Made by a program: the position numbers and the translations under genes
Notes under the pieces: model-generated
Told to the model about the DNA's origin: nothing
The model's input: the letters and a program-made list of their open reading frames with translations, nothing else
The model's database searches: none
NCBI GenBank assembly: GCA_003221005.1
Contig: QHTZ01000067.1
Coordinates: 11,417 to 75,416 of the forward strand
Direction of reading: 5' to 3'
DNA: 64,000 bases
From: Gemmatimonadota bacterium
GTDB lineage: Bacteria; Gemmatimonadota; Gemmatimonadetes; Gemmatimonadales; GWC2-71-9
Shown: positions 1 through 64,000 of the stretch, piece by piece
Layout of the letters: every line of letters begins with the position of its first letter
How positions within the stretch are numbered: position 1 is the first letter of the stretch

Positions 1-60
1 GTAGTCCTCGATCTCCGCGATGCGACGGAGCTGATCCACGGTGAGTTTCGTCTCGGGCAT
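1..60 (-). CDS. 5' fragment of a hypothetical protein (MPETKLTVDQLRRIAEIEDY...), runs off the window
   Basis: ATG at 60 with a GGGAG RBS just upstream, directly after the stop of the 70..1638 gene; frame open to the window edge. Confidence 0.6.
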   Translation of the reverse strand, partial: MPETKLTVDQLRRIAEIEDY

Positions 61-69
61 CGGACTCCC

Positions 70-1638
70 TTAGTTCCGGGGCGCGAGCGCGTCCGCGAGG
101 GGACGCCCATCCAGCGGCTCGCCAGGAGTGAGATCCAGCAGCCGCGCGAGGGTGGGCGCGATGTCCACAGTGCGGACGCGCCCGCCGTACTCCTCGCGCT
201 GGAAGCCCTTCCCCCAGAAGATCAGCGGGACGTGCGCGTCGAAGTCCGTCGGCTGCCCGTGCTCCGCGATCGGCGCGCCATGGCTCCAGACCGAATAGGG
301 CTTGAGGGTAACGACGAGCTCCACGCCCGCGCCTTCCGGCACCTGGTGGCGCCAGCGGCGCGTCACCGGATCCCCCAACGTGTCGGCCCGCGCCAGCTCG
401 GCGAAGCTCTGGACGCGGGCCACGCCCGGCACGGCGCGCACGCGCGCCGCGACCGCGGCGATCACGCTGTCCGCATTCACCCCTGCCGCGGCGAGCTTGG
501 CGCGGTCGGGCGCGAGCAGCATCCCGGTGTCGAATACGAGCCAGTCTGCCCCGCCCGCGCGCTCGTCGAGCTCCCGGTTCACATCGCGGAGCACGCTGTC
601 CAAGCTCACCCGCCGCGCCTCCGGATGGCCGTGGGCACGGGCCCATTCGGGGTACGGCGTCACGCCGTGATCCGCGGTAAGGACGATGGTCACACCACCC
701 GCACCGTAGCGGACGAAGAGTTGGCCGAGGAACCAGCCGAGGTAGCGGTCCAGGCGGACTACCTGATCGTGTATCTCGCGCGACTCGGGCCCATACAGGT
801 GCCCCACGGCGTCCGTGGTGGAGAGGCTTACCGCCAGCAGATCGGTCGCCCCGCGGCCGCCCAGCCCCAGCGCGCGAACCCCAGCGAGCGCGAACGCAAG
901 CGTGAGCGAGTCCATGGTGGGGACATCGATCAGCGTATCCGCCGCTTGGGCGCTGTCCATCGGGAGGCGATGAGGGAAGGTGAAGTCGTGCCCGGCGTGC
1001 TCGTAGGGCTCGCTGTCGGGCTCGGGGTAGTCGGCCGCGGGGAGCAGTGGAGTCCAGATCGCGCCGGCCAGCTTGAACGGGACGCGCTGCGCGTTGAAGG
1101 CCCGCACCCAGCCTGGGAGGGAGTCGGCGTAGTACCGGCTCGTGGTGAAAGAGCCCGCCTGGTACCAGTACACCTGCTGTTTCGCTCGCCCCAGCTGGAG
1201 AATCGCCGCGCGGTCCTTCCGCGACACCGAAAGGGCACGGGCGGCGGGCTGCGCTGCGTGCAACCAGTCGAAAAAGGCGGTGCCTCGAAACCGCGCAGGC
1301 GACGCGCCCGGGCCGCGCACGCCGAGTAGCGGGGCGCTCGAGTCCTGGACGCCGGCCAGGTTGCGGATGATCCCAGTGTGCGCGGGCACGCGCCCGGAGA
1401 GGATCGTGGAGTGGCCCGGCGCCGTTTCGGTGACGGCGTGGTCCTGGAAGGCATCGGTGAAGACGGCGCCTCCCCGCAGCAGCAAGCCGAGGCCCCCGAT
1501 TAGCTGCGGGCGGAAGCGCTCCAGGTAGTCCGGCCGCAGCTGGTCCACAGTGATCACGACGACGAGTCTGGGCCGCGCGGCCGGTGACGAGTGCGGCAGG
1601 CCGAGCCCCGCCACGGCCAGGAGGGTCGCGATTCGCAT
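70..1638 (-). CDS. Alkaline phosphatase family protein (PafA/nucleotide pyrophosphatase type), secreted
   Basis: Signal peptide; VVVITVDQLRPDY, TETAPGHSTI (Thr nucleophile), DAVGH, TADHG and HGQP motifs. Confidence 0.9.
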   Translation of the reverse strand: MRIATLLAVAGLGLPHSSPAARPRLVVVITVDQLRPDYLERFRPQLIGGLGLLLRGGAVFTDAFQDHAVTETAPGHSTILSGRVPAHTGIIRNLAGVQDSSAPLLGVRGPGASPARFRGTAFFDWLHAAQPAARALSVSRKDRAAILQLGRAKQQVYWYQAGSFTTSRYYADSLPGWVRAFNAQRVPFKLAGAIWTPLLPAADYPEPDSEPYEHAGHDFTFPHRLPMDSAQAADTLIDVPTMDSLTLAFALAGVRALGLGGRGATDLLAVSLSTTDAVGHLYGPESREIHDQVVRLDRYLGWFLGQLFVRYGAGGVTIVLTADHGVTPYPEWARAHGHPEARRVSLDSVLRDVNRELDERAGGADWLVFDTGMLLAPDRAKLAAAGVNADSVIAAVAARVRAVPGVARVQSFAELARADTLGDPVTRRWRHQVPEGAGVELVVTLKPYSVWSHGAPIAEHGQPTDFDAHVPLIFWGKGFQREEYGGRVRTVDIAPTLARLLDLTPGEPLDGRPLADALAPRN

Positions 1639-1664
1639 GGACGAAAACTAACCTCGGCTCGACC

Positions 1665-2870
1665 CTAGGCCGCCGCGGCCGGGGCCGCCTCGCTGTGGGG
1701 CACCTGCGTGGCGAGGAGGAGCGCGCACGCGATGACCGCGGCGCACGCGAAGAACGGCACACGCGGCCCCAACGTCTGATAAGCGAAGCCCGCCCAGATG
1801 GGGCCGACCACGCTCGCGACGCCGCGCAGCGCCTGCTGCACGCCCATCATCAGCCCGAATTCATGTTTGTCCGCCTGGTGGCTGACGAGCGCCGAGTTGG
1901 CCGGAAACAAGAGCGCCGTCCCGAGCGGCAGCAGCGTCTGGTACAGGAGGAACGTCGCGACCGAGCCGGCGAGCGGGATCAAGGCGTAACCCAACGCGTA
2001 CAGCGCCGCTCCGAGCCGCATCGTCCGCACCTCGCCGAAGCGGGCGTTAACGGGCCCCACGACGAACGCCCGCATCAACACTCCCACGCCGCCGAAGATG
2101 AGGAAGAAGTAGCCGACGCTGTGCTCCGTGATGCCGAAGCGCCACGAGAGATACAGGATGAACACGGGGGGCGTCGAGTTGTATGCCAGCATCGCGACCG
2201 CGTAGATCCAGATGAGTTGGGCGACGGGGCGGCGGGGGTGGCGGATCACGTCCCACATCGCCTCGCGTACCGGCCGGGGCTCGACCGGGGGCAGGTGCCG
2301 GCCGCTTGCCGTCGTGACGCGCGACTCGAGCACGCGCGACTCGGGGAGCCACTTCCAGGCGAAGAACACGTTGACCACGCACAGCGCCGCGGCGACGAGG
2401 CCGGGTGCGGTCTCGCCCGCGTGCGTGGCTAGCGAGCCGAGGGCCGGGCCCACGATGACGCCGAGGCTCGTGGCGGCCGAGAGCCATCCCAAGGCCTTGG
2501 CGCGCTCGTTCGCCGGCATGGTGTCGGCCACGTACGCCTGCGCCACGCCGGTCGTGCCGCCCCCGAGGCCCTGTACGAACCGCGAGACGAAGAGCAGCCA
2601 CAGGGCGTCCGCGAACCCGAAGATCAGATACGCGAGGGCGGAGGCGCCCAAGCCCACCAGGATCGCGGGCCGCCGGCCGTAGCGGTCGGACACCCGGCCC
2701 CACACGGGCGACGATGCGAGCTGGGCGACGGGGAACGACGCCGCGAGGAACCCGATCGTGGCCGGGTCGGCGTGCAGCCGCTGCGCGTAGAGCGGCAGCA
2801 GCGGCAGGACGATCATGAGGCCGATCATGTCCACGAACGCGACGGCCATCAGGGCGGCGAGCCGCTTCAT
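1665..2870 (-). CDS. MFS transporter, TetA/DHA1-like
   Basis: True start MKRLAALMAVAFVD at 2870 overlapping the upstream stop; motif A GRVSDRYGRRP; about 12 hydrophobic segments. Confidence 0.88.
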   Translation of the reverse strand: MKRLAALMAVAFVDMIGLMIVLPLLPLYAQRLHADPATIGFLAASFPVAQLASSPVWGRVSDRYGRRPAILVGLGASALAYLIFGFADALWLLFVSRFVQGLGGGTTGVAQAYVADTMPANERAKALGWLSAATSLGVIVGPALGSLATHAGETAPGLVAAALCVVNVFFAWKWLPESRVLESRVTTASGRHLPPVEPRPVREAMWDVIRHPRRPVAQLIWIYAVAMLAYNSTPPVFILYLSWRFGITEHSVGYFFLIFGGVGVLMRAFVVGPVNARFGEVRTMRLGAALYALGYALIPLAGSVATFLLYQTLLPLGTALLFPANSALVSHQADKHEFGLMMGVQQALRGVASVVGPIWAGFAYQTLGPRVPFFACAAVIACALLLATQVPHSEAAPAAAA

Positions 2871-4492
2871 CGGCGCATCCCGATCCCCAGCACCGCGGCG
2901 CTCGTCACCATCAAGACGACGCCGAACGCCGCCGCGATGCCAAGCTCGTTGAGCCGCAGGCTCGAGAGGATCTCCATCGAGATGGGCCGGGTGTCGTAGG
3001 TGTACAGGACGATCGACGTCACGAAGTCCCCGAGCGCCGTCACGAAGGCAAGGCTCGCGCCCGCCGCGAGCGCCGGCGCGAGCAGCGGTAGCGTGACCCG
3101 CGACAGCGTGCGCCAGCGGCCGGCGCCCAGGCTCGCCGCAGCTTCGTCGAGGGCGGGATCGAGCTGGCGGTACCCGGCAAGCAGCGCGCGCCCGGCGATA
3201 GGGAGATTCCGGACCAGGTAGGCGAGCGGCAGGATCACACCCGTCCCGACGAGCACCCAGCGCAGCGCGAGGGGGCGGGAGACGGCGAACGTCGTCGCCA
3301 ACGCAACGGCGAACACGGTGCCGGGGAGCGCCCAAGGCAGCGCCAAGAGCCCCTCGATGACCCGCCGCGTGGCCACGCGGCGCCGCACGGCGAGCCACCC
3401 CGCGGCGAGCGCGAGCACAACCGCGCCCGTCGTGCTCGCGCCCGCCATCCAGAGGGAGTTGACGAGCGGCCGCAACCGCTCCGGCTCGCTCACGAGGCGC
3501 CGGTAGTTCACGATGCTCAACACGGGCGGCAGAGTCTCTGTCGTCCAGGTGGCGTAGGGCACGAGCGAGACGAGCACGAGCGTGAGATGCGGCAACAGGA
3601 GGATCGCGGCGAGCAGCCACCCAGCCGCGGCCGCGAGCGCGCGGGTGCTCGGCGTCCGCAGCTCGCGCCGCCGCGGCGCGGTCCCCTTTCCTAGCGCGAC
3701 CAGGACGTCATCGCCTTCCGTGCGGGACAAGAGCGTCAGACCCGCCAGCGCGACGACGACCAGGGCTACCGTCTCGACCATCGCGAGCGACACATCGCCA
3801 TTCAGCTTCGACGCCACGATCTGCGTCGGCATCACGCGAAACCCGCCGCCGAAGACATAGGGCGCGCTGAACGAGCCGAGCGCGGTCATGAACGTGAGGA
3901 GCGCCGCACCGGCGAGGGAAGGCTTGAGCAGGGGCACGGTCACGCGCCACAGCGTCACCCAGCGCCCCGCGCCCAGTGCCTGGGCAGCTTCGAGCATCGA
4001 CGCGTCCAGCTTCGCGAGGCCCGCGCGCGTGAGCAGATAGAAGTAGACGTACAGTGAATAGGCGTGGACGAGCAGGATCGCTCCGGCCCCCTGGAGCCGC
4101 CACGGTGCATGATCGAGCCGGAGCACATGCTCGAGCGCTCGCGCGACGAACCCCGACTCGCCGTACAGGAACAGAAACGCGATGACGCCCACGAGCGGCG
4201 GCAGCACCGCCGGCAGTGCCACCAGGGCACCCAGCACGGCCCGCCCTGGGAACTCGAACCGCTCGAACAGGAACGCGAGGGGCACGCCAAGCGCGGCGGC
4301 GAGCGCCACGCTCGCGACCGAGATCCAGATGCTGGCCCAGAGCGCCCGCCACTCTCCCGGACGCTGCACGAACGCGGCGATCGCGGCGCGGTCGGCCGCC
4401 TGCGCCGCCGCGATCAGGATTGGATAGAGCACCAGCCACGCCAGCAGCAGCGTGAGGCCGATGCCGGCGAGGCTGGGGCGGCGCGCCATCAC
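2867..4492 (-). CDS. ABC transporter permease, FbpB/Fe3+-thiamine type with two fused TM domains
   Basis: Two EAA loops (EAAQALGA, EAAASLGA); operonic with the ATPase and binding protein. Confidence 0.9.
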   Translation of the reverse strand: MMARRPSLAGIGLTLLLAWLVLYPILIAAAQAADRAAIAAFVQRPGEWRALWASIWISVASVALAAALGVPLAFLFERFEFPGRAVLGALVALPAVLPPLVGVIAFLFLYGESGFVARALEHVLRLDHAPWRLQGAGAILLVHAYSLYVYFYLLTRAGLAKLDASMLEAAQALGAGRWVTLWRVTVPLLKPSLAGAALLTFMTALGSFSAPYVFGGGFRVMPTQIVASKLNGDVSLAMVETVALVVVALAGLTLLSRTEGDDVLVALGKGTAPRRRELRTPSTRALAAAAGWLLAAILLLPHLTLVLVSLVPYATWTTETLPPVLSIVNYRRLVSEPERLRPLVNSLWMAGASTTGAVVLALAAGWLAVRRRVATRRVIEGLLALPWALPGTVFAVALATTFAVSRPLALRWVLVGTGVILPLAYLVRNLPIAGRALLAGYRQLDPALDEAAASLGAGRWRTLSRVTLPLLAPALAAGASLAFVTALGDFVTSIVLYTYDTRPISMEILSSLRLNELGIAAAFGVVLMVTSAAVLGIGMRR

Positions 4493-5487
4493 CGTACCTC
4501 CCCGGCGTCGGCAAAGGACAGCACGTGCGTGGCCTGGACGTACACGCGCTCACCCACACGGGCGGCGCCCGGCTCGGCCAGCACCTCGAACCGCTCCCCT
4601 CGATCCCCCTCGACGATGAAGAGCGCGGCAGGCCCGGTGTAGCGGCGCTCCCGCACAATCCCCGGGACGCCCGCGTCGGCGAACTGGAGTTGCTCGGGCC
4701 GGACGACCGCGACGTCGCCGTCCTTCCCCCCGAGCGCCCGCGCCGTGGCACCACGCAAGACGTTGGCGCGCCCGACGAACGTGGCCACGAACAGCGTCGT
4801 CGGCCGCTCGTACAGCTCGTCTGCCGTCCCGATCTGCTCGAGCCGTCCGTCGCGCAGCACCGCGATGCGGTCGCCCAGGTCGAAGGCCTCTTCCTGCTCA
4901 TGCGTGACGAATACCGTGGTGATCTTCACGCGTTGGATCACCTGGCGGAGCTCGCGCCGGGTCCGCTCGCGCAGCGCCGGGTCGAGGTTCGACAGCGGCT
5001 CATCCAGCAGCAGCACGCGGGGCTCGGGTGCGAGCGCCCGCGCCAGAGCGACGCGCTGCTGCTGGCCACCAGACAGCTCCTGCACCTTGCGACGCTCGAA
5101 GCCCCCCAGGTCCACGAGCTCCAGGACCCGCGCCACCGTGCGCTCCACTTCGACCCTTCCCCCTTCCCCCTTCCCCCTTCCCGTAATTCCGAACGCCACG
5201 TTTTCTCCCACGTCGAGATGCGGAAACAATGCGTAGTGCTGAAACACCATCCCGAACCGCCGTCGCGCGGGAGGGACGCGGGTGACGTCCTCGCCCTCCA
5301 CCGCGATGCTCCCGGCGTCGGGCGTCTCGAATCCCGCGAGCAGTCGCAGCATCGTCGTCTTCCCGCTGCCGCTCGGCCCCAGCAGGGCCAGGATCTCGCC
5401 GCGGCCGATGCTCAACGACACGGCGTCCGCCGCGACCACGGCTCCGAACCGCTTGGTGACGGCGTCGATCGTCAGAAAGACCGTCAC
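4489..5487 (-). CDS. ABC transporter ATP-binding protein (PotA/FbpC-like)
   Basis: Walker A GPSGSGKT, signature LSGGQQQR, Walker B LLLDEP; GTG start at 5487 overlaps the stop of the binding-protein gene. Confidence 0.92.
   Translation of the reverse strand: MTVFLTIDAVTKRFGAVVAADAVSLSIGRGEILALLGPSGSGKTTMLRLLAGFETPDAGSIAVEGEDVTRVPPARRRFGMVFQHYALFPHLDVGENVAFGITGRGKGEGGRVEVERTVARVLELVDLGGFERRKVQELSGGQQQRVALARALAPEPRVLLLDEPLSNLDPALRERTRRELRQVIQRVKITTVFVTHEQEEAFDLGDRIAVLRDGRLEQIGTADELYERPTTLFVATFVGRANVLRGATARALGGKDGDVAVVRPEQLQFADAGVPGIVRERRYTGPAALFIVEGDRGERFEVLAEPGAARVGERVYVQATHVLSFADAGEVR
5154..5181. repeat. Four perfect tandem copies of CCCTTCC inside the ABC ATPase gene
   Basis: Seen directly; encodes the Gly-rich insert GRGKGEGGR. 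Confidence 0.85.
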
Positions 5488-6509
5488 CGACCCTTCCCGC
5501 GCACGTTGTCGTCCCAGTAGCGCATCCACGCGTCCCCGCGTGCGGCGAGGAGGTCCCAGTCCACGTCTGCCACCTTCATCGCACGGTTGACCTCGCGCGC
5601 CCACGCCGGGAGCGAGTCCGCCGGGAGATCCAGGCGGGCGGGGAGGCGATAGACCTCTCGCGCCGCGAGCAGTTGCGCCGCGACGCTCCCCACCCATTCG
5701 ACGAACGCCTCGGCCTGCGCGCGATGGGGCGCGTGCTTCACGACGCCGATCGCGTCCTCGATCACCGGCGTGCCGCTCCGCGGAAACACGTACCCGAGCG
5801 GCAGGCCGTCCCGCTTGTTCAGCAGCACATCGGGCAGATCCCAGATCGTCACCAGACCCTCCCGGCGCACGATTTTCTGGTCGAGCAGCTGTCCGCTGAG
5901 CACGTACTCCTTGGTCTGCGCGTCGAGACGTCGCAACCACCCGAACCCGGCGGCCGTGTCCCCCGTCGCCTTGATGCCGCGCTCGATGATCATCCCCCAG
6001 ACGGCGCGCATCGTGCCGCTCGCGAGCGGATCGCGGATGAGCACTTTTCCCTTCCAGCGCGGCTCGAGCAGGTCATCCCAATCCTGCGGCGCCTGCTCGG
6101 GCGGAAGCGCCTCAGCCGCGTACACAATCACGGCCGGCGTGAGGTAGACGGCGCAGTAGGCATCCCCTGCCCCGCGGCCATGCGGCGCGATCGCCGCCGC
6201 CCAGGACGGGCGGAACGGCTCGAGCAGCGAATCCGGCACGCCGCGCGCGAAAATCGTCCCCGGTCCGCCGAACCAGACGTCGGCCTGGGGATTCGCCCGC
6301 TCCGAGCGGAGCCGGTCGTACACTTCCTGCGAGCCCATGTCGAGCCAATGCACCACTACGTCGGGATGGAGCTGCTCAAAGCGATGCTGAAACAGGGTCA
6401 GGAGATCGCGGCCGTGAGGCGAGTAGATGACGAGGGGCGTTCTTCTGTCCCCCCTGCAAGCGACGGCGCACGTGACGAGGAGCGCGAGGCCAACGAGCCG
6501 ACACCGCAT
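5484..6509 (-). CDS. ABC extracellular solute-binding lipoprotein (Fe3+/polyamine family)
   Basis: Lipobox AVAC; NPQADVWFGG and PQDWDDLL..WKGK motifs. Confidence 0.88.
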   Translation of the reverse strand: MRCRLVGLALLVTCAVACRGDRRTPLVIYSPHGRDLLTLFQHRFEQLHPDVVVHWLDMGSQEVYDRLRSERANPQADVWFGGPGTIFARGVPDSLLEPFRPSWAAAIAPHGRGAGDAYCAVYLTPAVIVYAAEALPPEQAPQDWDDLLEPRWKGKVLIRDPLASGTMRAVWGMIIERGIKATGDTAAGFGWLRRLDAQTKEYVLSGQLLDQKIVRREGLVTIWDLPDVLLNKRDGLPLGYVFPRSGTPVIEDAIGVVKHAPHRAQAEAFVEWVGSVAAQLLAAREVYRLPARLDLPADSLPAWAREVNRAMKVADVDWDLLAARGDAWMRYWDDNVRGKGR

Positions 6510-6511
6510 TC

Positions 6512-8995
6512 TTATGTTCGAAGCGCCAGCAGGTTCGCAAACAAGCGGTACGCTCCCGGGACACCGGCTGGCAGCTGTCGGAAGAACGCAAGCCCGGTGT
6601 ACACGTAGACGCCCCTGCCCACGTGCGCTACGAGCAGGCCTCCCCGAAGCGGCGGGTCGCCTGGGTCGTGCATCTCGAGCCGCGGAGTGTAGGTCGAATC
6701 CCAGTCGTGGGCGAAGTACAGCCCCCGCTCCTGAACCCAGCCCTGCCAGTCGGCAGGGCCGATCTCGTTCGGGACGTGAAACAGGGGGTGGGCCGGATCG
6801 AGGACCGTCACCGGCGCGTCCTCGTCTGTGACGCGGTCGTGCGGCCGCGCGAGCGATAGCGGGTACGGCGCGAAGCCGCCCTGGATGAACGGGTACTGCT
6901 GGTACTGCACGATCACGAGCCCGCCAGCCCGCGCGTAGTCGAGCAGTCGCCCGTTGTTCGCGACGAGCGCCGGCTCGGTCTCGTAGGCGCGGCCGCCGAT
7001 GACGATGGCCTCGTAGCGCGACAGGTTGCCCCGGGCGAGCGAATCCGCGCCGAGCAGGTCGATCGGCACGCCGACCGCGGCGAGCGCCTCCGGCTCGCGG
7101 TCCGCCGGACCGCGCACGTACCCCACGCGGGTGAGCGGTGGGAGCAAGATGCGCGCGACGCGGATCTCGACGGTGGAGGGCCGGACCACGGGCCGCGGGC
7201 GGATATGCGGATAGTCGATGATGCCCAGCGCGCCGTCACAGCGGCGGCCGTCGCCGCCCGTGGCGGCCGCACGCACGAGGAAGCTGCCCGGCGTCACCGC
7301 CGCGGGGAGGGCTAGCGTTACGCCTGCGCTGCGCGACTCGTCCTCCCGCTGAAAGGCGAGGCTCTCCGCCGCGATCGCCGGCCAGCCGCGCGGCGGCCTC
7401 ACCACAACCTGGACCGCGGCGGGGCCGCGGTTGCGGTTGGTGACCGTCACGGTCAACCGCCGCGCACCGCTCGCGGGTCCGTCGGACGGCCACACCACGA
7501 GGCCGGGCGTGACCGCCACGTCGTAGGCGCAGTCCACGAGCACGGGGCGCCGGACTTCGCCGTTCGCCTCATCGCGGTATCGGTTGGACACTTCCCGCGT
7601 CAGCCCGATCACCGCGCCGGCCACCGCGAGCCGCACCCGAAGCTCGAGCGCCGGAGGCTCGAACGGCAGGCCGCGCAGCTCGGGGGGAACCGCGGACCAA
7701 TCGTACAGCGCCCCGGCGAGCGGACGCTTGAGGAAGTAGGGCTGCGACCGCTCGGCGTCCCGGGGCACGGTGACGACGAAGCGCCGCGTCGCGAGGGTGC
7801 CGGGCGCCACCGAACCGGACGCCGCATCCAGCCGGTCGACCGTCCAGCCCGTGGGTGCGGCGACCTGCACCTCGTCGAGCCGCACGCTCGAGTCGCCGGC
7901 GTTCCACACGGTGGCTTCCACTTGCAGCCGCTGCCCGCCGACCGTGATCCAGTCATCGGCGACGCCGTCGATCGCAATCCCCGCCGCGTCGGCGAGCGTG
8001 CGCTCGAGAATGCCCCGCTGTTCCCCGTCGTCCGCGCCGGCCCCGTCACCCAGCGCCGCGAGCGCCCGGGCCAGGAGCGGGACGATCGCCTGGGGACGCA
8101 GCGGGTTAAGCGCCGCGCGCGCCGAGTCGAGGAGCGCGACGTAGCGCTCCCGCCCGTGGGGCGCGGTATCCACTCCCGCGAACAGCCCAACCCCGTCACC
8201 CATCCCGCGTCCCGCGTCCCTCCGCTCCCAGAGGGCAAGCCGGATGGCGCTCGGCCCCGGCAGCTCGAGCTGCCCCATGTCCTGCGAGCGGTGCCGGCTG
8301 CGGCCCGCCATGGCCAGCTGGCGGTAGGATCGTCCCGTGACCGGATCGAGCCGTCCCCCCTGGAGGGTGAGCGTGCTCGCCGTGGTGTCGAAGCGCGCCG
8401 ACCGGTACAGCTTCACCGGACCCCAGCTCGAGTCCTTGAGCAGTTCGAACGCCTCGCGGGCGAGCAGGCCGGCCACCTGATGCTGGCCATGCCCGTCGCG
8501 CGGGGTCCCCGAGAAGATCGACACGATCACTTGCGGCCGAAACCGGCGGATCACGTCCACGATATCCTTGAGCAGCGAATCCCGTGGCCAGAAGCGAAAT
8601 GTTTCGGCGGCGGTCTTGGAGAAGCCGAAGTCGTATGCGCGCGTGAAGTACTGGCGCGCGCCATCGAGCCGTCGCGCGGCGAGCAGCTCTTCGGTGCGGA
8701 TGACGCCGAGCTCGGGGCCCAACTCGGGTCCAATGAGATTCTGCCCGCCCTCGCCGCGGCTCAGCGAAAGATAGGCCGTCTGGACGCCGAGCCCACGGGA
8801 CAGGAACGCGAGCAGCTCCGTGTCCTCGTCGTCGGGGTGGGCGCCGATCATAAGCACCCGCTTTACTGCGCCAAGCGCCCGGAGGCCGTCCACCAACGGC
8901 ACGACGCCGCCGGTTCCAGGGGGGGCGAGCTGCCCCACGCCGGTGCCGGCGGCGCCGATCATCAAGACGAGAGAAACTGCGAGAGTGCGCCGCAC
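6512..8995 (-). CDS. PIG-L/LmbE family deacetylase with C-terminal Ig-like (NEW3) and GATase-like domains, secreted
   Basis: AHPDDED, RGEGGQN and HGQHQ motifs; signal peptide; 827 aa. Confidence 0.88.
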   Translation of the reverse strand: MRRTLAVSLVLMIGAAGTGVGQLAPPGTGGVVPLVDGLRALGAVKRVLMIGAHPDDEDTELLAFLSRGLGVQTAYLSLSRGEGGQNLIGPELGPELGVIRTEELLAARRLDGARQYFTRAYDFGFSKTAAETFRFWPRDSLLKDIVDVIRRFRPQVIVSIFSGTPRDGHGQHQVAGLLAREAFELLKDSSWGPVKLYRSARFDTTASTLTLQGGRLDPVTGRSYRQLAMAGRSRHRSQDMGQLELPGPSAIRLALWERRDAGRGMGDGVGLFAGVDTAPHGRERYVALLDSARAALNPLRPQAIVPLLARALAALGDGAGADDGEQRGILERTLADAAGIAIDGVADDWITVGGQRLQVEATVWNAGDSSVRLDEVQVAAPTGWTVDRLDAASGSVAPGTLATRRFVVTVPRDAERSQPYFLKRPLAGALYDWSAVPPELRGLPFEPPALELRVRLAVAGAVIGLTREVSNRYRDEANGEVRRPVLVDCAYDVAVTPGLVVWPSDGPASGARRLTVTVTNRNRGPAAVQVVVRPPRGWPAIAAESLAFQREDESRSAGVTLALPAAVTPGSFLVRAAATGGDGRRCDGALGIIDYPHIRPRPVVRPSTVEIRVARILLPPLTRVGYVRGPADREPEALAAVGVPIDLLGADSLARGNLSRYEAIVIGGRAYETEPALVANNGRLLDYARAGGLVIVQYQQYPFIQGGFAPYPLSLARPHDRVTDEDAPVTVLDPAHPLFHVPNEIGPADWQGWVQERGLYFAHDWDSTYTPRLEMHDPGDPPLRGGLLVAHVGRGVYVYTGLAFFRQLPAGVPGAYRLFANLLALRT

Positions 8996-10299
8996 TAGGG
9001 CGAAAGATATACGGCTCCGCCCTTCATAACGAACCGCACGCGCTCGAGTTCCGTGACGTCGCGCAGCGGATCGCCTGCGACCGCGACGAGGTCCGCGTAC
9101 ATCCCCGGCGCGATGGCGCCGAGGCGCCCCTGCTCACCGAGCAGCTCGGCCGCGAGCGACGTCGCAGACCGGATGGCCTGCATCGGCGTCATGCCGTACT
9201 GCACGTAGTAAGCGAACTCCTTCGCTTCGTTGAGCTCCGTCCAGGGAAACCCACCAACGTCGGTCCCGAATACGATTTTCACGCCCCGCTTCAAGGCCCG
9301 CGCGAACGCGCGGCGCTGGTGCTCCGCCATCGCACCCCAGGGTCCGCCGCGCGGACCCGCGACATAGCGCGACACCGTGACGGTCGGCACCCAATACACG
9401 CCACGCGTGGCCAGCACGTCGATCAGGGAATCCGTGAGACCGTGGCCATGCTCGATCGAGTTGACGCCCGCCCGCAGCGCGGCCGCGATGCCGTCCGCGC
9501 CGATCGCGTGTGCGGCGACGCGGCGCCCCAGGCGGTGCGCCTCGTCCACGATCGCCCGGGCCTCGTCGTCGGTGAAGTTCACCCAGCTGCGCAGCACGCT
9601 GTCCGGACCGAAGTAGTAGCGGCGGTCCGCGTAGAACTTGATCCAGTCGGCACCGTGGGCCACCTGTTCGCGCACCGCGAGCCGGGCGCCGTCCACCCCG
9701 TCCACGGGCTGCACGCCGTGCGGCAGCTCGAGTTCCCAGTTGCTCGACACGATCGGGTACATCCCCGTCGGGGCCATGGCACGCGTGGACGTGAAGATGC
9801 GCGGCCCCGGAATCTCGCCTTCGCTCACGGCCCGCTTGATGTCCACATCGGCGTACATCGCGCCCTCGGTTTCGAGATCGCGCAGCGCGGTGAAGCCGTG
9901 CTCGAGCGCGAGGCGCGCGTTCCGGGCGCCGAGGATGGCACGATAAGGGATCGATTGGTAGAGCAGCTGCCGGTCGTACGACTCCGACGTGGGATCGCCT
10001 TGTAGCAGCAGGTGGGTGTGGGTGTCGATGAACCCCGGTAGGACGGTCAGCGCCGACAGGTCGACGACCTTCGCACCCCGCGCCTCGCCCGGGAGCTGCG
10101 CCAGCGGCCCGACCCACGTGATCCGCTCTCCCTCGACGAGGATCCCGACGTTCGCCTGCGGCGTGTCAGATCGACCGTCGATGAGGCGCCCGGCCTTGAT
10201 GAGGACGGGCGGGGACGGAGCCGGTCTGGGAGTCGCGGCCTGGCCGGCGAGCACCAGGGGAAAGAGGCTGACGGCGAGGCACAAGGCGAGGGAACGCAT
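8995..10299 (-). CDS. Metal-dependent amidohydrolase (Xaa-Pro dipeptidase-like), secreted
   Basis: PGFIDTHTH, DWIK, AAHAIG, SIEHG and FGTD motifs. Confidence 0.9.
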   Translation of the reverse strand: MRSLALCLAVSLFPLVLAGQAATPRPAPSPPVLIKAGRLIDGRSDTPQANVGILVEGERITWVGPLAQLPGEARGAKVVDLSALTVLPGFIDTHTHLLLQGDPTSESYDRQLLYQSIPYRAILGARNARLALEHGFTALRDLETEGAMYADVDIKRAVSEGEIPGPRIFTSTRAMAPTGMYPIVSSNWELELPHGVQPVDGVDGARLAVREQVAHGADWIKFYADRRYYFGPDSVLRSWVNFTDDEARAIVDEAHRLGRRVAAHAIGADGIAAALRAGVNSIEHGHGLTDSLIDVLATRGVYWVPTVTVSRYVAGPRGGPWGAMAEHQRRAFARALKRGVKIVFGTDVGGFPWTELNEAKEFAYYVQYGMTPMQAIRSATSLAAELLGEQGRLGAIAPGMYADLVAVAGDPLRDVTELERVRFVMKGGAVYLSP

Positions 10300-10394
10300 T
10301 TCAGTCCTCCCGTGAAACGCGAGGCGAATCTCCCCCTAACAGCCGTGCTGTCAAGCGGCTTAAGTTGAAGGGAGCCCGAAGGGGGAGTAGGCCC

Positions 10395-12266
10395 ATGACC
10401 ACCGCCACCGCACCCGAACGCAAAGTCAGCGCCGAGGAAGCGCGCGAAGTCGCCGAAGCCGCTCGCGAAAAGGAGTGGGTCGCGCCGAGCTTCGTACGCG
10501 AGCTGTTTCTCGGCACCCTGCGGATGGGCCTCGTCCATCCCTACCCCGAGCAGGATGCCGAGGAGGAGCGCCGCGCGCAGCCCTTCCTCGCGGGGCTGGC
10601 GAAGCTCCTGCGGGAGAAAGTCGACTCTGATCGCATCGATCGCGAGGGCGAGATCCCGGAGGACGTGATTCAGGGTCTCCGGGAGCTGGGGGCGTTCGGG
10701 ATCAAGATTCCGCGCGAGTACGGCGGGCTCGGACTGTCACAGCTCTCCTACATGCGAGCGATCGAGCTCGTGTCGAGCGTGGACGGATCGATCACGGCCC
10801 TCCTTTCGGCCCACCAGTCGATCGGGGTGCCGCAGCCGCTCAAGATGTTCGGGTCCGAAGCCCAGAAGAAGAAATACTTCCCGCGCCTCGCCAAGGGCGC
10901 GATCTCCGCGTTCGCGCTCACGGAGCCGGGGGTCGGCTCCGACCCTGCGGCCCTGGAGACCACCGCGGTGCCGAGTGAGGACGGCGAGGCGTGGATCCTG
11001 AACGGCGAGAAGCTGTGGTGCACCAACGGCACCAAGGCCGAGCTGATGGCGGTGATGGCGCGGACGCCGTCGCTGGTGGTGAACGGCAGGGAGAAGCGGC
11101 AGATCACCGCCTTCATCGTCGAGACCGCCTGGCCGGGTGTCGAAGTCACCCACCGCTGTCACTTCATGGGGCTCAAGGCGCTCTACAACGGCGTGATCCG
11201 GTTCACCAACGTGCGCGTACCCAAGGAGAACGTGCTCTGGGGAGTCGGGAAAGGGCTGAAGCTCGCGCTGATCACCCTCAACACCGGCCGCCTCACGCTG
11301 CCGATCTCCGCGGTGGCGGTGGGGAAGCGCTGTCTCGAGATTTCGCGGACCTGGGCGAACGAGCGCGTGCAGTGGGGGCGCCCGATCGGCAAGCACGACG
11401 CGATCGCGCAGAAGATCGGCGCCATGGCCGCGAACACCTTCGCCATGGAGGCGGTGGCGGAGCTGTGCGGCGCGATGGCGGACCGCGGCGGCTACGACAT
11501 CCGGCTCGAAGCGGCGATCGCGAAACTGTACAACTCCGAGGCCGGGTGGCGCATCATCGATGACACGGTGCAAATCCGCGGCGGCCGGGGCTACGAGACC
11601 GCGGACTCACTGCGGGAGCGGGGCGAGCGCCCGGTGCCGATCGAGCGGATCATGCGCGACTTCCGGATCAACCTGATCTTCGAAGGCTCGAGCGAGATCA
11701 TGCATCTGTTCATCGCGCGCGAGGCGGTGGACAAGCACCTCCAGACCGCAGGCGATGTCGTCCTTCCCGGCAAGTCGGTGGGCCGGCGGCTGGCGGGGCT
11801 GGTGCGCGCCGGCCTGTTCTACGGTTGGTGGTACCCATCCCGCTGGCTCGGCTGGAGCTTCTGGCCCGCGTACGCCGGGTTCGGATCCCTCGCGCCGCAC
11901 GTGCGGTACGTCGAGCGGGGCGCGCGGCGCCTCGCCCGCGGGGTGTTCCACGCGATGCTGCGGTTCGGTCCCAAGCTCGAGTACCGTCAGGCGGTGTTAT
12001 TCCGGCTCGTGGACGTGGGCGCCGAGCTGTTCGCCATGGCCGCGACGTGCGCGCGAGCGCGCGCGCTCCAGAAGCGCGATCCTGGCGCCGGCCGGCACGC
12101 CGTGGAGCTCGCCGACCTGTTCTGTCGTCAGGCGCGCGGCAGGATCCGCGACAAGTTCGGCGCGCTGTGGCGCAACGAGGATACGAAGGGATACCGCGTC
12201 GCGCAGGAGGTGCTGGCCGGTGAGCACCGCTGGCTCGAGCGGGGGATGGTGGAGCTGGACAACTGA
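10395..12266 (+). CDS. Acyl-CoA dehydrogenase (long, ACAD9/VLCAD-like)
   Basis: AFALTEPGVGSD, LNGEKLWCTNG, QIRGGRGY and IFEGSSEI motifs; GGAG RBS before ATG 10395. Confidence 0.92.
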   Translation: MTTATAPERKVSAEEAREVAEAAREKEWVAPSFVRELFLGTLRMGLVHPYPEQDAEEERRAQPFLAGLAKLLREKVDSDRIDREGEIPEDVIQGLRELGAFGIKIPREYGGLGLSQLSYMRAIELVSSVDGSITALLSAHQSIGVPQPLKMFGSEAQKKKYFPRLAKGAISAFALTEPGVGSDPAALETTAVPSEDGEAWILNGEKLWCTNGTKAELMAVMARTPSLVVNGREKRQITAFIVETAWPGVEVTHRCHFMGLKALYNGVIRFTNVRVPKENVLWGVGKGLKLALITLNTGRLTLPISAVAVGKRCLEISRTWANERVQWGRPIGKHDAIAQKIGAMAANTFAMEAVAELCGAMADRGGYDIRLEAAIAKLYNSEAGWRIIDDTVQIRGGRGYETADSLRERGERPVPIERIMRDFRINLIFEGSSEIMHLFIAREAVDKHLQTAGDVVLPGKSVGRRLAGLVRAGLFYGWWYPSRWLGWSFWPAYAGFGSLAPHVRYVERGARRLARGVFHAMLRFGPKLEYRQAVLFRLVDVGAELFAMAATCARARALQKRDPGAGRHAVELADLFCRQARGRIRDKFGALWRNEDTKGYRVAQEVLAGEHRWLERGMVELDN

Positions 12267-12275
12267 AGGACCCCT

Positions 12276-12938
12276 CTATGCGGCGTGATGCGCAATCATG
12301 ATCGACCGCAGGCGCTCGGGCGTGTCCCCCGCCATGTCGCCGTATGGCGACGGATGTCCCGCCGCGTCCAGTACCACGCTGGGGCAGATGAGCTCGTAGC
12401 GCCGGGCGTAGATCCGCTCAGCGGCCACCTGGGTCGCCACCGGGGTGGCAATCACAGTCCTGCCCGCGCCGAGCTGCTCGGCGGCCTTCGCCGCCGCCAA
12501 TACTTTCCAGGGCCAGACCACGTGTCCGTCCACGATCACCGCCACGCGCCCCGTGAGGCTCTTCACCGGCCGCTGAGTGCGGTACAGGACCAGGTCCTGG
12601 CTGATCCGCGCGCGGGACTCGTCGATTGCCGCCTCGAGCTTGCTCAGCAGGTGGCCGCCCGGCTGGAAGTCGGGATCCATCTCTGACGGGGCAGACTCCG
12701 CGATGGCTCCGATGGGAGCAAGGTTGGAGCCCAGCCGAATGAAGGAGGCCACGAGGACGTCGAACTGCACGCCCATCGCCTTGGCCGCGTTGGCCGCGAT
12801 CTCCACACCCTCGGGGGTGATGCCGAGGAGGATGCTGGACGTGTAGCCACGGGTGGCGAGCTGCTGGCCCAACATGGCCCCCGCGCTCGAGCGCGTAGGA
12901 TAGAGGCTGTCGCGACGGGGCGAGGGGGGCTGGGCCAT
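12276..12938 (-). CDS. Phosphoribosyltransferase-fold protein (divergent)
   Basis: TRSSAGAMLG N-terminal motif, GRVAVIVDG PRPP-loop-like segment, VIATPV; start at 12938 preceded by TATTTT -10. Confidence 0.7.
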   Translation of the reverse strand: MAQPPSPRRDSLYPTRSSAGAMLGQQLATRGYTSSILLGITPEGVEIAANAAKAMGVQFDVLVASFIRLGSNLAPIGAIAESAPSEMDPDFQPGGHLLSKLEAAIDESRARISQDLVLYRTQRPVKSLTGRVAVIVDGHVVWPWKVLAAAKAAEQLGAGRTVIATPVATQVAAERIYARRYELICPSVVLDAAGHPSPYGDMAGDTPERLRSIMIAHHAA

Positions 12939-13047
12939 GGGCCCGAAAATAAGGGCGGCACGGGACGGCACAAGGCGGCCGCCGTTCGTTCGCCGCCTCA
13001 TGCCGCCCTAGCATATCTTTCCCCGAGCCACTCCCAGGACTCGTCGC

Positions 13048-14337
<1,290 letters not shown>

Positions 14338-14364
14338 CGCGTCCTAACCCACTGGAGACCACCG

Positions 14365-14649
14365 ATGTCGACCTACATCATGCTGTCGAACCTGACGGAC
14401 GAAGGCGCCAAGACGCTGAAGGACAACCCGGGGCGGCTCCAGGAAGTGAACAAGGAGATCGAGAAGCTCGGCGCCAGGGTCACGGCGCAGTACGCGACGC
14501 TGGGGCCCTACGACTTCGTCAACGTCGTGGAGGCGCCGGACAACGCGACGATCGCCCGGGTATCGGCCACGCTCGGGGCGCGCGGCAGCGTGCGCCTGCT
14601 GACGCTGGCGGCGATCCCGGTGCAGGACTTCATCAAGACCCTGAAGTAA
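14365..14649 (+). CDS. GYD domain-containing protein
   Basis: TLGPYDFV motif, 94 aa, GGAG RBS. Confidence 0.85.
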   Translation: MSTYIMLSNLTDEGAKTLKDNPGRLQEVNKEIEKLGARVTAQYATLGPYDFVNVVEAPDNATIARVSATLGARGSVRLLTLAAIPVQDFIKTLK

Positions 14650-14652
14650 CCT

Positions 14653-15864
14653 CTAGCGCCGGGCGCGCCCCGCGCGCATCCGGACGGACCGCGCCGGCTT
14701 GGGCTGCTCCACTGCGGCGAGCCGTCCCTCGGGCGGCCGCGTGGCGGGCTCAAATCCCGGGATCACCTCCCGTGGGAATACTTGGCCCACGAGCTTCTCG
14801 ATGTCGGCAACGAGGAGCCACTCGTCGGGCGACATGAGCGTCAGGCCGACGCCCCGCTGCCCTGCCCGCGCCGTCCGCCCCACGCGGTGCACGTACAGCT
14901 CTGGGTCGGTGGGGACGTCGTAGTTCACGACCATGCGAATTCCGTCCACGTCGATCCCCCGGGCCGCGATTTCCGTTGCGACCAGGATGTCCACGGCCCC
15001 GTTCCGGAATGCGTCGAGCGTGCGCTGCCGCGTGCTCTGCGCCTTATCGCCGTGGATCGCTTGGGCGGCGATCCCTTCCCGCCGCAGGAACGTGACCAGC
15101 TTGTCGGCCCCGTACTTGGTGCGCGTGAACACGAGGGTCTGACCCGCAGGCTTCGCCTGCAGGATGCGGGCGAGGGCGCCACGCTTCTGCAGCTTGTCCA
15201 CGGCGACGAGCACGTGCTCCACGCCGTCGGCAGGCGCGGCCCGCCGCCCGATCTCGACCGAGGCGTGGCCCTGGAGGGCGCGCTGCGCCAGGCGGTCGAC
15301 GTCGGCTGAGATCGTGGCCGAGAACAGCAGGGTCTGCCGCTCCTCGGGCAAGGCGTCCAGGATGCGGCGGACATCGGGGGCGAACCCCATGTCCAGCATC
15401 CGGTCGGCCTCGTCGAGCACGAGCACCTCGATGTGCGAGAAGTCGACGTGCCCGCGGCCCATGTGATCGAGCAGGCGGCCCGGCGTGGCAACGAGGACGT
15501 CGATGCCGCGCGCGAGTCCGCGGGTCTGCGGCTCCATCCCCACCCCGCCATAGATCGCCGCGGCGGTGAGCGAGAGATGCCGGCCATAGGTGCGAGCGCT
15601 CTGCAGCACCTGCTCGGCGAGCTCGCGGGTGGGGACCAGGATGAGCGCCCGCAGCGCGTGCGATTGACCACCCGCCAGCCGCTGGAGGATAGGAAGCAGG
15701 AAGGCCGCCGTCTTGCCGGTGCCGGTCTGGGCGGAACCGATGAGATCCCGGCCGGCGAGCACGAGGGGAATCGCCTCCCGTTGAATGGGAGTCGGGTGCT
15801 CGTAGCCTTCATCGGCCACGGCACGAGTGAGCTCTTTTGCGAGCCCGAGAGATGCGAAAGACAT
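14653..15864 (-). CDS. DEAD-box RNA helicase (RhlE-like)
   Basis: Q motif, AQTGTGKT, PTRELA, DEAD, SAT and HRVGRTAR; start MSFASLGL at 15864 with AAGGAG RBS. Confidence 0.95.
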   Translation of the reverse strand: MSFASLGLAKELTRAVADEGYEHPTPIQREAIPLVLAGRDLIGSAQTGTGKTAAFLLPILQRLAGGQSHALRALILVPTRELAEQVLQSARTYGRHLSLTAAAIYGGVGMEPQTRGLARGIDVLVATPGRLLDHMGRGHVDFSHIEVLVLDEADRMLDMGFAPDVRRILDALPEERQTLLFSATISADVDRLAQRALQGHASVEIGRRAAPADGVEHVLVAVDKLQKRGALARILQAKPAGQTLVFTRTKYGADKLVTFLRREGIAAQAIHGDKAQSTRQRTLDAFRNGAVDILVATEIAARGIDVDGIRMVVNYDVPTDPELYVHRVGRTARAGQRGVGLTLMSPDEWLLVADIEKLVGQVFPREVIPGFEPATRPPEGRLAAVEQPKPARSVRMRAGRARR

Positions 15865-15869
15865 GATAC

Positions 15870-15970
15870 TCCTTAGACTGCGTCGAGGAGAAGCGTCGAG
15901 GAGAACCGTAGCTACGGTATCCCTCGACGTCGTTCTCGACGCCTCTTCTTGACGTCGTTTCTCGACGCCT
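15870..15970 (-). promoter_or_regulatory. Repeat-rich structured 5' leader of the DEAD-box helicase
   Basis: Four CGTCRAG units, the 14-nt palindrome ACCGTAGCTACGGT (15905-15918) and two complementary CTCCTCGACGC units just before the RBS. Confidence 0.55.
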
Positions 15971-16079
15971 TTTTTTGTTTCGAACCTAGGGATTGAGCCT
16001 ACAGATGTGAGGCCCGCTCCTGAGCGGGACCGTCCTACGGAAGGATGCCAGCTCGCGGTTCTTGCGTTGCGCAGGAAAG

Positions 16080-16754
16080 CTAACCAGGCGCGCCCCGTTT
16101 TCGCAACAGTGCCACGGACCCGAAGGCGATGATCACTGCGAAACTGAACCACTGGATCGCATAGGAGAGGTGAGGCCCGTCGCCGAGCTCGGGAGCGGGC
16201 CAACGCCGGGGCGCGCCCGGCGGCGGCGGCGCGCCATCCACCGGGAGCTGTTGGACGACGAAGCGCAGCAGGGGATACGGTACGGAGTCCTTGAGCGCCG
16301 CCGGGTCCACATCACCGCGCCCGCGCGGTGCCGCGAGGGCGAGGCCCGTGACGTCCGCAGTGTCGGGTTCCCGGTACAACAGCTCAGCGATGTGGTAGCC
16401 GTCGGGTGACGGCGCCCACCCGCGGTCCACGAGCACGCCGCTGCCGTCCGCGAGCCTGAGCGGCGTCACGAGATCCACGCCGGGCTCGTCAGCGAGCATT
16501 CTGGGCCGCCACAACCGCTCGTGATCGAAGTCGTAGACGCCGCGCGCGCGCACGCGGCGATTCCACAGCGAATCGGCGGCGGCGCGGCCCGAGAGCTCGA
16601 CCGGCGGACGCTCGCGCGCGGCGCGCACGAGAGCGTTCGCGGCGCGACGCTGGTGCAAGCGGGCGAGCTGCCACACCCCCAACCGCACGCACACCGCCAC
16701 CGCACCGAGCGCCAGCACTAGTCCGATCACGTCCCGACGCGTAAAGCCCACCAT
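16080..16754 (-). CDS. SURF1 family protein
   Basis: LGVWQLAR, VLVDRGW and HLSYAIQWFSFA motifs. Confidence 0.92.
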   Translation of the reverse strand: MVGFTRRDVIGLVLALGAVAVCVRLGVWQLARLHQRRAANALVRAARERPPVELSGRAAADSLWNRRVRARGVYDFDHERLWRPRMLADEPGVDLVTPLRLADGSGVLVDRGWAPSPDGYHIAELLYREPDTADVTGLALAAPRGRGDVDPAALKDSVPYPLLRFVVQQLPVDGAPPPPGAPRRWPAPELGDGPHLSYAIQWFSFAVIIAFGSVALLRKRGAPG

Positions 16755-16783
16755 TCCCCCTTCCCTCGTCCCCCGTCCCCTTG

Positions 16784-17212
16784 TCAATCCAGCTTCGCGT
16801 CCAGCTTGAACTGCACGTTGCCCTTGAGCGCGCTCGACACGGGACACCCGTTCTTTGCCGCCTCCGCCGCCTGCTGAAACTTGCCTTGGTCGATCCCCGG
16901 GACCTTGCCGCGGACCTTCAGGTCCATCGTGGTGATTTTGAACCCCTCCCCCACCTTGTCGATGGTGCAGGCGGCAATGGTTTCGATGCGGGTCGCGGGG
17001 TTGCCCCCCTGTTCGAGCCCTGCCGCGAGCGCCATGCTGAGACAGGCTGCCTCGGCCGCCGCGATCAGCTCTTCAGGATTCGTCCCCGCCGCTCCTTCGA
17101 AGCGCGTCCGAAAGGAGTAGTTGCCGCCGAACGCCCCGCTCCCTGCCTTGAAGCTGCCCTTACCATCCCGGAGCTTCCCTTCCCACACCGCGCTGGCGCG
17201 ACTCGTCGTCAT
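16784..17212 (-). CDS. osmC: OsmC family peroxiredoxin
   Basis: GTNPEELIAAA..ACLSM and AKNGCPVS motifs. Confidence 0.93.
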   Translation of the reverse strand: MTTSRASAVWEGKLRDGKGSFKAGSGAFGGNYSFRTRFEGAAGTNPEELIAAAEAACLSMALAAGLEQGGNPATRIETIAACTIDKVGEGFKITTMDLKVRGKVPGIDQGKFQQAAEAAKNGCPVSSALKGNVQFKLDAKLD

Positions 17213-17322
17213 ACGGACTCCATGAACGTGGAAGGGGCGAAATCTGGCGGAACCGCTTACCGGACGCTACGCTTGCGGACCACGCCGCGGTCGCGGCATG
17301 CAACCGCCAGGAGGGCCGACCC

Positions 17323-17790
17323 ATGGCCACCAAGCCAAAGAGACCCAAGCGCCCCGCGCGCCGTCGCACGGCGCAGCGCCCCGCGCGCCCCACCCGCCGC
17401 GAGCCCGAGTCGCTCCGGCTCCGCTCGATGGCGGCCTCACTCACGGTGAACGACGTACCGACGAGTGTCGCGTGGTACCGCGACATGCTCGGCTTCACCG
17501 TGGGCGAGCGTTGGGAGGAGAACGGCAAGCTCCGCGGCACGCAGATGAAGGCGGGAATGTGTGACCTGATGCTGAACCAGGACGACTTCGCCAAGGGCCG
17601 CGACCGCGCGAAGGGCGTGGGCTTCCGTCTCTGGGCTTCGACGGTGCAGGACATCGACGCCATCGCGGCCCGCATCAAGGCGCAGGGAGGCAGGCTCGAC
17701 TTCGAGCCGCGCCGGACGCCCTGGGGATCCTACGCCTTCGCGATCACCGACCCCGACGGCTACAAGATCACGTTCATCCAGGAGGAGTGA
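17323..17790 (+). CDS. VOC/glyoxalase family protein
   Basis: LTVNDV..SVAWYRDMLGF and PWGSYAFAITDPDGY motifs. Confidence 0.88.
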   Translation: MATKPKRPKRPARRRTAQRPARPTRREPESLRLRSMAASLTVNDVPTSVAWYRDMLGFTVGERWEENGKLRGTQMKAGMCDLMLNQDDFAKGRDRAKGVGFRLWASTVQDIDAIAARIKAQGGRLDFEPRRTPWGSYAFAITDPDGYKITFIQEE

Positions 17791-17798
17791 CCCGGCGG

Positions 17799-19205
17799 CT
17801 AATGCAGGCCACCGCTCCCGAACTGCTTGACCAGGTCGCCTAACACCGCCTTCGCGTCGCCGAACAACATCCACGTGTTGTCCTGTACGTACAGCTCGTT
17901 GTCGATTCCGGCGAATCCGGGGTTCTTGCTGCGCTTGATGGCCAGCACCGTCTTCGCCTTGTCGGCATCGATGATCGGCATGCCGTAGATCGGGGTGTGC
18001 TTGGCGTAGCGCGCCGCCGGATTGACGACGTCGTTCGCGCCGATGACGAGCGCGACGTCGCACTGCGGCATTTCGGGATTGATCTCGTCCATCTCGACGA
18101 GCGCCGTGTACGGGATGTTTGCCTCCGCGAGCAGCACGTTCATATGCCCGGGCATTCTCCCCGCGACCGGGTGGATCGCGAACTTCACCGCAATGCCCCG
18201 CTTGGTCAGCTGGTCGTAGAGCTCGCGAACCTTGTGCTGGGCCTGCGCCACGGCCATGCCGTACCCCGGGATGATGACCACGAGACTCGCCTGCTCCAGC
18301 AGCTGCGCCGCGCCCTCGATCGTTTCCTGCTTCCATTCTTTTTGCTCCCCGACCGCCGTCGCTGCCTGCACTTGGCCGAACGCCCCGAACAACACGTTCA
18401 TGAAGGAGCGGTTCATCGCCCGGCACATGATGATCGAGAGGATGAGGCCGCTCGAGCCGTCGAGGGCCCCCGCGGTGACGAGGAGCTTGTTGTCGAGCAC
18501 AAACCCCATCGCTACCGCCGAGAGCCCCGCGTAGGAGTTGAGGATCGAAATGACCGTGGGCATGTCCGCGCCGCCGATGGGGATGATGAGCAGCACGCCG
18601 AACAGCACGGCGAGACCCACGATCCCGGAAAAGGCCCGACCCGACCACACCGCCGTCGGCTGCAAGACGACTAGGACGCCTAGTACCACTGCGACGCCCA
18701 GGATTCCGATGTTGACGAAGTTCTGACCCGGATACGTGACGGGCCGCTGTGGAATCCACCTGACCTCCTGCAGCTTGCCGGCCGCCATGAGGCTCCCCGT
18801 AAACGTGAGGAATCCGAGGATCACTTCGGCGACGATGGCGCTCATCCGGAACGGGGTGAGCAGCTCGGGGCCTTTTCCTACCCAGAGGTAGTACTCCGCG
18901 GTGCCGACCAGCCCCGCGGCGAGTCCACCGAAGGCGTGGGAGAGAGCCGTTCGCTGCGGCACGGCGGTGAGCGGCACGCGGGAGAGCGGGACACCGACGA
19001 TGAATCCGGCGACGATCGCCAGCACGATCCACCCGTGGTGGACGATCTCGGGCTGGAACCAGGTAGCGAGCACGGCCACCAGCATCCCGCTCACGCCCGC
19101 CACGACGCCGTGGCGGGCGGTCTTCGGATCGTTCATCCAGTGCAGCGAGAAGATGAACAGCGCCGTCGCGAGGATCGCGGCGAATTGGGCGACGGCGCGC
19201 GTCAT
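17799..19205 (-). CDS. pntB: NAD(P) transhydrogenase subunit beta
   Basis: IGGADMPTVIS, PGYGMAVAQAQ, HPVAGRMPGHMNV and GANDVVNP motifs. Confidence 0.96.
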   Translation of the reverse strand: MTRAVAQFAAILATALFIFSLHWMNDPKTARHGVVAGVSGMLVAVLATWFQPEIVHHGWIVLAIVAGFIVGVPLSRVPLTAVPQRTALSHAFGGLAAGLVGTAEYYLWVGKGPELLTPFRMSAIVAEVILGFLTFTGSLMAAGKLQEVRWIPQRPVTYPGQNFVNIGILGVAVVLGVLVVLQPTAVWSGRAFSGIVGLAVLFGVLLIIPIGGADMPTVISILNSYAGLSAVAMGFVLDNKLLVTAGALDGSSGLILSIIMCRAMNRSFMNVLFGAFGQVQAATAVGEQKEWKQETIEGAAQLLEQASLVVIIPGYGMAVAQAQHKVRELYDQLTKRGIAVKFAIHPVAGRMPGHMNVLLAEANIPYTALVEMDEINPEMPQCDVALVIGANDVVNPAARYAKHTPIYGMPIIDADKAKTVLAIKRSKNPGFAGIDNELYVQDNTWMLFGDAKAVLGDLVKQFGSGGLH

Positions 19206-19507
19206 TGCTTCTTGAACATCTTCAGCATGCGGTCGGTAATCAGGAACCCGCTGACGATGTTCGTCATAGAGGCGAACAGCGCTACGGCCCCCAGGACGCG
19301 GATCGTCGTCGGGTACTCGGCGCCCGTGACGACGAGCGAGCCCACCACGGCGATGGCCGAGATGGCGTTGGTGAGGGACATGAGCGGCGTGTAGAGGAGG
19401 CGGGACACGCGGCGAATCACCCCGAGCCCGATGAACGTCGCCAGCACGAGCACGAACACCATGGACCAGTAGTCGACCGCCGCGGTCGTCGTCGTCGCTT
19501 CAGTCAT
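19202..19507 (-). CDS. pntA: NAD(P) transhydrogenase subunit alpha, membrane part (PntAB)
   Basis: TPLMSLTNAISAI and GFLITDRMLKMF motifs. Confidence 0.92.
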   Translation of the reverse strand: MTEATTTTAAVDYWSMVFVLVLATFIGLGVIRRVSRLLYTPLMSLTNAISAIAVVGSLVVTGAEYPTTIRVLGAVALFASMTNIVSGFLITDRMLKMFKKQ

Positions 19508-20610
19508 GTCTTCCGTACCTCCCCGGCGTGGGTCACGCACGTGTCGCGAATGATCTCGTCCTCGAAATCGAGCTGCAGCGCGCCGTCCTTAACGATGTGC
19601 TGCAGGAAGCTGGAGATGTTGCGGGCATACATCTGACTCGCGTCGTGTGGCAGGGTGCTCGGGAGGTTGAGTGGCCCGAGGATCACGACGCCGTCCTGGA
19701 TTACGTCCGCTCCGGGCTGCGCCAGCTCGCAGTTCCCACCCGTCTCGACCGCCAGATCGACGATCACCGAGCCGGGCTTCATTCCCCGCACGGCCTCGGC
19801 GGTGATCAGGATCGGGGCACGCTTCCCCGGAATCGCCGCCGTCGTGATCACGATGTCCGCGTCCTTCACGTGCTGCGCGATGAATGCCAGCTCGCGGCGG
19901 TGCGTCTCCCCGGACAGCTGCTTCGCATAGCCCCCAGCGGTTTCGGCCTGCTCGCCGATCTGGAGCTCGAGGAACTTCGCCCCGAGGCTCTCCACCTGCT
20001 CCTTCACCGCCGGCCGCACGTCGAAGGCCGACACCACGGCGCCGAGGCGGCGCGCCGTGGCGATCGCCTGGAGCCCTGCCACCCCCGCGCCGAGCACCAG
20101 GGTGCGAGCGGGGGGCAGGGTCCCCGCCGCCGTCACGAGCATCGGGAAGAACCGGCCGGCCGCCGCCGCGGCGAGGAGGACCGCTTTGTACCCGGCCACC
20201 GTCGCCTGTGACGACAACACGTCCATCGGCTGGGCGCGGGTGATGCGGGGGAGCAGCGCGAGGCTGAACGCCGTCACCTTGCTCGCGGCGAGCTGTGACA
20301 CGGCTTCCCGCTCGGCGGACGGCTGGAACAGGGCGACGAGCGCCGCTCGCTCACGGCACCGGCGCACCTCCTCGGTCGAGGGCGGTTGCACCTTGAGGAC
20401 GACATCGCTCTGCGCGAACACGTCGGTCGCGGGCGCAACGACGGTCGCGCCGGCGGTACCGTACGCCTCGTCGCGGAACGAGGCCGCCGCGCCCGCGCCG
20501 CGCTCGACCAGGACGGCGAACCCGGACTTCACGAGCCGCCCCGCAGCATCGGGCGTCAGCGCCACACGGCGCTCGTTGACCGCGGTCTCTTTCGGGACCC
20601 CAAGCTTCAT
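19504..20610 (-). CDS. pntA: NAD(P) transhydrogenase subunit alpha, soluble part (PntAA)
   Basis: GVPKET..ERRVALTP, RAQPMDVLSSQ, GAGVAGL and DLAVETGGNC motifs. Confidence 0.95.
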   Translation of the reverse strand: MKLGVPKETAVNERRVALTPDAAGRLVKSGFAVLVERGAGAAASFRDEAYGTAGATVVAPATDVFAQSDVVLKVQPPSTEEVRRCRERAALVALFQPSAEREAVSQLAASKVTAFSLALLPRITRAQPMDVLSSQATVAGYKAVLLAAAAAGRFFPMLVTAAGTLPPARTLVLGAGVAGLQAIATARRLGAVVSAFDVRPAVKEQVESLGAKFLELQIGEQAETAGGYAKQLSGETHRRELAFIAQHVKDADIVITTAAIPGKRAPILITAEAVRGMKPGSVIVDLAVETGGNCELAQPGADVIQDGVVILGPLNLPSTLPHDASQMYARNISSFLQHIVKDGALQLDFEDEIIRDTCVTHAGEVRKT

Positions 20611-20683
20611 CGACTCTCCCACGCTGGATACGGTACGGCGTCGGCGGGTGGGGAGAAACTAACGACGGGACGCGTCCCCCGCT

Positions 20684-21094
20684 TCAGCTCGCGCGGTCGC
20701 CCGGCTGCAAGCGTTCCTTTTCACGCCGTTGCGCGAGCATCCGTTCGGTGAAGTCGAGCCGCTCCGCCAGCTCGCCCACCTGGGACTCGAGCCCCATCAG
20801 GCGGTCTTCCAAGTCCGCCACGCGCGAGTCCGGCGTCACCGTGGGGCCCCCCTCGCCCGCCACCTCCCATCGCGCCAGGCGGCGCCCCTCGGCGTCGCGA
20901 AAGTCTCCTGCCGCAATGACGACCACGTCGTAGAGGTACCAGATGCCGAGACCGCCGAGCGTCACGCACATCCACACGCCGCTCCTGTTGCGGCCGACGT
21001 AGAAGCGATGCAGGCCGAAGACCCCACCCAGCACCGACAGGGCCAGGGCGACGCCGCGCGAGCGCTCGGAGACGAGCGGGACCTCGCCGCTCAC
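20684..21094 (-). CDS. TM2 domain protein with C-terminal coiled coil
   Basis: LGGVFGLHRFYVG TM2 motif; ELAERLDFTERML tail. Confidence 0.85.
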   Translation of the reverse strand: MSGEVPLVSERSRGVALALSVLGGVFGLHRFYVGRNRSGVWMCVTLGGLGIWYLYDVVVIAAGDFRDAEGRRLARWEVAGEGGPTVTPDSRVADLEDRLMGLESQVGELAERLDFTERMLAQRREKERLQPGDRAS

Positions 21095-21540
21095 CGCCGC
21101 TCCGCCGCCAGCAGGGCATCGATCTGGGCCCGCGGCACCGCGCCCGTCAGCCGCGCGACCTCGGCGCCGTGCGCGAACAGGATCAACGTGGGGATGCCGC
21201 GCACGCCGAAGCGGGTCATCGTCCCGGGGTTACGGTCGGTGTCGAGCTTCAGGACCAGCAGCTCGCCCATGCGCTCCCGCGCAATGTCGTCCAGAATCGG
21301 CGCGATGACCTTGCAGGGACCGCACCAGTCCGCATAGAAGTCAACGAAGACCGGCACTTCCGCGTCCCCGATCAGCCGGTCGAAGGTCTGATCGGTGACG
21401 GCGAGCGGCCGATCGAGCAGCAAGGGCCGGCCGCACTGGCCGCACTTGGGGCGCGCGTCGACCCGGGCGAGGTCCACTCGGTTGAGCGTGGCACAGAACG
21501 GGCAACTCAGGGTCACCCGCCGGCCCGCGGCGACGCTCAC
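21091..21540 (-). CDS. trxC: Thioredoxin 2 with N-terminal Zn ribbon
   Basis: CPFC...CGQC zinc finger plus WCGPC active site. Confidence 0.92.
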
Positions 21541-21929
21541 GTCAGCACCGCGTCGGCTTCGATCTCGACGAGCATCGCCGGATCGAGGAGCCCCGACACC
21601 TGAACCAGGGTGGAAGCGGGCCGTACGTCCCGGAAGAACTCGCCGTGCGCCCGGCCGACGCGCTCCCAGTCCGCGATGTCGCGGACGAACAGCCGCGTCC
21701 GGACCACGTCCTCGAGACCCGCGCCGAGGGCCGCCAGGGCGCGTTCGATGTTGCGGATCGCCTGAACCGTTTGCGCATACGCGTCGTTCGCGCCCACGAT
21801 GCGCCCGTCCTCGCCGGTGGCCGTGGTTCCCGCGACGTGAATCATGGAGCCCACCCGCACCGCCCGCGAGTAACCGACCACCGGCTCCCAGGGGGTGCCG
21901 CTCGAGAAGTTGCTCCGAAGTCTGCTCAT
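21537..21929 (-). CDS. RidA/YjgF family protein
   Basis: [21 protein letters not shown] and VEIEADA motifs. Confidence 0.9.
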
Positions 21930-21936
21930 GTGCTCA

Positions 21937-22857
21937 TCAGTTGAACGTGCGGTGCTCGACGCCGCCTTCACCGCGTCCTTTGGCGTGGTACATCAATGCG
22001 TCGGCCGTCTGGACGAGCGCGTCGACCGTCGGGGGAGGCGTGAAGTACGTGGCCACGCCCATGCTGGGACTGAGGGCCGCATCGTCAGGGAGCGGGGTTC
22101 GGGCCAGGACGTCCTGTAGCTTCTGGATCACTAGGCGCGCCGGGGCGGCGCTCGTCTCAGGGAGCAGAATGACAAACTCGTCGCCCCCGACGCGCGCCAC
22201 GAGGTCGGTGGCGCGCACGGAGTCGCGGATGCCGCGGGCCACGGCGCGCAGCACCCTGTCCCCCGCCGTGTGGCCAAGACGCTCGTTGATTGCCTTGAAG
22301 CCGTTCAAGTCCACGTAGATCGCCGTAAACGGATGGGTGTAACGCCGCGCCCGCGCGATCTCGGCGTCGGCCAGCTCGTAGAAGGCGCGCAGGTTCGCGA
22401 GCCCCGTAAGCGGATCGGTCCGCGCCAGCTGCTCCTCCCGGTGGAGGGAGCGCCGGCGGGCCGCTACCACGTATCCGACCACGAGAAACGCGCCGAACCG
22501 GACCGCCAGATCCCAATAGGAGCGGCTGTCGCTCGCCCCCAACAGCCACGCGAGGGTGCTCGCGACCGCGATGCCGACGGCGGGCCACCAGCCTGCGTAC
22601 CAAGCGACGAGGGAGAGGGGCGCCAGGTAGACGAGCGGCGCCAGGTCCGACGCGGCGACGTAATCCGCGTACCCGCATGCGGCGACGAGCACGCACCCGA
22701 GGGCGAGAATCGTCGCCTCGCTCTGCCGCCGCAGCCAGGCATCCAGACGCTGACCGAGCTCTATCGGGCCCCCCGAGGAAGGTCTCGTGCCCCAGCAAGA
22801 TAACGCGCGGCCGCCGCCCCTCCCACCCCGCTTGACAGCGCCACGCGCGCCGTCCAT
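21937..22857 (-). CDS. Membrane-anchored diguanylate cyclase (start codon uncertain, probably near 22764)
   Basis: N-terminal TM segments; [16 protein letters not shown]-site and GGDEF. Confidence 0.88.
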
Positions 22858-22875
22858 AGTTAACCGTATGGTTAA
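22832..22875 (+). promoter_or_regulatory. Sigma70-type promoter with overlapping palindromic operator for the ArsR gene
   Basis: TTGACA (22832-37), 17 bp, CATAGT (22855-60), 7 nt, ATG; palindrome TTAACC-GTAT-GGTTAA (22860-75) covers the start codon. Confidence 0.75.
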
Positions 22876-23326
22876 GCATCAATCGGACGACCTGGATGTC
22901 GTGTTCGCCGCGCTCGCCGACCCCACGCGCCGCGCTATCCTCGCGCGACTCGCGTCGCGCGAGGCTTCCGTCACCGAGCTCGCCCGGCCGTTCCGGATCT
23001 CGCTCCCCGGCGTGCACAAGCACCTGCGCGTCCTCGAGCGCGCGGGCCTGCTGGCGCACACTAAGCACGGCCGCGTGCGCCGATGCCGCCTGCGGGCGCA
23101 GCCGATGAAGGACGCCGCGCGCTGGATCGAGCGCTACCGGCGTTTCTGGGAATACCAGTTCGATGCCCTCGCGAAGTACCTCGAAGCCTCGAACCCGAAG
23201 GAGACTGCTCCATGGCCACCCCCACCCCCACCCGACAGCAGCGCAGCGCTTCCCTCCAGCTCCGCCGCACCTTCCGGGCGCCGCGGGAGCGCGTCTTCCG
23301 GGCGTGGACGACGCCGGAGGAGATGA
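22868..23326 (+). CDS. ArsR/SmtB family transcriptional regulator
   Basis: FAALADPTRRAIL and HLRVLERAGL HTH; C-terminal tail overlaps the next gene. Confidence 0.9.
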   Translation: MVKHQSDDLDVVFAALADPTRRAILARLASREASVTELARPFRISLPGVHKHLRVLERAGLLAHTKHGRVRRCRLRAQPMKDAARWIERYRRFWEYQFDALAKYLEASNPKETAPWPPPPPPDSSAALPSSSAAPSGRRGSASSGRGRRRRR

Positions 23327-23664
23327 AGCGCTGGAAAGCGCCGGGCCCCCTCACGACGCCCCTGGCCGAAGTGGATCTACGGGTGGGTGGGAAGTACCGC
23401 ATCCACATGCGCGAGCCCGACGGCACCGAGCACCGCCTGATCGGGGTATATCGCGAGGTCGATCCTCCGAAAAAACTCGTGTACACCTGGTCGTGGGAGG
23501 ACAGCCCCGACATGGGCGAGACCCTGGTCACCGTGGAGTTCTTGGACCGCGCGGGCGCGACCGAGGTAATACTGACGCACGAGCAGTTCCCGACCGACGA
23601 GGACCGCAACCGGCACGAGCAGGGGTGGAGCGGTTGCTTCGACAAGCTGGCGCAGATCCTCTAG
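23212..23664 (+). CDS. SRPBCC/AHSA1 domain protein
   Basis: APRERVFRAWT, DLRVGGKY and GWSGCFDKL motifs; AAGGAG RBS. Confidence 0.92.
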   Translation: MATPTPTRQQRSASLQLRRTFRAPRERVFRAWTTPEEMKRWKAPGPLTTPLAEVDLRVGGKYRIHMREPDGTEHRLIGVYREVDPPKKLVYTWSWEDSPDMGETLVTVEFLDRAGATEVILTHEQFPTDEDRNRHEQGWSGCFDKLAQIL

Positions 23665-23747
23665 GGACAGCCCTACCGCGGCTCCGTTCCCGCGGTATCG
23701 TAGAGACGTGAACCGCAAGCGGCGCCACGGCGCCGGAAGGAGGCACG

Positions 23748-24236
23748 ATGATGACGGAGAAGGACCAGTTCCTGAGCACGATGGCCCGGGAGTTTCCCAC
23801 AACCCTCAAGGTTCTTAAGGCGTTTCCCACCGGGAAGGCCGAGCTGAAGCCTCACTCCAAAGCGCGGAGCGCGCGCGAGCTGGCATGGGCATTCGTGACC
23901 GAGGAGAAAGCGTGCGACATGGCGCTGGACGGCGCGCTCGAGCTCGGCAAGATGCCCAAGCCCCCTGCCACGCTGCCGGAAGTGATCTCCACGTATGAAC
24001 GGGCGCACACCGCGTTCGTGGAACGCCTGAAGCAGACGCCCGAGGCCGAGCTGAACAAGACCGTCAAGTTCATGACCGGCCCCAAGCAGATGGGAGACAT
24101 GCGTAAGATGGATGTCCTGTGGTTCATGCTGATGGACGGCGTGCACCATCGGGGACAGCTCTCGGTCTACCTGCGCATGGCGGACGGCAAGGTGCCGTCG
24201 ATCTACGGGCCGTCGGCGGACGAGCCTTGGATGTAG
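23748..24236 (+). CDS. DinB family protein
   Basis: HHRGQLSVYLR...VPSIYGPSAD motif; AAGGAGG RBS. Confidence 0.9.
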   Translation: MMTEKDQFLSTMAREFPTTLKVLKAFPTGKAELKPHSKARSARELAWAFVTEEKACDMALDGALELGKMPKPPATLPEVISTYERAHTAFVERLKQTPEAELNKTVKFMTGPKQMGDMRKMDVLWFMLMDGVHHRGQLSVYLRMADGKVPSIYGPSADEPWM

Positions 24237-24281
24237 TGGGCTAGACGGGTAGAGGGGTAGACGGATAGACGGGTAGGAAGG
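24234..24281 (+). repeat. Degenerate 8-bp tandem repeat, six units, consensus TAGACGGG
   Basis: tagtgggc tagacggg tagagggg tagacgga tagacggg taggaagg, beginning at the DinB stop codon. Confidence 0.75.
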
Positions 24282-24338
24282 CAATTCGGGCGGAGAAAAC
24301 GGATAGATCGCGGCACGGCCTCACGCTATGTTTTTCGC

Positions 24339-25417
<1,079 letters not shown>

Positions 25418-25421
<4 letters not shown>

Positions 25422-27667
25422 AACTCGCTCCCCACCCGCAGCACCAGGTTCCGCCCGGCGTCGAGCGCGAATTCCTTGTAGCGGTTCAGGTAGTCGCGAT
25501 AGCGCGCGTTGGTGGCGTTGCGCACGCGCAGGTCGAGCCGCAGCAGACGGCCGCCCAGCCGCCGCTCCAGGCCCGCTGCGAGATGCAGCAGCCCGTACGC
25601 AGCGGTCGGGATGTCCACCGTTACGAATCCCTGTCCGGGAATGGAGTCCGACGCGAGCCGCGTCTGCCGGGCGACGAGCTCCGTCTCCATACCGGCGTAT
25701 GAATTGCCGCCATCGCCCCTGCGCCAGTGGAGCTCCGCCTCCAGCGTCGCCCGCAGCGGCGGCATCAACGGGAGCGGCCGCCGGGTGCGATCGTCCGCGC
25801 CGTGCACGTAGTCAGCCTGCCCCCGCAACGAGAGCACGGCGAGCGGCTGCAGATCGAACGCGCCTTCCCCACCCCATAGCGTCGCTGGTTCCTGGAAGTA
25901 GCGGTACACGCGCAGCGCATTGATGAACTGGTCGGTCGGGGCGACGAAGATGAAGTTGTCGATGCGGTTGCGATACGCCGCCAGCTCGCCGCTCGCACTC
26001 CGCCCCTGCCAGCGCACGCCGGCGTCCACGTTCCAGCTCGTCTCCGGTACGAGCGTCGCGTCGCCCCGGTCGTAGCGCGCTTCGTCGAGCCGCGCCCCGT
26101 TGGCGAACAGCTCGAACAGGTCCGGCGCGCGCCACGCCCGTCCCAGATTCGCGACGAGCGAGAGTCCGCCGGCGAGCCGCCACACGACGCCGACGTCACC
26201 GCTATAGGCCGTATAGTCCCGCGTCTCGGCGCCGAGTGCCAGCGCCGCGTTGCTGTCCGCCTCGAGGCGGCGCACGTCGACCCGCGCCCCGGCGAGCAGG
26301 CTCCAACGTCCGAGCGGGAGCTGCTCGACCGCGAACAGTGCGCCCGTCGCCGTGCGTGCCCCGGGCACGAGCGGCACCGGACCGCGGGTGACGTTGGTCT
26401 GGTAGGAGCCGGACACGCCTACCGTCCCGGTGGCCCGGCCGGCGATCGAGTTGTGCGCCAGCAGGTCGAGCGTGTAGGTGTCGAGTAGGAGATCGATCAC
26501 CGTCGCTTCGCTTCCCGGGACGGCGCCTGTGTCGGACACCTCGGCCACCGCATGGCGTTGCCACTGGCCCTTGGCTTCGAGCCGCAAGCCGCCCAGGCGC
26601 GAGGTGCCCGTGAGCTGCAGGCGATGGTCCGCCACCTTCCGCTCCGGGCCCCCGCCCCCTGCTTCGGGCCCCTTCGCTTCGAGCAGCTGGAACTCGCCGC
26701 CGTAACGGGCGAAGCGGAGCGTGGCGCTGCCGCGCGAGCCATGCACGCCGAGCGCGGCCTCGCCGTTCACGGCTGCGAACCCCGTGTTGTCGAGCGCGCC
26801 CGCGGGGGTGTGCAGGTCTCCGGCGCGCCGGCCGATCGCGAACACGCGCCCGCTCCAGTCGCCGCGCGCGGCGTCCAGCCGCACCGCCGTGCCGAGCTCC
26901 GTGTTGTTCGTCGCCCCGTAGACCTCGACATCGGCGCGCCGCAGGCTCGATCCAGGGGGCGCGTCGGGGAGCGCGTGCGGAATCACATTCACCACGCCGC
27001 CGATCGCGTCCGATCCGTAGAGCAGGCTCGCCGGCCCCCGGATCACCTCGACGCGCTCGGCCAAGCGGGCGTCCGCCGAAGGGCCGTCCTCGTCGCTCCA
27101 GGAGTAGTCCTCGAGGCGGTGCCCGTCGTCGAGCACGAGGACGCGCGCGCCGCTCAAGCCCCGGACGACAGGCTTGCCGATCTGCGGCCCCGAGCTGAAC
27201 GACCGCACGCCCGGCAGCTCCTCGAGCGCGCGGGCGAGCGAGACGGTCGATCCACGCCGCAGGGGCTCGTCGCCCAGGACGTCTGCCGGGAGGGGCGAGG
27301 CGCGGCGATCGAGCGGGCTGCGTGTGGCCGTGACGGTGATCGGATCGACGAGCGTCGGCGCGGGGTGGAGCGCGACTTCGAGCGGCGCGCCCACGGGCAC
27401 CACGACGGACGCGGACGCTGCCCCGTATCCCAGCCGCCGGACGGTCACCGTGTAGCGGCCGGGCGGCACGCTCGCGAAGACGAAGCGACCGTCCGCTCCG
27501 CTCGCGGTCGCACGCGCTAGCTCCACGAGCGCCACCTGGGCCCCGGCTACCGGCCCCCCGCGGGGGTCACTGACGCGCCCGCTCAGCGTATCCGGCGGCG
27601 CGGCGCGGCCCGGCGTCGCAGCGAGCAGGCAGAACAGCAGCGTGCGGAGCAGCGACGCGGCGCGCAT
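25418..27667 (-). CDS. TonB-dependent receptor with N-terminal carboxypeptidase-regulatory-like domain
   Basis: Signal peptide; plug motif RVEVIRGPASLLYGSDAIGGVVN; barrel ending in C-terminal Phe. Confidence 0.92.
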
Positions 27668-27680
27668 GTTAAGGACCATG
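27665..27680. promoter_or_regulatory. Putative symmetric bidirectional leaderless promoter
   Basis: CATGTT-7nt-ATG on + and CATGGT-7nt-ATG on -; each -10-like hexamer contains the opposite start codon. Confidence 0.45.
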
Positions 27681-28898
27681 GCCACGGGCTCCGCTCCGCG
27701 GGACGACCACCGCGCCGCCGTCTTCGCGGGCTTCCTCGGCTGGACGCTCGACGCGTTCGATTTCTTCCTCGTCGTCATGACCCTGACGGCGATCGCCCAG
27801 GAGTTCCATCAGTCCGACGCCGCCATCGCGTTCTCCATCACGCTGACTCTCGCGTTCCGCCCCGTGGGCGCGTTCGTGTTCGGCCTGCTCGCCGATCGTT
27901 ACGGCCGCCGCCTGCCCCTCATGCTCGACTTGGTATTCTACTCGACCGTAGAGGTGCTGTCCGGCCTGGCTCCAAACTACACGACGTTCCTCGTGCTGCG
28001 GGCGCTGTTCGGCATCGGGATGGGCGGAGAATGGGGCGTCGGCGCCTCACTCGTCATGGAGAAGGTCCCGCCGCGGCTGCGCGGGGCCTTCTCCGGGCTG
28101 CTGCAGCAGGGCTACGCCGCCGGCTATCTCCTTGCCGCCCTCTGCTACTACGCGGTGTTTCCCCACTGGGGCTGGCGCCCCCTGTTCTTCCTCGGCGGAC
28201 TGCCTGCGTTGCTCGCGCTGTACGTGCGCGCCAGAGTGAAGGAGTCGGAGGTCTGGGCGCGCACACGGCACGAGAACTGGGGCCAGCTCGGCCGCGCGAT
28301 CGCGTCGCACTGGAGGCTGTTCCTGTACCTCACGCTGTTTATGGCGATGATGAACTTCGTCTCCCATGGCACCCAGGACCTCTACCCGACATTCCTGCAG
28401 CGCGACTGGGGCTTCACTCCCGCGCAGCGCGCCGCGCTCACGGCCCTGTCCATGGTCGGCGCCCTGACGGGGGGCGTGATCTGCGGGCTCTGGTCCGACC
28501 GCATCGGTCGCCGGCGCACGATCGTGGCCGCCCTCGTCTGCGCCGTGCTACTGATCCCGCTGTGGGCGTTCGCGCCGTCGGTGCCGCTGCTCGTGTGCGG
28601 GGCGTTCGCGATGCAGTTCATGGTGCAGGGCGCGTGGGGCGTGATCCCGGCGCACATCACCGAGCTCGCACCGGACGGCGTGCGGGGCTTCCTCCCTGGG
28701 TTCGCCTATCAGTGCGGTGTGCTCATCGCCGGCTCGGTCGCGACGATCGAAGCACTGCTGGCCGCTCGAGTCACCTACGCGTGGGCCATGGCGGTGACCG
28801 CGGTGACGGTCTTCACGCTCTGCGCCATCGTGGCCGCCCTTGGGCGGGAGCGCCGCGGGATCGTGTACGGCGCGTCGCCGGGGCCGGCTACGGGATGA
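27678..28898 (+). CDS. MFS transporter, SHS family (NanT/JEN1-like carboxylate symporter)
   Basis: LGWTLDAFDF, ADRYGRR, GMGGEWG, SHGTQDLYPTF and QGAWGVIPAH motifs. Confidence 0.92.
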   Translation: MATGSAPRDDHRAAVFAGFLGWTLDAFDFFLVVMTLTAIAQEFHQSDAAIAFSITLTLAFRPVGAFVFGLLADRYGRRLPLMLDLVFYSTVEVLSGLAPNYTTFLVLRALFGIGMGGEWGVGASLVMEKVPPRLRGAFSGLLQQGYAAGYLLAALCYYAVFPHWGWRPLFFLGGLPALLALYVRARVKESEVWARTRHENWGQLGRAIASHWRLFLYLTLFMAMMNFVSHGTQDLYPTFLQRDWGFTPAQRAALTALSMVGALTGGVICGLWSDRIGRRRTIVAALVCAVLLIPLWAFAPSVPLLVCGAFAMQFMVQGAWGVIPAHITELAPDGVRGFLPGFAYQCGVLIAGSVATIEALLAARVTYAWAMAVTAVTVFTLCAIVAALGRERRGIVYGASPGPATG

Positions 28899-29856
28899 GG
28901 AGCAGCTTGCCCGTGGTGCGGCGCGCTTCCAGCTGGCGGTGCACTTCGCCGGCCTGCGCGAGCGCAAACTCACCGCCGATTCGCAGCTTGAGCCGCCCGG
29001 CGCGCACCCACGTCATCACCTCGCCTGCCCGCGCAAGCAGCTCGGCTCGCGTCACGACGTAGTGGTGGAGCGTTGGCCGGGTGGCGAAGAGCGAGCCCTT
29101 CTGACTGAGGACCTGGAGATCGAGCGGCGCGACCGGACCGCTCGACTGGCCGTACAACACCATCATCCCGCGCCGGACGAGACAGTTGAGCCCTTTGGCG
29201 AACGTCGTCTGTCCCACCGAGTCGTAGACGACCTGCACGCCCGCGCCCCCGGTGAGGCGCTTCACTTCCTCCTCGAAGTCGCGCTCGGTGTAGAGTATGA
29301 CCTCGTCCGCCCCGGCCTCACGCGCGAGCTCCGCCTTTGCGGCCGTCGACACCGTCCCGATCACGCGGGCGCCGCGGAGCTTGGCGATCTGGCACAGCAG
29401 CAACCCGACGCCTCCCGCCGCCGCGTGGACAAGGCACGTGTCACCCGGCTGCAAGGGATAGGTGTTGGTGGCGAGGTAATGCGCGGTCATCCCCTGGAGC
29501 ATCAGCGCAGCCGCCTGCCGCGCGCTGACGTCCTCGGGGAGCGGAACCAGACGGTCGGCCGGGACCACCGCGAGCTCGGCGTAAGCCCCGAGCACGCCGG
29601 TGTAGGCGACGCAATCGCCGAGCTTCACGTCGCCGGCGCCGGATCCCACCTGCGTCACGGTTCCGGCCGCTTCCTGCCCGGCGGTGAACGGCAACGGTAC
29701 CGGGTACAGCCCGCGGCGCTGATAGACGTCGACGAAGTTCACTCCCGCGGCGGCGATCTTCACGACCACTTGCCGGGCCCCAGGCTCGGGCGCTGGCACG
29801 TCCTCGTACTGCAGCACCTCGGGACCGCCGGTGGTGTGAACGCGCACCGCCTTCAT
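28888..29856 (-). CDS. qor: NADPH:quinone oxidoreductase (zeta-crystallin type)
   Basis: True start MKAVRVHTTGGPEVL; GVNFVD, HAAAGGVG and TTGKLLL motifs. Confidence 0.92.
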   Translation of the reverse strand: MKAVRVHTTGGPEVLQYEDVPAPEPGARQVVVKIAAAGVNFVDVYQRRGLYPVPLPFTAGQEAAGTVTQVGSGAGDVKLGDCVAYTGVLGAYAELAVVPADRLVPLPEDVSARQAAALMLQGMTAHYLATNTYPLQPGDTCLVHAAAGGVGLLLCQIAKLRGARVIGTVSTAAKAELAREAGADEVILYTERDFEEEVKRLTGGAGVQVVYDSVGQTTFAKGLNCLVRRGMMVLYGQSSGPVAPLDLQVLSQKGSLFATRPTLHHYVVTRAELLARAGEVMTWVRAGRLKLRIGGEFALAQAGEVHRQLEARRTTGKLLLIP

Positions 29857-31445
29857 CGCCGGCCGCCACCACCCCCGCCCGCGTCCGCCGCGGGCACGAA
29901 GCGCAGATCCTGATAGTCGAAGCTGAAGTCGGCGAGCGGGGACACGGCCGCCATCCGGAACTGCACGATGGAGCCGTCCGGGTTCAGGTCGAACGTGACG
30001 AACGCGTCCGCGAGGTTGGGCGTGCGCCACCCGGTCCGGAACGTATCGTACTGCCAGTGCGCCAGGTCCCCGACGAACGCGGGCGAGCGGCTGAAACGGA
30101 GGACGAGCGTGCCCTGCTCGAGGGTGATCGTGGCGTCGCCGTACAGCGCGTCGGTGTAGCGCCCGGCATAGCGCGCCAGCGGGAGCGAGGGGCCCGCGGT
30201 CGAGTCCCGCGTGCGCCGTGCGACACGCAGCGCGGAGTCGACCTGGGACCGCGTCTGCTGCGACGCGTCGTCGAATGCCTTGATCCAATCGGTGGCGGGA
30301 GCGCCGAAGAAGTGGTCGAGCAGCTCGTACGTCAGCGCGTCGTGCGCGTCGTCGTTCTCGCCGTTCGTCAGGATGACGATTCCCAGCCGCTGATCGGGAA
30401 CGAGCGTGGTGCGGGACGCCATGCCCGCGAGGGCGCCCGTGTGCCACACGATCTTGTGACCGCGGTAGTCGCGCAGCCGCCAGCCGAGGCCGTAAGCCGC
30501 GAAGTTGGGGCGCAGGGCCGCGAGCGGCGGGTCAGGGTCGGCGATCGGGAGGATCGTCTGCGCGGACCACATCTCGCGCGTGCGGCGCGCGGTCCACAGC
30601 CGTGCGACACCGGCGCGCCCCGAGTCGAGCTGCACCAGGAGCCATCGGGACAGGTCCGTGACGCTCGAGATGAGTGCGGCCGCGGGCGCGATGTTGTCGA
30701 CCGTGTCGAGCGGCACGATCTGGAGCCGGCCGTCGAGCACCGCGTGCGGCGCGGCGAAGGGATCGCCCGGCCGCAGGTCGGCGACGCCGACGCGAGTCTC
30801 GGTCATGCCGAGCGGCGTGAGAATCCGGTCGCGCACGAACGTTTCCCACGTCTTGCCCGTGACGGCGGGCACGATCTCCCCCGCCGCGGCGTAGAGCACG
30901 TTGTCGTACGCGTATTGGCTCCGGAAGCTCGAGACCGGGGGGGCCGCGCGCAGGCGACGGATGATCTCCGCGCGCCCGTAGGTCGAGTGGAGCCACAGCA
31001 GGTCGCCCGCCCCGAGACCGAGGCCGCTCCGGTGGGTCACCAGGTCCTCAATCGTGAACTCCCGCGTGACCCAGGGATCAGCGAGCTGGAAGTCCGGCAG
31101 GTACTTGGTCACCCGGTCGACCCAGGCGAGCTTCCCCGAGTCCGCCAGCAGCGCGAGGCACGCCGTGGCGAACGCCTTGGTGTTGGAGGCGATCTGGAAG
31201 AGGGTGTGCGCGTCCACCGGCGTCGGGTCGCCGAGCCGGCGAACGCCGTAGCCCTTCGCGAGCACCACGCGCCCGTCCTTCACGATCGCGATCGCCGCCC
31301 CCGGCACCTGGAACTCCCGCAGGGCCCGCGCCACGTCGGCGTCGAAGCGCCGGGGGAGTCGCGCCTGCGCCGCGGCGGGCGACGTGAGCAGCGGCGATCC
31401 GGCGAGAAGTAGAGTGAGGGTTGCCGAGGGCAGCCGATTTCCCAT
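29853..31445 (-). CDS. Serine hydrolase (beta-lactamase fold) with DUF3471-type C-terminal domain
   Basis: Signal peptide; SxxK (ASNTK), YDN and HTG motifs. Confidence 0.9.
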   Translation of the reverse strand: MGNRLPSATLTLLLAGSPLLTSPAAAQARLPRRFDADVARALREFQVPGAAIAIVKDGRVVLAKGYGVRRLGDPTPVDAHTLFQIASNTKAFATACLALLADSGKLAWVDRVTKYLPDFQLADPWVTREFTIEDLVTHRSGLGLGAGDLLWLHSTYGRAEIIRRLRAAPPVSSFRSQYAYDNVLYAAAGEIVPAVTGKTWETFVRDRILTPLGMTETRVGVADLRPGDPFAAPHAVLDGRLQIVPLDTVDNIAPAAALISSVTDLSRWLLVQLDSGRAGVARLWTARRTREMWSAQTILPIADPDPPLAALRPNFAAYGLGWRLRDYRGHKIVWHTGALAGMASRTTLVPDQRLGIVILTNGENDDAHDALTYELLDHFFGAPATDWIKAFDDASQQTRSQVDSALRVARRTRDSTAGPSLPLARYAGRYTDALYGDATITLEQGTLVLRFSRSPAFVGDLAHWQYDTFRTGWRTPNLADAFVTFDLNPDGSIVQFRMAAVSPLADFSFDYQDLRFVPAADAGGGGGGRR

Positions 31446-31594
31446 AGCGGTGCGCGAAGCTTAACCGGACGCCCGCGGTCGCGGGTAGCCCCGCGACGCC
31501 GGGCGGCACCCGACGAGGCGCGCTATCTTGGAGCACGGTGACGCGGCGCGCGGGTGCCGGGTCCGTGGATAGTAAGGATTGTGAGGAGGGTCTC

Positions 31595-32491
31595 GTGTGG
31601 CTGCTGGCGACCGTACTGCTCGCCGACTCTGCGCATAGCATCCAAATTCCGCTCGCACCCGCTGAGACACTCCACGTCGAGACCAGCGGCGCGGGAGAGC
31701 CGGTCGTCCTCATCCCCGGCCTGTTCGGGTCGGCGTTCGGGTTCCGCGAGCTCGTCCCGCTGCTCACCGCCCGTGGCTACCGCACCATCGTCATCGAGCC
31801 CCTGGGGATCGGCGCGTCCGCCCGGCCCCCGCGCGCCGATTACTCCCTCACCGCGCAGGCCGATCGAATCGCGGCGGCCCTCGACACGCTGGGTGTGCGC
31901 CACGCCCTCGTGGTGGCCCACTCGGTCGGCGGCTCGGAAGCGTTCCGTCTCGCTTATCGCCGCCCCGACCTCGTGGAAGCGCTCGTCTCGATCGAGGGCG
32001 GACCCGCGGAGACCGCGGCCACGCCGGCGTTCAAGCGAGCGATGCGGTTCGCGCCGTGGATCAAGATCCTCGGCGGCGTGAAGCTCATCCGCTGGAAGAT
32101 CCGCAACATGCTGATCGCATCGTCGGGGGACGCGGGCTGGGTGACGGATTCGGTGGTCCGCGGCTACACGGCCGCAGCCGCCCGAGACCTGGACGGCACC
32201 CTCAAGGCCTTTCTCGCCATCGCCGTTACGCGGGAACGCATCCGCCTCGAGCCGCACCTCGGCGAAATCCGCTGCCCGGTGCGTCTGCTGATCGGTGGGA
32301 GCCAGCACGAGGGCGACGTGGGTCGCGACGAGGTCGCGCTGTTGCGGCGCGCCCTGCCCCGCTTCGCGGTGGACTCGGTCCCCGGAGCCGGCCACTTCCT
32401 CTACGAGGAGCAGCCCATTGCCGTCGTGGCGGCGGTACAGCGTGCCGCGGCGGCGCTCGCCGCCCGCGCGCCGGACGTCGCCGACCCGTGA
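31595..32491 (+). CDS. Alpha/beta hydrolase
   Basis: GAGGAGG RBS then GTG; AHSVGG nucleophile elbow and GAGHF catalytic His. Confidence 0.85.
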   Translation: MWLLATVLLADSAHSIQIPLAPAETLHVETSGAGEPVVLIPGLFGSAFGFRELVPLLTARGYRTIVIEPLGIGASARPPRADYSLTAQADRIAAALDTLGVRHALVVAHSVGGSEAFRLAYRRPDLVEALVSIEGGPAETAATPAFKRAMRFAPWIKILGGVKLIRWKIRNMLIASSGDAGWVTDSVVRGYTAAAARDLDGTLKAFLAIAVTRERIRLEPHLGEIRCPVRLLIGGSQHEGDVGRDEVALLRRALPRFAVDSVPGAGHFLYEEQPIAVVAAVQRAAAALAARAPDVADP

Positions 32492-33615
32492 CGGCAGCTC
32501 GCGCAAGCCTGCGCATCGCCCTCGTCGCCGAGGACTACTACCCCCAACTGGGGGGCGTCCCGGAGCACGTGCATCATCTGGCCCTCGAGCTCAACCGCCG
32601 TGGCCACGCCGCCACCATCGTCACTTCGCGGATGCGCGGGCCGCAGCGCGATGCCTCGTTCGTGCGCCGCGTGGGCACGAGCGTCGTGCTCTACGCCAAC
32701 GGCGGCGTGTCGCGGATCACCGTCGGGTGGCGGCTCACGCGCCGGCTGACGGAGCTGTTCCAGGCGGGCCGGTTCGACGTCGTTCACATCCACGGCGGGC
32801 TCGCCCCGACCTTTGGCCTCCTCGCGCCGCTGGCCGCCTGGCGTGCCGGGATTCCGGTGGTCGCGACGTTCCATTCCTGGTTTCCGCGCTCCGCCGGCTA
32901 CCGTGTTCTCAAGCGGCCGCTGCAGCGGATGCTCGACCGTCACGCGGCGCTGATCGCCGTGAGCGAGCCCGTGGTCGCCGCGATGTCGCGTTACTTCCGC
33001 GGCGCCTGGGAGATCGTGCCGAACGGCGTGGACGTGGGATACTTCCAGCCCAACGGACGCCGGCCCGGCGATGCCCTCACGCGCGGTCCCCGGCTGCTGT
33101 TCCTGGCGAGACTCGAGCCGAGGAACGGGCTTTCAACCGTGCTCGACGCGATGCCGCGGATCCTCGAGCGCTTCCCGGCGGCCGAGCTGACCGTGGCCGG
33201 CGATGGACCGTGGCGCGGCTATTACGAGCGCCGCGCGCGCTCCCTCGGACCCCGCGTGCGCTTCCTCGGCCGGGTGTTCGGGGACCGCCCGCTGCACTAC
33301 GGCACCGCAGACCTCTATCTCTGTCCAACCACGCGGGCGTCGTTCGGCGTCACCCTGCTCGAGGCGATGGCCTGCGGCACACCGCTCGTCGTATCGGACA
33401 ACGTGGGCTTCCGCGCGGTGCTCGGCGACGGCACCGAGGCCGCCATCGTCCCGAACGACGACCCAGCCGTGTGGGCCGACACAACCATCGCCCTGATCGA
33501 GGATCCGGGGCGACGCGACGCGATGAGCCGGGCCGGACTCGCGAAGGCCGCACGGTTCGCCTGGCCACGGATCGCGGACCAGACGCTCGCCATCTATCAG
33601 CGGATCCTCGCGTGA
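32488..33615 (+). CDS. GT4 glycosyltransferase (PimA-like)
   Basis: YYPQLGGVPEH, IVPNGVD and SFGVTLLEAMACG motifs; GTG overlaps the upstream stop. Confidence 0.9.
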   Translation: MTAARASLRIALVAEDYYPQLGGVPEHVHHLALELNRRGHAATIVTSRMRGPQRDASFVRRVGTSVVLYANGGVSRITVGWRLTRRLTELFQAGRFDVVHIHGGLAPTFGLLAPLAAWRAGIPVVATFHSWFPRSAGYRVLKRPLQRMLDRHAALIAVSEPVVAAMSRYFRGAWEIVPNGVDVGYFQPNGRRPGDALTRGPRLLFLARLEPRNGLSTVLDAMPRILERFPAAELTVAGDGPWRGYYERRARSLGPRVRFLGRVFGDRPLHYGTADLYLCPTTRASFGVTLLEAMACGTPLVVSDNVGFRAVLGDGTEAAIVPNDDPAVWADTTIALIEDPGRRDAMSRAGLAKAARFAWPRIADQTLAIYQRILA

Positions 33616-34313
33616 TTGCTGCTGCCGTCGCGGGGATCGGGGCGGCCGCCGCCGGCACGCTCGCGCTCGGCGCCTATGCTCCCAACAGCCGCGTGTTTGG
33701 GGACGTGATCGGGCGCGGTCCCCGGAGCTCCCGCACGCTCTACCTGACGTTCGACGACGGCCCGAACCCCACCGCGACGGCGAGCGTCCTGGAGACGCTC
33801 GCGCGAGAGCGCGTCGCCGCTGGGTTCTTCCTGGTCGGGGAGCACGTGCGCCGCTACCCGGAGCTCGCACGGCAGGTCGCCGCTGCCGCTCACGAGGTGG
33901 GAAATCACACGCAGCATCACGTGAAGCTCCATCTGCTCGGGCCGCGGCGCATCCGCCGGGAGCTAGAGGATGCCCACGGGGCGATCAGCGCCGCTGTGGG
34001 ACGGTCACCCCGCGCGTTCCGGGCTCCGCACGGCTACCGCAACCCGTTCGTAACGGCGGCGGCGCGCCGCCTTGGCTACCGCGTCGTCGGCTGGACGTTC
34101 GGTGTGTGGGACTCGGACCGCCCGGGGGCGGAGGAGATCCGGCGCCGGGTCCGCGTCAAGGCCAGCCCGGGCGCCATCGTCCTGCTGCACGACGGCGACG
34201 GCTACGATCCCGCCGGTGACCGCAGCCAGACCGCCGCCGCGCTCCCCGGGGTCATTCGCGACGCACGGGATGCAGGCTACTCATTCCGCCCGCTGGCGGA
34301 GCTGCTCGCGTGA
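33612..34313 (+). CDS. Polysaccharide deacetylase (CE4/NodB)
   Basis: LTFDDGP, GNHTQHH, FRAPHG and IVLLHDG motifs. Confidence 0.92.
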   Translation: MIAAAVAGIGAAAAGTLALGAYAPNSRVFGDVIGRGPRSSRTLYLTFDDGPNPTATASVLETLARERVAAGFFLVGEHVRRYPELARQVAAAAHEVGNHTQHHVKLHLLGPRRIRRELEDAHGAISAAVGRSPRAFRAPHGYRNPFVTAAARRLGYRVVGWTFGVWDSDRPGAEEIRRRVRVKASPGAIVLLHDGDGYDPAGDRSQTAAALPGVIRDARDAGYSFRPLAELLA

Positions 34314-35257
34314 GGCCAGGCGTGGCGCGCTGGGCGTGGGGCGTCGCTACCCTGGCGGGGTTGGTGGCGGTGTCGGTTCTGGTGCTGCGGTTTCCCTGGC
34401 AACACACGTTCCAGGTGCTCGCCGCCGTCAACGTGGGACTGCTCGCCACGGCGCTGCTCATCAACCTGCTCTCCCCCCTCGCCAAGGGCTGGGCGTGGCA
34501 TCTGCTGCTCCAGCCGGTCGCGGCGAACCGCTGGTGGGTCGCCGAGGAGGCGAACCTGATCGGCACGGCGGTGAACAGCATCGCGGCGGGAGTGAGCGGC
34601 GAGGCCGCTCGCATTTCGCTCATCATGCGGCGCGACACGGTGCCGCTGCGGCCGGCCGTGCTGTCGGTCGTGTGGTCACGCGGCGTGGAAGCGCTGGGTC
34701 TCGGGCTGTTCCTCGTGCTCGCCCCCCTCGTGCTCGAGCTCCCGGCGCCACTGCGGGGCCTGCAGATCGGCGCCGGTGCGGCGCTCGTCGCCGCGCTGGC
34801 GCTGACGCGGGTCCGCGGCCTCGGCGACCTGATCGCCAAGCTTCCCGCGAGCCTGCGCGCCGGCGCGGCAGAGCTTGCCGAAATGAGCTGGGGCGGCCGA
34901 CTGATCGCCCCCACGGCGCTCGCCCTCGTGAGCTGGGCCGCCGAATGGGCCACGTTTCACCTCACGCTCCGGGCCGTCCACATTCCCGCGTCCTACGCCG
35001 CCTCGTTCACGGCGCTGATCGCCGTGAACGTGGGCGGTCTCATCCGAGTCACCCCCGCCAACGTTGGCGTCATGCAGGCGGCGCTCGTGGGCGCCCTGGT
35101 GCCGTTCGGCGTCGCCGCCGACCAGGCCGTCGCGGGCGGACTGGCCCTCCAGGCGATCGAGGTCCTTCCCGTGCTCGCCCTCGCCTTCGCCGTTGCGGGC
35201 TGGACGGGGCTCGTGTCCCTGATGACCGCAGCCGCCGGGCCGCGCGAAGCAACCTGA
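34310..35257 (+). CDS. LPG-synthase TM / flippase-like membrane protein (UPF0104)
   Basis: Multi-TM protein; GEAAR and TPANVGV motifs typical of the family. Confidence 0.8.
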   Translation: MRPGVARWAWGVATLAGLVAVSVLVLRFPWQHTFQVLAAVNVGLLATALLINLLSPLAKGWAWHLLLQPVAANRWWVAEEANLIGTAVNSIAAGVSGEAARISLIMRRDTVPLRPAVLSVVWSRGVEALGLGLFLVLAPLVLELPAPLRGLQIGAGAALVAALALTRVRGLGDLIAKLPASLRAGAAELAEMSWGGRLIAPTALALVSWAAEWATFHLTLRAVHIPASYAASFTALIAVNVGGLIRVTPANVGVMQAALVGALVPFGVAADQAVAGGLALQAIEVLPVLALAFAVAGWTGLVSLMTAAAGPREAT

Positions 35258-35376
35258 GCCGCTCGGACGGCGCGCCACTTCCGGACGCATGTAGTGTAGA
35301 TAGTGGACGGCCTGGACCCTCACTATTTTGAACGGTGCGTTCCCGCACCGCACCCTCCACCTCCTGGGAGTGAGCC

Positions 35377-36801
35377 ATGACGCTTGAGACTCGGACGCTG
35401 TCCGTCATCGCCTTCACCGGTCTCATTGCGGCGTGTGGCGGGGGCACCGTCGGCATACCGTTCATCGGCTCGGTGAACGGCGCGGCCTCGCCAGCAGGAG
35501 CCGTCGGCGCCCAAGTGATCATCTCGGGCGTCAGTTACGGGGACGTGCAGGGGAGCAGCCAGGTGTTGTTCACGAACTCACTCGGCGGCCTCAGCGTCGC
35601 CGCCCCGATCGCACAGGCGAGCGATTGGACCAATACGTACATCATCACCACGGTGCCGGCCGGGGCGTTCAGCGGCGCACTGGTCGTACAGACCGGCGGC
35701 GGCACGAGCGGCGGCTGGCCATTCACGGTCAGCCCGAGCGTACCGAACGTGCCCCTCACTCCCTCAGCGGTGTCCTGGACCGCGGGCAGCTCGCTCCCCG
35801 TCGCTGTGAGCGGGAATGCTGCTGTGTATGCCCGCGTCCGGACAACGTACGGGACCGACACGGGGTTCGTCTACTCAATCGGCGGCGCGGACAACACGGG
35901 CACGCCGACGACCGGTGTGTACTACGCCGGTATCGGCACGAACGGCTCGCTCGAAGCGTGGAAGGCGACCGCATCGCTGCCCACGGCGCTGGCGTTCCAC
36001 GCCGCCGTCGCCGCCACTCCCCGGAACTCCCCCGTCAACACCACCGGCTATCTCTACGTGCTCGGTGGCGCGACCAATTCGTCCGGCACGGTCTACCGCG
36101 CCGCGCTGAATGCGGACGGGACGGTCGGCGCCTGGACCTCAGTCGGCACCCTTCCCGCGCTCCATTCGTTCGGCGCCATCATCCACCTCGGCTCGCTATA
36201 CGTCGTGGGAGGAGCCAACAACAGCGCGAACACCGCAGTAGCCACGGTGTACCGGAGGACGATCCAGGTGGACGGGTCCCTCACGACCCCCCCCGGAACC
36301 CAAGGGCCCCTGCCAGCGCCCCGGGCTCGCTTGGGCATCGGTGCGTACGGGCTCTATATGTACGCCGTGGGCGGCGACACGGCGACGCTCGCCCCCAACG
36401 ACGCGACGCCACCGAACTCGGGGGTCGTCGCTGTGTTCTACGGCAAGCTCAACCCTAGCTCGCACGACATCGCGACGTGGACCGCGGCCGGACAGCTCGA
36501 AACGGCTCGCTCGGCGCACACGGCCGTCATCGCGGGAGGCAACATCCTCGTCACAGGCGGGCTCTACAGCGGAGCGGCGACCGGAACGAACGAGGACAGC
36601 TATGCCGCTATCGCCGCAGACGGCACCGTGGGGAGCTTCAGCCCGGCCTCGGGCGGGACCAAGCTCACGTCCAACCTGTTCAACCACGCCGCCATCGGAT
36701 ACTTGAGCACCGGCAGCAATCCGACCTTCCACCTCGTGGTCGTGGGGGGGGACAACGTGAATGCCCCGGGAACCAAGAGTGCCCAGTCGTTCATCTACTG
36801 A
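35377..36801 (+). CDS. Surface lipoprotein with IPT/TIG-like domain and Kelch-like repeats
   Basis: Lipobox IAAC; repeated (L/V)YxxGG and W blades; Thr/Gly/Ser rich. Confidence 0.75.
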   Translation: MTLETRTLSVIAFTGLIAACGGGTVGIPFIGSVNGAASPAGAVGAQVIISGVSYGDVQGSSQVLFTNSLGGLSVAAPIAQASDWTNTYIITTVPAGAFSGALVVQTGGGTSGGWPFTVSPSVPNVPLTPSAVSWTAGSSLPVAVSGNAAVYARVRTTYGTDTGFVYSIGGADNTGTPTTGVYYAGIGTNGSLEAWKATASLPTALAFHAAVAATPRNSPVNTTGYLYVLGGATNSSGTVYRAALNADGTVGAWTSVGTLPALHSFGAIIHLGSLYVVGGANNSANTAVATVYRRTIQVDGSLTTPPGTQGPLPAPRARLGIGAYGLYMYAVGGDTATLAPNDATPPNSGVVAVFYGKLNPSSHDIATWTAAGQLETARSAHTAVIAGGNILVTGGLYSGAATGTNEDSYAAIAADGTVGSFSPASGGTKLTSNLFNHAAIGYLSTGSNPTFHLVVVGGDNVNAPGTKSAQSFIY

Positions 36802-36807
36802 GGCGTT

Positions 36808-38463
36808 CTAGCTCGTCGCTAGCTCCGCGCCCGGCAGAAACCGGGGTGGCCGGCGCGCCCGGGTCGCCTGCTCGAGCCCGTATGCCAGCTTGATGAGGAG
36901 CGGTTCGCTGTACGGCCGCCCGATGAACGACACACCGACGGGGAGCGCGAACACGTAGCCCATCGGAACGGTGATGCTCGGATACCCTGCCACGGCGGCC
37001 GGCGTCGAGCTGCCGCCCAGGAAGTGATCGCCGTTCACTAGGTCGATCGTCCAGGGCGGATTCCCCGTGGGGGCGACCACGGCGTCGAGCGCGAACTTCG
37101 CGAGCACAGCGTCGAGCCCCTGGTCCCGCGCGAGTAGCTGGTCCTTCGCCAGCGCCTTCAAATAAGCGTCCTCTGTCAGGGACCCCTTCGCCTCCGCCTT
37201 CTCGAAGAGGTCCTGATCGAAGTAGGTCAGCTCGTCGGCCTGATGCCGCTCGTTGAAATCGATCAACTCCTTGAGGGTGTGGACCGGCGCAGCGGCGCCA
37301 AGGTCGGCGAGGTAGCGGTTGAGGTCGGCCTTGAACTCGTACAGCAGGACCTCGAGCTCCGAGTCGTCGTACTCGCCGGCGTGGGGGATGTCCGCGGGGT
37401 CCACGATCACCGCGCCGAGGCGCCGCATCGTGTCCAACGCCTCCTCCACCAGGCGGTCGGTCGGGGGGTGATAGCCGAAGAACTTGGTGCGCGCGACTCC
37501 GATGCGGGCCCCCTTGAGCCCGTTCGGGTCGAGGAACGAGGCGTAGTCCGTAGAGCCCATAGCCTGGCTCCCCTGCGTGGCGGGATCGCGCGGATCGACT
37601 CCCGCGAGCACGCTGAGCAGGACGGCGGCGTCGGCCACAGTGCGGGCCATGGGGCCCGCCGTGTCCTGGCTGTGGGCGATGGGGACGATCCCGGAGCGGC
37701 TGACGAGCCCCAGCGTCGGCTTGATGCCGACGAGGGAATGCGCCGCCGACGGGCAAACGATGGAGCCGTCCGTCTCCGTCCCGACCGCGACGGCGCAGCA
37801 GCTCGCGGCGACCGCGGCAGCCGACCCCGAGCTCGATCCGCAGGGGCTGCGATCGAGGGCGTAGGGATTGCGGCACTGACCGCCCCGCGCGCTCCAGCCG
37901 CTCGAGGAGTGGCTCGAGCGGAAGTTCGCCCATTCGCTCAGGTTGGTCTTCCCGAGGATGACCGCTCCAGCGGCTCGCAAGTGCTCAGCCACGAACGCGT
38001 CGCGTGGCGCCCGGGCCCCGACCAGGGCCAGCGACCCCGCGGTCGTTGCCATGCGGTCCGCCGTCGCGACGTTGTCCTTGATCATCACGGGGACGCCGTG
38101 GAGCGGGCCCCGCGGACCCTTGGCCCGGCGCTCGGCGTCGAGCGAATCTGCGATGGCGAGGGCGTCGGGGTTGGTCTCGAGCACCGCCCGGATCGCCGGC
38201 CCCCGGCGGTCCAGGGCGTCGATGCGCGAGAGATACTGCTCGCACAGCCCTCGTGCGGTGTAGCGGCCCGACCGCATCCCCTGCTGCAGCTCCGCGACCG
38301 TAGCTTCTGCGAGATCGAACAGCGCCGGCGCGATAGGCGGGCCCGAGGGCATCGGCGCGGTCATCCGAGCGGGGGTGCGGCGGTCGACAGCCGCGGCCGC
38401 CGCGGCGAGCGTGCCGTACCGCAGGAACTCGCGGCGATCGATCGCATCCTGACGAGCGTGCAT
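36808..38463 (-). CDS. Amidase (amidase signature family), Tat-exported
   Basis: DRREFL twin-Arg; IKDN, GKTNLSEWAN, GSSSGS and GTETDGS motifs. Confidence 0.93.
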   Translation of the reverse strand: MHARQDAIDRREFLRYGTLAAAAAAVDRRTPARMTAPMPSGPPIAPALFDLAEATVAELQQGMRSGRYTARGLCEQYLSRIDALDRRGPAIRAVLETNPDALAIADSLDAERRAKGPRGPLHGVPVMIKDNVATADRMATTAGSLALVGARAPRDAFVAEHLRAAGAVILGKTNLSEWANFRSSHSSSGWSARGGQCRNPYALDRSPCGSSSGSAAAVAASCCAVAVGTETDGSIVCPSAAHSLVGIKPTLGLVSRSGIVPIAHSQDTAGPMARTVADAAVLLSVLAGVDPRDPATQGSQAMGSTDYASFLDPNGLKGARIGVARTKFFGYHPPTDRLVEEALDTMRRLGAVIVDPADIPHAGEYDDSELEVLLYEFKADLNRYLADLGAAAPVHTLKELIDFNERHQADELTYFDQDLFEKAEAKGSLTEDAYLKALAKDQLLARDQGLDAVLAKFALDAVVAPTGNPPWTIDLVNGDHFLGGSSTPAAVAGYPSITVPMGYVFALPVGVSFIGRPYSEPLLIKLAYGLEQATRARRPPRFLPGAELATS

Positions 38464-38520
38464 GTGCGGTCTCCTCGCTTGGGCGGAGGCTGAACACCAT
38501 AGATACCTTAAGGAGGTCGA

Positions 38521-38931
38521 ATGAACGCGAGCAAGGGAGTACGGTGGGCCGTGATCGGCTTGTCGGCGCTCGTCGCCGGATGCCTCGTGGCGGCCGCCGG
38601 CGCCGGCGCGGGCGGCGGCATCTACTTCACGTCGCGCGGGGCGGAGGGAGTGGTGCCTGCGTCAGTCGAGCGGGCGGCTCACGCGACGGACCAGGCGTTC
38701 GATCACTTCAAGATCAGGAAGACGAAGGTCGCGGCAGAGCGGAGCGATGAGGGCCAGAAGCAGGAGATCTCAGGGACGGCGGCCGAGCGCAAGGAGGAGG
38801 TCACCGTCACACTCCGGGCTGAAGACCCCGGGTCCACTCGGATTCAGGTCGTGGCCCGGAAGAGCGCCGTGACGTGGGACAAGAGCTTCGCGCGCGCGGT
38901 GCTGGAGCAGATCGTCACGTCCGCGCGCTGA
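38521..38931 (+). CDS. Lipoprotein, DUF3568-like
   Basis: AAGGAGG RBS; LVAGC lipobox followed by AAAGAGAGG. Confidence 0.7.
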   Translation: MNASKGVRWAVIGLSALVAGCLVAAAGAGAGGGIYFTSRGAEGVVPASVERAAHATDQAFDHFKIRKTKVAAERSDEGQKQEISGTAAERKEEVTVTLRAEDPGSTRIQVVARKSAVTWDKSFARAVLEQIVTSAR

Positions 38932-38965
38932 GGCGACCGGCGCCCCGATACCCTCACAGATCTCC

Positions 38966-39190
38966 CTACCGGGTGGGGCTGCACCTGGACGCCGCCGACT
39001 GAATTCCCGTGGCGGACGTGCAGGAATTGATCCGGTCGCTCGTGGCTGCGCCGTTTGCTTGCGCGTGAAGCGCGGGGGCACGGTACATCATCGGGTCCAT
39101 GGGGTCCATCGTAGTGCCGCCCGTACCGCTGCCGTGGCAGGCGGCCAGGAGCAGAGTCGCGAACCCCAACAGGGACACTAAGCGCATCAT
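38966..39190 (-). CDS. Small (74 aa) lipoprotein-like peptide with a Ser/Thr/Cys-rich C-terminus
   Basis: GGAGG RBS; hydrophobic leader ending LLLAAC; own near-consensus promoter upstream. Confidence 0.65.
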   Translation of the reverse strand: MMRLVSLLGFATLLLAACHGSGTGGTTMDPMDPMMYRAPALHAQANGAATSDRINSCTSATGIQSAASRCSPTR

Positions 39191-39235
39191 GGAACCTCCA
39201 GCGTGCGGACGAGGGCTCGTCATCGGCGACCGGGA

Positions 39236-39264
39236 ATTGTATGTGAGCATCGTCCCTTTTTCAA
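39236..39264 (-). promoter_or_regulatory. Sigma70-type promoter of the 74-aa peptide gene
   Basis: TTGAAA (39264-59), 17 bp, TACAAT (39241-36) on the minus strand. Confidence 0.7.
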
Positions 39265-39267
39265 CCA

Positions 39268-40653
39268 TTACACCCCGCCGTTGTTCCCCGCGAGGGCGAG
39301 CAACGCCTCGCGCGCCTTGCGCGCCTCCTCCCGCGCCGTGGCGCCGTTCGTCGCGTCGAGGCGGTGCGACTCGACTTCGTGGCGCAGCCAGCGATCGGCG
39401 TACCGGTACAGCTCGCGCGGATACCGGCCGCGCACGTCATAGTCACGATCGGTGGCCGCGGCCCAATCGCGGGTTGCAACGACGCGGTCGCCCAGCTCCC
39501 GGAAGTACGCCGTGTTCTTGATCGGGTACGCGACCGTGGTGAGGAAAACGTCGGGATCGGCGCGCCTCACGAGCGCGACCGTCTCCGCGATGTCGTCCAC
39601 GGTCTCGCCCTCGTAGCCCCACATCAGGAACATGCCGACCCGAAGCCCATGGCGCTTGGCGGCCCGGGTGGCGAAGAGCACCTGCTCCACGGTGACGCCG
39701 CGCTCCATTGCGTCCAGGATCCGCTGGCTCCCGCTCTCCGCGCCGATCCAGATGCGCCAGCAGCCCATCTCGGCCAGCGTGCGCAGAACGTCCTCCTGCA
39801 TCATGCGGTCGGCCCGGGAGATCGTTTCGAAGGGCACGCGCAGGCGCCGACGTTGCAGCTCGGCGGCATAGTCGTACAGCCAGCGATGGTGAATCGTGAA
39901 CACGTCATCCGCATACCAGACGATGTCCGGCCGGTAGCGCTGCACCAGGAACTCGAGCTCGTCGGCGACGCCGGCGACGCTGCGGCGCCGATGGGTGTAG
40001 CCGAAAACGGCGTGCGAGCACCAGCGGCAGCGATAGGGACAGCCGCGCGCCGTGATCAGGTTCACACTCCCGGTTCCGTGATGCGTGCGCCACACATCCA
40101 CATACCGCTGGACGTCGATCGCGTCGCGATCAGGCCACGGGAGGGCATCGAGGTCGCGGATCTGGGGGCGGTCCGGATTGATGACAACGGTGCCGCTCTC
40201 GTCCCGAAAGGCCGCGCCAGCCATGCCGTGCAGCCGGTGCGGCCCGCGCGCGTCGAGAGCGGGGAGCAGCTCGACCATGGTCTCCTCGCCCTCGCCGAAC
40301 ACCACGACGTCGGCACCGCGCGCCAAGTACTCTGCCGGGTAGTTGGCGGCCTCGGGGCCGCCGAGCACGACGGTCCAACCCTGTGACTTGGCCCGGGTGA
40401 CGAGGTCCAGCACCGACCCCCGCGTGATGAGATTCGTGTATACGCCGAGGACGCCGGCAGGCGCCGTTCCGAGCCGCGCGGCGAGCGCATCGCGGGTGGC
40501 AAAGGTGGTGTCGAACACCTCGACGCCCAGACCCGCGCGCCGCAGATACGCGGCGACGTAGAGCAGCCCGAGGGGCGGGTACGGCTTCATCACTTCCCGC
40601 TCCTTCGGGTCGTCGTCGAGGAAGTAGCCGTGGGTGAGGAGAATGTCGGTCAT
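39268..40653 (-). CDS. Cobalamin-dependent radical SAM protein (type A, copy 1)
   Basis: B12-binding N-domain (PYPPLGLLY, VLGGP, GEGE), RGCPYRCRWC motif, GAESG. Confidence 0.92.
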   Translation of the reverse strand: MTDILLTHGYFLDDDPKEREVMKPYPPLGLLYVAAYLRRAGLGVEVFDTTFATRDALAARLGTAPAGVLGVYTNLITRGSVLDLVTRAKSQGWTVVLGGPEAANYPAEYLARGADVVVFGEGEETMVELLPALDARGPHRLHGMAGAAFRDESGTVVINPDRPQIRDLDALPWPDRDAIDVQRYVDVWRTHHGTGSVNLITARGCPYRCRWCSHAVFGYTHRRRSVAGVADELEFLVQRYRPDIVWYADDVFTIHHRWLYDYAAELQRRRLRVPFETISRADRMMQEDVLRTLAEMGCWRIWIGAESGSQRILDAMERGVTVEQVLFATRAAKRHGLRVGMFLMWGYEGETVDDIAETVALVRRADPDVFLTTVAYPIKNTAYFRELGDRVVATRDWAAATDRDYDVRGRYPRELYRYADRWLRHEVESHRLDATNGATAREEARKAREALLALAGNNGGV

Positions 40654-40660
40654 GAACGGC

Positions 40661-41461
40661 TCAGCGCACAACCGTTTCCCAGACGTCGAAGCGGGACGGG
40701 GGGCGGCGGCCCAGCGCACGGGCGGCAAGCGGGCGAAGCTCGTACCAAAGGGGATAGCGCACGCGGTGACGGCGCCAAGAGAGGTGGAAGGGCGCCGACG
40801 CGGCGGCGAGCCGATCCGCTGTGAGATACTCGATCATCCGCAGCGCGAGCAGGTCGGCGGCGCGATCCCCCCATTCCCGGCGTGCGGTCTCACGTTTTTC
40901 AGCGACCATCCGTTCTCCATCTACGGCACGCCCGTAGAACGGGCTGTCAAGGATAACGAGCCGGCCTCCGGGAAGGGTCGCGCGGACCGCCTCCCCGATC
41001 GTCCCGTCGAGTGACGACGTGTAATGGATGGCGGCGTTAAAGACGACGAGATCGAACGCGCGCTTCACGGGAAGCGCGTCGAAGGACGCCGCCACGCGGG
41101 ACAACGCCGGCGCGAGGTGAGCCCCGTACGCCGCGCCCGCGCCAAGGCCATCCACCGCGTCGCGCCGCCAATCGAGCGCGACGCACCGATGGCCCTGCAG
41201 CGCGAGCCGGTAGCAGAGCCAGCCGTTCCCCGCTCCCAGGTCCAGGACGTTGAGCGGTTGCGGAGCCCGGGCCCGCCTCAGTGGCGCCACCACCGCGCGC
41301 AGCAAGCACTCGTAGCTCCGGGCCCGCACGGCCCACTGACGCGCCAGCGGTCCTGTGCGGAGATACGGGAGAGCGAGGAGCTCTGCGACTCCCCTTGAAC
41401 CGCGGCCCTCGGCCTCCCGGTGCTTGGCGTAAGCCGTGCGGAATCGCGCCGACGTCGTCAT
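40661..41461 (-). CDS. Class I SAM-dependent methyltransferase
   Basis: VLDLGAGNG, FDLVV and PGGRL motifs; TAACCT-7nt-ATG. Confidence 0.88.
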   Translation of the reverse strand: MTTSARFRTAYAKHREAEGRGSRGVAELLALPYLRTGPLARQWAVRARSYECLLRAVVAPLRRARAPQPLNVLDLGAGNGWLCYRLALQGHRCVALDWRRDAVDGLGAGAAYGAHLAPALSRVAASFDALPVKRAFDLVVFNAAIHYTSSLDGTIGEAVRATLPGGRLVILDSPFYGRAVDGERMVAEKRETARREWGDRAADLLALRMIEYLTADRLAAASAPFHLSWRRHRVRYPLWYELRPLAARALGRRPPSRFDVWETVVR

Positions 41462-41522
41462 CGGTCGAAGGTTAGCGGGTCGCTATTGGACCCGCCAGTT
41501 CCTGGGTAGATTACCCGGTTCG

Positions 41523-42308
41523 ATGTCATCCGCCGTAGCTTTCGAGACGCTCGCGCCTGAGTACGACGCGCGCTTCACCCAGAGCATGATCGGGCGATTG
41601 CTGCGCCGAGCCGTGTGGCACTGGCTCGACCGTGCCTTCGCGCCCGGTGAACGCGTCCTCGAGCTCAACTGCGGGACCGGCGAGGACGCGATGCACCTGG
41701 CCGCTCGGGGCGTGCGCATCCTCGCAACCGACGCTTCCCCCGCGATGCTCGATCTCGCACGGGCCAAGGTCAGCGATGCGGGGCTCGGCGGCCTTATCGA
41801 AATGCGGCTGACGGCGATCGACCGTCTCGCCGACTTGCGGGGGGAACTCCGGGAGGCGCTGGACGGCGCCTGGTCGAGCTTCGGCGGCCTCAACTGCGTG
41901 GCCGACGTGCCCGGCGCAGCTCGGGGTCTCGCCCCGCTGCTCAGGCCGGGGGCGCGCGTCGTGCTGTGTGTGATGGGGCCCCTGGTGCCATGGGAATGGG
42001 CGTGGTTCCTGATGCGGGGACAGGTGCGCAGCGCCCTGCGTCGGCTCACACGGGGCGGCGTGCCGTGGCGAGGGGTGACGGTCCGGTACCCGTCCATTCG
42101 CGCGCTGCGGCGGGCGTTCGCCCCGGGTTTCGTCGTCCGGCGTGTAGGCGGGCTCGGCGTGCTCCTCCCGCCCACCTACGCGGAAGCGTGGGCGCGCCGC
42201 CATCCGCACCTGATCGCACGCCTCGACCGGTGGGAGCGCCGCATCGAGCGCTGGCCCATCGTGCCTTGGCTCGGCGATCACTGCCTGCTGGAGCTGGAGC
42301 GGCGATGA
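41523..42308 (+). CDS. Class I SAM-dependent methyltransferase
   Basis: VLELNCGTGED and LLRPGA motifs. Confidence 0.88.
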   Translation: MSSAVAFETLAPEYDARFTQSMIGRLLRRAVWHWLDRAFAPGERVLELNCGTGEDAMHLAARGVRILATDASPAMLDLARAKVSDAGLGGLIEMRLTAIDRLADLRGELREALDGAWSSFGGLNCVADVPGAARGLAPLLRPGARVVLCVMGPLVPWEWAWFLMRGQVRSALRRLTRGGVPWRGVTVRYPSIRALRRAFAPGFVVRRVGGLGVLLPPTYAEAWARRHPHLIARLDRWERRIERWPIVPWLGDHCLLELERR

Positions 42309-43708
42309 AGCGGCGCGTCGTACTCTACAACCCAGTGGCCGCGTTCCACACCATGCCACTCGCGCTCGTCGCGATCGGCTCCCATCTCGACCGCGAGCGG
42401 TACGAGCCGCTGATCGTGGATGGGCGACTGGAGCCCGACGCAGTGGGTCGTGTGCTGCAAGCGGCTGAGGGTGCGTTGTGCGTCGGGGTCACGGTGCTCA
42501 CCGGGGAGCCGATTCGCGACGCGGTGAGGATCTCGCGCGCGGTCAAGGCACGATATCCTGATCTTCCCGTGGTCTGGGGCGGTTGGCACCCGTCGATGTT
42601 TGGCGTCCAATGCCTCGAGGAGCCAAGCGTCGACGTCACCGTGCAGGGCCAGGGCGAGGTCACGTTCCTCGAGATCGTGGATCGCCTGGCCCGCGGCGAT
42701 GCGCTCGACGGTTGTCTCGGTTGCTCCCATCGGGCGAACCACGGCGCCGTGACGCGAAACGCCTCCCGGCCGCTCGAGGACGTCAACGCCTTTCGCCCGC
42801 ACGATTACACGCTGATCGACATCGAGCGGTATTACGGGCTCAAGGGCAAGAAGCAGCTCGACTACATCGCCTCCCAGGGGTGCCGCTTCCGCTGCGCGTT
42901 CTGCGCCGATCCGTTCGTCTACCAGCGCCGCTGGGTCGGGCTCGACCCCGCCCGCGTGGGCTTCGAGATCGAGCAGTGGTGGTTCCGCTACCGCTTCACG
43001 GACGTCAACTTCCAGGACGAGACCTTCTTCACGTCGACGCCACGCGTGGTGGCAATCGCGGAGGAGTTCATCCGTCGGGGACTGCCCATCACTTGGGCCG
43101 CCACGATGCGCGCCGATCAATGTGTGCGCATGACCGATGACGCTTTCGAGGTGTGCAAACGCTCCGGACTGCGGCGGGTCCTCGTCGGCGTCGAATCTGG
43201 GTCACCAGAGATCCTCAAGCGCATCAAGAAGGACATCACGATCGAGCAGGTTCTGGAAACCGCGGCGCGCTGCCGGGCGCTGGGCCTCAGGGTGCAATTC
43301 CCGTTCATCGTTGGCTTCCCCGACGAGGACGAGGATAGCGTCTCGGCGACGCTCGCGCTTGCCAAGCGGCTGCGGGCCATGAGTCCCGACTTTGAGACGA
43401 TGATCTTCTACTTCAAGCCGTATCCCGGCTCCGCGCTGACCGAAGACGCGGTACGCCGCGGCTACGAACTGCCCCGCACGCTCGAGGCGTGGTCCACGTT
43501 CGACTACGTCGGTTCCGCGGGCCCCTGGGTCTCGCGTGAGAAGTACCGCCGCATGGAGCGATTCAAGTTCTACGAGCGGCTGGCCTGGGACCGGGTACCA
43601 GCGTGGAAGAAACCGCTCCAGAGGCTCGCGCGCTGGCGCTGCCGCCAGGATGCGTACGGGTTTCCCGTTGAGAAACTGGTACTAGGAGCGACCTCTGGAC
43701 TTCGCTGA
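42305..43708 (+). CDS. Cobalamin-dependent radical SAM protein (type B, copy 1)
   Basis: VVLYNP..MPLAL, VWGGWHPS, GQGE, QGCRFRCAFC and GVESG motifs. Confidence 0.92.
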   Translation: MKRRVVLYNPVAAFHTMPLALVAIGSHLDRERYEPLIVDGRLEPDAVGRVLQAAEGALCVGVTVLTGEPIRDAVRISRAVKARYPDLPVVWGGWHPSMFGVQCLEEPSVDVTVQGQGEVTFLEIVDRLARGDALDGCLGCSHRANHGAVTRNASRPLEDVNAFRPHDYTLIDIERYYGLKGKKQLDYIASQGCRFRCAFCADPFVYQRRWVGLDPARVGFEIEQWWFRYRFTDVNFQDETFFTSTPRVVAIAEEFIRRGLPITWAATMRADQCVRMTDDAFEVCKRSGLRRVLVGVESGSPEILKRIKKDITIEQVLETAARCRALGLRVQFPFIVGFPDEDEDSVSATLALAKRLRAMSPDFETMIFYFKPYPGSALTEDAVRRGYELPRTLEAWSTFDYVGSAGPWVSREKYRRMERFKFYERLAWDRVPAWKKPLQRLARWRCRQDAYGFPVEKLVLGATSGLR

Positions 43709-43844
43709 CCACCCCCTCCCGGGGCCCACCTGAATAGAGGGTGTTCGCGTGACTCCGCGACCTACTACCATCCGCCCACACCCACCTCCCGCCCGCAGTC
43801 TTGTCGAAATCCATTCCGCAGACGCGAGTTCAGGGTGGGCTGCC

Positions 43845-44221
43845 TTGAAGCCCGTGTAGTAGGTGAATGCGGAATACAAGAGCCCCAGGGAACTGGTAAC
43901 CACCCAGCGCCGAGCGCAATTCCCGATCCAACCAAAGCTTCTGTTTGATCCCCAGCGGCCCGGCCGCTGCGAATTGGGAGAATCCGCGCGGCGCGACACC
44001 GAGAAAGGTCTCTAGAATGCGATCGAACTTCAGGATCGGCTTTTTCGTACCGCCTCGCCCAGGCAGTACTCCACGGGGCGGGCGGGGAAGCCGGCGTCGC
44101 CCTTCTTACGGGTGAACCGCTGCTCCGACGCGGCGGCGACGATCTCGCCATCGGCCAGCAGCGCGGCGGCGCTGTCGTGATAGTACGCCGAAATCCCGAG
44201 GATTCGTACGGAGCGGGCCAA
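43845..44221 (-). pseudogene. Decayed NodU/CmcH-type O-carbamoyltransferase (N-terminal fragments)
   Basis: ILGISAYYHDSAAAL..RFTRKK..FP, then after frameshifts or deletions YEK/PILKFDRILETFLGVAPRGF and SLGLLYSAFTYYTGFK; rest of the gene absent. Confidence 0.85.
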
Positions 44222-44231
44222 CCGCAACCCC

Positions 44232-45452
44232 CTAATTGGACCGATGAAAGGGGGGGCGCTCGCGGAAGTGCGCAACCAGCACCCGCGCAAGCAACAGAGA
44301 GCCGTGATCGTTAAAGTGGACGTCGTCGTACAGCGCCGTCGTGTCAGCTGGAACCACTTTTGCCGCATCCACACAGTCGAGTCCTCGTTCGCGGCAGACC
44401 TCGAGCAGGGTCCCGTTGTACCGCGCCATCGCGCGGCTCAGCGCGCGGGTCGTGAAGTACCGCGCAGACTGACGATCCTTGCCCAACCACCCGAACCATA
44501 GCAGGCGCTCCTCCGCGTCGGACATACCGTCACGCCACGCGCTGGGCTGCGTGACGAACACGAGCCGCACGCGAGCTGCCGCCGCGAGGTCCGCCATCGC
44601 GTTGAGGTTCCGTCGGTACTCGATCAGGGGCCCCTCGAGCGGCGGGAGACTGTCGATCCACTCCTTGGTGTCGTGGCGACGGAGGCGTGCCCCCTGGAGG
44701 AAGCCCGGGCCGCCGCCCCGCCACGCGAGGCTCCGGTTCCGGGCCAACCTCACCCGTCGCGCGAGTTGCCACAGCACCGTCGCTTTGTACCAGGGAACGT
44801 TGAGAGTGCGAATCGCATCTTGAATTCCGCCGGGGACACGTGCGAACGCCCGTTTTAGCTGCTCGTTTTCCGCACCGGGCTCCGTCACGAGCGCAGGAAG
44901 GCGATATCCCCATCCTTGCTGCAGGGCGGACATCATGTCGTTTACCCCGACGAGGGAGACGACGACGTCGATATGGGGATACTGCGGCAGGAGGTACTTG
45001 AGGTGCAGCACATGATCCCGGGTATTCGCGCCGCTACGGCCGACGTTCCCGACCCACACCTGTCTCCCATCCGCCGTTCGGTCGAGATCCGTCTCGAGCA
45101 GGTGGGTCCAGACGTTGGTGTCATCCAGGACCCAACACTGCGTAGTGCTTCCCCCGACGGCGAGGATGCGGTATTCGGTGCGGTCGTCTCCGAAAGGCCG
45201 CCCCCGCACGCCGAAGCGATTGACTCGGACGTGCGACACACCTTCCACGCCGTGGATCACGTCGGGCGCCGCTGTCACCGTCCAGTCCGTGCCTGGCTCG
45301 AGCACGAAGTAGCCGCGGGAGGGCGGCAGCACCTCGCGCAGCACAAGCTCCGCCGCGGCTAGGGCCACGATGACCGACACGGCTGCCAGGGCGAGGTTGG
45401 AAAGAGCCCCAGCGATGCGAGCGCGCCAAGTCGCCGGGGAGCCTGGGAGCAC
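44232..45452 (-). CDS. Membrane-anchored SGNH/GDSL hydrolase-fold protein
   Basis: N-terminal TM; ILAVGGSTT (block I), GVND (block III) and DDVH (block V). Confidence 0.85.
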   Translation of the reverse strand: MLPGSPATWRARIAGALSNLALAAVSVIVALAAAELVLREVLPPSRGYFVLEPGTDWTVTAAPDVIHGVEGVSHVRVNRFGVRGRPFGDDRTEYRILAVGGSTTQCWVLDDTNVWTHLLETDLDRTADGRQVWVGNVGRSGANTRDHVLHLKYLLPQYPHIDVVVSLVGVNDMMSALQQGWGYRLPALVTEPGAENEQLKRAFARVPGGIQDAIRTLNVPWYKATVLWQLARRVRLARNRSLAWRGGGPGFLQGARLRRHDTKEWIDSLPPLEGPLIEYRRNLNAMADLAAAARVRLVFVTQPSAWRDGMSDAEERLLWFGWLGKDRQSARYFTTRALSRAMARYNGTLLEVCRERGLDCVDAAKVVPADTTALYDDVHFNDHGSLLLARVLVAHFRERPPFHRSN

Positions 45453-45478
45453 CGGAGCTCCGATCGTGCCGCCCAGTT

Positions 45479-46846
45479 CTACCCCACGGCCCGATTCACC
45501 GGAAGCTGTTCCGCCGAACGGTGTCCCGCTTCACGGCGTTCGAGCCCGCTCCACAGAGCATCGAACTCGCTCACCCGCGGGCCGTCTCCCGTGCGCGCAC
45601 TCACTTCCTGGTGCAGCAGGTCGCGAATCTCGCGATAGAAGTCGGTGGAGTAAGTCCCGCGGAACATCATCGCGAGATCGTCCGAGTCGGCCCAATTTGC
45701 CTTGCCCCTGAGGTCCATCCGCACCCGCTCGTAGAACGGCGTCCCCGGCAACGGATAGGCGACTGACACCCCAATATCATCGGGCGCTTCGTCCCGGATC
45801 AGATCGCGCGTCTGGAGGATCGCATTCCAATCCTCGCCGGGATACCCCAGCTGGACGAACCAGCAGGCCCGGATGCCGTGCTGCTTGAGACGTTGCGTCC
45901 CTTCGCGAATCTCGTCGACCGTGGTCCCCTTATCCATGGCCTCCAGTACATGCTGCGCCCCGGACTCGACGCCCAGCCACACCTCCTCGCAGCGCGCCTC
46001 GGCCAACGCCTCGACCGCGGTCGGCGTCATGAGGTTGACCCGGGACTGCATCGTGAACGGCAGCGCGGCGCTCCGGGACCGGACCTCTGCAGCGAACGCC
46101 TCGATCCACCGGGGCGTCAAGCCGAAGATATCGTCCGCGAACCACACGTGGTCGGGGGCCACGGCTCGCCGGAGCTGCGCGAGCTCTTCCGCCACGTTCG
46201 CCGCGCTCCGTTGCGTGTACCGCCGCCCGAAGACCGGTTTGGCACACCAGTTGCAGGCGTATGGACAGCCGCGAGACGTACAGACGTTCCAGGAGAGCCG
46301 GCCGTGCGCCGCCGTCCACGCGACGCGGTACTGCTCGACATCGATCAGATCCCACGCCGGGAACGGGAGGGCGTCCAACTCCGTGCTCGAACGACGTGCG
46401 GGCGTCCGGCGAATCGAAGACCGCGCGGCGGCGGACCCCGCAATCGCCAGTCCCGCAACCCGCGAGAGATCGGCATCGGGATCGTCGCTCCACCGGGTCG
46501 TGAGGTCGAGAAAGGTCTCCTCGGCCTCCCCCAGGATCACCGCGTCCGCGCCCACGTGCAGGTAGGCCGCCGTCTGATCGATGGCGTCCGAGCCGTTGAC
46601 CACGACCCGCGCGCCAGCCGACTTTGCCGCGCTGATCATCTCGAAGGCGGCTTCGCGCATCCGCGTCGTGCACATCTTGGTGAGGAAATTGAAATTGTCC
46701 TCGAGGATGCCGACGACCTTCGGGCGCGCGGCGTGCAACAGATCGCGGAATTCTTCCACCCCCTCCGACAGCATCGCGTCGAAGAACGTGAAGTGGCGGC
46801 GCTCGCGTCGCAGCAGCGCCGCCGCGATGAGCGTCGAAAGGCTCAC
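45479..46846 (-). CDS. Cobalamin-dependent radical SAM protein (type A, copy 2), N-terminus apparently shortened by about 25 aa
   Basis: RGCPYACNWC, FADD and GVESG motifs; GTG at 46846 overlaps the upstream stop; lacks the PYPPL segment present in paralog 39268..40653. Confidence 0.88.
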   Translation of the reverse strand: MSLSTLIAAALLRRERRHFTFFDAMLSEGVEEFRDLLHAARPKVVGILEDNFNFLTKMCTTRMREAAFEMISAAKSAGARVVVNGSDAIDQTAAYLHVGADAVILGEAEETFLDLTTRWSDDPDADLSRVAGLAIAGSAAARSSIRRTPARRSSTELDALPFPAWDLIDVEQYRVAWTAAHGRLSWNVCTSRGCPYACNWCAKPVFGRRYTQRSAANVAEELAQLRRAVAPDHVWFADDIFGLTPRWIEAFAAEVRSRSAALPFTMQSRVNLMTPTAVEALAEARCEEVWLGVESGAQHVLEAMDKGTTVDEIREGTQRLKQHGIRACWFVQLGYPGEDWNAILQTRDLIRDEAPDDIGVSVAYPLPGTPFYERVRMDLRGKANWADSDDLAMMFRGTYSTDFYREIRDLLHQEVSARTGDGPRVSEFDALWSGLERREAGHRSAEQLPVNRAVG

Positions 46847-47910
46847 CTGGGCCTCGCGGCGCCGGGCCGGGACACCAGGTCCGTCAGCAACCCAACCGCA
46901 CCCGTGAGGTCCGCGGCGCCCGACAGACGGTAGCCACCGCTCCGGGACCAATGCGCGGCGATGTGGTCAGGCGTCCCGAACCGGTGCTCCTGCGGGATCG
47001 CACCGTGCCGGAAGTCTTCGAGGAACGTATCAGGGGCCAGGGGCTCGAGGCGCGCGCGGCTCCCATTTCGGGGACCCAGCAGCACGGTGGCGACGCGCCG
47101 GGCGCGGCGCACCGCGGGTGTGGACGAAGGGAAGAGATCGAGCCGATACTTAGCGTCCGCTCCACTGCCCGCCGCCGTGGCCGCGTCTTCGAGGGCGAGG
47201 AGTCGCGCTGCATCGGGGCGCAACGTCACGTCGCGTACGGCGGAAAGGATGTCGTCCGGGTCGCTCCGGGCAGCCAGCACGCTTTCGTCCCCCAGCACTC
47301 CCAGACCCGACCGATACGCGGCAGCGACCAGGGTGGACTTGCCCGCGCCGGCCGCACCTCGAATCACCACGGCTCCCACCGGCCCGCTCACCGCACCGGC
47401 ATGCAGCACGCAGTACCCGCGCCGAGCGAGCAGGGCCGCCGCGGGTGTCTCCAAGAGCAACCGCGCGACGAGCGAGAACTCATGCGTCACCAGTCGTGCG
47501 GAGACTCGGCCGATCAAGTACCCAGCGGCGCAGTCGATGCGAGCCCACAGGTGGTCGCCGAGGGAGAGCTCTGCGTGGTCGGTGCCGACGCCCCACCGCT
47601 CCGTGAGGGCCGCTGAAGGGCGAGCGCCATCGCTCTCCCCCTGCACGTCGATCGCAAACGCGATCGGCACCTCCGTGCGCCCAGTTGACCGCAGGCCGGG
47701 CCGGACGCGATCCCAGAGACGATCCGCCAACTCAAGGATCCGGGCGTCATTGGTCCGGATCCGGATCGCGTCACGGGGAACCACGTACCATGCTTCGCGG
47801 CGCAATCCGCCGTTCCAGCGGGACGACGTGGCCAACCTCCATTCCGTGAGAAAGTCGAACGACGGGATGCTTCGGACCCACGAAAGACAGCAAGCTAACG
47901 GACTCGCCAA
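46843..47910 (-). CDS. HPr-kinase-like P-loop phosphotransferase (start uncertain, 47784-47910)
   Basis: LHAGAV, GAAGAGKST (Walker A) and LGDE motifs, the HprK/PEPCK-type signature. Confidence 0.8.
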   Translation of the reverse strand: MASPLACCLSWVRSIPSFDFLTEWRLATSSRWNGGLRREAWYVVPRDAIRIRTNDARILELADRLWDRVRPGLRSTGRTEVPIAFAIDVQGESDGARPSAALTERWGVGTDHAELSLGDHLWARIDCAAGYLIGRVSARLVTHEFSLVARLLLETPAAALLARRGYCVLHAGAVSGPVGAVVIRGAAGAGKSTLVAAAYRSGLGVLGDESVLAARSDPDDILSAVRDVTLRPDAARLLALEDAATAAGSGADAKYRLDLFPSSTPAVRRARRVATVLLGPRNGSRARLEPLAPDTFLEDFRHGAIPQEHRFGTPDHIAAHWSRSGGYRLSGAADLTGAVGLLTDLVSRPGAARPR

Positions 47911-47953
47911 CGCCCCGACACCCCCCGGCCACGCGTCCTCCCGTCGCGCCCGA

Positions 47954-47982
47954 TTGACCGCCGGATTGCAACGTGTCAGCGT
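47954..47982 (+). promoter_or_regulatory. Putative leaderless promoter of the GT4-GNAT-deacetylase-GT4 operon
   Basis: TTGACC (47954-59), 17 bp, CAGCGT (47977-82), 7 nt, ATG 47990. Confidence 0.5.
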
Positions 47983-47989
47983 TCTGCGC

Positions 47990-49105
47990 ATGGTACTCGT
48001 CGATGGCCACGGGCCCCGGGTCGCTTGGGTGGGAGTACATCTCGATCCGCTGGGTCGCGGCGCCGACGCGCTGCTTGCGGGGGGCTGGCGCGGGTTCGGC
48101 CGCGCCGCGGCGGCGGCCCACCGCGCCGGGGCGCGCGTGGCGATCGTTCAGGCGGCCTGGGAGACTGCCGAACGGGAGATCGAAGGTGTGCCCTGTTACT
48201 TCGTCCGCCCACGACGGCTGCTCGAGCGCGTCGCGGCCCACGCCCCCGACCTGATCCATTTTGAGGGGCTACGCTTTCCCCGCAAGCTGCGTGCGCTCGC
48301 CGCGGCGCTTCCAGGCGTCCCCATCCTCGCGCAGGACCACGGCACAACGTGCCCGCGGGGCTGGCGGCGCTGGTGGTACCGCTGGGGGTTCGCTCCGCTC
48401 GCCGGCGTCGCGTTCACAGCGCAGTCGCAAGCCGTGCCCTTCTTCTCCGCCAGCGTTCTTCGCGTGAATCTCCCGATCTTCGAGGTGATCGGGATATCGA
48501 GCCCGTTCACGCCCGGCGACCACGGGGCGGCTCGCGTGGAGGCGGGACTGGACGGCGACCCATGTCTCCTCTGCGCGGGGAACCTCGAGCCAAACAAGGA
48601 TCCGCTCACGGTGCTTGCCGCTGTGTCGCGTGCGGCGTCTGAGTTCCCTGGCCTGCGGCTGTACATGTGCTTCCGCAACGCGCCCCTGCTCGGCGCCGTC
48701 CAAGCACGCGTGGCGGGCGATCCGGCCCTCGCTGATCGGGTACGGTTACTGGGCGAGGTGCCCTACCCCGAGATCGAAACGTATTTCCGGGCCGCGGACT
48801 TCCTCATTCAGGCGAGTCACATCGAAGCGAGCGGCGGAGCCGTCATCGAGGCGCTTGCCTGTGGGACGACACCGCTCGTCACCGATATCCCGTCATTCCG
48901 GCGGATCACCGGCGACGGGGAGTTCGGTGCACTCGTTCCCGTTGAGGACGCGGTGGCGTTCGCCGCCGCGATCCGCGACTGGAGCCGGAGGGACGGCGGC
49001 ACGCTCCGCAGGCGGGCACGCGAGCACTTCGAGCGGGATTTGTCCTTCGACGCGATCGGGGGCCAGCTGCGCGCGGCCTATGAGGCGGTCCTCGCCCGAC
49101 GATGA
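47990..49105 (+). CDS. GT4 glycosyltransferase
   Basis: GNLEPNKDP and EASGGAVIEALACG motifs. Confidence 0.88.
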   Translation: MVLVDGHGPRVAWVGVHLDPLGRGADALLAGGWRGFGRAAAAAHRAGARVAIVQAAWETAEREIEGVPCYFVRPRRLLERVAAHAPDLIHFEGLRFPRKLRALAAALPGVPILAQDHGTTCPRGWRRWWYRWGFAPLAGVAFTAQSQAVPFFSASVLRVNLPIFEVIGISSPFTPGDHGAARVEAGLDGDPCLLCAGNLEPNKDPLTVLAAVSRAASEFPGLRLYMCFRNAPLLGAVQARVAGDPALADRVRLLGEVPYPEIETYFRAADFLIQASHIEASGGAVIEALACGTTPLVTDIPSFRRITGDGEFGALVPVEDAVAFAAAIRDWSRRDGGTLRRRAREHFERDLSFDAIGGQLRAAYEAVLARR

Positions 49106-50157
49106 ACGCGCCGACCTGGCATGTCCGGCCGTACCGGCTGGGAGATGAGCGTGCGCTCGTCGCGCTGTGGGCCGAGGCGTTCAACCGGCCGATGACCGAA
49201 GCGCACTGGCGCTGGAAGGTGAAGGGAAGGCCCACGCCGGTAGAAAACGTCGGTATCGCCGTCGCGGCCGACGACCGACCGATCTTTCAGTTCGTGGGGA
49301 TCCCCTGCCCCGCCGTCGTGCTAGGGGCGCCGCGCACGGTGATGGTCGGGGCGGACGTCGTGACCGCCCGGGAGTTCAGACGCCGCGGCGTGTTCACGAC
49401 CGCTGCGCACCGCTTGTTCGACAGCTGGCGCGAGGCGGGCATAGCGCTGGTCCTCGGCCTGGCGAACGATCGCTGGGGCTCGCGCGCCGAAGCACTCGGC
49501 TACGAGCGCTACTTCGAGTTGCGCTGGCGGATCCGGTTCTTGCGGCCGGAGCGCATACTGGCCCGCAAGGCCCACCTCCCGGCGCTCGCCCGCCTGCGCG
49601 GACTCGGCAATCTGTGGAACCGCGCGTGGGATCTGGTGCCGCCAGGCGCGGGCGGAATTACCGTCCGGCCCCTCGTCTCCGCGGCGCCCGACATCGACAC
49701 GATCTGGGAGCGCGGGGCGAGGCACGTGGCGACCTCCCTCGTGCGCGACCGCCCCTGGGTGGAGTGGCGCTACTGCAATCCGCCGGACGGCGACTACCGT
49801 CTCACGCTAGCAGAGCGCGCGGGCTCGCCCGTCGGGTATGCGGCCTGTCGCGTGGTACAGATGGACGGCCGAACTTCCGTCCGCCTGGCCGAGATCTTCG
49901 CGCCCGGCGACCCGATGGCGCTACGCGCGCTCGTGCGGGACGTGGTCACGCGCGCTGCGGTCGAGGACGCCGACGTCGTGGTCACCCTTGCCGTTCCTGG
50001 GAGCCACATGGATCGCGAGTTACGGCGCGCCGGGTTTCTCTTTTGTCCCGGCGCGTATCGGTTGGAGGCGATCCGGCTGGACCCCACCATCCCTCCGGCG
50101 CTGCTGCGGGACCCGCGGGGGTGGTGGCTCGCTGGCGGCGACTTTGATGTCGTTTAG
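49102..50157 (+). CDS. GNAT-family N-acyltransferase (tandem GNAT fold)
   Basis: VRPYRLGDE, EFRRRGVF (motif A), RDRPWVEWRY and C-terminal GDFD. Confidence 0.8.
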   Translation: MNAPTWHVRPYRLGDERALVALWAEAFNRPMTEAHWRWKVKGRPTPVENVGIAVAADDRPIFQFVGIPCPAVVLGAPRTVMVGADVVTAREFRRRGVFTTAAHRLFDSWREAGIALVLGLANDRWGSRAEALGYERYFELRWRIRFLRPERILARKAHLPALARLRGLGNLWNRAWDLVPPGAGGITVRPLVSAAPDIDTIWERGARHVATSLVRDRPWVEWRYCNPPDGDYRLTLAERAGSPVGYAACRVVQMDGRTSVRLAEIFAPGDPMALRALVRDVVTRAAVEDADVVVTLAVPGSHMDRELRRAGFLFCPGAYRLEAIRLDPTIPPALLRDPRGWWLAGGDFDVV

Positions 50158-51031
50158 GCTCAAGCGGGCCGTCCTGGCGAGCGCGACGGCGGTTTGGTCC
50201 GGCGCCGCGCGGGCGGCCGGGCTGTGCGCGAGCGGACGGCCGGACCTCTGGCACTCCCCCGGCGGACAACGGGTGCTGGTGGTGGCACCCCACCCCGACG
50301 ACGAGATCGCGTGTGCCGGCACCCTGCTCCTCCACCGACGGGCCGGCGACGTGCTGCATGTGGCACACGCCACCGACGGTTGCGCCGCTCGGGCCGGAGG
50401 TCTCACACGGGGCGAGATGCACGACCGCCGGCGAGAAGAGGCTCGGGTGGCCGCTGACTTGCTCGGTGTCGCCGGGGCGCACTGGCTCGGCCTGCGCGAG
50501 GGCGACTGGGAGGAGGCGGCGCTCGTGCCCGCACTGCGCGACCTGGTGCGGCAGACGGCACCGCACGTCCTCTACGCCCCCTCGCGCGTCGACTTCCACC
50601 CCGAGCACGTCCGCGTCGCCAGGGGTCTCGCCGCCGCCCTGTCGGGCGACGGAGCGCTCGGGTGCACGATCCGCGTGTACGAGGTGCAGGTGCCGCTTAC
50701 GCCCGTGCTGGTCAACTTCGTGACGCCGATCGGCGCTGTGGTTGACGAGCTCATTGGGGCTATGGAGTGCTACCCGACCCAGCTCGGGAGCATCGAGCGG
50801 CTGCTGCGCATGAAGCGTTATGCCGCGTCGTTCTACGGGTTGTCGCAGCTGGCGGAGGAGTTCTGGCAGATGGATCCGGCGGCGTACCGGCGCGCGCACG
50901 CGGCGCGGGCCGCGCCCGAGGCAGACGGCGCATTCCGGGGCGTGCGGGCGCGACCGTTCACCGATCCGCTCTCATATCTCCGAGGGCTGGGCGCGAGACG
51001 GCAGCTGCGGGACGTGTCGCAGGGTCCGTGA
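50147..51031 (+). CDS. PIG-L/LmbE family N-deacetylase
   Basis: VVAPHPDDE, TDG, RREEA and HPEH motifs. Confidence 0.88.
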   Translation: MSFRLKRAVLASATAVWSGAARAAGLCASGRPDLWHSPGGQRVLVVAPHPDDEIACAGTLLLHRRAGDVLHVAHATDGCAARAGGLTRGEMHDRRREEARVAADLLGVAGAHWLGLREGDWEEAALVPALRDLVRQTAPHVLYAPSRVDFHPEHVRVARGLAAALSGDGALGCTIRVYEVQVPLTPVLVNFVTPIGAVVDELIGAMECYPTQLGSIERLLRMKRYAASFYGLSQLAEEFWQMDPAAYRRAHAARAAPEADGAFRGVRARPFTDPLSYLRGLGARRQLRDVSQGP

Positions 51032-52155
51032 AGCTCGGGCTCGTGGTCCCGGGTGGCGTGGCGCGCACGTCGGAGGACGGTCGGATCCCGTGCCTGCACT
51101 GGCTCATCGAGCGGCTCGCACGGCGCCATGAGGTCCACGTCTACTCCCTCCGTGGCGCGCCGCGGCCAGACCGCTATTCCTTCCTTGGGGCGACCGTTCA
51201 TCACGCCGGTGTGCGCCCGCTGAGTCTGCGGACGCTCGCGGCGATCGTGGCGGAGCACGGCCGGAGGCCGTTCGACCTGCTGCACGCGTTCTGGGTCACG
51301 CCGCCGGGAGTCATCGCCGCGTGGGCGGGCACGATGATTCGGCGCCCTGTGTTGCTCCACGTCGGGGGGAACGAGGTGGTCGCGCTGCCTGAGATTCGCT
51401 ACGGCGGCCTGTCCACGCGGCGTGGCCGGTTCTGGGTTCGCGTCGGCCTAGCGGGCGCGACCCGGATCACGGCCGCGAGCCAGCCGATGCTCGACGTCAT
51501 CCGGGCGCGGGGGCACACGGCCGAGCGGGTGCCGCTGGGCGTCGCGCTCGAGCGGTGGTGCGTCGCGGCGCCGCGGCCGCGCCGTGCGGGAGCGACGGCG
51601 CGCCTCGTCCACGTGGCGGACCTCAATCTGGTGAAGGATCAAACCACGCTGCTCGAAGCGGCGCGACGCCTCGCCGAGCGCGGCGTCGTCTTCCAGCTTG
51701 ACATCGCGGGCCGGGACACCCTTGGGGGCGCGGTCGCCAACCTCGCCCGGCAGTGTGGCGTTGGTGACCACGTACGCTTCCACGGGCATCTGCCGCACGA
51801 ACGTCTTCACGCGCTCGTGACGGAAGCCGATCTGTTGTGGCTGTCGTCACGACACGAGGCGGGGCCGCTCGTGGTTCTCGAGGCGGCGGTTGTGGGCGTC
51901 CCTACGGTGGGGACAGCGGTGGGCCACGTGGCGGAGTGGGCGCCCGAGGCTGCAGTAGCAGTTCCCGTGTGTGATCCTGAGGCACTCGCCCGGGAGACGG
52001 TGAGACTGTTAGGAGACGAGGCGCGACGGCTGTCGCTGGCGCGCGAAGCCCAGCGCCGGGCGCTCGCGTGCGATGCCGATTGGACCGCCTGCCGCTTCGA
52101 GTCGCTGTACGACAAGATCGTCAACGGAGCCAGACCGAACGGTCGCGATCGATGA
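51028..52155 (+). CDS. GT4 glycosyltransferase
   Basis: LVVPGGV, LNLVKDQ and HEAGPLVVLEAA motifs. Confidence 0.88.
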   Translation: MKLGLVVPGGVARTSEDGRIPCLHWLIERLARRHEVHVYSLRGAPRPDRYSFLGATVHHAGVRPLSLRTLAAIVAEHGRRPFDLLHAFWVTPPGVIAAWAGTMIRRPVLLHVGGNEVVALPEIRYGGLSTRRGRFWVRVGLAGATRITAASQPMLDVIRARGHTAERVPLGVALERWCVAAPRPRRAGATARLVHVADLNLVKDQTTLLEAARRLAERGVVFQLDIAGRDTLGGAVANLARQCGVGDHVRFHGHLPHERLHALVTEADLLWLSSRHEAGPLVVLEAAVVGVPTVGTAVGHVAEWAPEAAVAVPVCDPEALARETVRLLGDEARRLSLAREAQRRALACDADWTACRFESLYDKIVNGARPNGRDR

Positions 52156-52194
52156 GATCGCCCGTGCGCAGGATTTCGTCTCGGTAGCAATCAG

Positions 52195-52296
52195 TCACCA
52201 GCCCTGGAGATGCCGCTGCAGATCGAAGGAGGACGACGTCGTGCCCGTGCTGGGAGCGCCGGCGATGATGAAGTTCGGAAGCCGCGCGGCGGGCTC
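52195..52296 (-). pseudogene. N-terminal remnant of a sulfotransferase
   Basis: Reads EPAARLPNFIIAGAPSTGTTSSSFDLQRH, aligning with KLPTFFLAGVPKAGTSSLYAYLQQH of 56794..57786; no start codon, early stop. Confidence 0.65.
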
Positions 52297-53773
52297 AGAA
52301 CCCACTGGTCTCGGGTCGTTGATAGCGCACGAGTCGTTGCAGCGCTTGCAGTTCGAGCGGCAAACCGTAAAGGCGCGTCCGGTATCGCCACGCGCTCACC
52401 CCGCGGAGCACCCTGCGCCACATGCCCGTCAGATGCGCGTCGGTGGACGTCGGATAGTACGCATTGAGCACGCGCTCAAAATCGCGGACTCGCTGCCGCA
52501 GGGCGCGATTGAGCCAGGGCACCACGTCGCTGTACCGTTGCGCAAACCGTTGCCAAGGGTCGCTGATCCATTCGTCGAGCGTTTTGGGAAAATGAAAGCC
52601 CTCCGCCTGCGCTGCGTCGTACAAGTCGCCTGCGAGCGGTACTGGCGTGTAGTTGTACATGATGATCTCGCTGCGCGAATTGATCACCTTGACGCGGCGG
52701 ATGAACTCGATCGTGTGGCGCACGTCGCCTTCCGCGTCTGGCGGGTTCCCCAACACAAACGAAAATTCTGGCACGATGTCGTAGTCCTTCATCTTACCGG
52801 CTAACTCGAGCGTCTTGTCGGGCGACATCGTGCCGCCCTTGTCCATTCGCTGTAACGTCTCGAGCGATCCAGATTCCGCGCCCAGAAAAACCATCTTCAG
52901 ACCCGAATCGCGCATCAGGCGCCACGTCTTCTCGGAGTACTTCAGCAGCGTGTCAATGCGCGCCTCGCCCCACCACGCCAGCCCGAGCGGCAGGATGCGT
53001 TCGGCGAATTCCGCAGTGCGCGCCTCGTGGGTGAAGAAATTGTTGTCGTAGAATTCGATCGCGTTGATGCGCCATTCGTTCACGTACATTTGCGCAATGT
53101 CGGCCACGCGCGCCGCGGCCTGAGGCAGCCAGCGCCCGTTCACCATGTTCACCACGGCGCAAAAATTACAAAAGAAGGGACAGCCGTAGCTCGAATGATG
53201 TGGCAGAGTGCGCGACCCGAGGAAGGTCGGTCGGATGTAGCGCTGAATGTCAATCCGATGATAGGGGAACGGCGGGAGACGGTCGGGGTGCGGAATTGGC
53301 GCGAGTCCATTCTGCACTACCTGGCCGCTCGCATCCCGATATGCCAACCCTGCGATGCCACCATGATCGGAATTCTTCCCCAATGCATCCAGCAAATTCA
53401 GGAACACCGTCTCGCCGTGGCCGCGCACCGTGAAGTCGACCGCGGGGTCCTGGAGAATCACGTCTGAGTGCTGTGTCGGGAAATAGCCGCCCCACACGAT
53501 CTGCAGATGCGGAAATTCCCTCTTCAAGGCGCGCGAATGCGGCACCGCCCACGCCAGCTGCGGTCCGGGCATCACCGTGATCGCCAACAGATTCGCGCCC
53601 GCCGTGATTCGCGCTCGCAGCGTCGTCAGCGCGTCGCCTTCGCAATTCCCGTCCACCAGGGTGTACTCGTAGTTGCCTTCGAGCAGCGCGCCCAACGCGA
53701 GCAGCGACATAGGCAAGATCCGCTTACCCGAGCCGTTGCTCACGGGATTGTAGAACACAATGTTCGGCCTCAT
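52295..53773 (-). CDS. Cobalamin-dependent radical SAM protein (type B, copy 2)
   Basis: IVFYNP..LPMSLL, VWGGYFPT, GHGE, YGCPFFCNFC and GAESG motifs. Confidence 0.92.
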   Translation of the reverse strand: MRPNIVFYNPVSNGSGKRILPMSLLALGALLEGNYEYTLVDGNCEGDALTTLRARITAGANLLAITVMPGPQLAWAVPHSRALKREFPHLQIVWGGYFPTQHSDVILQDPAVDFTVRGHGETVFLNLLDALGKNSDHGGIAGLAYRDASGQVVQNGLAPIPHPDRLPPFPYHRIDIQRYIRPTFLGSRTLPHHSSYGCPFFCNFCAVVNMVNGRWLPQAAARVADIAQMYVNEWRINAIEFYDNNFFTHEARTAEFAERILPLGLAWWGEARIDTLLKYSEKTWRLMRDSGLKMVFLGAESGSLETLQRMDKGGTMSPDKTLELAGKMKDYDIVPEFSFVLGNPPDAEGDVRHTIEFIRRVKVINSRSEIIMYNYTPVPLAGDLYDAAQAEGFHFPKTLDEWISDPWQRFAQRYSDVVPWLNRALRQRVRDFERVLNAYYPTSTDAHLTGMWRRVLRGVSAWRYRTRLYGLPLELQALQRLVRYQRPETSGF

Positions 53774-54465
53774 GGAGCCACGCGAATCTCGTACACGGTC
53801 AATTTCTCGTTGATCAAGTCGCGTTCGCGTACGACACGCACGCTCAGATGGGTTGCCGACCACAGCGCCGTGGCGATGTCGCCATCACTCGAGAGCACGA
53901 CGAGAGCGCGCCCCCCGGGCGTCAGGTGTGCGGGGACCTCACGCAGAAAGCGATCGAAGACATCGAGGCTCCGCCATGCGGAGTCGGAGAGGTTCCGCGG
54001 CCGGCCGCGAAAGTACGGGGGGTTGAAGAGGATCACGTCAAAGCGCTCACCGTGCACCGGCTCGAACAAATCGCCCACGCGGATTTCAATCCGCCGTTCG
54101 AGGCCGTGCGCCAGGGCGTTGAGCTGGGCACAGCGTGCCGCTTGCGGGTTAATGTCCGTCGCAATCACTTGCGCGGCGTAGCGGGCGGCAAAAATCGCAC
54201 CCAGGCCAGAGCCAGTGCCGACGTCGAGCGCGCGCGCGTCGGGTGGACAGATGTTCACATTGAGCGTCTGTGCGAGAAAGGCGCCCGTCCGCAGCTGCGC
54301 GCCGTTGAAAACGCCAGGGAGCACGACGATCCGCACCCCGCTGACGGTGTCGACGCGCAGCTGTGTATCCTCCCGCAACCGCAGCCGTCGCCACAGGCGC
54401 CAAGACCAGCGAGATACCGCGCGGGCCCAGCCCTGGCTGCCCGCGCCCCATTGCCCCAGGTTCAT
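53770..54465 (-). CDS. HemK/PrmC-like N-methyltransferase
   Basis: LDVGTGSG and the FNPPY motif typical of amide/amine N-methyltransferases. Confidence 0.87.
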   Translation of the reverse strand: MNLGQWGAGSQGWARAVSRWSWRLWRRLRLREDTQLRVDTVSGVRIVVLPGVFNGAQLRTGAFLAQTLNVNICPPDARALDVGTGSGLGAIFAARYAAQVIATDINPQAARCAQLNALAHGLERRIEIRVGDLFEPVHGERFDVILFNPPYFRGRPRNLSDSAWRSLDVFDRFLREVPAHLTPGGRALVVLSSDGDIATALWSATHLSVRVVRERDLINEKLTVYEIRVAP

Positions 54466-54484
54466 GCGCGACCTCCGGGGCTGT

Positions 54485-55558
54485 TCATAGCGCCGTCCGC
54501 ACTCCGACCTGCAGTGTGCAGACGCAGCGGCGACAAGTCGCGTCTGCTGCAACATTCAATCCGCGCCGAAACGCGACCATCTCGTTCGCCAAGATCTCGC
54601 GCAAGCGCCTTTCGCGAATGTTGCCAACCACCGGGTGGAAATAGCACGGACGTACCGCGCCGTCGGCTTCGACCACGGCGCTTGCCCACGGCGCGTTGCA
54701 CCGTACCGAGGGAAAGTCAGCAAGCCCGCGCTGTGCGGCGTAGTACTTGGGCAACCGCCGCAACTTCTCCGGTGCCTCGGCAACAAACCGGGACTCGAAA
54801 TCCCTGGCGTGTGAGGCAATGGTGTCCTCAACCACCCGCGCGAATTCCTCGATCTCGTCCTTCTTCAGGAGCAGTCCTCGCATCGAGGACGCTGTCCGCA
54901 AGGTCCTCTCCGCTGCGGCGCCACCCGCCGTAGACGTTCGTCCGAACGCTTCGCTCGTCACGTCGGCGGCAAGAAACGAGATCCCATCGAGTCCCATGGC
55001 GTGCGCCTTGTCGATCAACTGGGACAGCTCCCCAAAGTTGTGACGATGGATGGTGCTGCGCGCCAGCACGGGCATCAGCGGCGACAAGGTCTTCAAGCGT
55101 TTCACGCCGCTCTCGATTACCCTGAGCCCGTCCACCCCGCGAATCTGGTGATACAGCGAGGCGGTGTGCCCGTCCAGGGAAATTGTCACCCGCTCAAAGT
55201 GCTCGACGACCGCCGCCGCATCACGTTCGAGAAACAAGCCGCTCGTCAGCAGATGCAATCTCACGCCGCGGGCTCGGAACAGCGCAGCAATCTGGTACAC
55301 GTCGCGCCGCAGCGTCGGCTCCCCGCCCGAGAACGTCACCAGCCGCGTCCTGAGGGCTGGCAGCTCGTCGGTCAACCCGCGAATCTCGTCGAGCGTCAAA
55401 TCGCCGGCACCATCCGCCTTCCACCAGTCGCACGACACGCAGCGGGAGTTGCAGCGCGCGGTCGGAAAAAAAATGAGGATCGGCAGGGCAAACGTGCGAT
55501 CGGTCGCGCGATTGAGCTGCACGAGCAAATTGCTCGTGACCTGCGGGAGCGTTAACAT
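54485..55558 (-). CDS. Radical SAM protein with SPASM/Twitch domain
   Basis: CNSRCVSC and FSGGEP; C-terminal CNAPW..GAVRPC..VGN..CRRCVC. Confidence 0.9.
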   Translation of the reverse strand: MLTLPQVTSNLLVQLNRATDRTFALPILIFFPTARCNSRCVSCDWWKADGAGDLTLDEIRGLTDELPALRTRLVTFSGGEPTLRRDVYQIAALFRARGVRLHLLTSGLFLERDAAAVVEHFERVTISLDGHTASLYHQIRGVDGLRVIESGVKRLKTLSPLMPVLARSTIHRHNFGELSQLIDKAHAMGLDGISFLAADVTSEAFGRTSTAGGAAAERTLRTASSMRGLLLKKDEIEEFARVVEDTIASHARDFESRFVAEAPEKLRRLPKYYAAQRGLADFPSVRCNAPWASAVVEADGAVRPCYFHPVVGNIRERRLREILANEMVAFRRGLNVAADATCRRCVCTLQVGVRTAL

Positions 55559-55764
55559 GGCTTTGGAGAGAGTCTATAGTAGCGTGCCTACGGAATGTCC
55601 ACACGTGGAGTGGCTCACCCTCGAGCAGCCGCACCCCAGCCCGGCGTCGCTTCCTGAGACGGCTTGCCTTTCATGAAGTCATTGCCGTTCTGGGCCTCGG
55701 GGCGCCAGTGCCGTCGGCACGTATGCGAACAGCATGAAGCCGCTGAGACAGGTATCGTTCCTCC

Positions 55765-56739
55765 GTGAACCCAGGCACGCTGATATCGATCATCATTCCC
55801 ACGTACAACCGGGCCAGGCTCCTGCGTGAAGCGGTGGAGTCGGTCCTCGCTCAAACATATCACGACTGGGAGCTGCTCGTGATTGACGACGGCTCTACCG
55901 ACGGCTCCCGCACGTACCTCGGGACGCTCGCCCACCGGCGCCTTCGCCCGGTCCTGTTGGAGCACTCCGGCAACGCAGCACGGGTTCGCAATGCGGGACT
56001 TCGCGCAGCCCGTGGCTCATACATCGCGTTCCTGGATTCGGACGATCTCTGGCACCCGGAGAAACTCGCACTTCAGATCGAGGACATGCACGCGCATCCT
56101 GAATGTGGCTGGAGCTATACTGGTCTGGCGCTTGTGGACGAGCGGGGGCAAGAGATCCCGCCGGTTGGCGGCCGCCGTGTGCCAGCTCAGCGGGGCTGGA
56201 TTCTCGAGGCCTTGATCAAGGGACAGGCTATCGCCGCCACCTCAGCAGTGCTCGTGCGGCGACAACTGCTCCAGAGGGTGGGCGACTTCGATGAATCCCT
56301 GCCCGTTTGTGAGGAGATCGATCTCTTCTTCAGATTCGCCGAGGCGAGCCCGGCGACCGTCGTGTGCCGGCCGTTGGTGTCGTGCCGTCGCCACCCGGGA
56401 AATGGGCCCTGGCCCCCCCTCGACGTCCTCGAGTGCAGGAATCGGGTTTACGACGGCCTGCTGGCCCGCACGTCGTCGCGGCGGCTGCGGCGCATCTGTC
56501 GACGGAGCAAGCTACGATTCACCGTGGCCCATCTGGGCAGGCTGCGAAGGACCGGGCTGTACGCCGAAACTCGACAGGCGCTTTCAATGTCGTTCCCGTA
56601 TGCAGGATTGCACCCGGCGTGGTGGGTCGCGTGCCTCCAGACATGGCTGCGGCGTTCGCCGGGAGGTGGGCCAGCGTCCCTCCGGCCCCCCCAAGGCCGT
56701 GCTGATCCGCCGCCAGTGGCTCGCGGTTCTTCTTCCTGA
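55765..56739 (+). CDS. GT2 glycosyltransferase
   Basis: SIIIPTYN, IDDGSTD, RNAG and FLDSDD motifs. Confidence 0.92.
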   Translation: MNPGTLISIIIPTYNRARLLREAVESVLAQTYHDWELLVIDDGSTDGSRTYLGTLAHRRLRPVLLEHSGNAARVRNAGLRAARGSYIAFLDSDDLWHPEKLALQIEDMHAHPECGWSYTGLALVDERGQEIPPVGGRRVPAQRGWILEALIKGQAIAATSAVLVRRQLLQRVGDFDESLPVCEEIDLFFRFAEASPATVVCRPLVSCRRHPGNGPWPPLDVLECRNRVYDGLLARTSSRRLRRICRRSKLRFTVAHLGRLRRTGLYAETRQALSMSFPYAGLHPAWWVACLQTWLRRSPGGGPASLRPPQGRADPPPVARGSSS

Positions 56740-56793
56740 CAGTCAGTCATTGCGCACGCCGCGATGACGCTCAAGACGAGCCGGACCGTCCAG

Positions 56794-57786
56794 TCAGCGG
56801 AGCCACGCCGAGAGGTCGCGGCCAATGAAGTCGGCTGTGCCCAAGATCTGTTCGCGGTAGTAGTCGATGACCATGGCGCGATCGGCGGGATCCATGGTCA
56901 CGGCGGTCCGCGGTCCGCGGTACAGGCGCACGAGGAGTCGGCGGGCCGGTTCAGGGAGCCGAGTCGTCAGGGCTACCTCGCCAAGCAACCGTCGGCGCAA
57001 GGCGTGCAGGCGCGGGAACCGCGGTACGACGGGCACATTGTGCCGGCGCGATAGGTCCACTGGCACGTCGGGATCGATCTCCAGGAACTCAAAGATGTCC
57101 CGCAACACCGACCGCGCGTCCGCGCAAAAATCCTCGTATAAGTAGACGCGGAGGTGCTTTCGGGGGAACAAGGCCGCGTAGCGCTGCAGGTGGGTCGCGT
57201 ATCGCCCCACGAGCACCCTCAGACCCTTCCAGGGATCCGGTCGGTCCGCTGCCTCGAGAAACTGAGCGCGGAATGTCTGGAGGCGGGGACGACGCCACAG
57301 GTTCGCCGCATACTCTGAGAACAGTCGCTGAGCCGGGTCTCGCAGCACGAAAATTAGGCGCGCGTCCGGCACGTGCGCGTGAATCGCCTCAGCGGCGCTG
57401 GGTAACCAGACATGATCGACGCTCGCGTCACCGATGGCGGTCTCCTCGCGCACACGCTGGAAGAGCTCCAGATAGTCCTCCCACTTTGCGACGACCCACC
57501 TTCTCCCAGATACGTACTCCCACTTCGCGACTGCCCACCGTCTCTCAGGCTCCACCAGGCCCTTCCAATGCGGGTGCAAGTCTTCGAGCTCCTGCATTGA
57601 CTGGCGCACGACGCGATCACCGTTCGCGTCAGACAGGATGTCGGCCGCTCCGAAGAACGTCGGCTCCTTTGGCCAGCACATGTAAACCTGGGGATGTTGT
57701 TGCAGGTAGGCGTACAGCGAGGAGGTGCCGGCTTTGGGCACGCCCGCGAGAAAGAACGTCGGGAGCTTGCCCGTACCAGGTGTCAT
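56794..57786 (-). CDS. PAPS-dependent sulfotransferase
   Basis: 5'-PSB loop GVPKAGTSSL and 3'-PB LRDPAQRLFS. Confidence 0.9.
   Translation of the reverse strand: MTPGTGKLPTFFLAGVPKAGTSSLYAYLQQHPQVYMCWPKEPTFFGAADILSDANGDRVVRQSMQELEDLHPHWKGLVEPERRWAVAKWEYVSGRRWVVAKWEDYLELFQRVREETAIGDASVDHVWLPSAAEAIHAHVPDARLIFVLRDPAQRLFSEYAANLWRRPRLQTFRAQFLEAADRPDPWKGLRVLVGRYATHLQRYAALFPRKHLRVYLYEDFCADARSVLRDIFEFLEIDPDVPVDLSRRHNVPVVPRFPRLHALRRRLLGEVALTTRLPEPARRLLVRLYRGPRTAVTMDPADRAMVIDYYREQILGTADFIGRDLSAWLR
57478..57544. repeat. 39-bp-period in-frame duplication within the sulfotransferase
   Basis: ctcccactttgcgacgacccaccttctc / ctcccacttcgcgactgcccaccgtctc; protein RRWAVAKWE..RRWVVAKWE. Confidence 0.8.
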
Positions 57787-57794
57787 CAGATGGA

Positions 57795-57824
57795 ACGGTA
57801 CCGCCGGCGGACGCGCACCGTCAA
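57795..57824 (-). promoter_or_regulatory. Putative promoter of the sulfotransferase
   Basis: TTGACG, 18 bp, TACCGT, 8 nt, ATG 57786. Confidence 0.5.
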
Positions 57825-57956
57825 TTGGAAGCCCTTCGGGGGCTTCAAGTTCCGGATCGACCTCCCGTCACCGAGCCTGCTCGCGACGCTGTGATCATGA
57901 GCCACGTGGACCTCGTCATTCGAGCTGCGGACCTGCGGACAGTAGTGCAGGCGTCC

Positions 57957-58051
57957 CAGAGGGCGCACCGCCCCGTCCAGACCGGGATCGCGCACCTTCA
58001 CCGATAGACCTTGGAGAGTCGCTCCGCGACGATCACGGCGGCGTTCGCCAT
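57957..58051 (-). pseudogene. 5' remnant of an ABC transporter ATPase gene
   Basis: [17 protein letters not shown], then by a 1-nt shift [15 protein letters not shown], resembling ABC-2 ATPase N-termini; no Walker A follows. Confidence 0.5.
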
Positions 58052-58111
58052 GGGCGAACCGTGCATCGGCCCACGCGTCCCCGGGAACCGCGGGGCGGCG
58101 GGAGGCAGCCG

Positions 58112-59093
58112 CTATTCCCGCTGCGCCGCGGTCTGGAACAGTGGCAGGTACTGCGCGTACCCCTCTTCCCCCAACCGCTCCACAGGCATGACCCGCAGCC
58201 GAGCGGACTTCGGTGCGGGTCATGAACAGGCTGCGATCCGTCTTCTCTTTCACGTTCGGCGCCTCGAGCGGCCGCGTGAAACTCGGCCATCCGGTGCCGG
58301 AGTCGAACTTGTCGAATGAGCTGAAGAGCGGCTCCCCCGAGACCACGTCCACGTAGATCCCCGGATGGTGGTTGTCCCAGAAGTCGTTGTGGAACGGCCG
58401 CTCGGTGGCCTCGTGCTGCGTGACCTCATACTGCAGCGGCGTGAGCGAGCCCTTGAGCTCGGCGTCGCCCGGCTTTCGAAACTGCATGGGATTCCATCCT
58501 TTCTGACTCGCCACTCTGGATGCGTCCGCGCCCCACACTTCGCGCAGCCGCCGGTCGCGACCGCAGCCCAGGCGGTAGGCCTTGTAATACGCGGAATTCT
58601 TCCGATAGAAGTGCTGATGACGTTCCTCCGCAGGGTAGAACGCGGCCGCCGGCGCGATCAGCGTCACGATCGGCTGCCGAAACCGCCCCTCGAGGCTCCG
58701 CTTCGATTGCTCCGCGAGCCGCTGCTGCGTCGAGTCGTGGTAGAAGATCGCCGTGTGGTACTGCGGCCCGTGGTCGCAGAACTGGCCGTCGGCCTGGAGC
58801 GGATCGATGTTGTGCCAGAACGCGTCGAGTAGCGTCTCGTACGTCACCTTCCGCGGATCGTAGACGACCCGGACCGACTCGAGGTGCCCGGTGCCGCCGC
58901 TCGAGACTTCCTCGTACGTCGGATTTGCCGTGCGACCTCCAGTGAAGCCCACGGTCACCGCAGTGACGCCGTCGAGCTGGTCGAAGGGATGCTCCATTGA
59001 CCAGAAGCAGCCGCCTGCGAAGATCGCCGTGGCGCTGTCGCTCGGCGCCGCACCGGCGAGGAGCAGGCTGAGGACCGTGGACATGAAGAGCAT
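58112..59093 (-). pseudogene. msrAB: Exported MsrA-MsrB fusion; MsrA intact, MsrB disrupted by a deletion with frameshift
   Basis: MsrA GGCFW, GHLE and AEERHQ; Msr[17 protein letters not shown] and RTEVRS; HLGH and RYC segment missing; tail [21 protein letters not shown] continues in another frame to TAG at 58112. Confidence 0.85.
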
Positions 59094-59179
59094 CTGGCTG
59101 GCTCCGATCGGGTTGAGTCGCTTGGCGACGCTCTCAATCTCGCCACGCGAACCCGCGGAGTGAAGCACCAGGACCGTCG

Positions 59180-59206
59180 GTGAGAGAACTGTCATCCTTC
59201 ACTCAT
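59180..59206. promoter_or_regulatory. Putative response-regulator binding site upstream of msrAB
   Basis: GTGAGAG-AA-CTGTCAT-CCTT-CACTCAT; same architecture as 62654..62680. Confidence 0.55.
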
Positions 59207-59302
59207 TCGGGAGGCGCGCAGCAGGGCACCGAACATTAGAACGGTCTCATCGGACGTCGCCGCTCGTTGCCGGCCTGGCCGGCTCCCCCGTAGCTTAGCG
59301 GC

Positions 59303-59977
59303 GTGCAGATCCTCGTGGTAGAAGACGATCGCGACCTGCGACGCTTTCTGAGCAAGGCGTTCCGCGAGGAGGGCTATGGGGTGGCCGAGACCGACTCCGG
59401 TGACCGGGCCCTCGACCGCGCTCTCGACGGCAGCTACAGCTGCATCATCCTGGACGTGATGCTGCCGGGGCGGGACGGCTTTAGCGTCGTCGCGGAGCTG
59501 CGCCAGCGCGGGGTCTTCACCCCGGTGCTGATGCTCACTGCCAAGGACGAGCTCGACGCCCGAGTGCGGGGGCTCGAAGGCGGCGCGGACGACTATCTCA
59601 CCAAACCGTTCGACTTGTCTGAGCTGATCGCGCGGGTGCACGCCATGATTCGCCGTTCCGAACTGCGCCACAAGGATGCAACGCTGAAGGTGGGCAACAT
59701 CGTCCTCGACCCGCTGACCCGCCGGGTGACGCAGGACGGGCGCGTCGTGGATCTGAGCCCGCGGGAGTTTTCCCTGCTCGAGTTCCTCATGCGCAACGCC
59801 GGCCGCACCGTGTCCCGCTCGCGCATCGCCGAGGCGGTCTGGAACTACAAGTTCGACCCGGAGACCAACGTGGTCGACGTCTACGTCAACTACCTCCGGA
59901 AGAAGCTCAGTTTCGCGGGAGCCACGGCGCCGATCCGCACGGTGCGCGGCACGGGCTACCGGCTCGAGACGCCGTGA
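59303..59977 (+). CDS. OmpR-family response regulator (CusR/HprR-like)
   Basis: ILVVEDD, ILDVMLP, GADDYLTKPF, wHTH NVVDVYVNYLRKK and RGTGY. Confidence 0.95.
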   Translation: MQILVVEDDRDLRRFLSKAFREEGYGVAETDSGDRALDRALDGSYSCIILDVMLPGRDGFSVVAELRQRGVFTPVLMLTAKDELDARVRGLEGGADDYLTKPFDLSELIARVHAMIRRSELRHKDATLKVGNIVLDPLTRRVTQDGRVVDLSPREFSLLEFLMRNAGRTVSRSRIAEAVWNYKFDPETNVVDVYVNYLRKKLSFAGATAPIRTVRGTGYRLETP

Positions 59978-61320
59978 CCGAGGGCCGGCTCAGCGCGATC
60001 CTCACGCGGCGGTTCCGCCGCGTCGCTTGGACGGCGCTCACCGGCTACACGCTGCTCGTCGTGGCGGCGTTCGTCGTCGCGGGCGAAGCGGTGCTGCGCC
60101 GCTCCCTCGAGCACTCCGCCGACGTGATCCAATCGCTGCTGGGCGCGTACACCGACTCAACCGGGGGACCGGGGAGCGTGATGCCCGCGACGCTGGCCGA
60201 GCAGCTCGTCGGCATGGGCGGCCAGGTTGTCATCACCCGCACGCGGACCAACGCCGGCGGGATGCAGGAAGTGTACTTCCTTTCGCCGGGCATGCCCGCC
60301 AAGCGGCTCGAGGGCATCCCCGCGAGTGCCTCCCCGGAGGACGTGCGCCAGGTGTTGCTCGCGGCGATTGCGCAGCGCGCGCGCTGGCGCTACCGCGTGC
60401 TGCACCGCTCGATGGGCACCTTCGACATCTACATCGTCGCGAGCCGCGAGCCGTATCTCGTCGCGCTCGCCGCCGTGGCGGCTGCGGCCCTGCTGTTATT
60501 GCCCGGCGCCGCGCTCAGCGCCGGACGCGGCGCAGGCCAGGCCGTCGCGGCGGCGCTCGATCCCCTCGAGCGCGTGGCCGCCGAGACGCGCGCCATCGGC
60601 CCCGCCGAGCTCGGCAAACGGCTCACCAGCCCCACCGGCCAGGCGGAGGTCACGGAGCTCGCCGACAGCATCAACCGTATGCTCGAGCGCGTGGACCGGG
60701 CACACCGTGCCCTCGAGGCGTTCACCGCCGACGCGAGTCACGAGCTGCGCACGCCGCTTACCCACCTGCGCGCGCAGGTGCAGTGGGCCCTCGCCGAGGG
60801 GCGCTCCGAGCCGGAAGTGCGCGACGCGCTGATGGCGCTGGAGCGCGAGCTCGAGCGCACGACAAAGCTAGTCGAAGAGCTGCTGCTGATCGCCCGCGGG
60901 GAGAACCGCCAGCTCGCGCTCGCACACGAATCATTCGATCTTGCGACCGTGGTGGACGAGGTGCGGGAGATCACCGAAGCGATGGCGGTCGGCCGGGATC
61001 TCGTCGTACGCTCCGACGCCCTCGACCCGACGCTGGCGGTGGGCGACGCCGATCGCACCCGTCACATCCTCCTCAACCTCGCCTCCAACGCCGTGCGCTA
61101 CACGCCGCGCGGCGAGATCACCTTCTCGCTGCGGCGCAACGTCGACCGGTTCTTCCGGATTGATCAGTCCCGCAGCCGCGCGCTCGGTGGCACGGGCCTG
61201 GGCCTTGCGATCGCACGCCTGCTTGCCGAGCTCCAGGGGGGCGAGATCACAGTGGAAAGCACACTTGGCGCGGGGAGTACGTTCACGGCGTGGCTGCCGG
61301 CGGCGCGCCTCACCCCCTGA
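59974..61320 (+). CDS. HAMP-domain sensor histidine kinase; the ATPase domain lacks the G1 box
   Basis: H box ASHELRTPL, N box NLASNAVRY and G2 GTGLGL present; DxGxG absent (FSLRRN|VDRFFR). Confidence 0.88.
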   Translation: MTEGRLSAILTRRFRRVAWTALTGYTLLVVAAFVVAGEAVLRRSLEHSADVIQSLLGAYTDSTGGPGSVMPATLAEQLVGMGGQVVITRTRTNAGGMQEVYFLSPGMPAKRLEGIPASASPEDVRQVLLAAIAQRARWRYRVLHRSMGTFDIYIVASREPYLVALAAVAAAALLLLPGAALSAGRGAGQAVAAALDPLERVAAETRAIGPAELGKRLTSPTGQAEVTELADSINRMLERVDRAHRALEAFTADASHELRTPLTHLRAQVQWALAEGRSEPEVRDALMALERELERTTKLVEELLLIARGENRQLALAHESFDLATVVDEVREITEAMAVGRDLVVRSDALDPTLAVGDADRTRHILLNLASNAVRYTPRGEITFSLRRNVDRFFRIDQSRSRALGGTGLGLAIARLLAELQGGEITVESTLGAGSTFTAWLPAARLTP

Positions 61321-61385
61321 CCCCCTCTCCGCGAGGCGCAGGCCTCACCCCCTCTGGCCCCTCTCCGCAATGCGGAGAGGGGGAA
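61308..61385. repeat. REP-like element: partial direct repeat plus GC hairpin between convergent genes
   Basis: CCTCACCCCCT..CCCCTCTCCGC twice (61308, 61343); inverted repeat CCCCTCTCCGCA/TGCGGAGAGGGG (61358-61382). Confidence 0.6.
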
Positions 61386-61399
61386 CGAGAGTGAGATGT

Positions 61400-62560
61400 C
61401 TAGCGAGCCGCGAGCCCGGCGACTGAGCCGGGCATGTTCCCGACCACGCCCAACGTGGTGAGGTGGCCGTCAGACTCCACCCGCAGCGCCGTGATCGGGC
61501 CGCTGCCGCGCAGCTGGTACAGATAGCGTCCGTTCACGCTCAGCGCCAAATCGAGGTTGCCCGGGCCCACCGTAGCAGTGACGCCGCTCGCATCGAGCAG
61601 GCTGAGGGAGCCATCCGTGCCCACAGCGAACCCGGAGATCGTACCGCTGGCCGCGTTGGCCGAGTACGCGAAACGGCCGTTCTTGGTCACGCCCACCCAG
61701 CAGGGGGCGCCCTGGTGCGTGGCTACCGCGCCACTCACCAGTGTCACTCGGCCGCTCGAACCGAGGGTGTATGACGATGCACTGCCCGTGGCGGCTTCGG
61801 AGACGATCAGCTCGTTCCGCAACCCGAACGCGAACCCGAACGGCTTGATGCCGGCGCCGGCAGGCGCCTGGGGCGTGGGACCGCTCGCCACACCATCGGG
61901 GGTGACCGAGTACACGTCGATGCTATTCGTATTCTTCTCAGTCACGACCAGCCACCGGCCATCGGGGCCGAACGCTACCTGGGCGGGGTCCACCGCTGCG
62001 CCACCGAGCGGGCGCGTCGATCCCGGAATGGGCGCGAGCGCTCCGTCCGAGCCGACGGTGAACCCGCTGACGTTCCCGCTCCCACCGCCGTTGAGGACGT
62101 AAACGATGTTGTCATGAACCGTCAGGCTGATCGGCTTCGTTCCACCCGACAAATGGCGATCGGTGAGCGAAAGGCCCGCCGGGCTCACGCGGAACGCCGA
62201 GATGTCATTGCTGCCCGCGTTGACGGTGAACAACCAGCGCCCATCGTCGCTCAAAGCGAGCGCGCCCTGCGAGCCGAGGCTGCTCCCGGTCCCCGTGCCA
62301 CCGGTTGCGACCGTGCCCGCCGCGGTGAGCGTACCGGCGGCCGAGCGCTGGAAGATCGCAACGGCATTTCCCCCATTGGCCGCGACCTGGTTCATCAGCG
62401 TGTACACCGCGCCCGGAGTGTCCTCTGCATCTGCGGCGCTCGCGGCGCTGGCGCTGAGCTCACGCCGCAGCGGTGCGGCGGGGCCTGTAATCCCGCGATC
62501 CCGCGAGCAGGCGGCGACACCGGCCACCGCCAGCGCAACGAGTGCGATTCTTTGTGCCAT
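61400..62560 (-). CDS. Lactonase-family 7-bladed beta-propeller lipoprotein
   Basis: Lipobox VAAC; repeated blades SDDGRWLFTVNAGS, PDGRWLVV, KNGRFAY and NGRYLY; GGAGG RBS. Confidence 0.85.
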   Translation of the reverse strand: MAQRIALVALAVAGVAACSRDRGITGPAAPLRRELSASAASAADAEDTPGAVYTLMNQVAANGGNAVAIFQRSAAGTLTAAGTVATGGTGTGSSLGSQGALALSDDGRWLFTVNAGSNDISAFRVSPAGLSLTDRHLSGGTKPISLTVHDNIVYVLNGGGSGNVSGFTVGSDGALAPIPGSTRPLGGAAVDPAQVAFGPDGRWLVVTEKNTNSIDVYSVTPDGVASGPTPQAPAGAGIKPFGFAFGLRNELIVSEAATGSASSYTLGSSGRVTLVSGAVATHQGAPCWVGVTKNGRFAYSANAASGTISGFAVGTDGSLSLLDASGVTATVGPGNLDLALSVNGRYLYQLRGSGPITALRVESDGHLTTLGVVGNMPGSVAGLAAR

Positions 62561-62653
62561 GGATCGAACCTCCCGAGAGAGTGTGATGCGTGCCTGCTAC
62601 GGTGCCGGAAGGTTCACTCGCGCGCCGCGTAGCGGAGCTACCCGGCGAGCGAT

Positions 62654-62680
62654 ATGAGAGGCTTCTCATGGTGTTCTCAT
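62654..62680. promoter_or_regulatory. Putative response-regulator binding site upstream of the beta-propeller gene
   Basis: ATGAGAG-GC-TTCTCAT-GGTG-TTCTCAT, a direct repeat with 11-bp period. Confidence 0.6.
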
Positions 62681-62689
62681 CCACGTCGG

Positions 62690-62728
62690 AAAACGCAACG
62701 AGGCGCGGCTTCACTCCGCCGCGCCTCG
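62690..62728 (-). terminator. Intrinsic terminator after the 62759..63064 gene
   Basis: Perfect 11-bp stem CGAGGCGCGGC/GCCGCGCCTCG with 8-nt loop, followed on the minus strand by TTGCGTTTT. Confidence 0.7.
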
Positions 62729-62758
62729 GTCTCTCGGGCGCACCGACTGCTGGGCGCG

Positions 62759-63064
62759 TTAAGGCCGATGAATGTTCGACTGACCCAGATTTGCCGGCTT
62801 CCTCGAAGGTGAAGCGGGCACGGCGGGCGTTGCCGGCGTTGCTGGGCTAGCCGGAGCAGCCACGCCACCTACGCTCAGGGATGCAGGCGTGGCGCGCGTC
62901 GCCGGCACGGCCGCGGTCGCCGGCGTCACCGCCCGATTATCAAGCCCCACGACCTCACCCCGAAAGTGCGTCGCGCGGTGCGCGGCGACCTTCGAAACAT
63001 CCTGTGCTGCGAGCAGCGACGGAACGACCAGGCTCGCGGCGAGCAACACGACCTTGCGAAGCAT
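62759..63064 (-). CDS. Small secreted Ala/Pro/Thr-rich protein
   Basis: GGAGG RBS, signal peptide ending LAA-Q, PAT/PAS/PAV tripeptide repeats, downstream terminator. Confidence 0.7.
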   Translation of the reverse strand: MLRKVVLLAASLVVPSLLAAQDVSKVAAHRATHFRGEVVGLDNRAVTPATAAVPATRATPASLSVGGVAAPASPATPATPAVPASPSRKPANLGQSNIHRP

Positions 63065-63213
63065 GCGCTACCTCCAGCTTGGGGTGCTGCAACGGCCCCA
63101 GACGGGGGCCGCCCTGAAGACTCCCTGCAGGGCCGCCGAGTAACGCGGCGGCCCCACAAGTGGTTATTCTGACAGGAGATAGGCGCGAAAGCGCGCACGG
63201 CTTCAGCCCGCCC

Positions 63214-64000
63214 TCAGAGCTTGCCGAGGAACTTGAGCAACACCCCACGCTCCCCATCCGACAGCGCCAGGAAGCGGTCACGCGCGGCTGTGGCTTCTCC
63301 GGCGTGCAGCCTGATCGCCTCGTCGATCGTCGCCGCGCGGCCATCGTGCAGGAACGCAGTCACGAAGCGCAGTCCCATCAGTGGCTCGGTCCGGAACTCA
63401 GCAGGCTCCGCCTCGCCGAGACAGATGTCGGCGAGGTCCGGGCCCATGTCGTGTAGCAGCAGATCCGTGAACCCCGGCACGATCTTGTTGTTGAACGCTT
63501 GCACGGGATTGGGACCCGTCGTGAGCGCCGGAATGTGACATTCCGCGCACCCGATCCGCGAAAAGATTTTCCGGCCCGGCAACTGGCCGATCGCAAACGC
63601 CAGGGGCGTCGGAGCGTCGAGGAACCGCACGAACGCATCCGCGGCGTCGAGATCGTCTTGACTCAGCTCCGGATCGCGTGCCGGATCGACACCCGCGGGA
63701 AGCGGCTTCCCAGCGACCGTCAGCTCCGTGGGGAACGACGGGCTGGTGATCCCCATCTCCTGGATGAACGCCCCGGCCGTGAACTCGCTCAGCGTCGGGC
63801 TCTGCGCCTTGCGGCCGAAGCGACCCAGCCGCCCGTCGGGCGTCCGGTTGGGGCGCCCGGAGACGCCGTCGTGGCCACGAGCCTGGGCGTCCGCAAACCC
63901 CTGAATCTCGGCTTCGGGCACCGCGTCCAGCAGCCCGAACCCCAGGATGGAGGGCGAGGTGCGATGCGCCGTCGCCGTGAATCCCTCGGGCAGCGGCTCG
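63214..64000 (-). CDS. Di-heme oxidoreductase (DHOR/thiol oxidoreductase)-family protein, 5' end outside the window
   Basis: GFGLLDAVP, GRFGRKA, CAECH heme motif, TDLLLHDMG, FRTEPLMG and FLHDGRA. Confidence 0.88.
   Translation of the reverse strand, partial: EPLPEGFTATAHRTSPSILGFGLLDAVPEAEIQGFADAQARGHDGVSGRPNRTPDGRLGRFGRKAQSPTLSEFTAGAFIQEMGITSPSFPTELTVAGKPLPAGVDPARDPELSQDDLDAADAFVRFLDAPTPLAFAIGQLPGRKIFSRIGCAECHIPALTTGPNPVQAFNNKIVPGFTDLLLHDMGPDLADICLGEAEPAEFRTEPLMGLRFVTAFLHDGRAATIDEAIRLHAGEATAARDRFLALSDGERGVLLKFLGKL

Follow-up and report, generated by a model that had tools for sequence, protein, structure and literature searches.

Gene content of the island

The stretch of DNA analysed here, a window of 64,000 nucleotides from a soil Gemmatimonadales bacterium, carries an island at positions 38966-57786 with housekeeping genes on both flanks. 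Pfam and NCBIfam profiles identify five radical SAM genes, of which four are B12-binding (rSAM1-4) and one is of the SPASM type. The same profiles also identify three methyltransferases of class I (MT1-3), an HprK/PEPCK-fold kinase, three glycosyltransferases (GT4a and GT4b of family GT4, and a GT2), a tandem GNAT, a PIG-L deacetylase, an SGNH protein, a sulfotransferase and the remains of a carbamoyltransferase (Table 1). All of the genes named in a preliminary description of this DNA proved real and lie at or near where it had placed them. Block 52295-57786 has a GC content of 63.6% versus 69.0%. An MsrA-MsrB gene adjoins the island here and in a congener (G005), a neighbourhood retained within the genus only.

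Table 1. Features of the island, in window coordinates, with profile matches and motifs.
Feature	Positions	Strand	Match or motif
100-aa ORF	38966..39268	-	lipoprotein-like signal LLLAAC; ATG overlaps rSAM1 stop
rSAM1 (B12-binding radical SAM)	39268..40728	-	Radical_SAM 78.6 bits, B12-binding 64.4 bits; CPYRCRWC
MT1 (class I SAM methyltransferase)	40661..41461	-	Methyltransf_11/23/31/25
MT2 (class I SAM methyltransferase)	41436..42308	+	Methyltransf_25/12/11
rSAM2 (B12-binding radical SAM)	42305..43708	+	Radical_SAM 70.7 bits, B12-binding 42.8 bits; CRFRCAFC; ATG overlaps MT2 stop
Decayed carbamoyltransferase, NodU/CmcH type	~43845..44204	-	Carbam_trans_N, profile positions 1-53 only
SGNH/GDSL hydrolase	44232..45452	-	Lipase_GDSL_2 48.9 bits
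rSAM3 (B12-binding radical SAM)	45479..46846	-	Radical_SAM 69.8 bits; CPYACNWC
HprK/PEPCK-fold P-loop kinase	46843..~47805	-	TIGR04352 E 4.6e-8; GAGKST P-loop
GT4a (GT4 glycosyltransferase)	47990..49105	+	Glycos_transf_1 66.2 bits; ATG start 47990
Tandem GNAT N-acyltransferase	49102..50157	+	Acetyltransf_9; ATG overlaps GT4a stop
PIG-L/LmbE-type de-N-acetylase	50147..51031	+	PIG-L 74 bits; PHPDDE
GT4b (GT4 glycosyltransferase)	51028..52155	+	Glycos_transf_1 85.8 bits; GTG overlaps PIG-L stop
rSAM4 (B12-binding radical SAM)	52295..53863	-	B12-binding 35.9 bits, Radical_SAM 34.7 bits; CPFFCNFC
MT3 (HemK2/MTQ2-type methyltransferase)	53770..54555	-	MTS 70.4 bits; NPPY in LFNPPYF
Radical SAM-SPASM	54485..55558	-	Radical_SAM 59.1 bits, SPASM 44.0 bits, both above cut-off
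GT2 glycosyltransferase	55765..56739	+	Glycos_transf_2 108.8 bits
Sulfotransferase	56794..57786	-	Sulfotransfer_3 73.6 bits

The reported count of four B12-dependent radical SAM genes plus one SPASM gene stands. All four carry a CxxxCxxC motif and exceed the Pfam Radical_SAM cut-off, and in three the B12-binding domain is also above its cut-off. The exception is rSAM3 (25.1 bits, cut-off 32.1), which we retain in the class because it belongs to the sister orthogroup of rSAM1. Its ORF reaches 46951, with a likely GTG start at 46846 overlapping the kinase stop, and its nearest PDB sequence is the protein glutamine C-methyltransferase QCMT (9ccb, E 3.4e-21). Given that four of the six B12-radical SAM-like matches in the 2.79-Mb genome fall within these 19 kb, their clustering exceeds chance. 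In the SPASM protein, which has eight cysteines in total, the radical SAM domain begins at residue 32 without an N-terminal RRE; matches to NirJ and ScmE are far under the NCBIfam cut-offs.

The HprK-like kinase of the preliminary description is present, but as a separate minus-strand gene with a weak match to TIGR04352 (32.5 bits, cut-off 200). A 714-aa plus-strand ORF (46961-49105) was rejected as a single gene, its first ~340 residues being spurious antisense translation. Candidate kinase starts are TTG 47805, TTG 47835 and GTG 47784, and the P-loop is invariant. The HprK-like assignment is kept despite the weak profile match because the fold supports HprK/PEPCK: an AF2 model (pLDDT 83) matches HprK/P over 133 residues (Z 13.0) and, across both domains, PEPCK over 293 residues (Z 13.7). 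In the same model the N-terminal domain appears beta-rich, with no winged-helix RRE.

Among the sugar enzymes, GT4b has as its nearest PDB sequences a sucrose-phosphate-synthase-like protein (6kih), BshA and MshA, and NCBIfam matches of GT4a to MshA and EpsE are all under cut-off. The PIG-L protein is closest to TT1542, diacetylchitobiose deacetylase and an LmbE-related protein. For the tandem GNAT, an AF2 model (pLDDT 87) matches NMT (Z 23.8), Eis (Z 23.1/22.9), a GlcN N-acetyltransferase (Z 19.9) and MshD (Z 16.9). The sulfotransferase is nearest to 3rnl, followed by heparan sulfate glucosamine 3-O-sulfotransferases (E 1.2e-11). The SGNH protein, judged by eye from its sequence, has a putative N-terminal hydrophobic anchor, and relatives carry one to three paralogues. 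As described earlier, the carbamoyltransferase is a remnant, retaining only residues 4-118 and 174-193 of an intact 607-aa orthologue (G003), with shifting frames. It is doubtful that the 100-aa ORF belongs to the island: it has no Pfam or NCBIfam match and no homologue in three congeners (G003, G004, G005).

The preliminary description was also correct that PKS/NRPS, terpene cyclase, exporter, peptidase and PqqD genes are missing, since neither these nor any other transporter domain gave a profile match within 38966-57960. The island in the window likewise contains no flippase, initiating phosphoglycosyltransferase, polymerase or aglycone-making enzyme.

Conservation and distribution

The kinase has an rSAM3 orthologue as its neighbour in 11 of 12 metagenome loci and in 25 of 26 genome loci; the one remaining genome locus stops at a contig edge. 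These loci come from Gemmatimonadota and Acidobacteriota. rSAM3 is the universal member, with an orthogroup of 25 rows; those of rSAM1 and rSAM2 have 6 and 11, and the rSAM4 clade 19. MT1 orthologues occur in 16/26 genome loci and MT2 orthologues in 20/26, the remaining six stopping at a contig edge. The order rSAM1/MT1/MT2/rSAM2 ... rSAM3-kinase followed by GT4a-GNAT-PIG-L-GT4b is kept in four congeneric or confamilial genomes, and in four gene pairs (GT4a-GNAT, PIG-L-GT4b, kinase-rSAM3 and MT2-rSAM2) the stop codon of the first gene overlaps the start codon of the second by 4 nt. On the basis of this adjacency, gene order and overlap, we conclude that the island is a single conserved unit and no chance neighbourhood. 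It is rare, and this Gemmatimonadales bacterium shares it with some Acidobacteria: the kinase family was found in 4/301 Gemmatimonadota and 2/401 Acidobacteriota genomes sampled.

Gene content varies around this core. GT4a and GT4b lie beside the kinase in 10/10 Gemmatimonadota loci examined, as does the GNAT except in L065, and Holophagales-type loci hold the kinase, rSAM2/3/4, MT2/3, SPASM, GT4a and GT4b together. The Thermoanaerobaculia core consists of the kinase, rSAM3, MT2, MT1 and an rSAM4-like gene; it lacks the GT4a-GNAT-PIG-L-GT4b block and any glycosyltransferase in the operon. A ~1500-aa secreted repeat protein lies alongside in 15 loci, and conserved 93-98-aa Gly/Trp-rich proteins are encoded nearby. 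Distant kinase relatives (26-32% identity) have a GT4b-like gene within 1.5 kb in 8/8 loci, three of which also have an NTP_transf_5-like gene. Across relatives, NTP_transf_5 was detected by Pfam in L024, L026 and L030 and by similarity in L067, L075, L076 and L080. Accessory genes differ from locus to locus, with relatives adding GT9, PMT_2 and acyl-AMP ligase, and in one relative (G078) a PP2C protein phosphatase gene directly follows rSAM3.

A tentative route to a phosphorylated glycoconjugate

The statement that the island matches no characterised pathway was upheld. Every NCBIfam equivalog score is under its cut-off except that of MT3 on TIGR00537 (88 bits, cut-off 87), and a literature search found no published description. 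Our preferred reading, to which we assign a probability of roughly 40%, is that a horizontally mobile island makes a phosphorylated, GlcN-containing, N-acylated and multiply methylated glycoconjugate that is not a ribosomal peptide, perhaps a decorated oligosaccharide or a glycolipid that ends up in the envelope or is exported. If so, the product would be a molecule nobody has described so far.

We infer the chemical steps, acceptor and destination as follows. The oldest module would be the kinase and a BshA/MshA/sucrose-phosphate-synthase-like GT4, with an NTP_transf_5 nucleotidyltransferase in some relatives; a hydroxyl would be phosphorylated and the acceptor glycosylated. GT4a or GT4b may add GlcNAc, PIG-L may then remove its N-acetyl group, and the Eis/NMT-like GNAT may re-acylate the freed amine. 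The predicted pairs MT1-rSAM1, MT2-rSAM2 and MT3-rSAM4, with rSAM3 paired with the kinase, could methylate O or N atoms and transfer methyl (or longer alkyl) groups to unactivated carbons, and the SPASM enzyme could perform one more radical step. Lineage-variable finishing would fall to the sulfotransferase, carbamoyltransferase (dead here), SGNH and GT2, and elsewhere to GT9, PMT_2 and acyl-AMP ligase.

A sugar at the root of the pathway is suggested by the GT4b-like neighbour of even distant kinases. GlcN chemistry is suggested by the nearest solved relatives of GT4b, PIG-L, GNAT and sulfotransferase, all of which have GlcNAc or GlcN as substrate; the GT4, PIG-L and acyltransferase logic proposed earlier fits these relatives (BshA/MshA, LmbE-type and diacetylchitobiose deacetylases, Eis, glucosamine N-acetyltransferase and sulfotransferases). 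The SGNH anchor and the relatives' GT9, PMT_2 and acyl-AMP ligase hint at the envelope or export, as does the neighbour of a second kinase copy in this genome, a polysaccharide export gene of the Wza type; that locus may extend onto a contig encoding a weak MatE/MOP-like membrane protein. Rarity, a variable gene set and the lower GC of block 52295-57786 point to an accessory function. A lipid head group had also been proposed; its hopanoid version is disfavoured because squalene-hopene cyclase was found in 0/5 island-bearing genomes tested. PEP mutase was absent from the same five genomes. The glycoconjugate reading is weakened by the lack of a flippase, initiating phosphoglycosyltransferase, polymerase, exporter and aglycone enzyme in the island, and by the Thermoanaerobaculia core, which stands next to a repeat protein with no glycosyltransferase.

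Alternative products

The main rival, which we consider rather unlikely, is a phosphoglycosylated ribosomal peptide or secreted protein that is encoded elsewhere or was missed. The kinase would phosphorylate a serine, a phosphate-linked glycan would be built by the GT4s and, where it occurs, NTP_transf_5, and the B12-radical SAM, SPASM and NPPY enzymes would modify peptide or glycan. To our knowledge, all characterised members of the HprK branch phosphorylate protein or peptide serine, which weakens the glycoconjugate reading. In this case Gram-negative bacteria would have their own, methylation-rich equivalent of phosphoglycosylated lasso peptides and of the linear polyphosphorylated ones. 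Excerpts of one account describe lasso precursors whose C-terminal serine is phosphorylated by HPr-kinase homologues and whose phosphate receives hexoses from a nucleotidyltransferase, in clusters with a sulfotransferase gene (PMC8498205); linear polyphosphorylated peptide clusters, according to excerpts of another, have a core of HprK-like kinase and NTP transferase in glycosyltransferase-rich loci (PMC13381572). Since HprK-like kinases, NTP_transf_5 and sulfotransferases are thus known RiPP tailoring enzymes, we rank this rival first, and the earlier claim of a scaffold-free, non-peptidic product is not established by the gene content. Nor does the absence of PqqD and peptidase genes exclude a peptide, given that rSAM3 is nearest to QCMT and MT3 is a HemK2/MTQ2-type NPPY enzyme whose score reaches the cut-off of that protein-methyltransferase family. 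The PP2C gene, the repeat and Gly/Trp-rich proteins and the top structural match of the GNAT (peptide N-myristoyltransferase, tied with Eis) also favour a peptide, as does ScmC, a precomputed Pfam assignment on 3/120 kinase relatives among the matches listed and on 10% of one Atlas cluster.

Against this, no lineage yielded a conserved small ORF, including 9 Gemmatimonadota stretches and 3 Holophagales-type loci, and no lasso C, B2 or B1 gene was found in the flanks of any locus of the kinase family. These absences underlie our view that peptide machinery is lacking. Lasso genes of this genome sit on contigs other than the island's; of five Acidobacteriota island genomes, two had no B2 match and two more only sub-cut-off matches. 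Searching 5 genomes of Gemmatimonadota and the Holophagales type found no match to the p93 protein. PqqD/RRE, leader peptidase and transporter are unmatched in the island, the modelled kinase N-domain does not resemble an RRE, and relatives of the glyco-block use free sugars or small acceptors.

A cytoplasmic low-molecular-weight glycoside, such as a mycothiol/bacillithiol-like thiol, compatible solute or cofactor, seems improbable. Here the kinase would make a phosphorylated small acceptor, comparable to inositol-1-phosphate (MshA) or fructose-6-phosphate (sucrose-phosphate synthase), a GT4 would glycosylate it, PIG-L and GNAT would remodel the amine, and methylases would tune the product. 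The relatives of GT4b, the LmbE/BshB-type relatives of PIG-L, the MshD fold shared by the GNAT, the two-domain alignment of the kinase with PEPCK, a small-molecule kinase, the missing exporter and the MsrA-MsrB flank are all consistent with this. However, equivalog scores are far under cut-off (MshA 53 vs 462, BshA 53 vs 274, BshB1 49 vs 182), a cysteine ligase is absent, a core thiol or cofactor would be more widespread, the MsrAB neighbourhood is only genus-wide, and hypervariable sulfo-, carbamoyl- and acyl-tailoring with an anchored SGNH better suits a surface or secreted molecule.

Finally, a mosaic of at least two unrelated neighbouring operons, one for methylation and the kinase and one for the glycan, would accommodate the block-free Thermoanaerobaculia core, the lower-GC block and the variable accessory genes, but is made very improbable by the kinase/GT4b-like pairing that persists among distant kinases, by the Holophagales-type loci that unite both gene sets, and by the GT4 genes beside the kinase throughout the Gemmatimonadota loci examined.

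Gene content and enzyme families

The island (38966-57786) brings known enzyme families together in a new combination, which is defined here across two phyla. Reading frames were picked by third-position GC, the window being about 69% GC, and then by domain matches in Pfam and NCBIfam. The resulting map bears out the gene inventory of the preliminary description with corrections: an apparent 714-aa kinase-GT4a fusion ORF is an artefact, its first ~340 residues being Arg/Ser/Ala-rich antisense of the minus-strand kinase gene, and the carbamoyltransferase remnant retains just two stretches of the protein. Four-base start/stop overlaps join GT4a to GNAT, PIG-L to GT4b, the kinase to rSAM3, and MT2 to rSAM2. 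Housekeeping genes (citrate synthase, transhydrogenase, acyl-CoA dehydrogenase, Ada) occupy the first 36 kb of the window, and four of the six B12-rSAM-like matches in the 2.79-Mb, 94%-complete source genome fall within the 19 kb of the island.

Features of the island and its flanks (window coordinates)
Feature	Position	Strand	Remarks
Amidase (flank)	36808-38463	-	
DUF3568 (flank)	38521-38931	+	
100-aa ORF	38966-39268	-	unsupported
B12-rSAM1	39268-40728	-	
MT1 (class I methyltransferase)	40661-41461	-	
MT2 (class I methyltransferase)	41436-42308	+	
B12-rSAM2	42305-43708	+	
Carbamoyltransferase remnant	about 43845-44204	-	residues 4-118 and 174-193 of a congener's intact 607-aa orthologue, frames shifting
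SGNH	44232-45452	-	
B12-rSAM3	45479-46846/46951	-	
HprK-like kinase	46843 to about 47805	-	
GT4a	47990-49105	+	
GNAT	49102-50157	+	
PIG-L	50147-51031	+	
GT4b	51028-52155	+	
B12-rSAM4	52295-53863	-	
MT3 (class I methyltransferase)	53770-54555	-	
rSAM-SPASM	54485-55558	-	
GT2	55765-56739	+	
Sulfotransferase	56794-57786	-	
MsrA-MsrB, then two-component pair (flank)	57786-59195 onward	-	469-aa fusion ORF; SelR domain up to about residue 336, then some 130 residues that match nothing; start abuts the sulfotransferase stop

The rSAM4-MT3-SPASM-GT2-sulfotransferase block (52295-57786) has a GC content of 63.6%, below the 69.0% of both the remaining island and the whole window, which suggests that it was acquired later.

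All four B12-rSAM proteins pass the Pfam Radical_SAM cut-off, and the CxxxCxxC motif is present in each of them and in the SPASM protein. The N-terminal cobalamin-binding Rossmann domain (PF02310) scores above its cut-off in three of the four, with rSAM3 reaching 25.1 bits against 32.1; rSAM3 is the sister of rSAM1 in our tree and aligns along its length with B12-rSAM families of NCBIfam. We classify rSAM1-4 as class B (B12-binding) radical SAM enzymes, predicted from their sequences to bind cobalamin. A quick maximum-likelihood tree (IQ-TREE) of 61 B12-rSAM segments contains four supported orthogroups (rSAM1, 6 rows; rSAM3, 25; rSAM2, 11; rSAM4 and rSAM4-like, 19), arranged as the sister pairs (rSAM1, rSAM3) and (rSAM2, rSAM4). 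The SPASM protein reaches 44 bits for PF13186 (cut-off 21.5) and has five Cys residues outside CxxxCxxC, which fits one or two auxiliary clusters. The best-scoring NCBIfam family of rSAM3 is the methyl-coenzyme M reductase glutamine C-methyltransferase, and its nearest solved relatives by sequence are 9ccb (E 3.4e-21), followed by AprD4 (E 6.9e-15); 9ccb is named as a protein glutamine C-methyltransferase (QCMT) in the portion of a review available to us (PMC12931638). MT3 carries an NPPY motif and scores 88 bits against the HemK2/MTQ2 cut-off of 87.

The kinase is predicted to be a member of the HprK/PEPCK-fold P-loop superfamily. Its GAGKST P-loop is invariant in 15 kinase sequences, as are many Arg/Lys residues. 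The AF2 model (pLDDT 83) matches ATP-PEPCK 1ii2 as a whole (Z 13.7, rmsd 6.9 Å, 293 residues), Foldseek also gives PEPCK, and residues 165-355 match HprK/P 1ko7 (Z 13.0, rmsd 3.1 Å, 133 residues). The match to TIGR04352 (HprK-related kinase A) stays below equivalog level, at 32.5 bits against a cut-off of 200 and over profile positions 95-169 only. Among Atlas neighbours of the kinase, 12-25% of members carry Hpr_kinase_C and 10% carry ScmC. We considered an RRE in the N-domain and tentatively set it aside: the model is beta-rich there, and the structural matches listed include no winged-helix, although this negative carries little weight.

A second HprK-like kinase, 50% identical, lies on contig C101 of the same genome (5160-6082, cut by the contig end) with a phosphoesterase, a YdjM-like membrane protein, a Wza-type Poly_export/SLBB protein and an RmlA-like fragment as neighbours. 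Contig C43 starts inside an rSAM4-like gene; next come genes for an amidohydrolase, a weak MatE-like protein, a methyltransferase and a GT4. Together, C101 and C43 may represent a second copy of the core, of the Thermoanaerobaculia type described below.

Every sugar enzyme of the island has a nearest relative whose substrate is GlcNAc or GlcN. Among solved relatives, the closest in sequence are TT1542, diacetylchitobiose deacetylase and an LmbE-related protein for PIG-L; a sucrose-phosphate-synthase-like protein, BshA and MshA for GT4b; and 3rnl, then heparan sulfate glucosamine 3-O-sulfotransferases, for the sulfotransferase. The GNAT protein is a tandem GNAT that gave no match in a PDB sequence search; its model (pLDDT 87) resembles NMT (Z 23.8), Eis (Z 23.1 and 22.9; 21% identity), glucosamine N-acetyltransferases (Z 20.5 and 19.9) and MshD (Z 16.9), with NMT alone in the Foldseek listing. 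The SGNH protein looks membrane-anchored from its sequence.

Recurrence of the island

The island recurs in three congeners with core-gene protein identities of 52-85%, and a genome of a different genus (G078) has the same island architecture. In one congener (G005) its chromosomal position is also the same, with the amidase on one side and MsrAB, a response regulator and a histidine kinase on the other. The island is rare. With an HMM of the kinase family (E <= 1e-30), we detected the family in 4 of 301 sampled Gemmatimonadota genomes (2/127 genera) and in 2 of 401 sampled Acidobacteriota genomes, both previously known carriers. Near-identical DNA was found in 20 soil metagenome runs from 16 studies, whose best matches may include the window's own source sample; no RNA run was among the matching runs listed.

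Scanning species genomes with the kinase alignment gave 34 loci, comprising 26 strong homologues (E <= 3e-47) and eight weak P-loop matches, and we placed the window proteins in these loci by tblastn. rSAM3 adjoins the kinase in 25 of these 26; the exception, L038, ends 30 nt past the kinase match. Twenty loci have MT2, and in the remaining six the contig runs out before the position where MT2 would be expected. MT1 was found in 16 and a GT4b-like gene in 14. Twelve more strong loci came from a metagenome scan; rSAM3 adjoins the kinase in 11 of them, and the twelfth ends at the kinase. The strong loci come from Gemmatimonadota and Acidobacteriota, and the genes form a conserved unit. The Thermoanaerobaculia-type core consists of the kinase, rSAM3, MT2, MT1 and an rSAM4-like gene, and the Holophagales type (L030, L034, L044) of the kinase, rSAM3, MT2, SPASM, rSAM2, MT3, rSAM4, GT4a and GT4b, with rSAM1 in addition in L044.

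The metagenome scan also returned eight distant loci, in which the kinase is 26-32% identical (48% over one short piece). All eight have a GT4b-like gene within 1.5 kb of the kinase, and three have an NTP_transf_5-like gene. The deepest conserved pairing is that of the kinase with a GT4. An old module of kinase and GT4, with or without NTP_transf_5, likely first gained one rSAM per clade plus methyltransferases, and duplications followed later.

Relatives of the island draw on a pool of accessory genes: one to three SGNH paralogues, one or two sulfotransferases, an intact carbamoyltransferase, GT2, GT9 and PMT_2 (GT-C) proteins, an acyl-AMP ligase, a flavin reductase, a cupin, an amidohydrolase, a second SPASM rSAM, PP2C in G078, and an AmiA-like amidase after GT4a in L030. 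Pfam places NTP_transf_5 in L024, L026 and L030; it was not found in the window's own genome (94% complete). The Pfam survey of locus ORFs leaves out L034, L044, L063-L082 and most of L075. A conserved hydrophobic protein of 52 aa follows the intact carbamoyltransferase in congener G003 (L016+L017, 21217-21375) and in L065 (12670-12828) and is absent from the window, where the carbamoyltransferase has decayed; we take it to resemble the small membrane proteins that accompany carbamoyltransferase genes.

Comparison with characterised pathways

As the preliminary description had anticipated, no characterised pathway matches the island: apart from that of MT3, all NCBIfam equivalog scores lie far below cut-off, and literature searches returned neither a paper on this gene combination nor a matching pathway. 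Several systems share parts of its logic. The sequence of GT4, PIG-L/LmbE deacetylase and acylation in mycothiol, bacillithiol and GPI-anchor synthesis is echoed by a BshA/MshA-type GT4, a PIG-L protein with a PHPDDE motif and an MshD/Eis-fold tandem GNAT, encoded in one translationally coupled operon. In contrast to those pathways, the island has no cysteine ligase, its second GT4, kinase and radical SAM set are without counterpart, and its distribution is rare and patchy. We rejected mycothiol and bacillithiol synthesis on the scores for MshA (53 vs 462 bits), BshA (53 vs 274) and BshB1 (49 vs 182) and on the lack of a ligase gene in the island.

Nod-factor and aminoglycoside tailoring involves deacetylation, N-acyl or N-methyl transfer, carbamoylation and sulfation, and GenK/GenD1/AprD4-type B12-rSAMs act on aminosugars. 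The island would share with these systems the order of GlcN de-N-acetylation and re-acylation, then sugar carbamoylation, sulfation and methylation, as well as AprD4 as the second-best solved relative of rSAM3. It differs in having no NodC-type chitin synthase, NodA, aminocyclitol genes or aminotransferases, and the identities are remote.

The SynChlorMet cassette of TIGRFAMs consists of ScmC, ScmD, ScmE and ScmF. Some kinase relatives carry Pfam ScmC, and the SPASM protein aligns full-length with ScmE, but at 66 bits against a cut-off of 400, and the window has neither a PqqD-like ScmD nor a second SPASM gene. A literature search for SynChlorMet found no paper.

Radical SAM remodelling of lipid-linked sugars is known from the hopanoid enzymes HpnI, HpnK and HpnJ and from archaeal calditol synthase. 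Like the island, the hopanoid side-chain pathway pairs glycosyl transfer and deacetylation with a B12-type radical SAM step, there on a lipid-bound hexosamine, and HpnJ is the best NCBIfam match of rSAM2. We rejected this pathway because HpnJ reaches only 121 bits against a cut-off of 577 and squalene-hopene cyclase (PF13243, matched in 2 of 14 reference genomes as a control) was found in none of the five island genomes. Phosphonate and phosphinate pathways (PhpK, Fom3, FomB type) were set aside because PEP mutase (TIGR02320) is above cut-off in none of these five genomes; the kinase matches FomB with E 0.0045 and 16 bits against a cut-off of 400. A Wzx/Wzy or ABC surface polysaccharide locus was likewise discarded, as 38966-57960 contains no initiating phosphoglycosyltransferase, flippase, ABC transporter or polymerase, and Wza-like and weak MatE-like genes occur only near the second kinase copy (C101, C43).

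Nature of the product

The product we tentatively favour, with a probability of roughly 0.4, is a glycoconjugate of non-ribosomal origin that bears phosphate, contains GlcN, is N-acylated, carries several methyl groups and is destined for the envelope or exported. It is favoured because the kinase and GT4 form the deepest pairing and because relatives of the sugar enzymes act on GlcNAc or GlcN. An envelope or export destination is suggested by the apparent anchoring of SGNH, by the accessory GT9, PMT_2 and acyl-AMP ligase genes, and by the location of the second kinase copy beside a Wza-type exporter. We rank this glycoconjugate ahead of a peptide or protein, a cytoplasmic small glycoside and a mosaic, in that order.

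A lasso or PqqD neighbourhood is the classical RiPP context of the HprK-like kinase superfamily. That the product is a phosphoglycosylated peptide or protein is a serious possibility, albeit a less likely one, and it is serious because such tailoring of lasso precursors has been published: as far as the consulted portion of PMC8498205 goes, their C-terminal Ser is phosphorylated by HPr-kinase homologues, a nucleotidyltransferase puts a hexose on the phosphate, and sulfotransferase genes accompany the kinase and nucleotidyltransferase genes. In the sections of PMC8498205 and PMC13381572 at hand, the chemistry of lasso peptides and linear polyphosphorylated peptides (LPP) places phosphate on a hydroxyl and then a sugar on the phosphate. 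On these partial accounts, phosphorylated or phosphoglycosylated lasso peptides (paeninodin, pseudomycoidin) and LPP share with the island an HprK-like kinase, a sulfotransferase and surrounding glycosyltransferases, and also an uncharacterised NTP_transf_5-type nucleotidyltransferase, which here occurs only in relatives of the island. Unlike them, the island is without a precursor, RRE/PqqD, B2 or signal-peptidase-like protease, cyclase or MsbA-type pump; it adds two to four B12-radical SAM enzymes, unmentioned for these systems in the same sections; and its hosts are Gram-negative soil phyla, neither of which is named in the PMC13381572 sections. Among LPP features, domain search found no signal-peptidase-like protease, discrete RRE or MsbA-like pump in the island; the kinase is present, and the NTP transferase occurs in relatives.

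Also against a peptide substrate, the island encodes no PqqD, peptidase or pump, and no conserved small ORF was found in the loci examined. Clustering of 1381 small ORFs from nine Gemmatimonadota stretches returned only alternative-frame artefacts inside real genes, high-GC3 small ORFs in three Holophagales-type loci yielded only a lipoprotein-like and a 123-aa protein, both outside the operon, and the small-ORF comparison by itself gave no conserved candidate for a proteusin-type (NHLP/Nif11) precursor beside the B12-rSAM genes. The intergenic ORFs of the window include nothing convincing as a precursor, and a scan of 16 loci with [YW]xxPx[LVIFA], modelled on the N-terminal YxxPxVL-type motif of LPP precursors, gave no plausible intergenic ORF. 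For the loci covered, we rejected a precursor in cis on the combined outcome of ORF clustering, intergenic inspection and motif scan.

Lasso tailoring in trans was rejected as a general explanation, since no kinase-family locus has the macrolactam synthetase C, B2 or B1 nearby and B2 is unmatched in two of five Acidobacteriota island genomes. The window contains no C, B2 or B1/PqqD. Queried with C, B2 and B1 from the genome itself, tblastn over 65 loci and the window matched L055 and L051 only, both of which have merely weak P-loop kinase matches: in L055 (Gemmatimonas MAG) the distant kinase relative lies beside lasso C and B1, and in L051 (Acidimicrobiaceae MAG) beside a PqqD-like gene. The genome's own lasso sets lie on short contigs apart from the island, C110 with an Asn-synthetase-like cyclase, a B2 transglutaminase-like protease and PqqD/B1, and C113 with B2 and B1; no precursor ORF was seen on either. 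The two contigs share their terminal sequence, so the assembly was probably interrupted by a repeat. The B2 genes of the congeners are likewise on contigs other than that of the island.

A more specific proposal, which we consider doubtful, is that the island is responsible for a new type of peptide or protein modification in soil bacteria of the Gram-negative kind, in which Ser would be phosphorylated by the HprK-fold kinase, a phosphate-linked GlcN glycan added, and the glycan or backbone alkylated at unactivated carbons by up to four B12-rSAM enzymes. As target, either a peptide encoded in trans or a large repeat protein that is secreted would come into question. If true, no RRE, leader peptidase or dedicated pump would be needed, and the chemistry would be a poly-C-methylated phosphoglycan version of that of LPP and pseudomycoidin. 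A cytoplasmic small glycoside, to which the mycothiol-like GT4, PIG-L and GNAT operon could point, is improbable beside the signs of an envelope or export destination. Given the conserved synteny, a mosaic of unrelated operons is very improbable.

B12-dependent radical SAM enzymes carry out some of biology's hardest alkylations, and to our knowledge few of them have known substrates. Gemmatimonadota and Acidobacteriota are abundant soil phyla with almost unexplored chemistry. The island offers, from uncultured soil bacteria of both phyla, four B12-rSAM orthogroups tied to a kinase and sugar-handling enzymes. A solved product would assign functions to all four and would tell whether the HprK-like kinase/NTP_transf_5/GT4 module, which we know so far from peptide natural products only, also serves non-peptide acceptors. 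A methylated glycolipid, glycan or phosphoglycopeptide of a new class might also come to light.

Gly/Trp/Phe-rich proteins of 93-98 aa (p93/p98) are encoded in L036, a Thermoanaerobaculia-type locus (17325-17606 and 19510-19806), and in 8 to 10 other Thermoanaerobaculia loci. They lie roughly 2 kb downstream of the core and are 54-88% identical from locus to locus; the gene after each encodes a GT-A-like protein that matches no family. In a by-eye alignment, which could reflect chance, the first 19 residues of p93 have 5 of 10 fixed LPP leader-motif positions in register. We rejected p93 as a universal partner, as a search that had no positive-control match gave no match in five genomes. A ~1500-aa protein of CarboxypepD_reg repeats is encoded divergently from the kinase in L036 (5457-9986), and 15 Thermoanaerobaculia-type loci in total carry it at 48-87% identity. 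Finally, an 873-aa protein at 6512-9133 of the window, 30 kb off the island, has a second PIG-L domain together with an NPCBM-associated domain.
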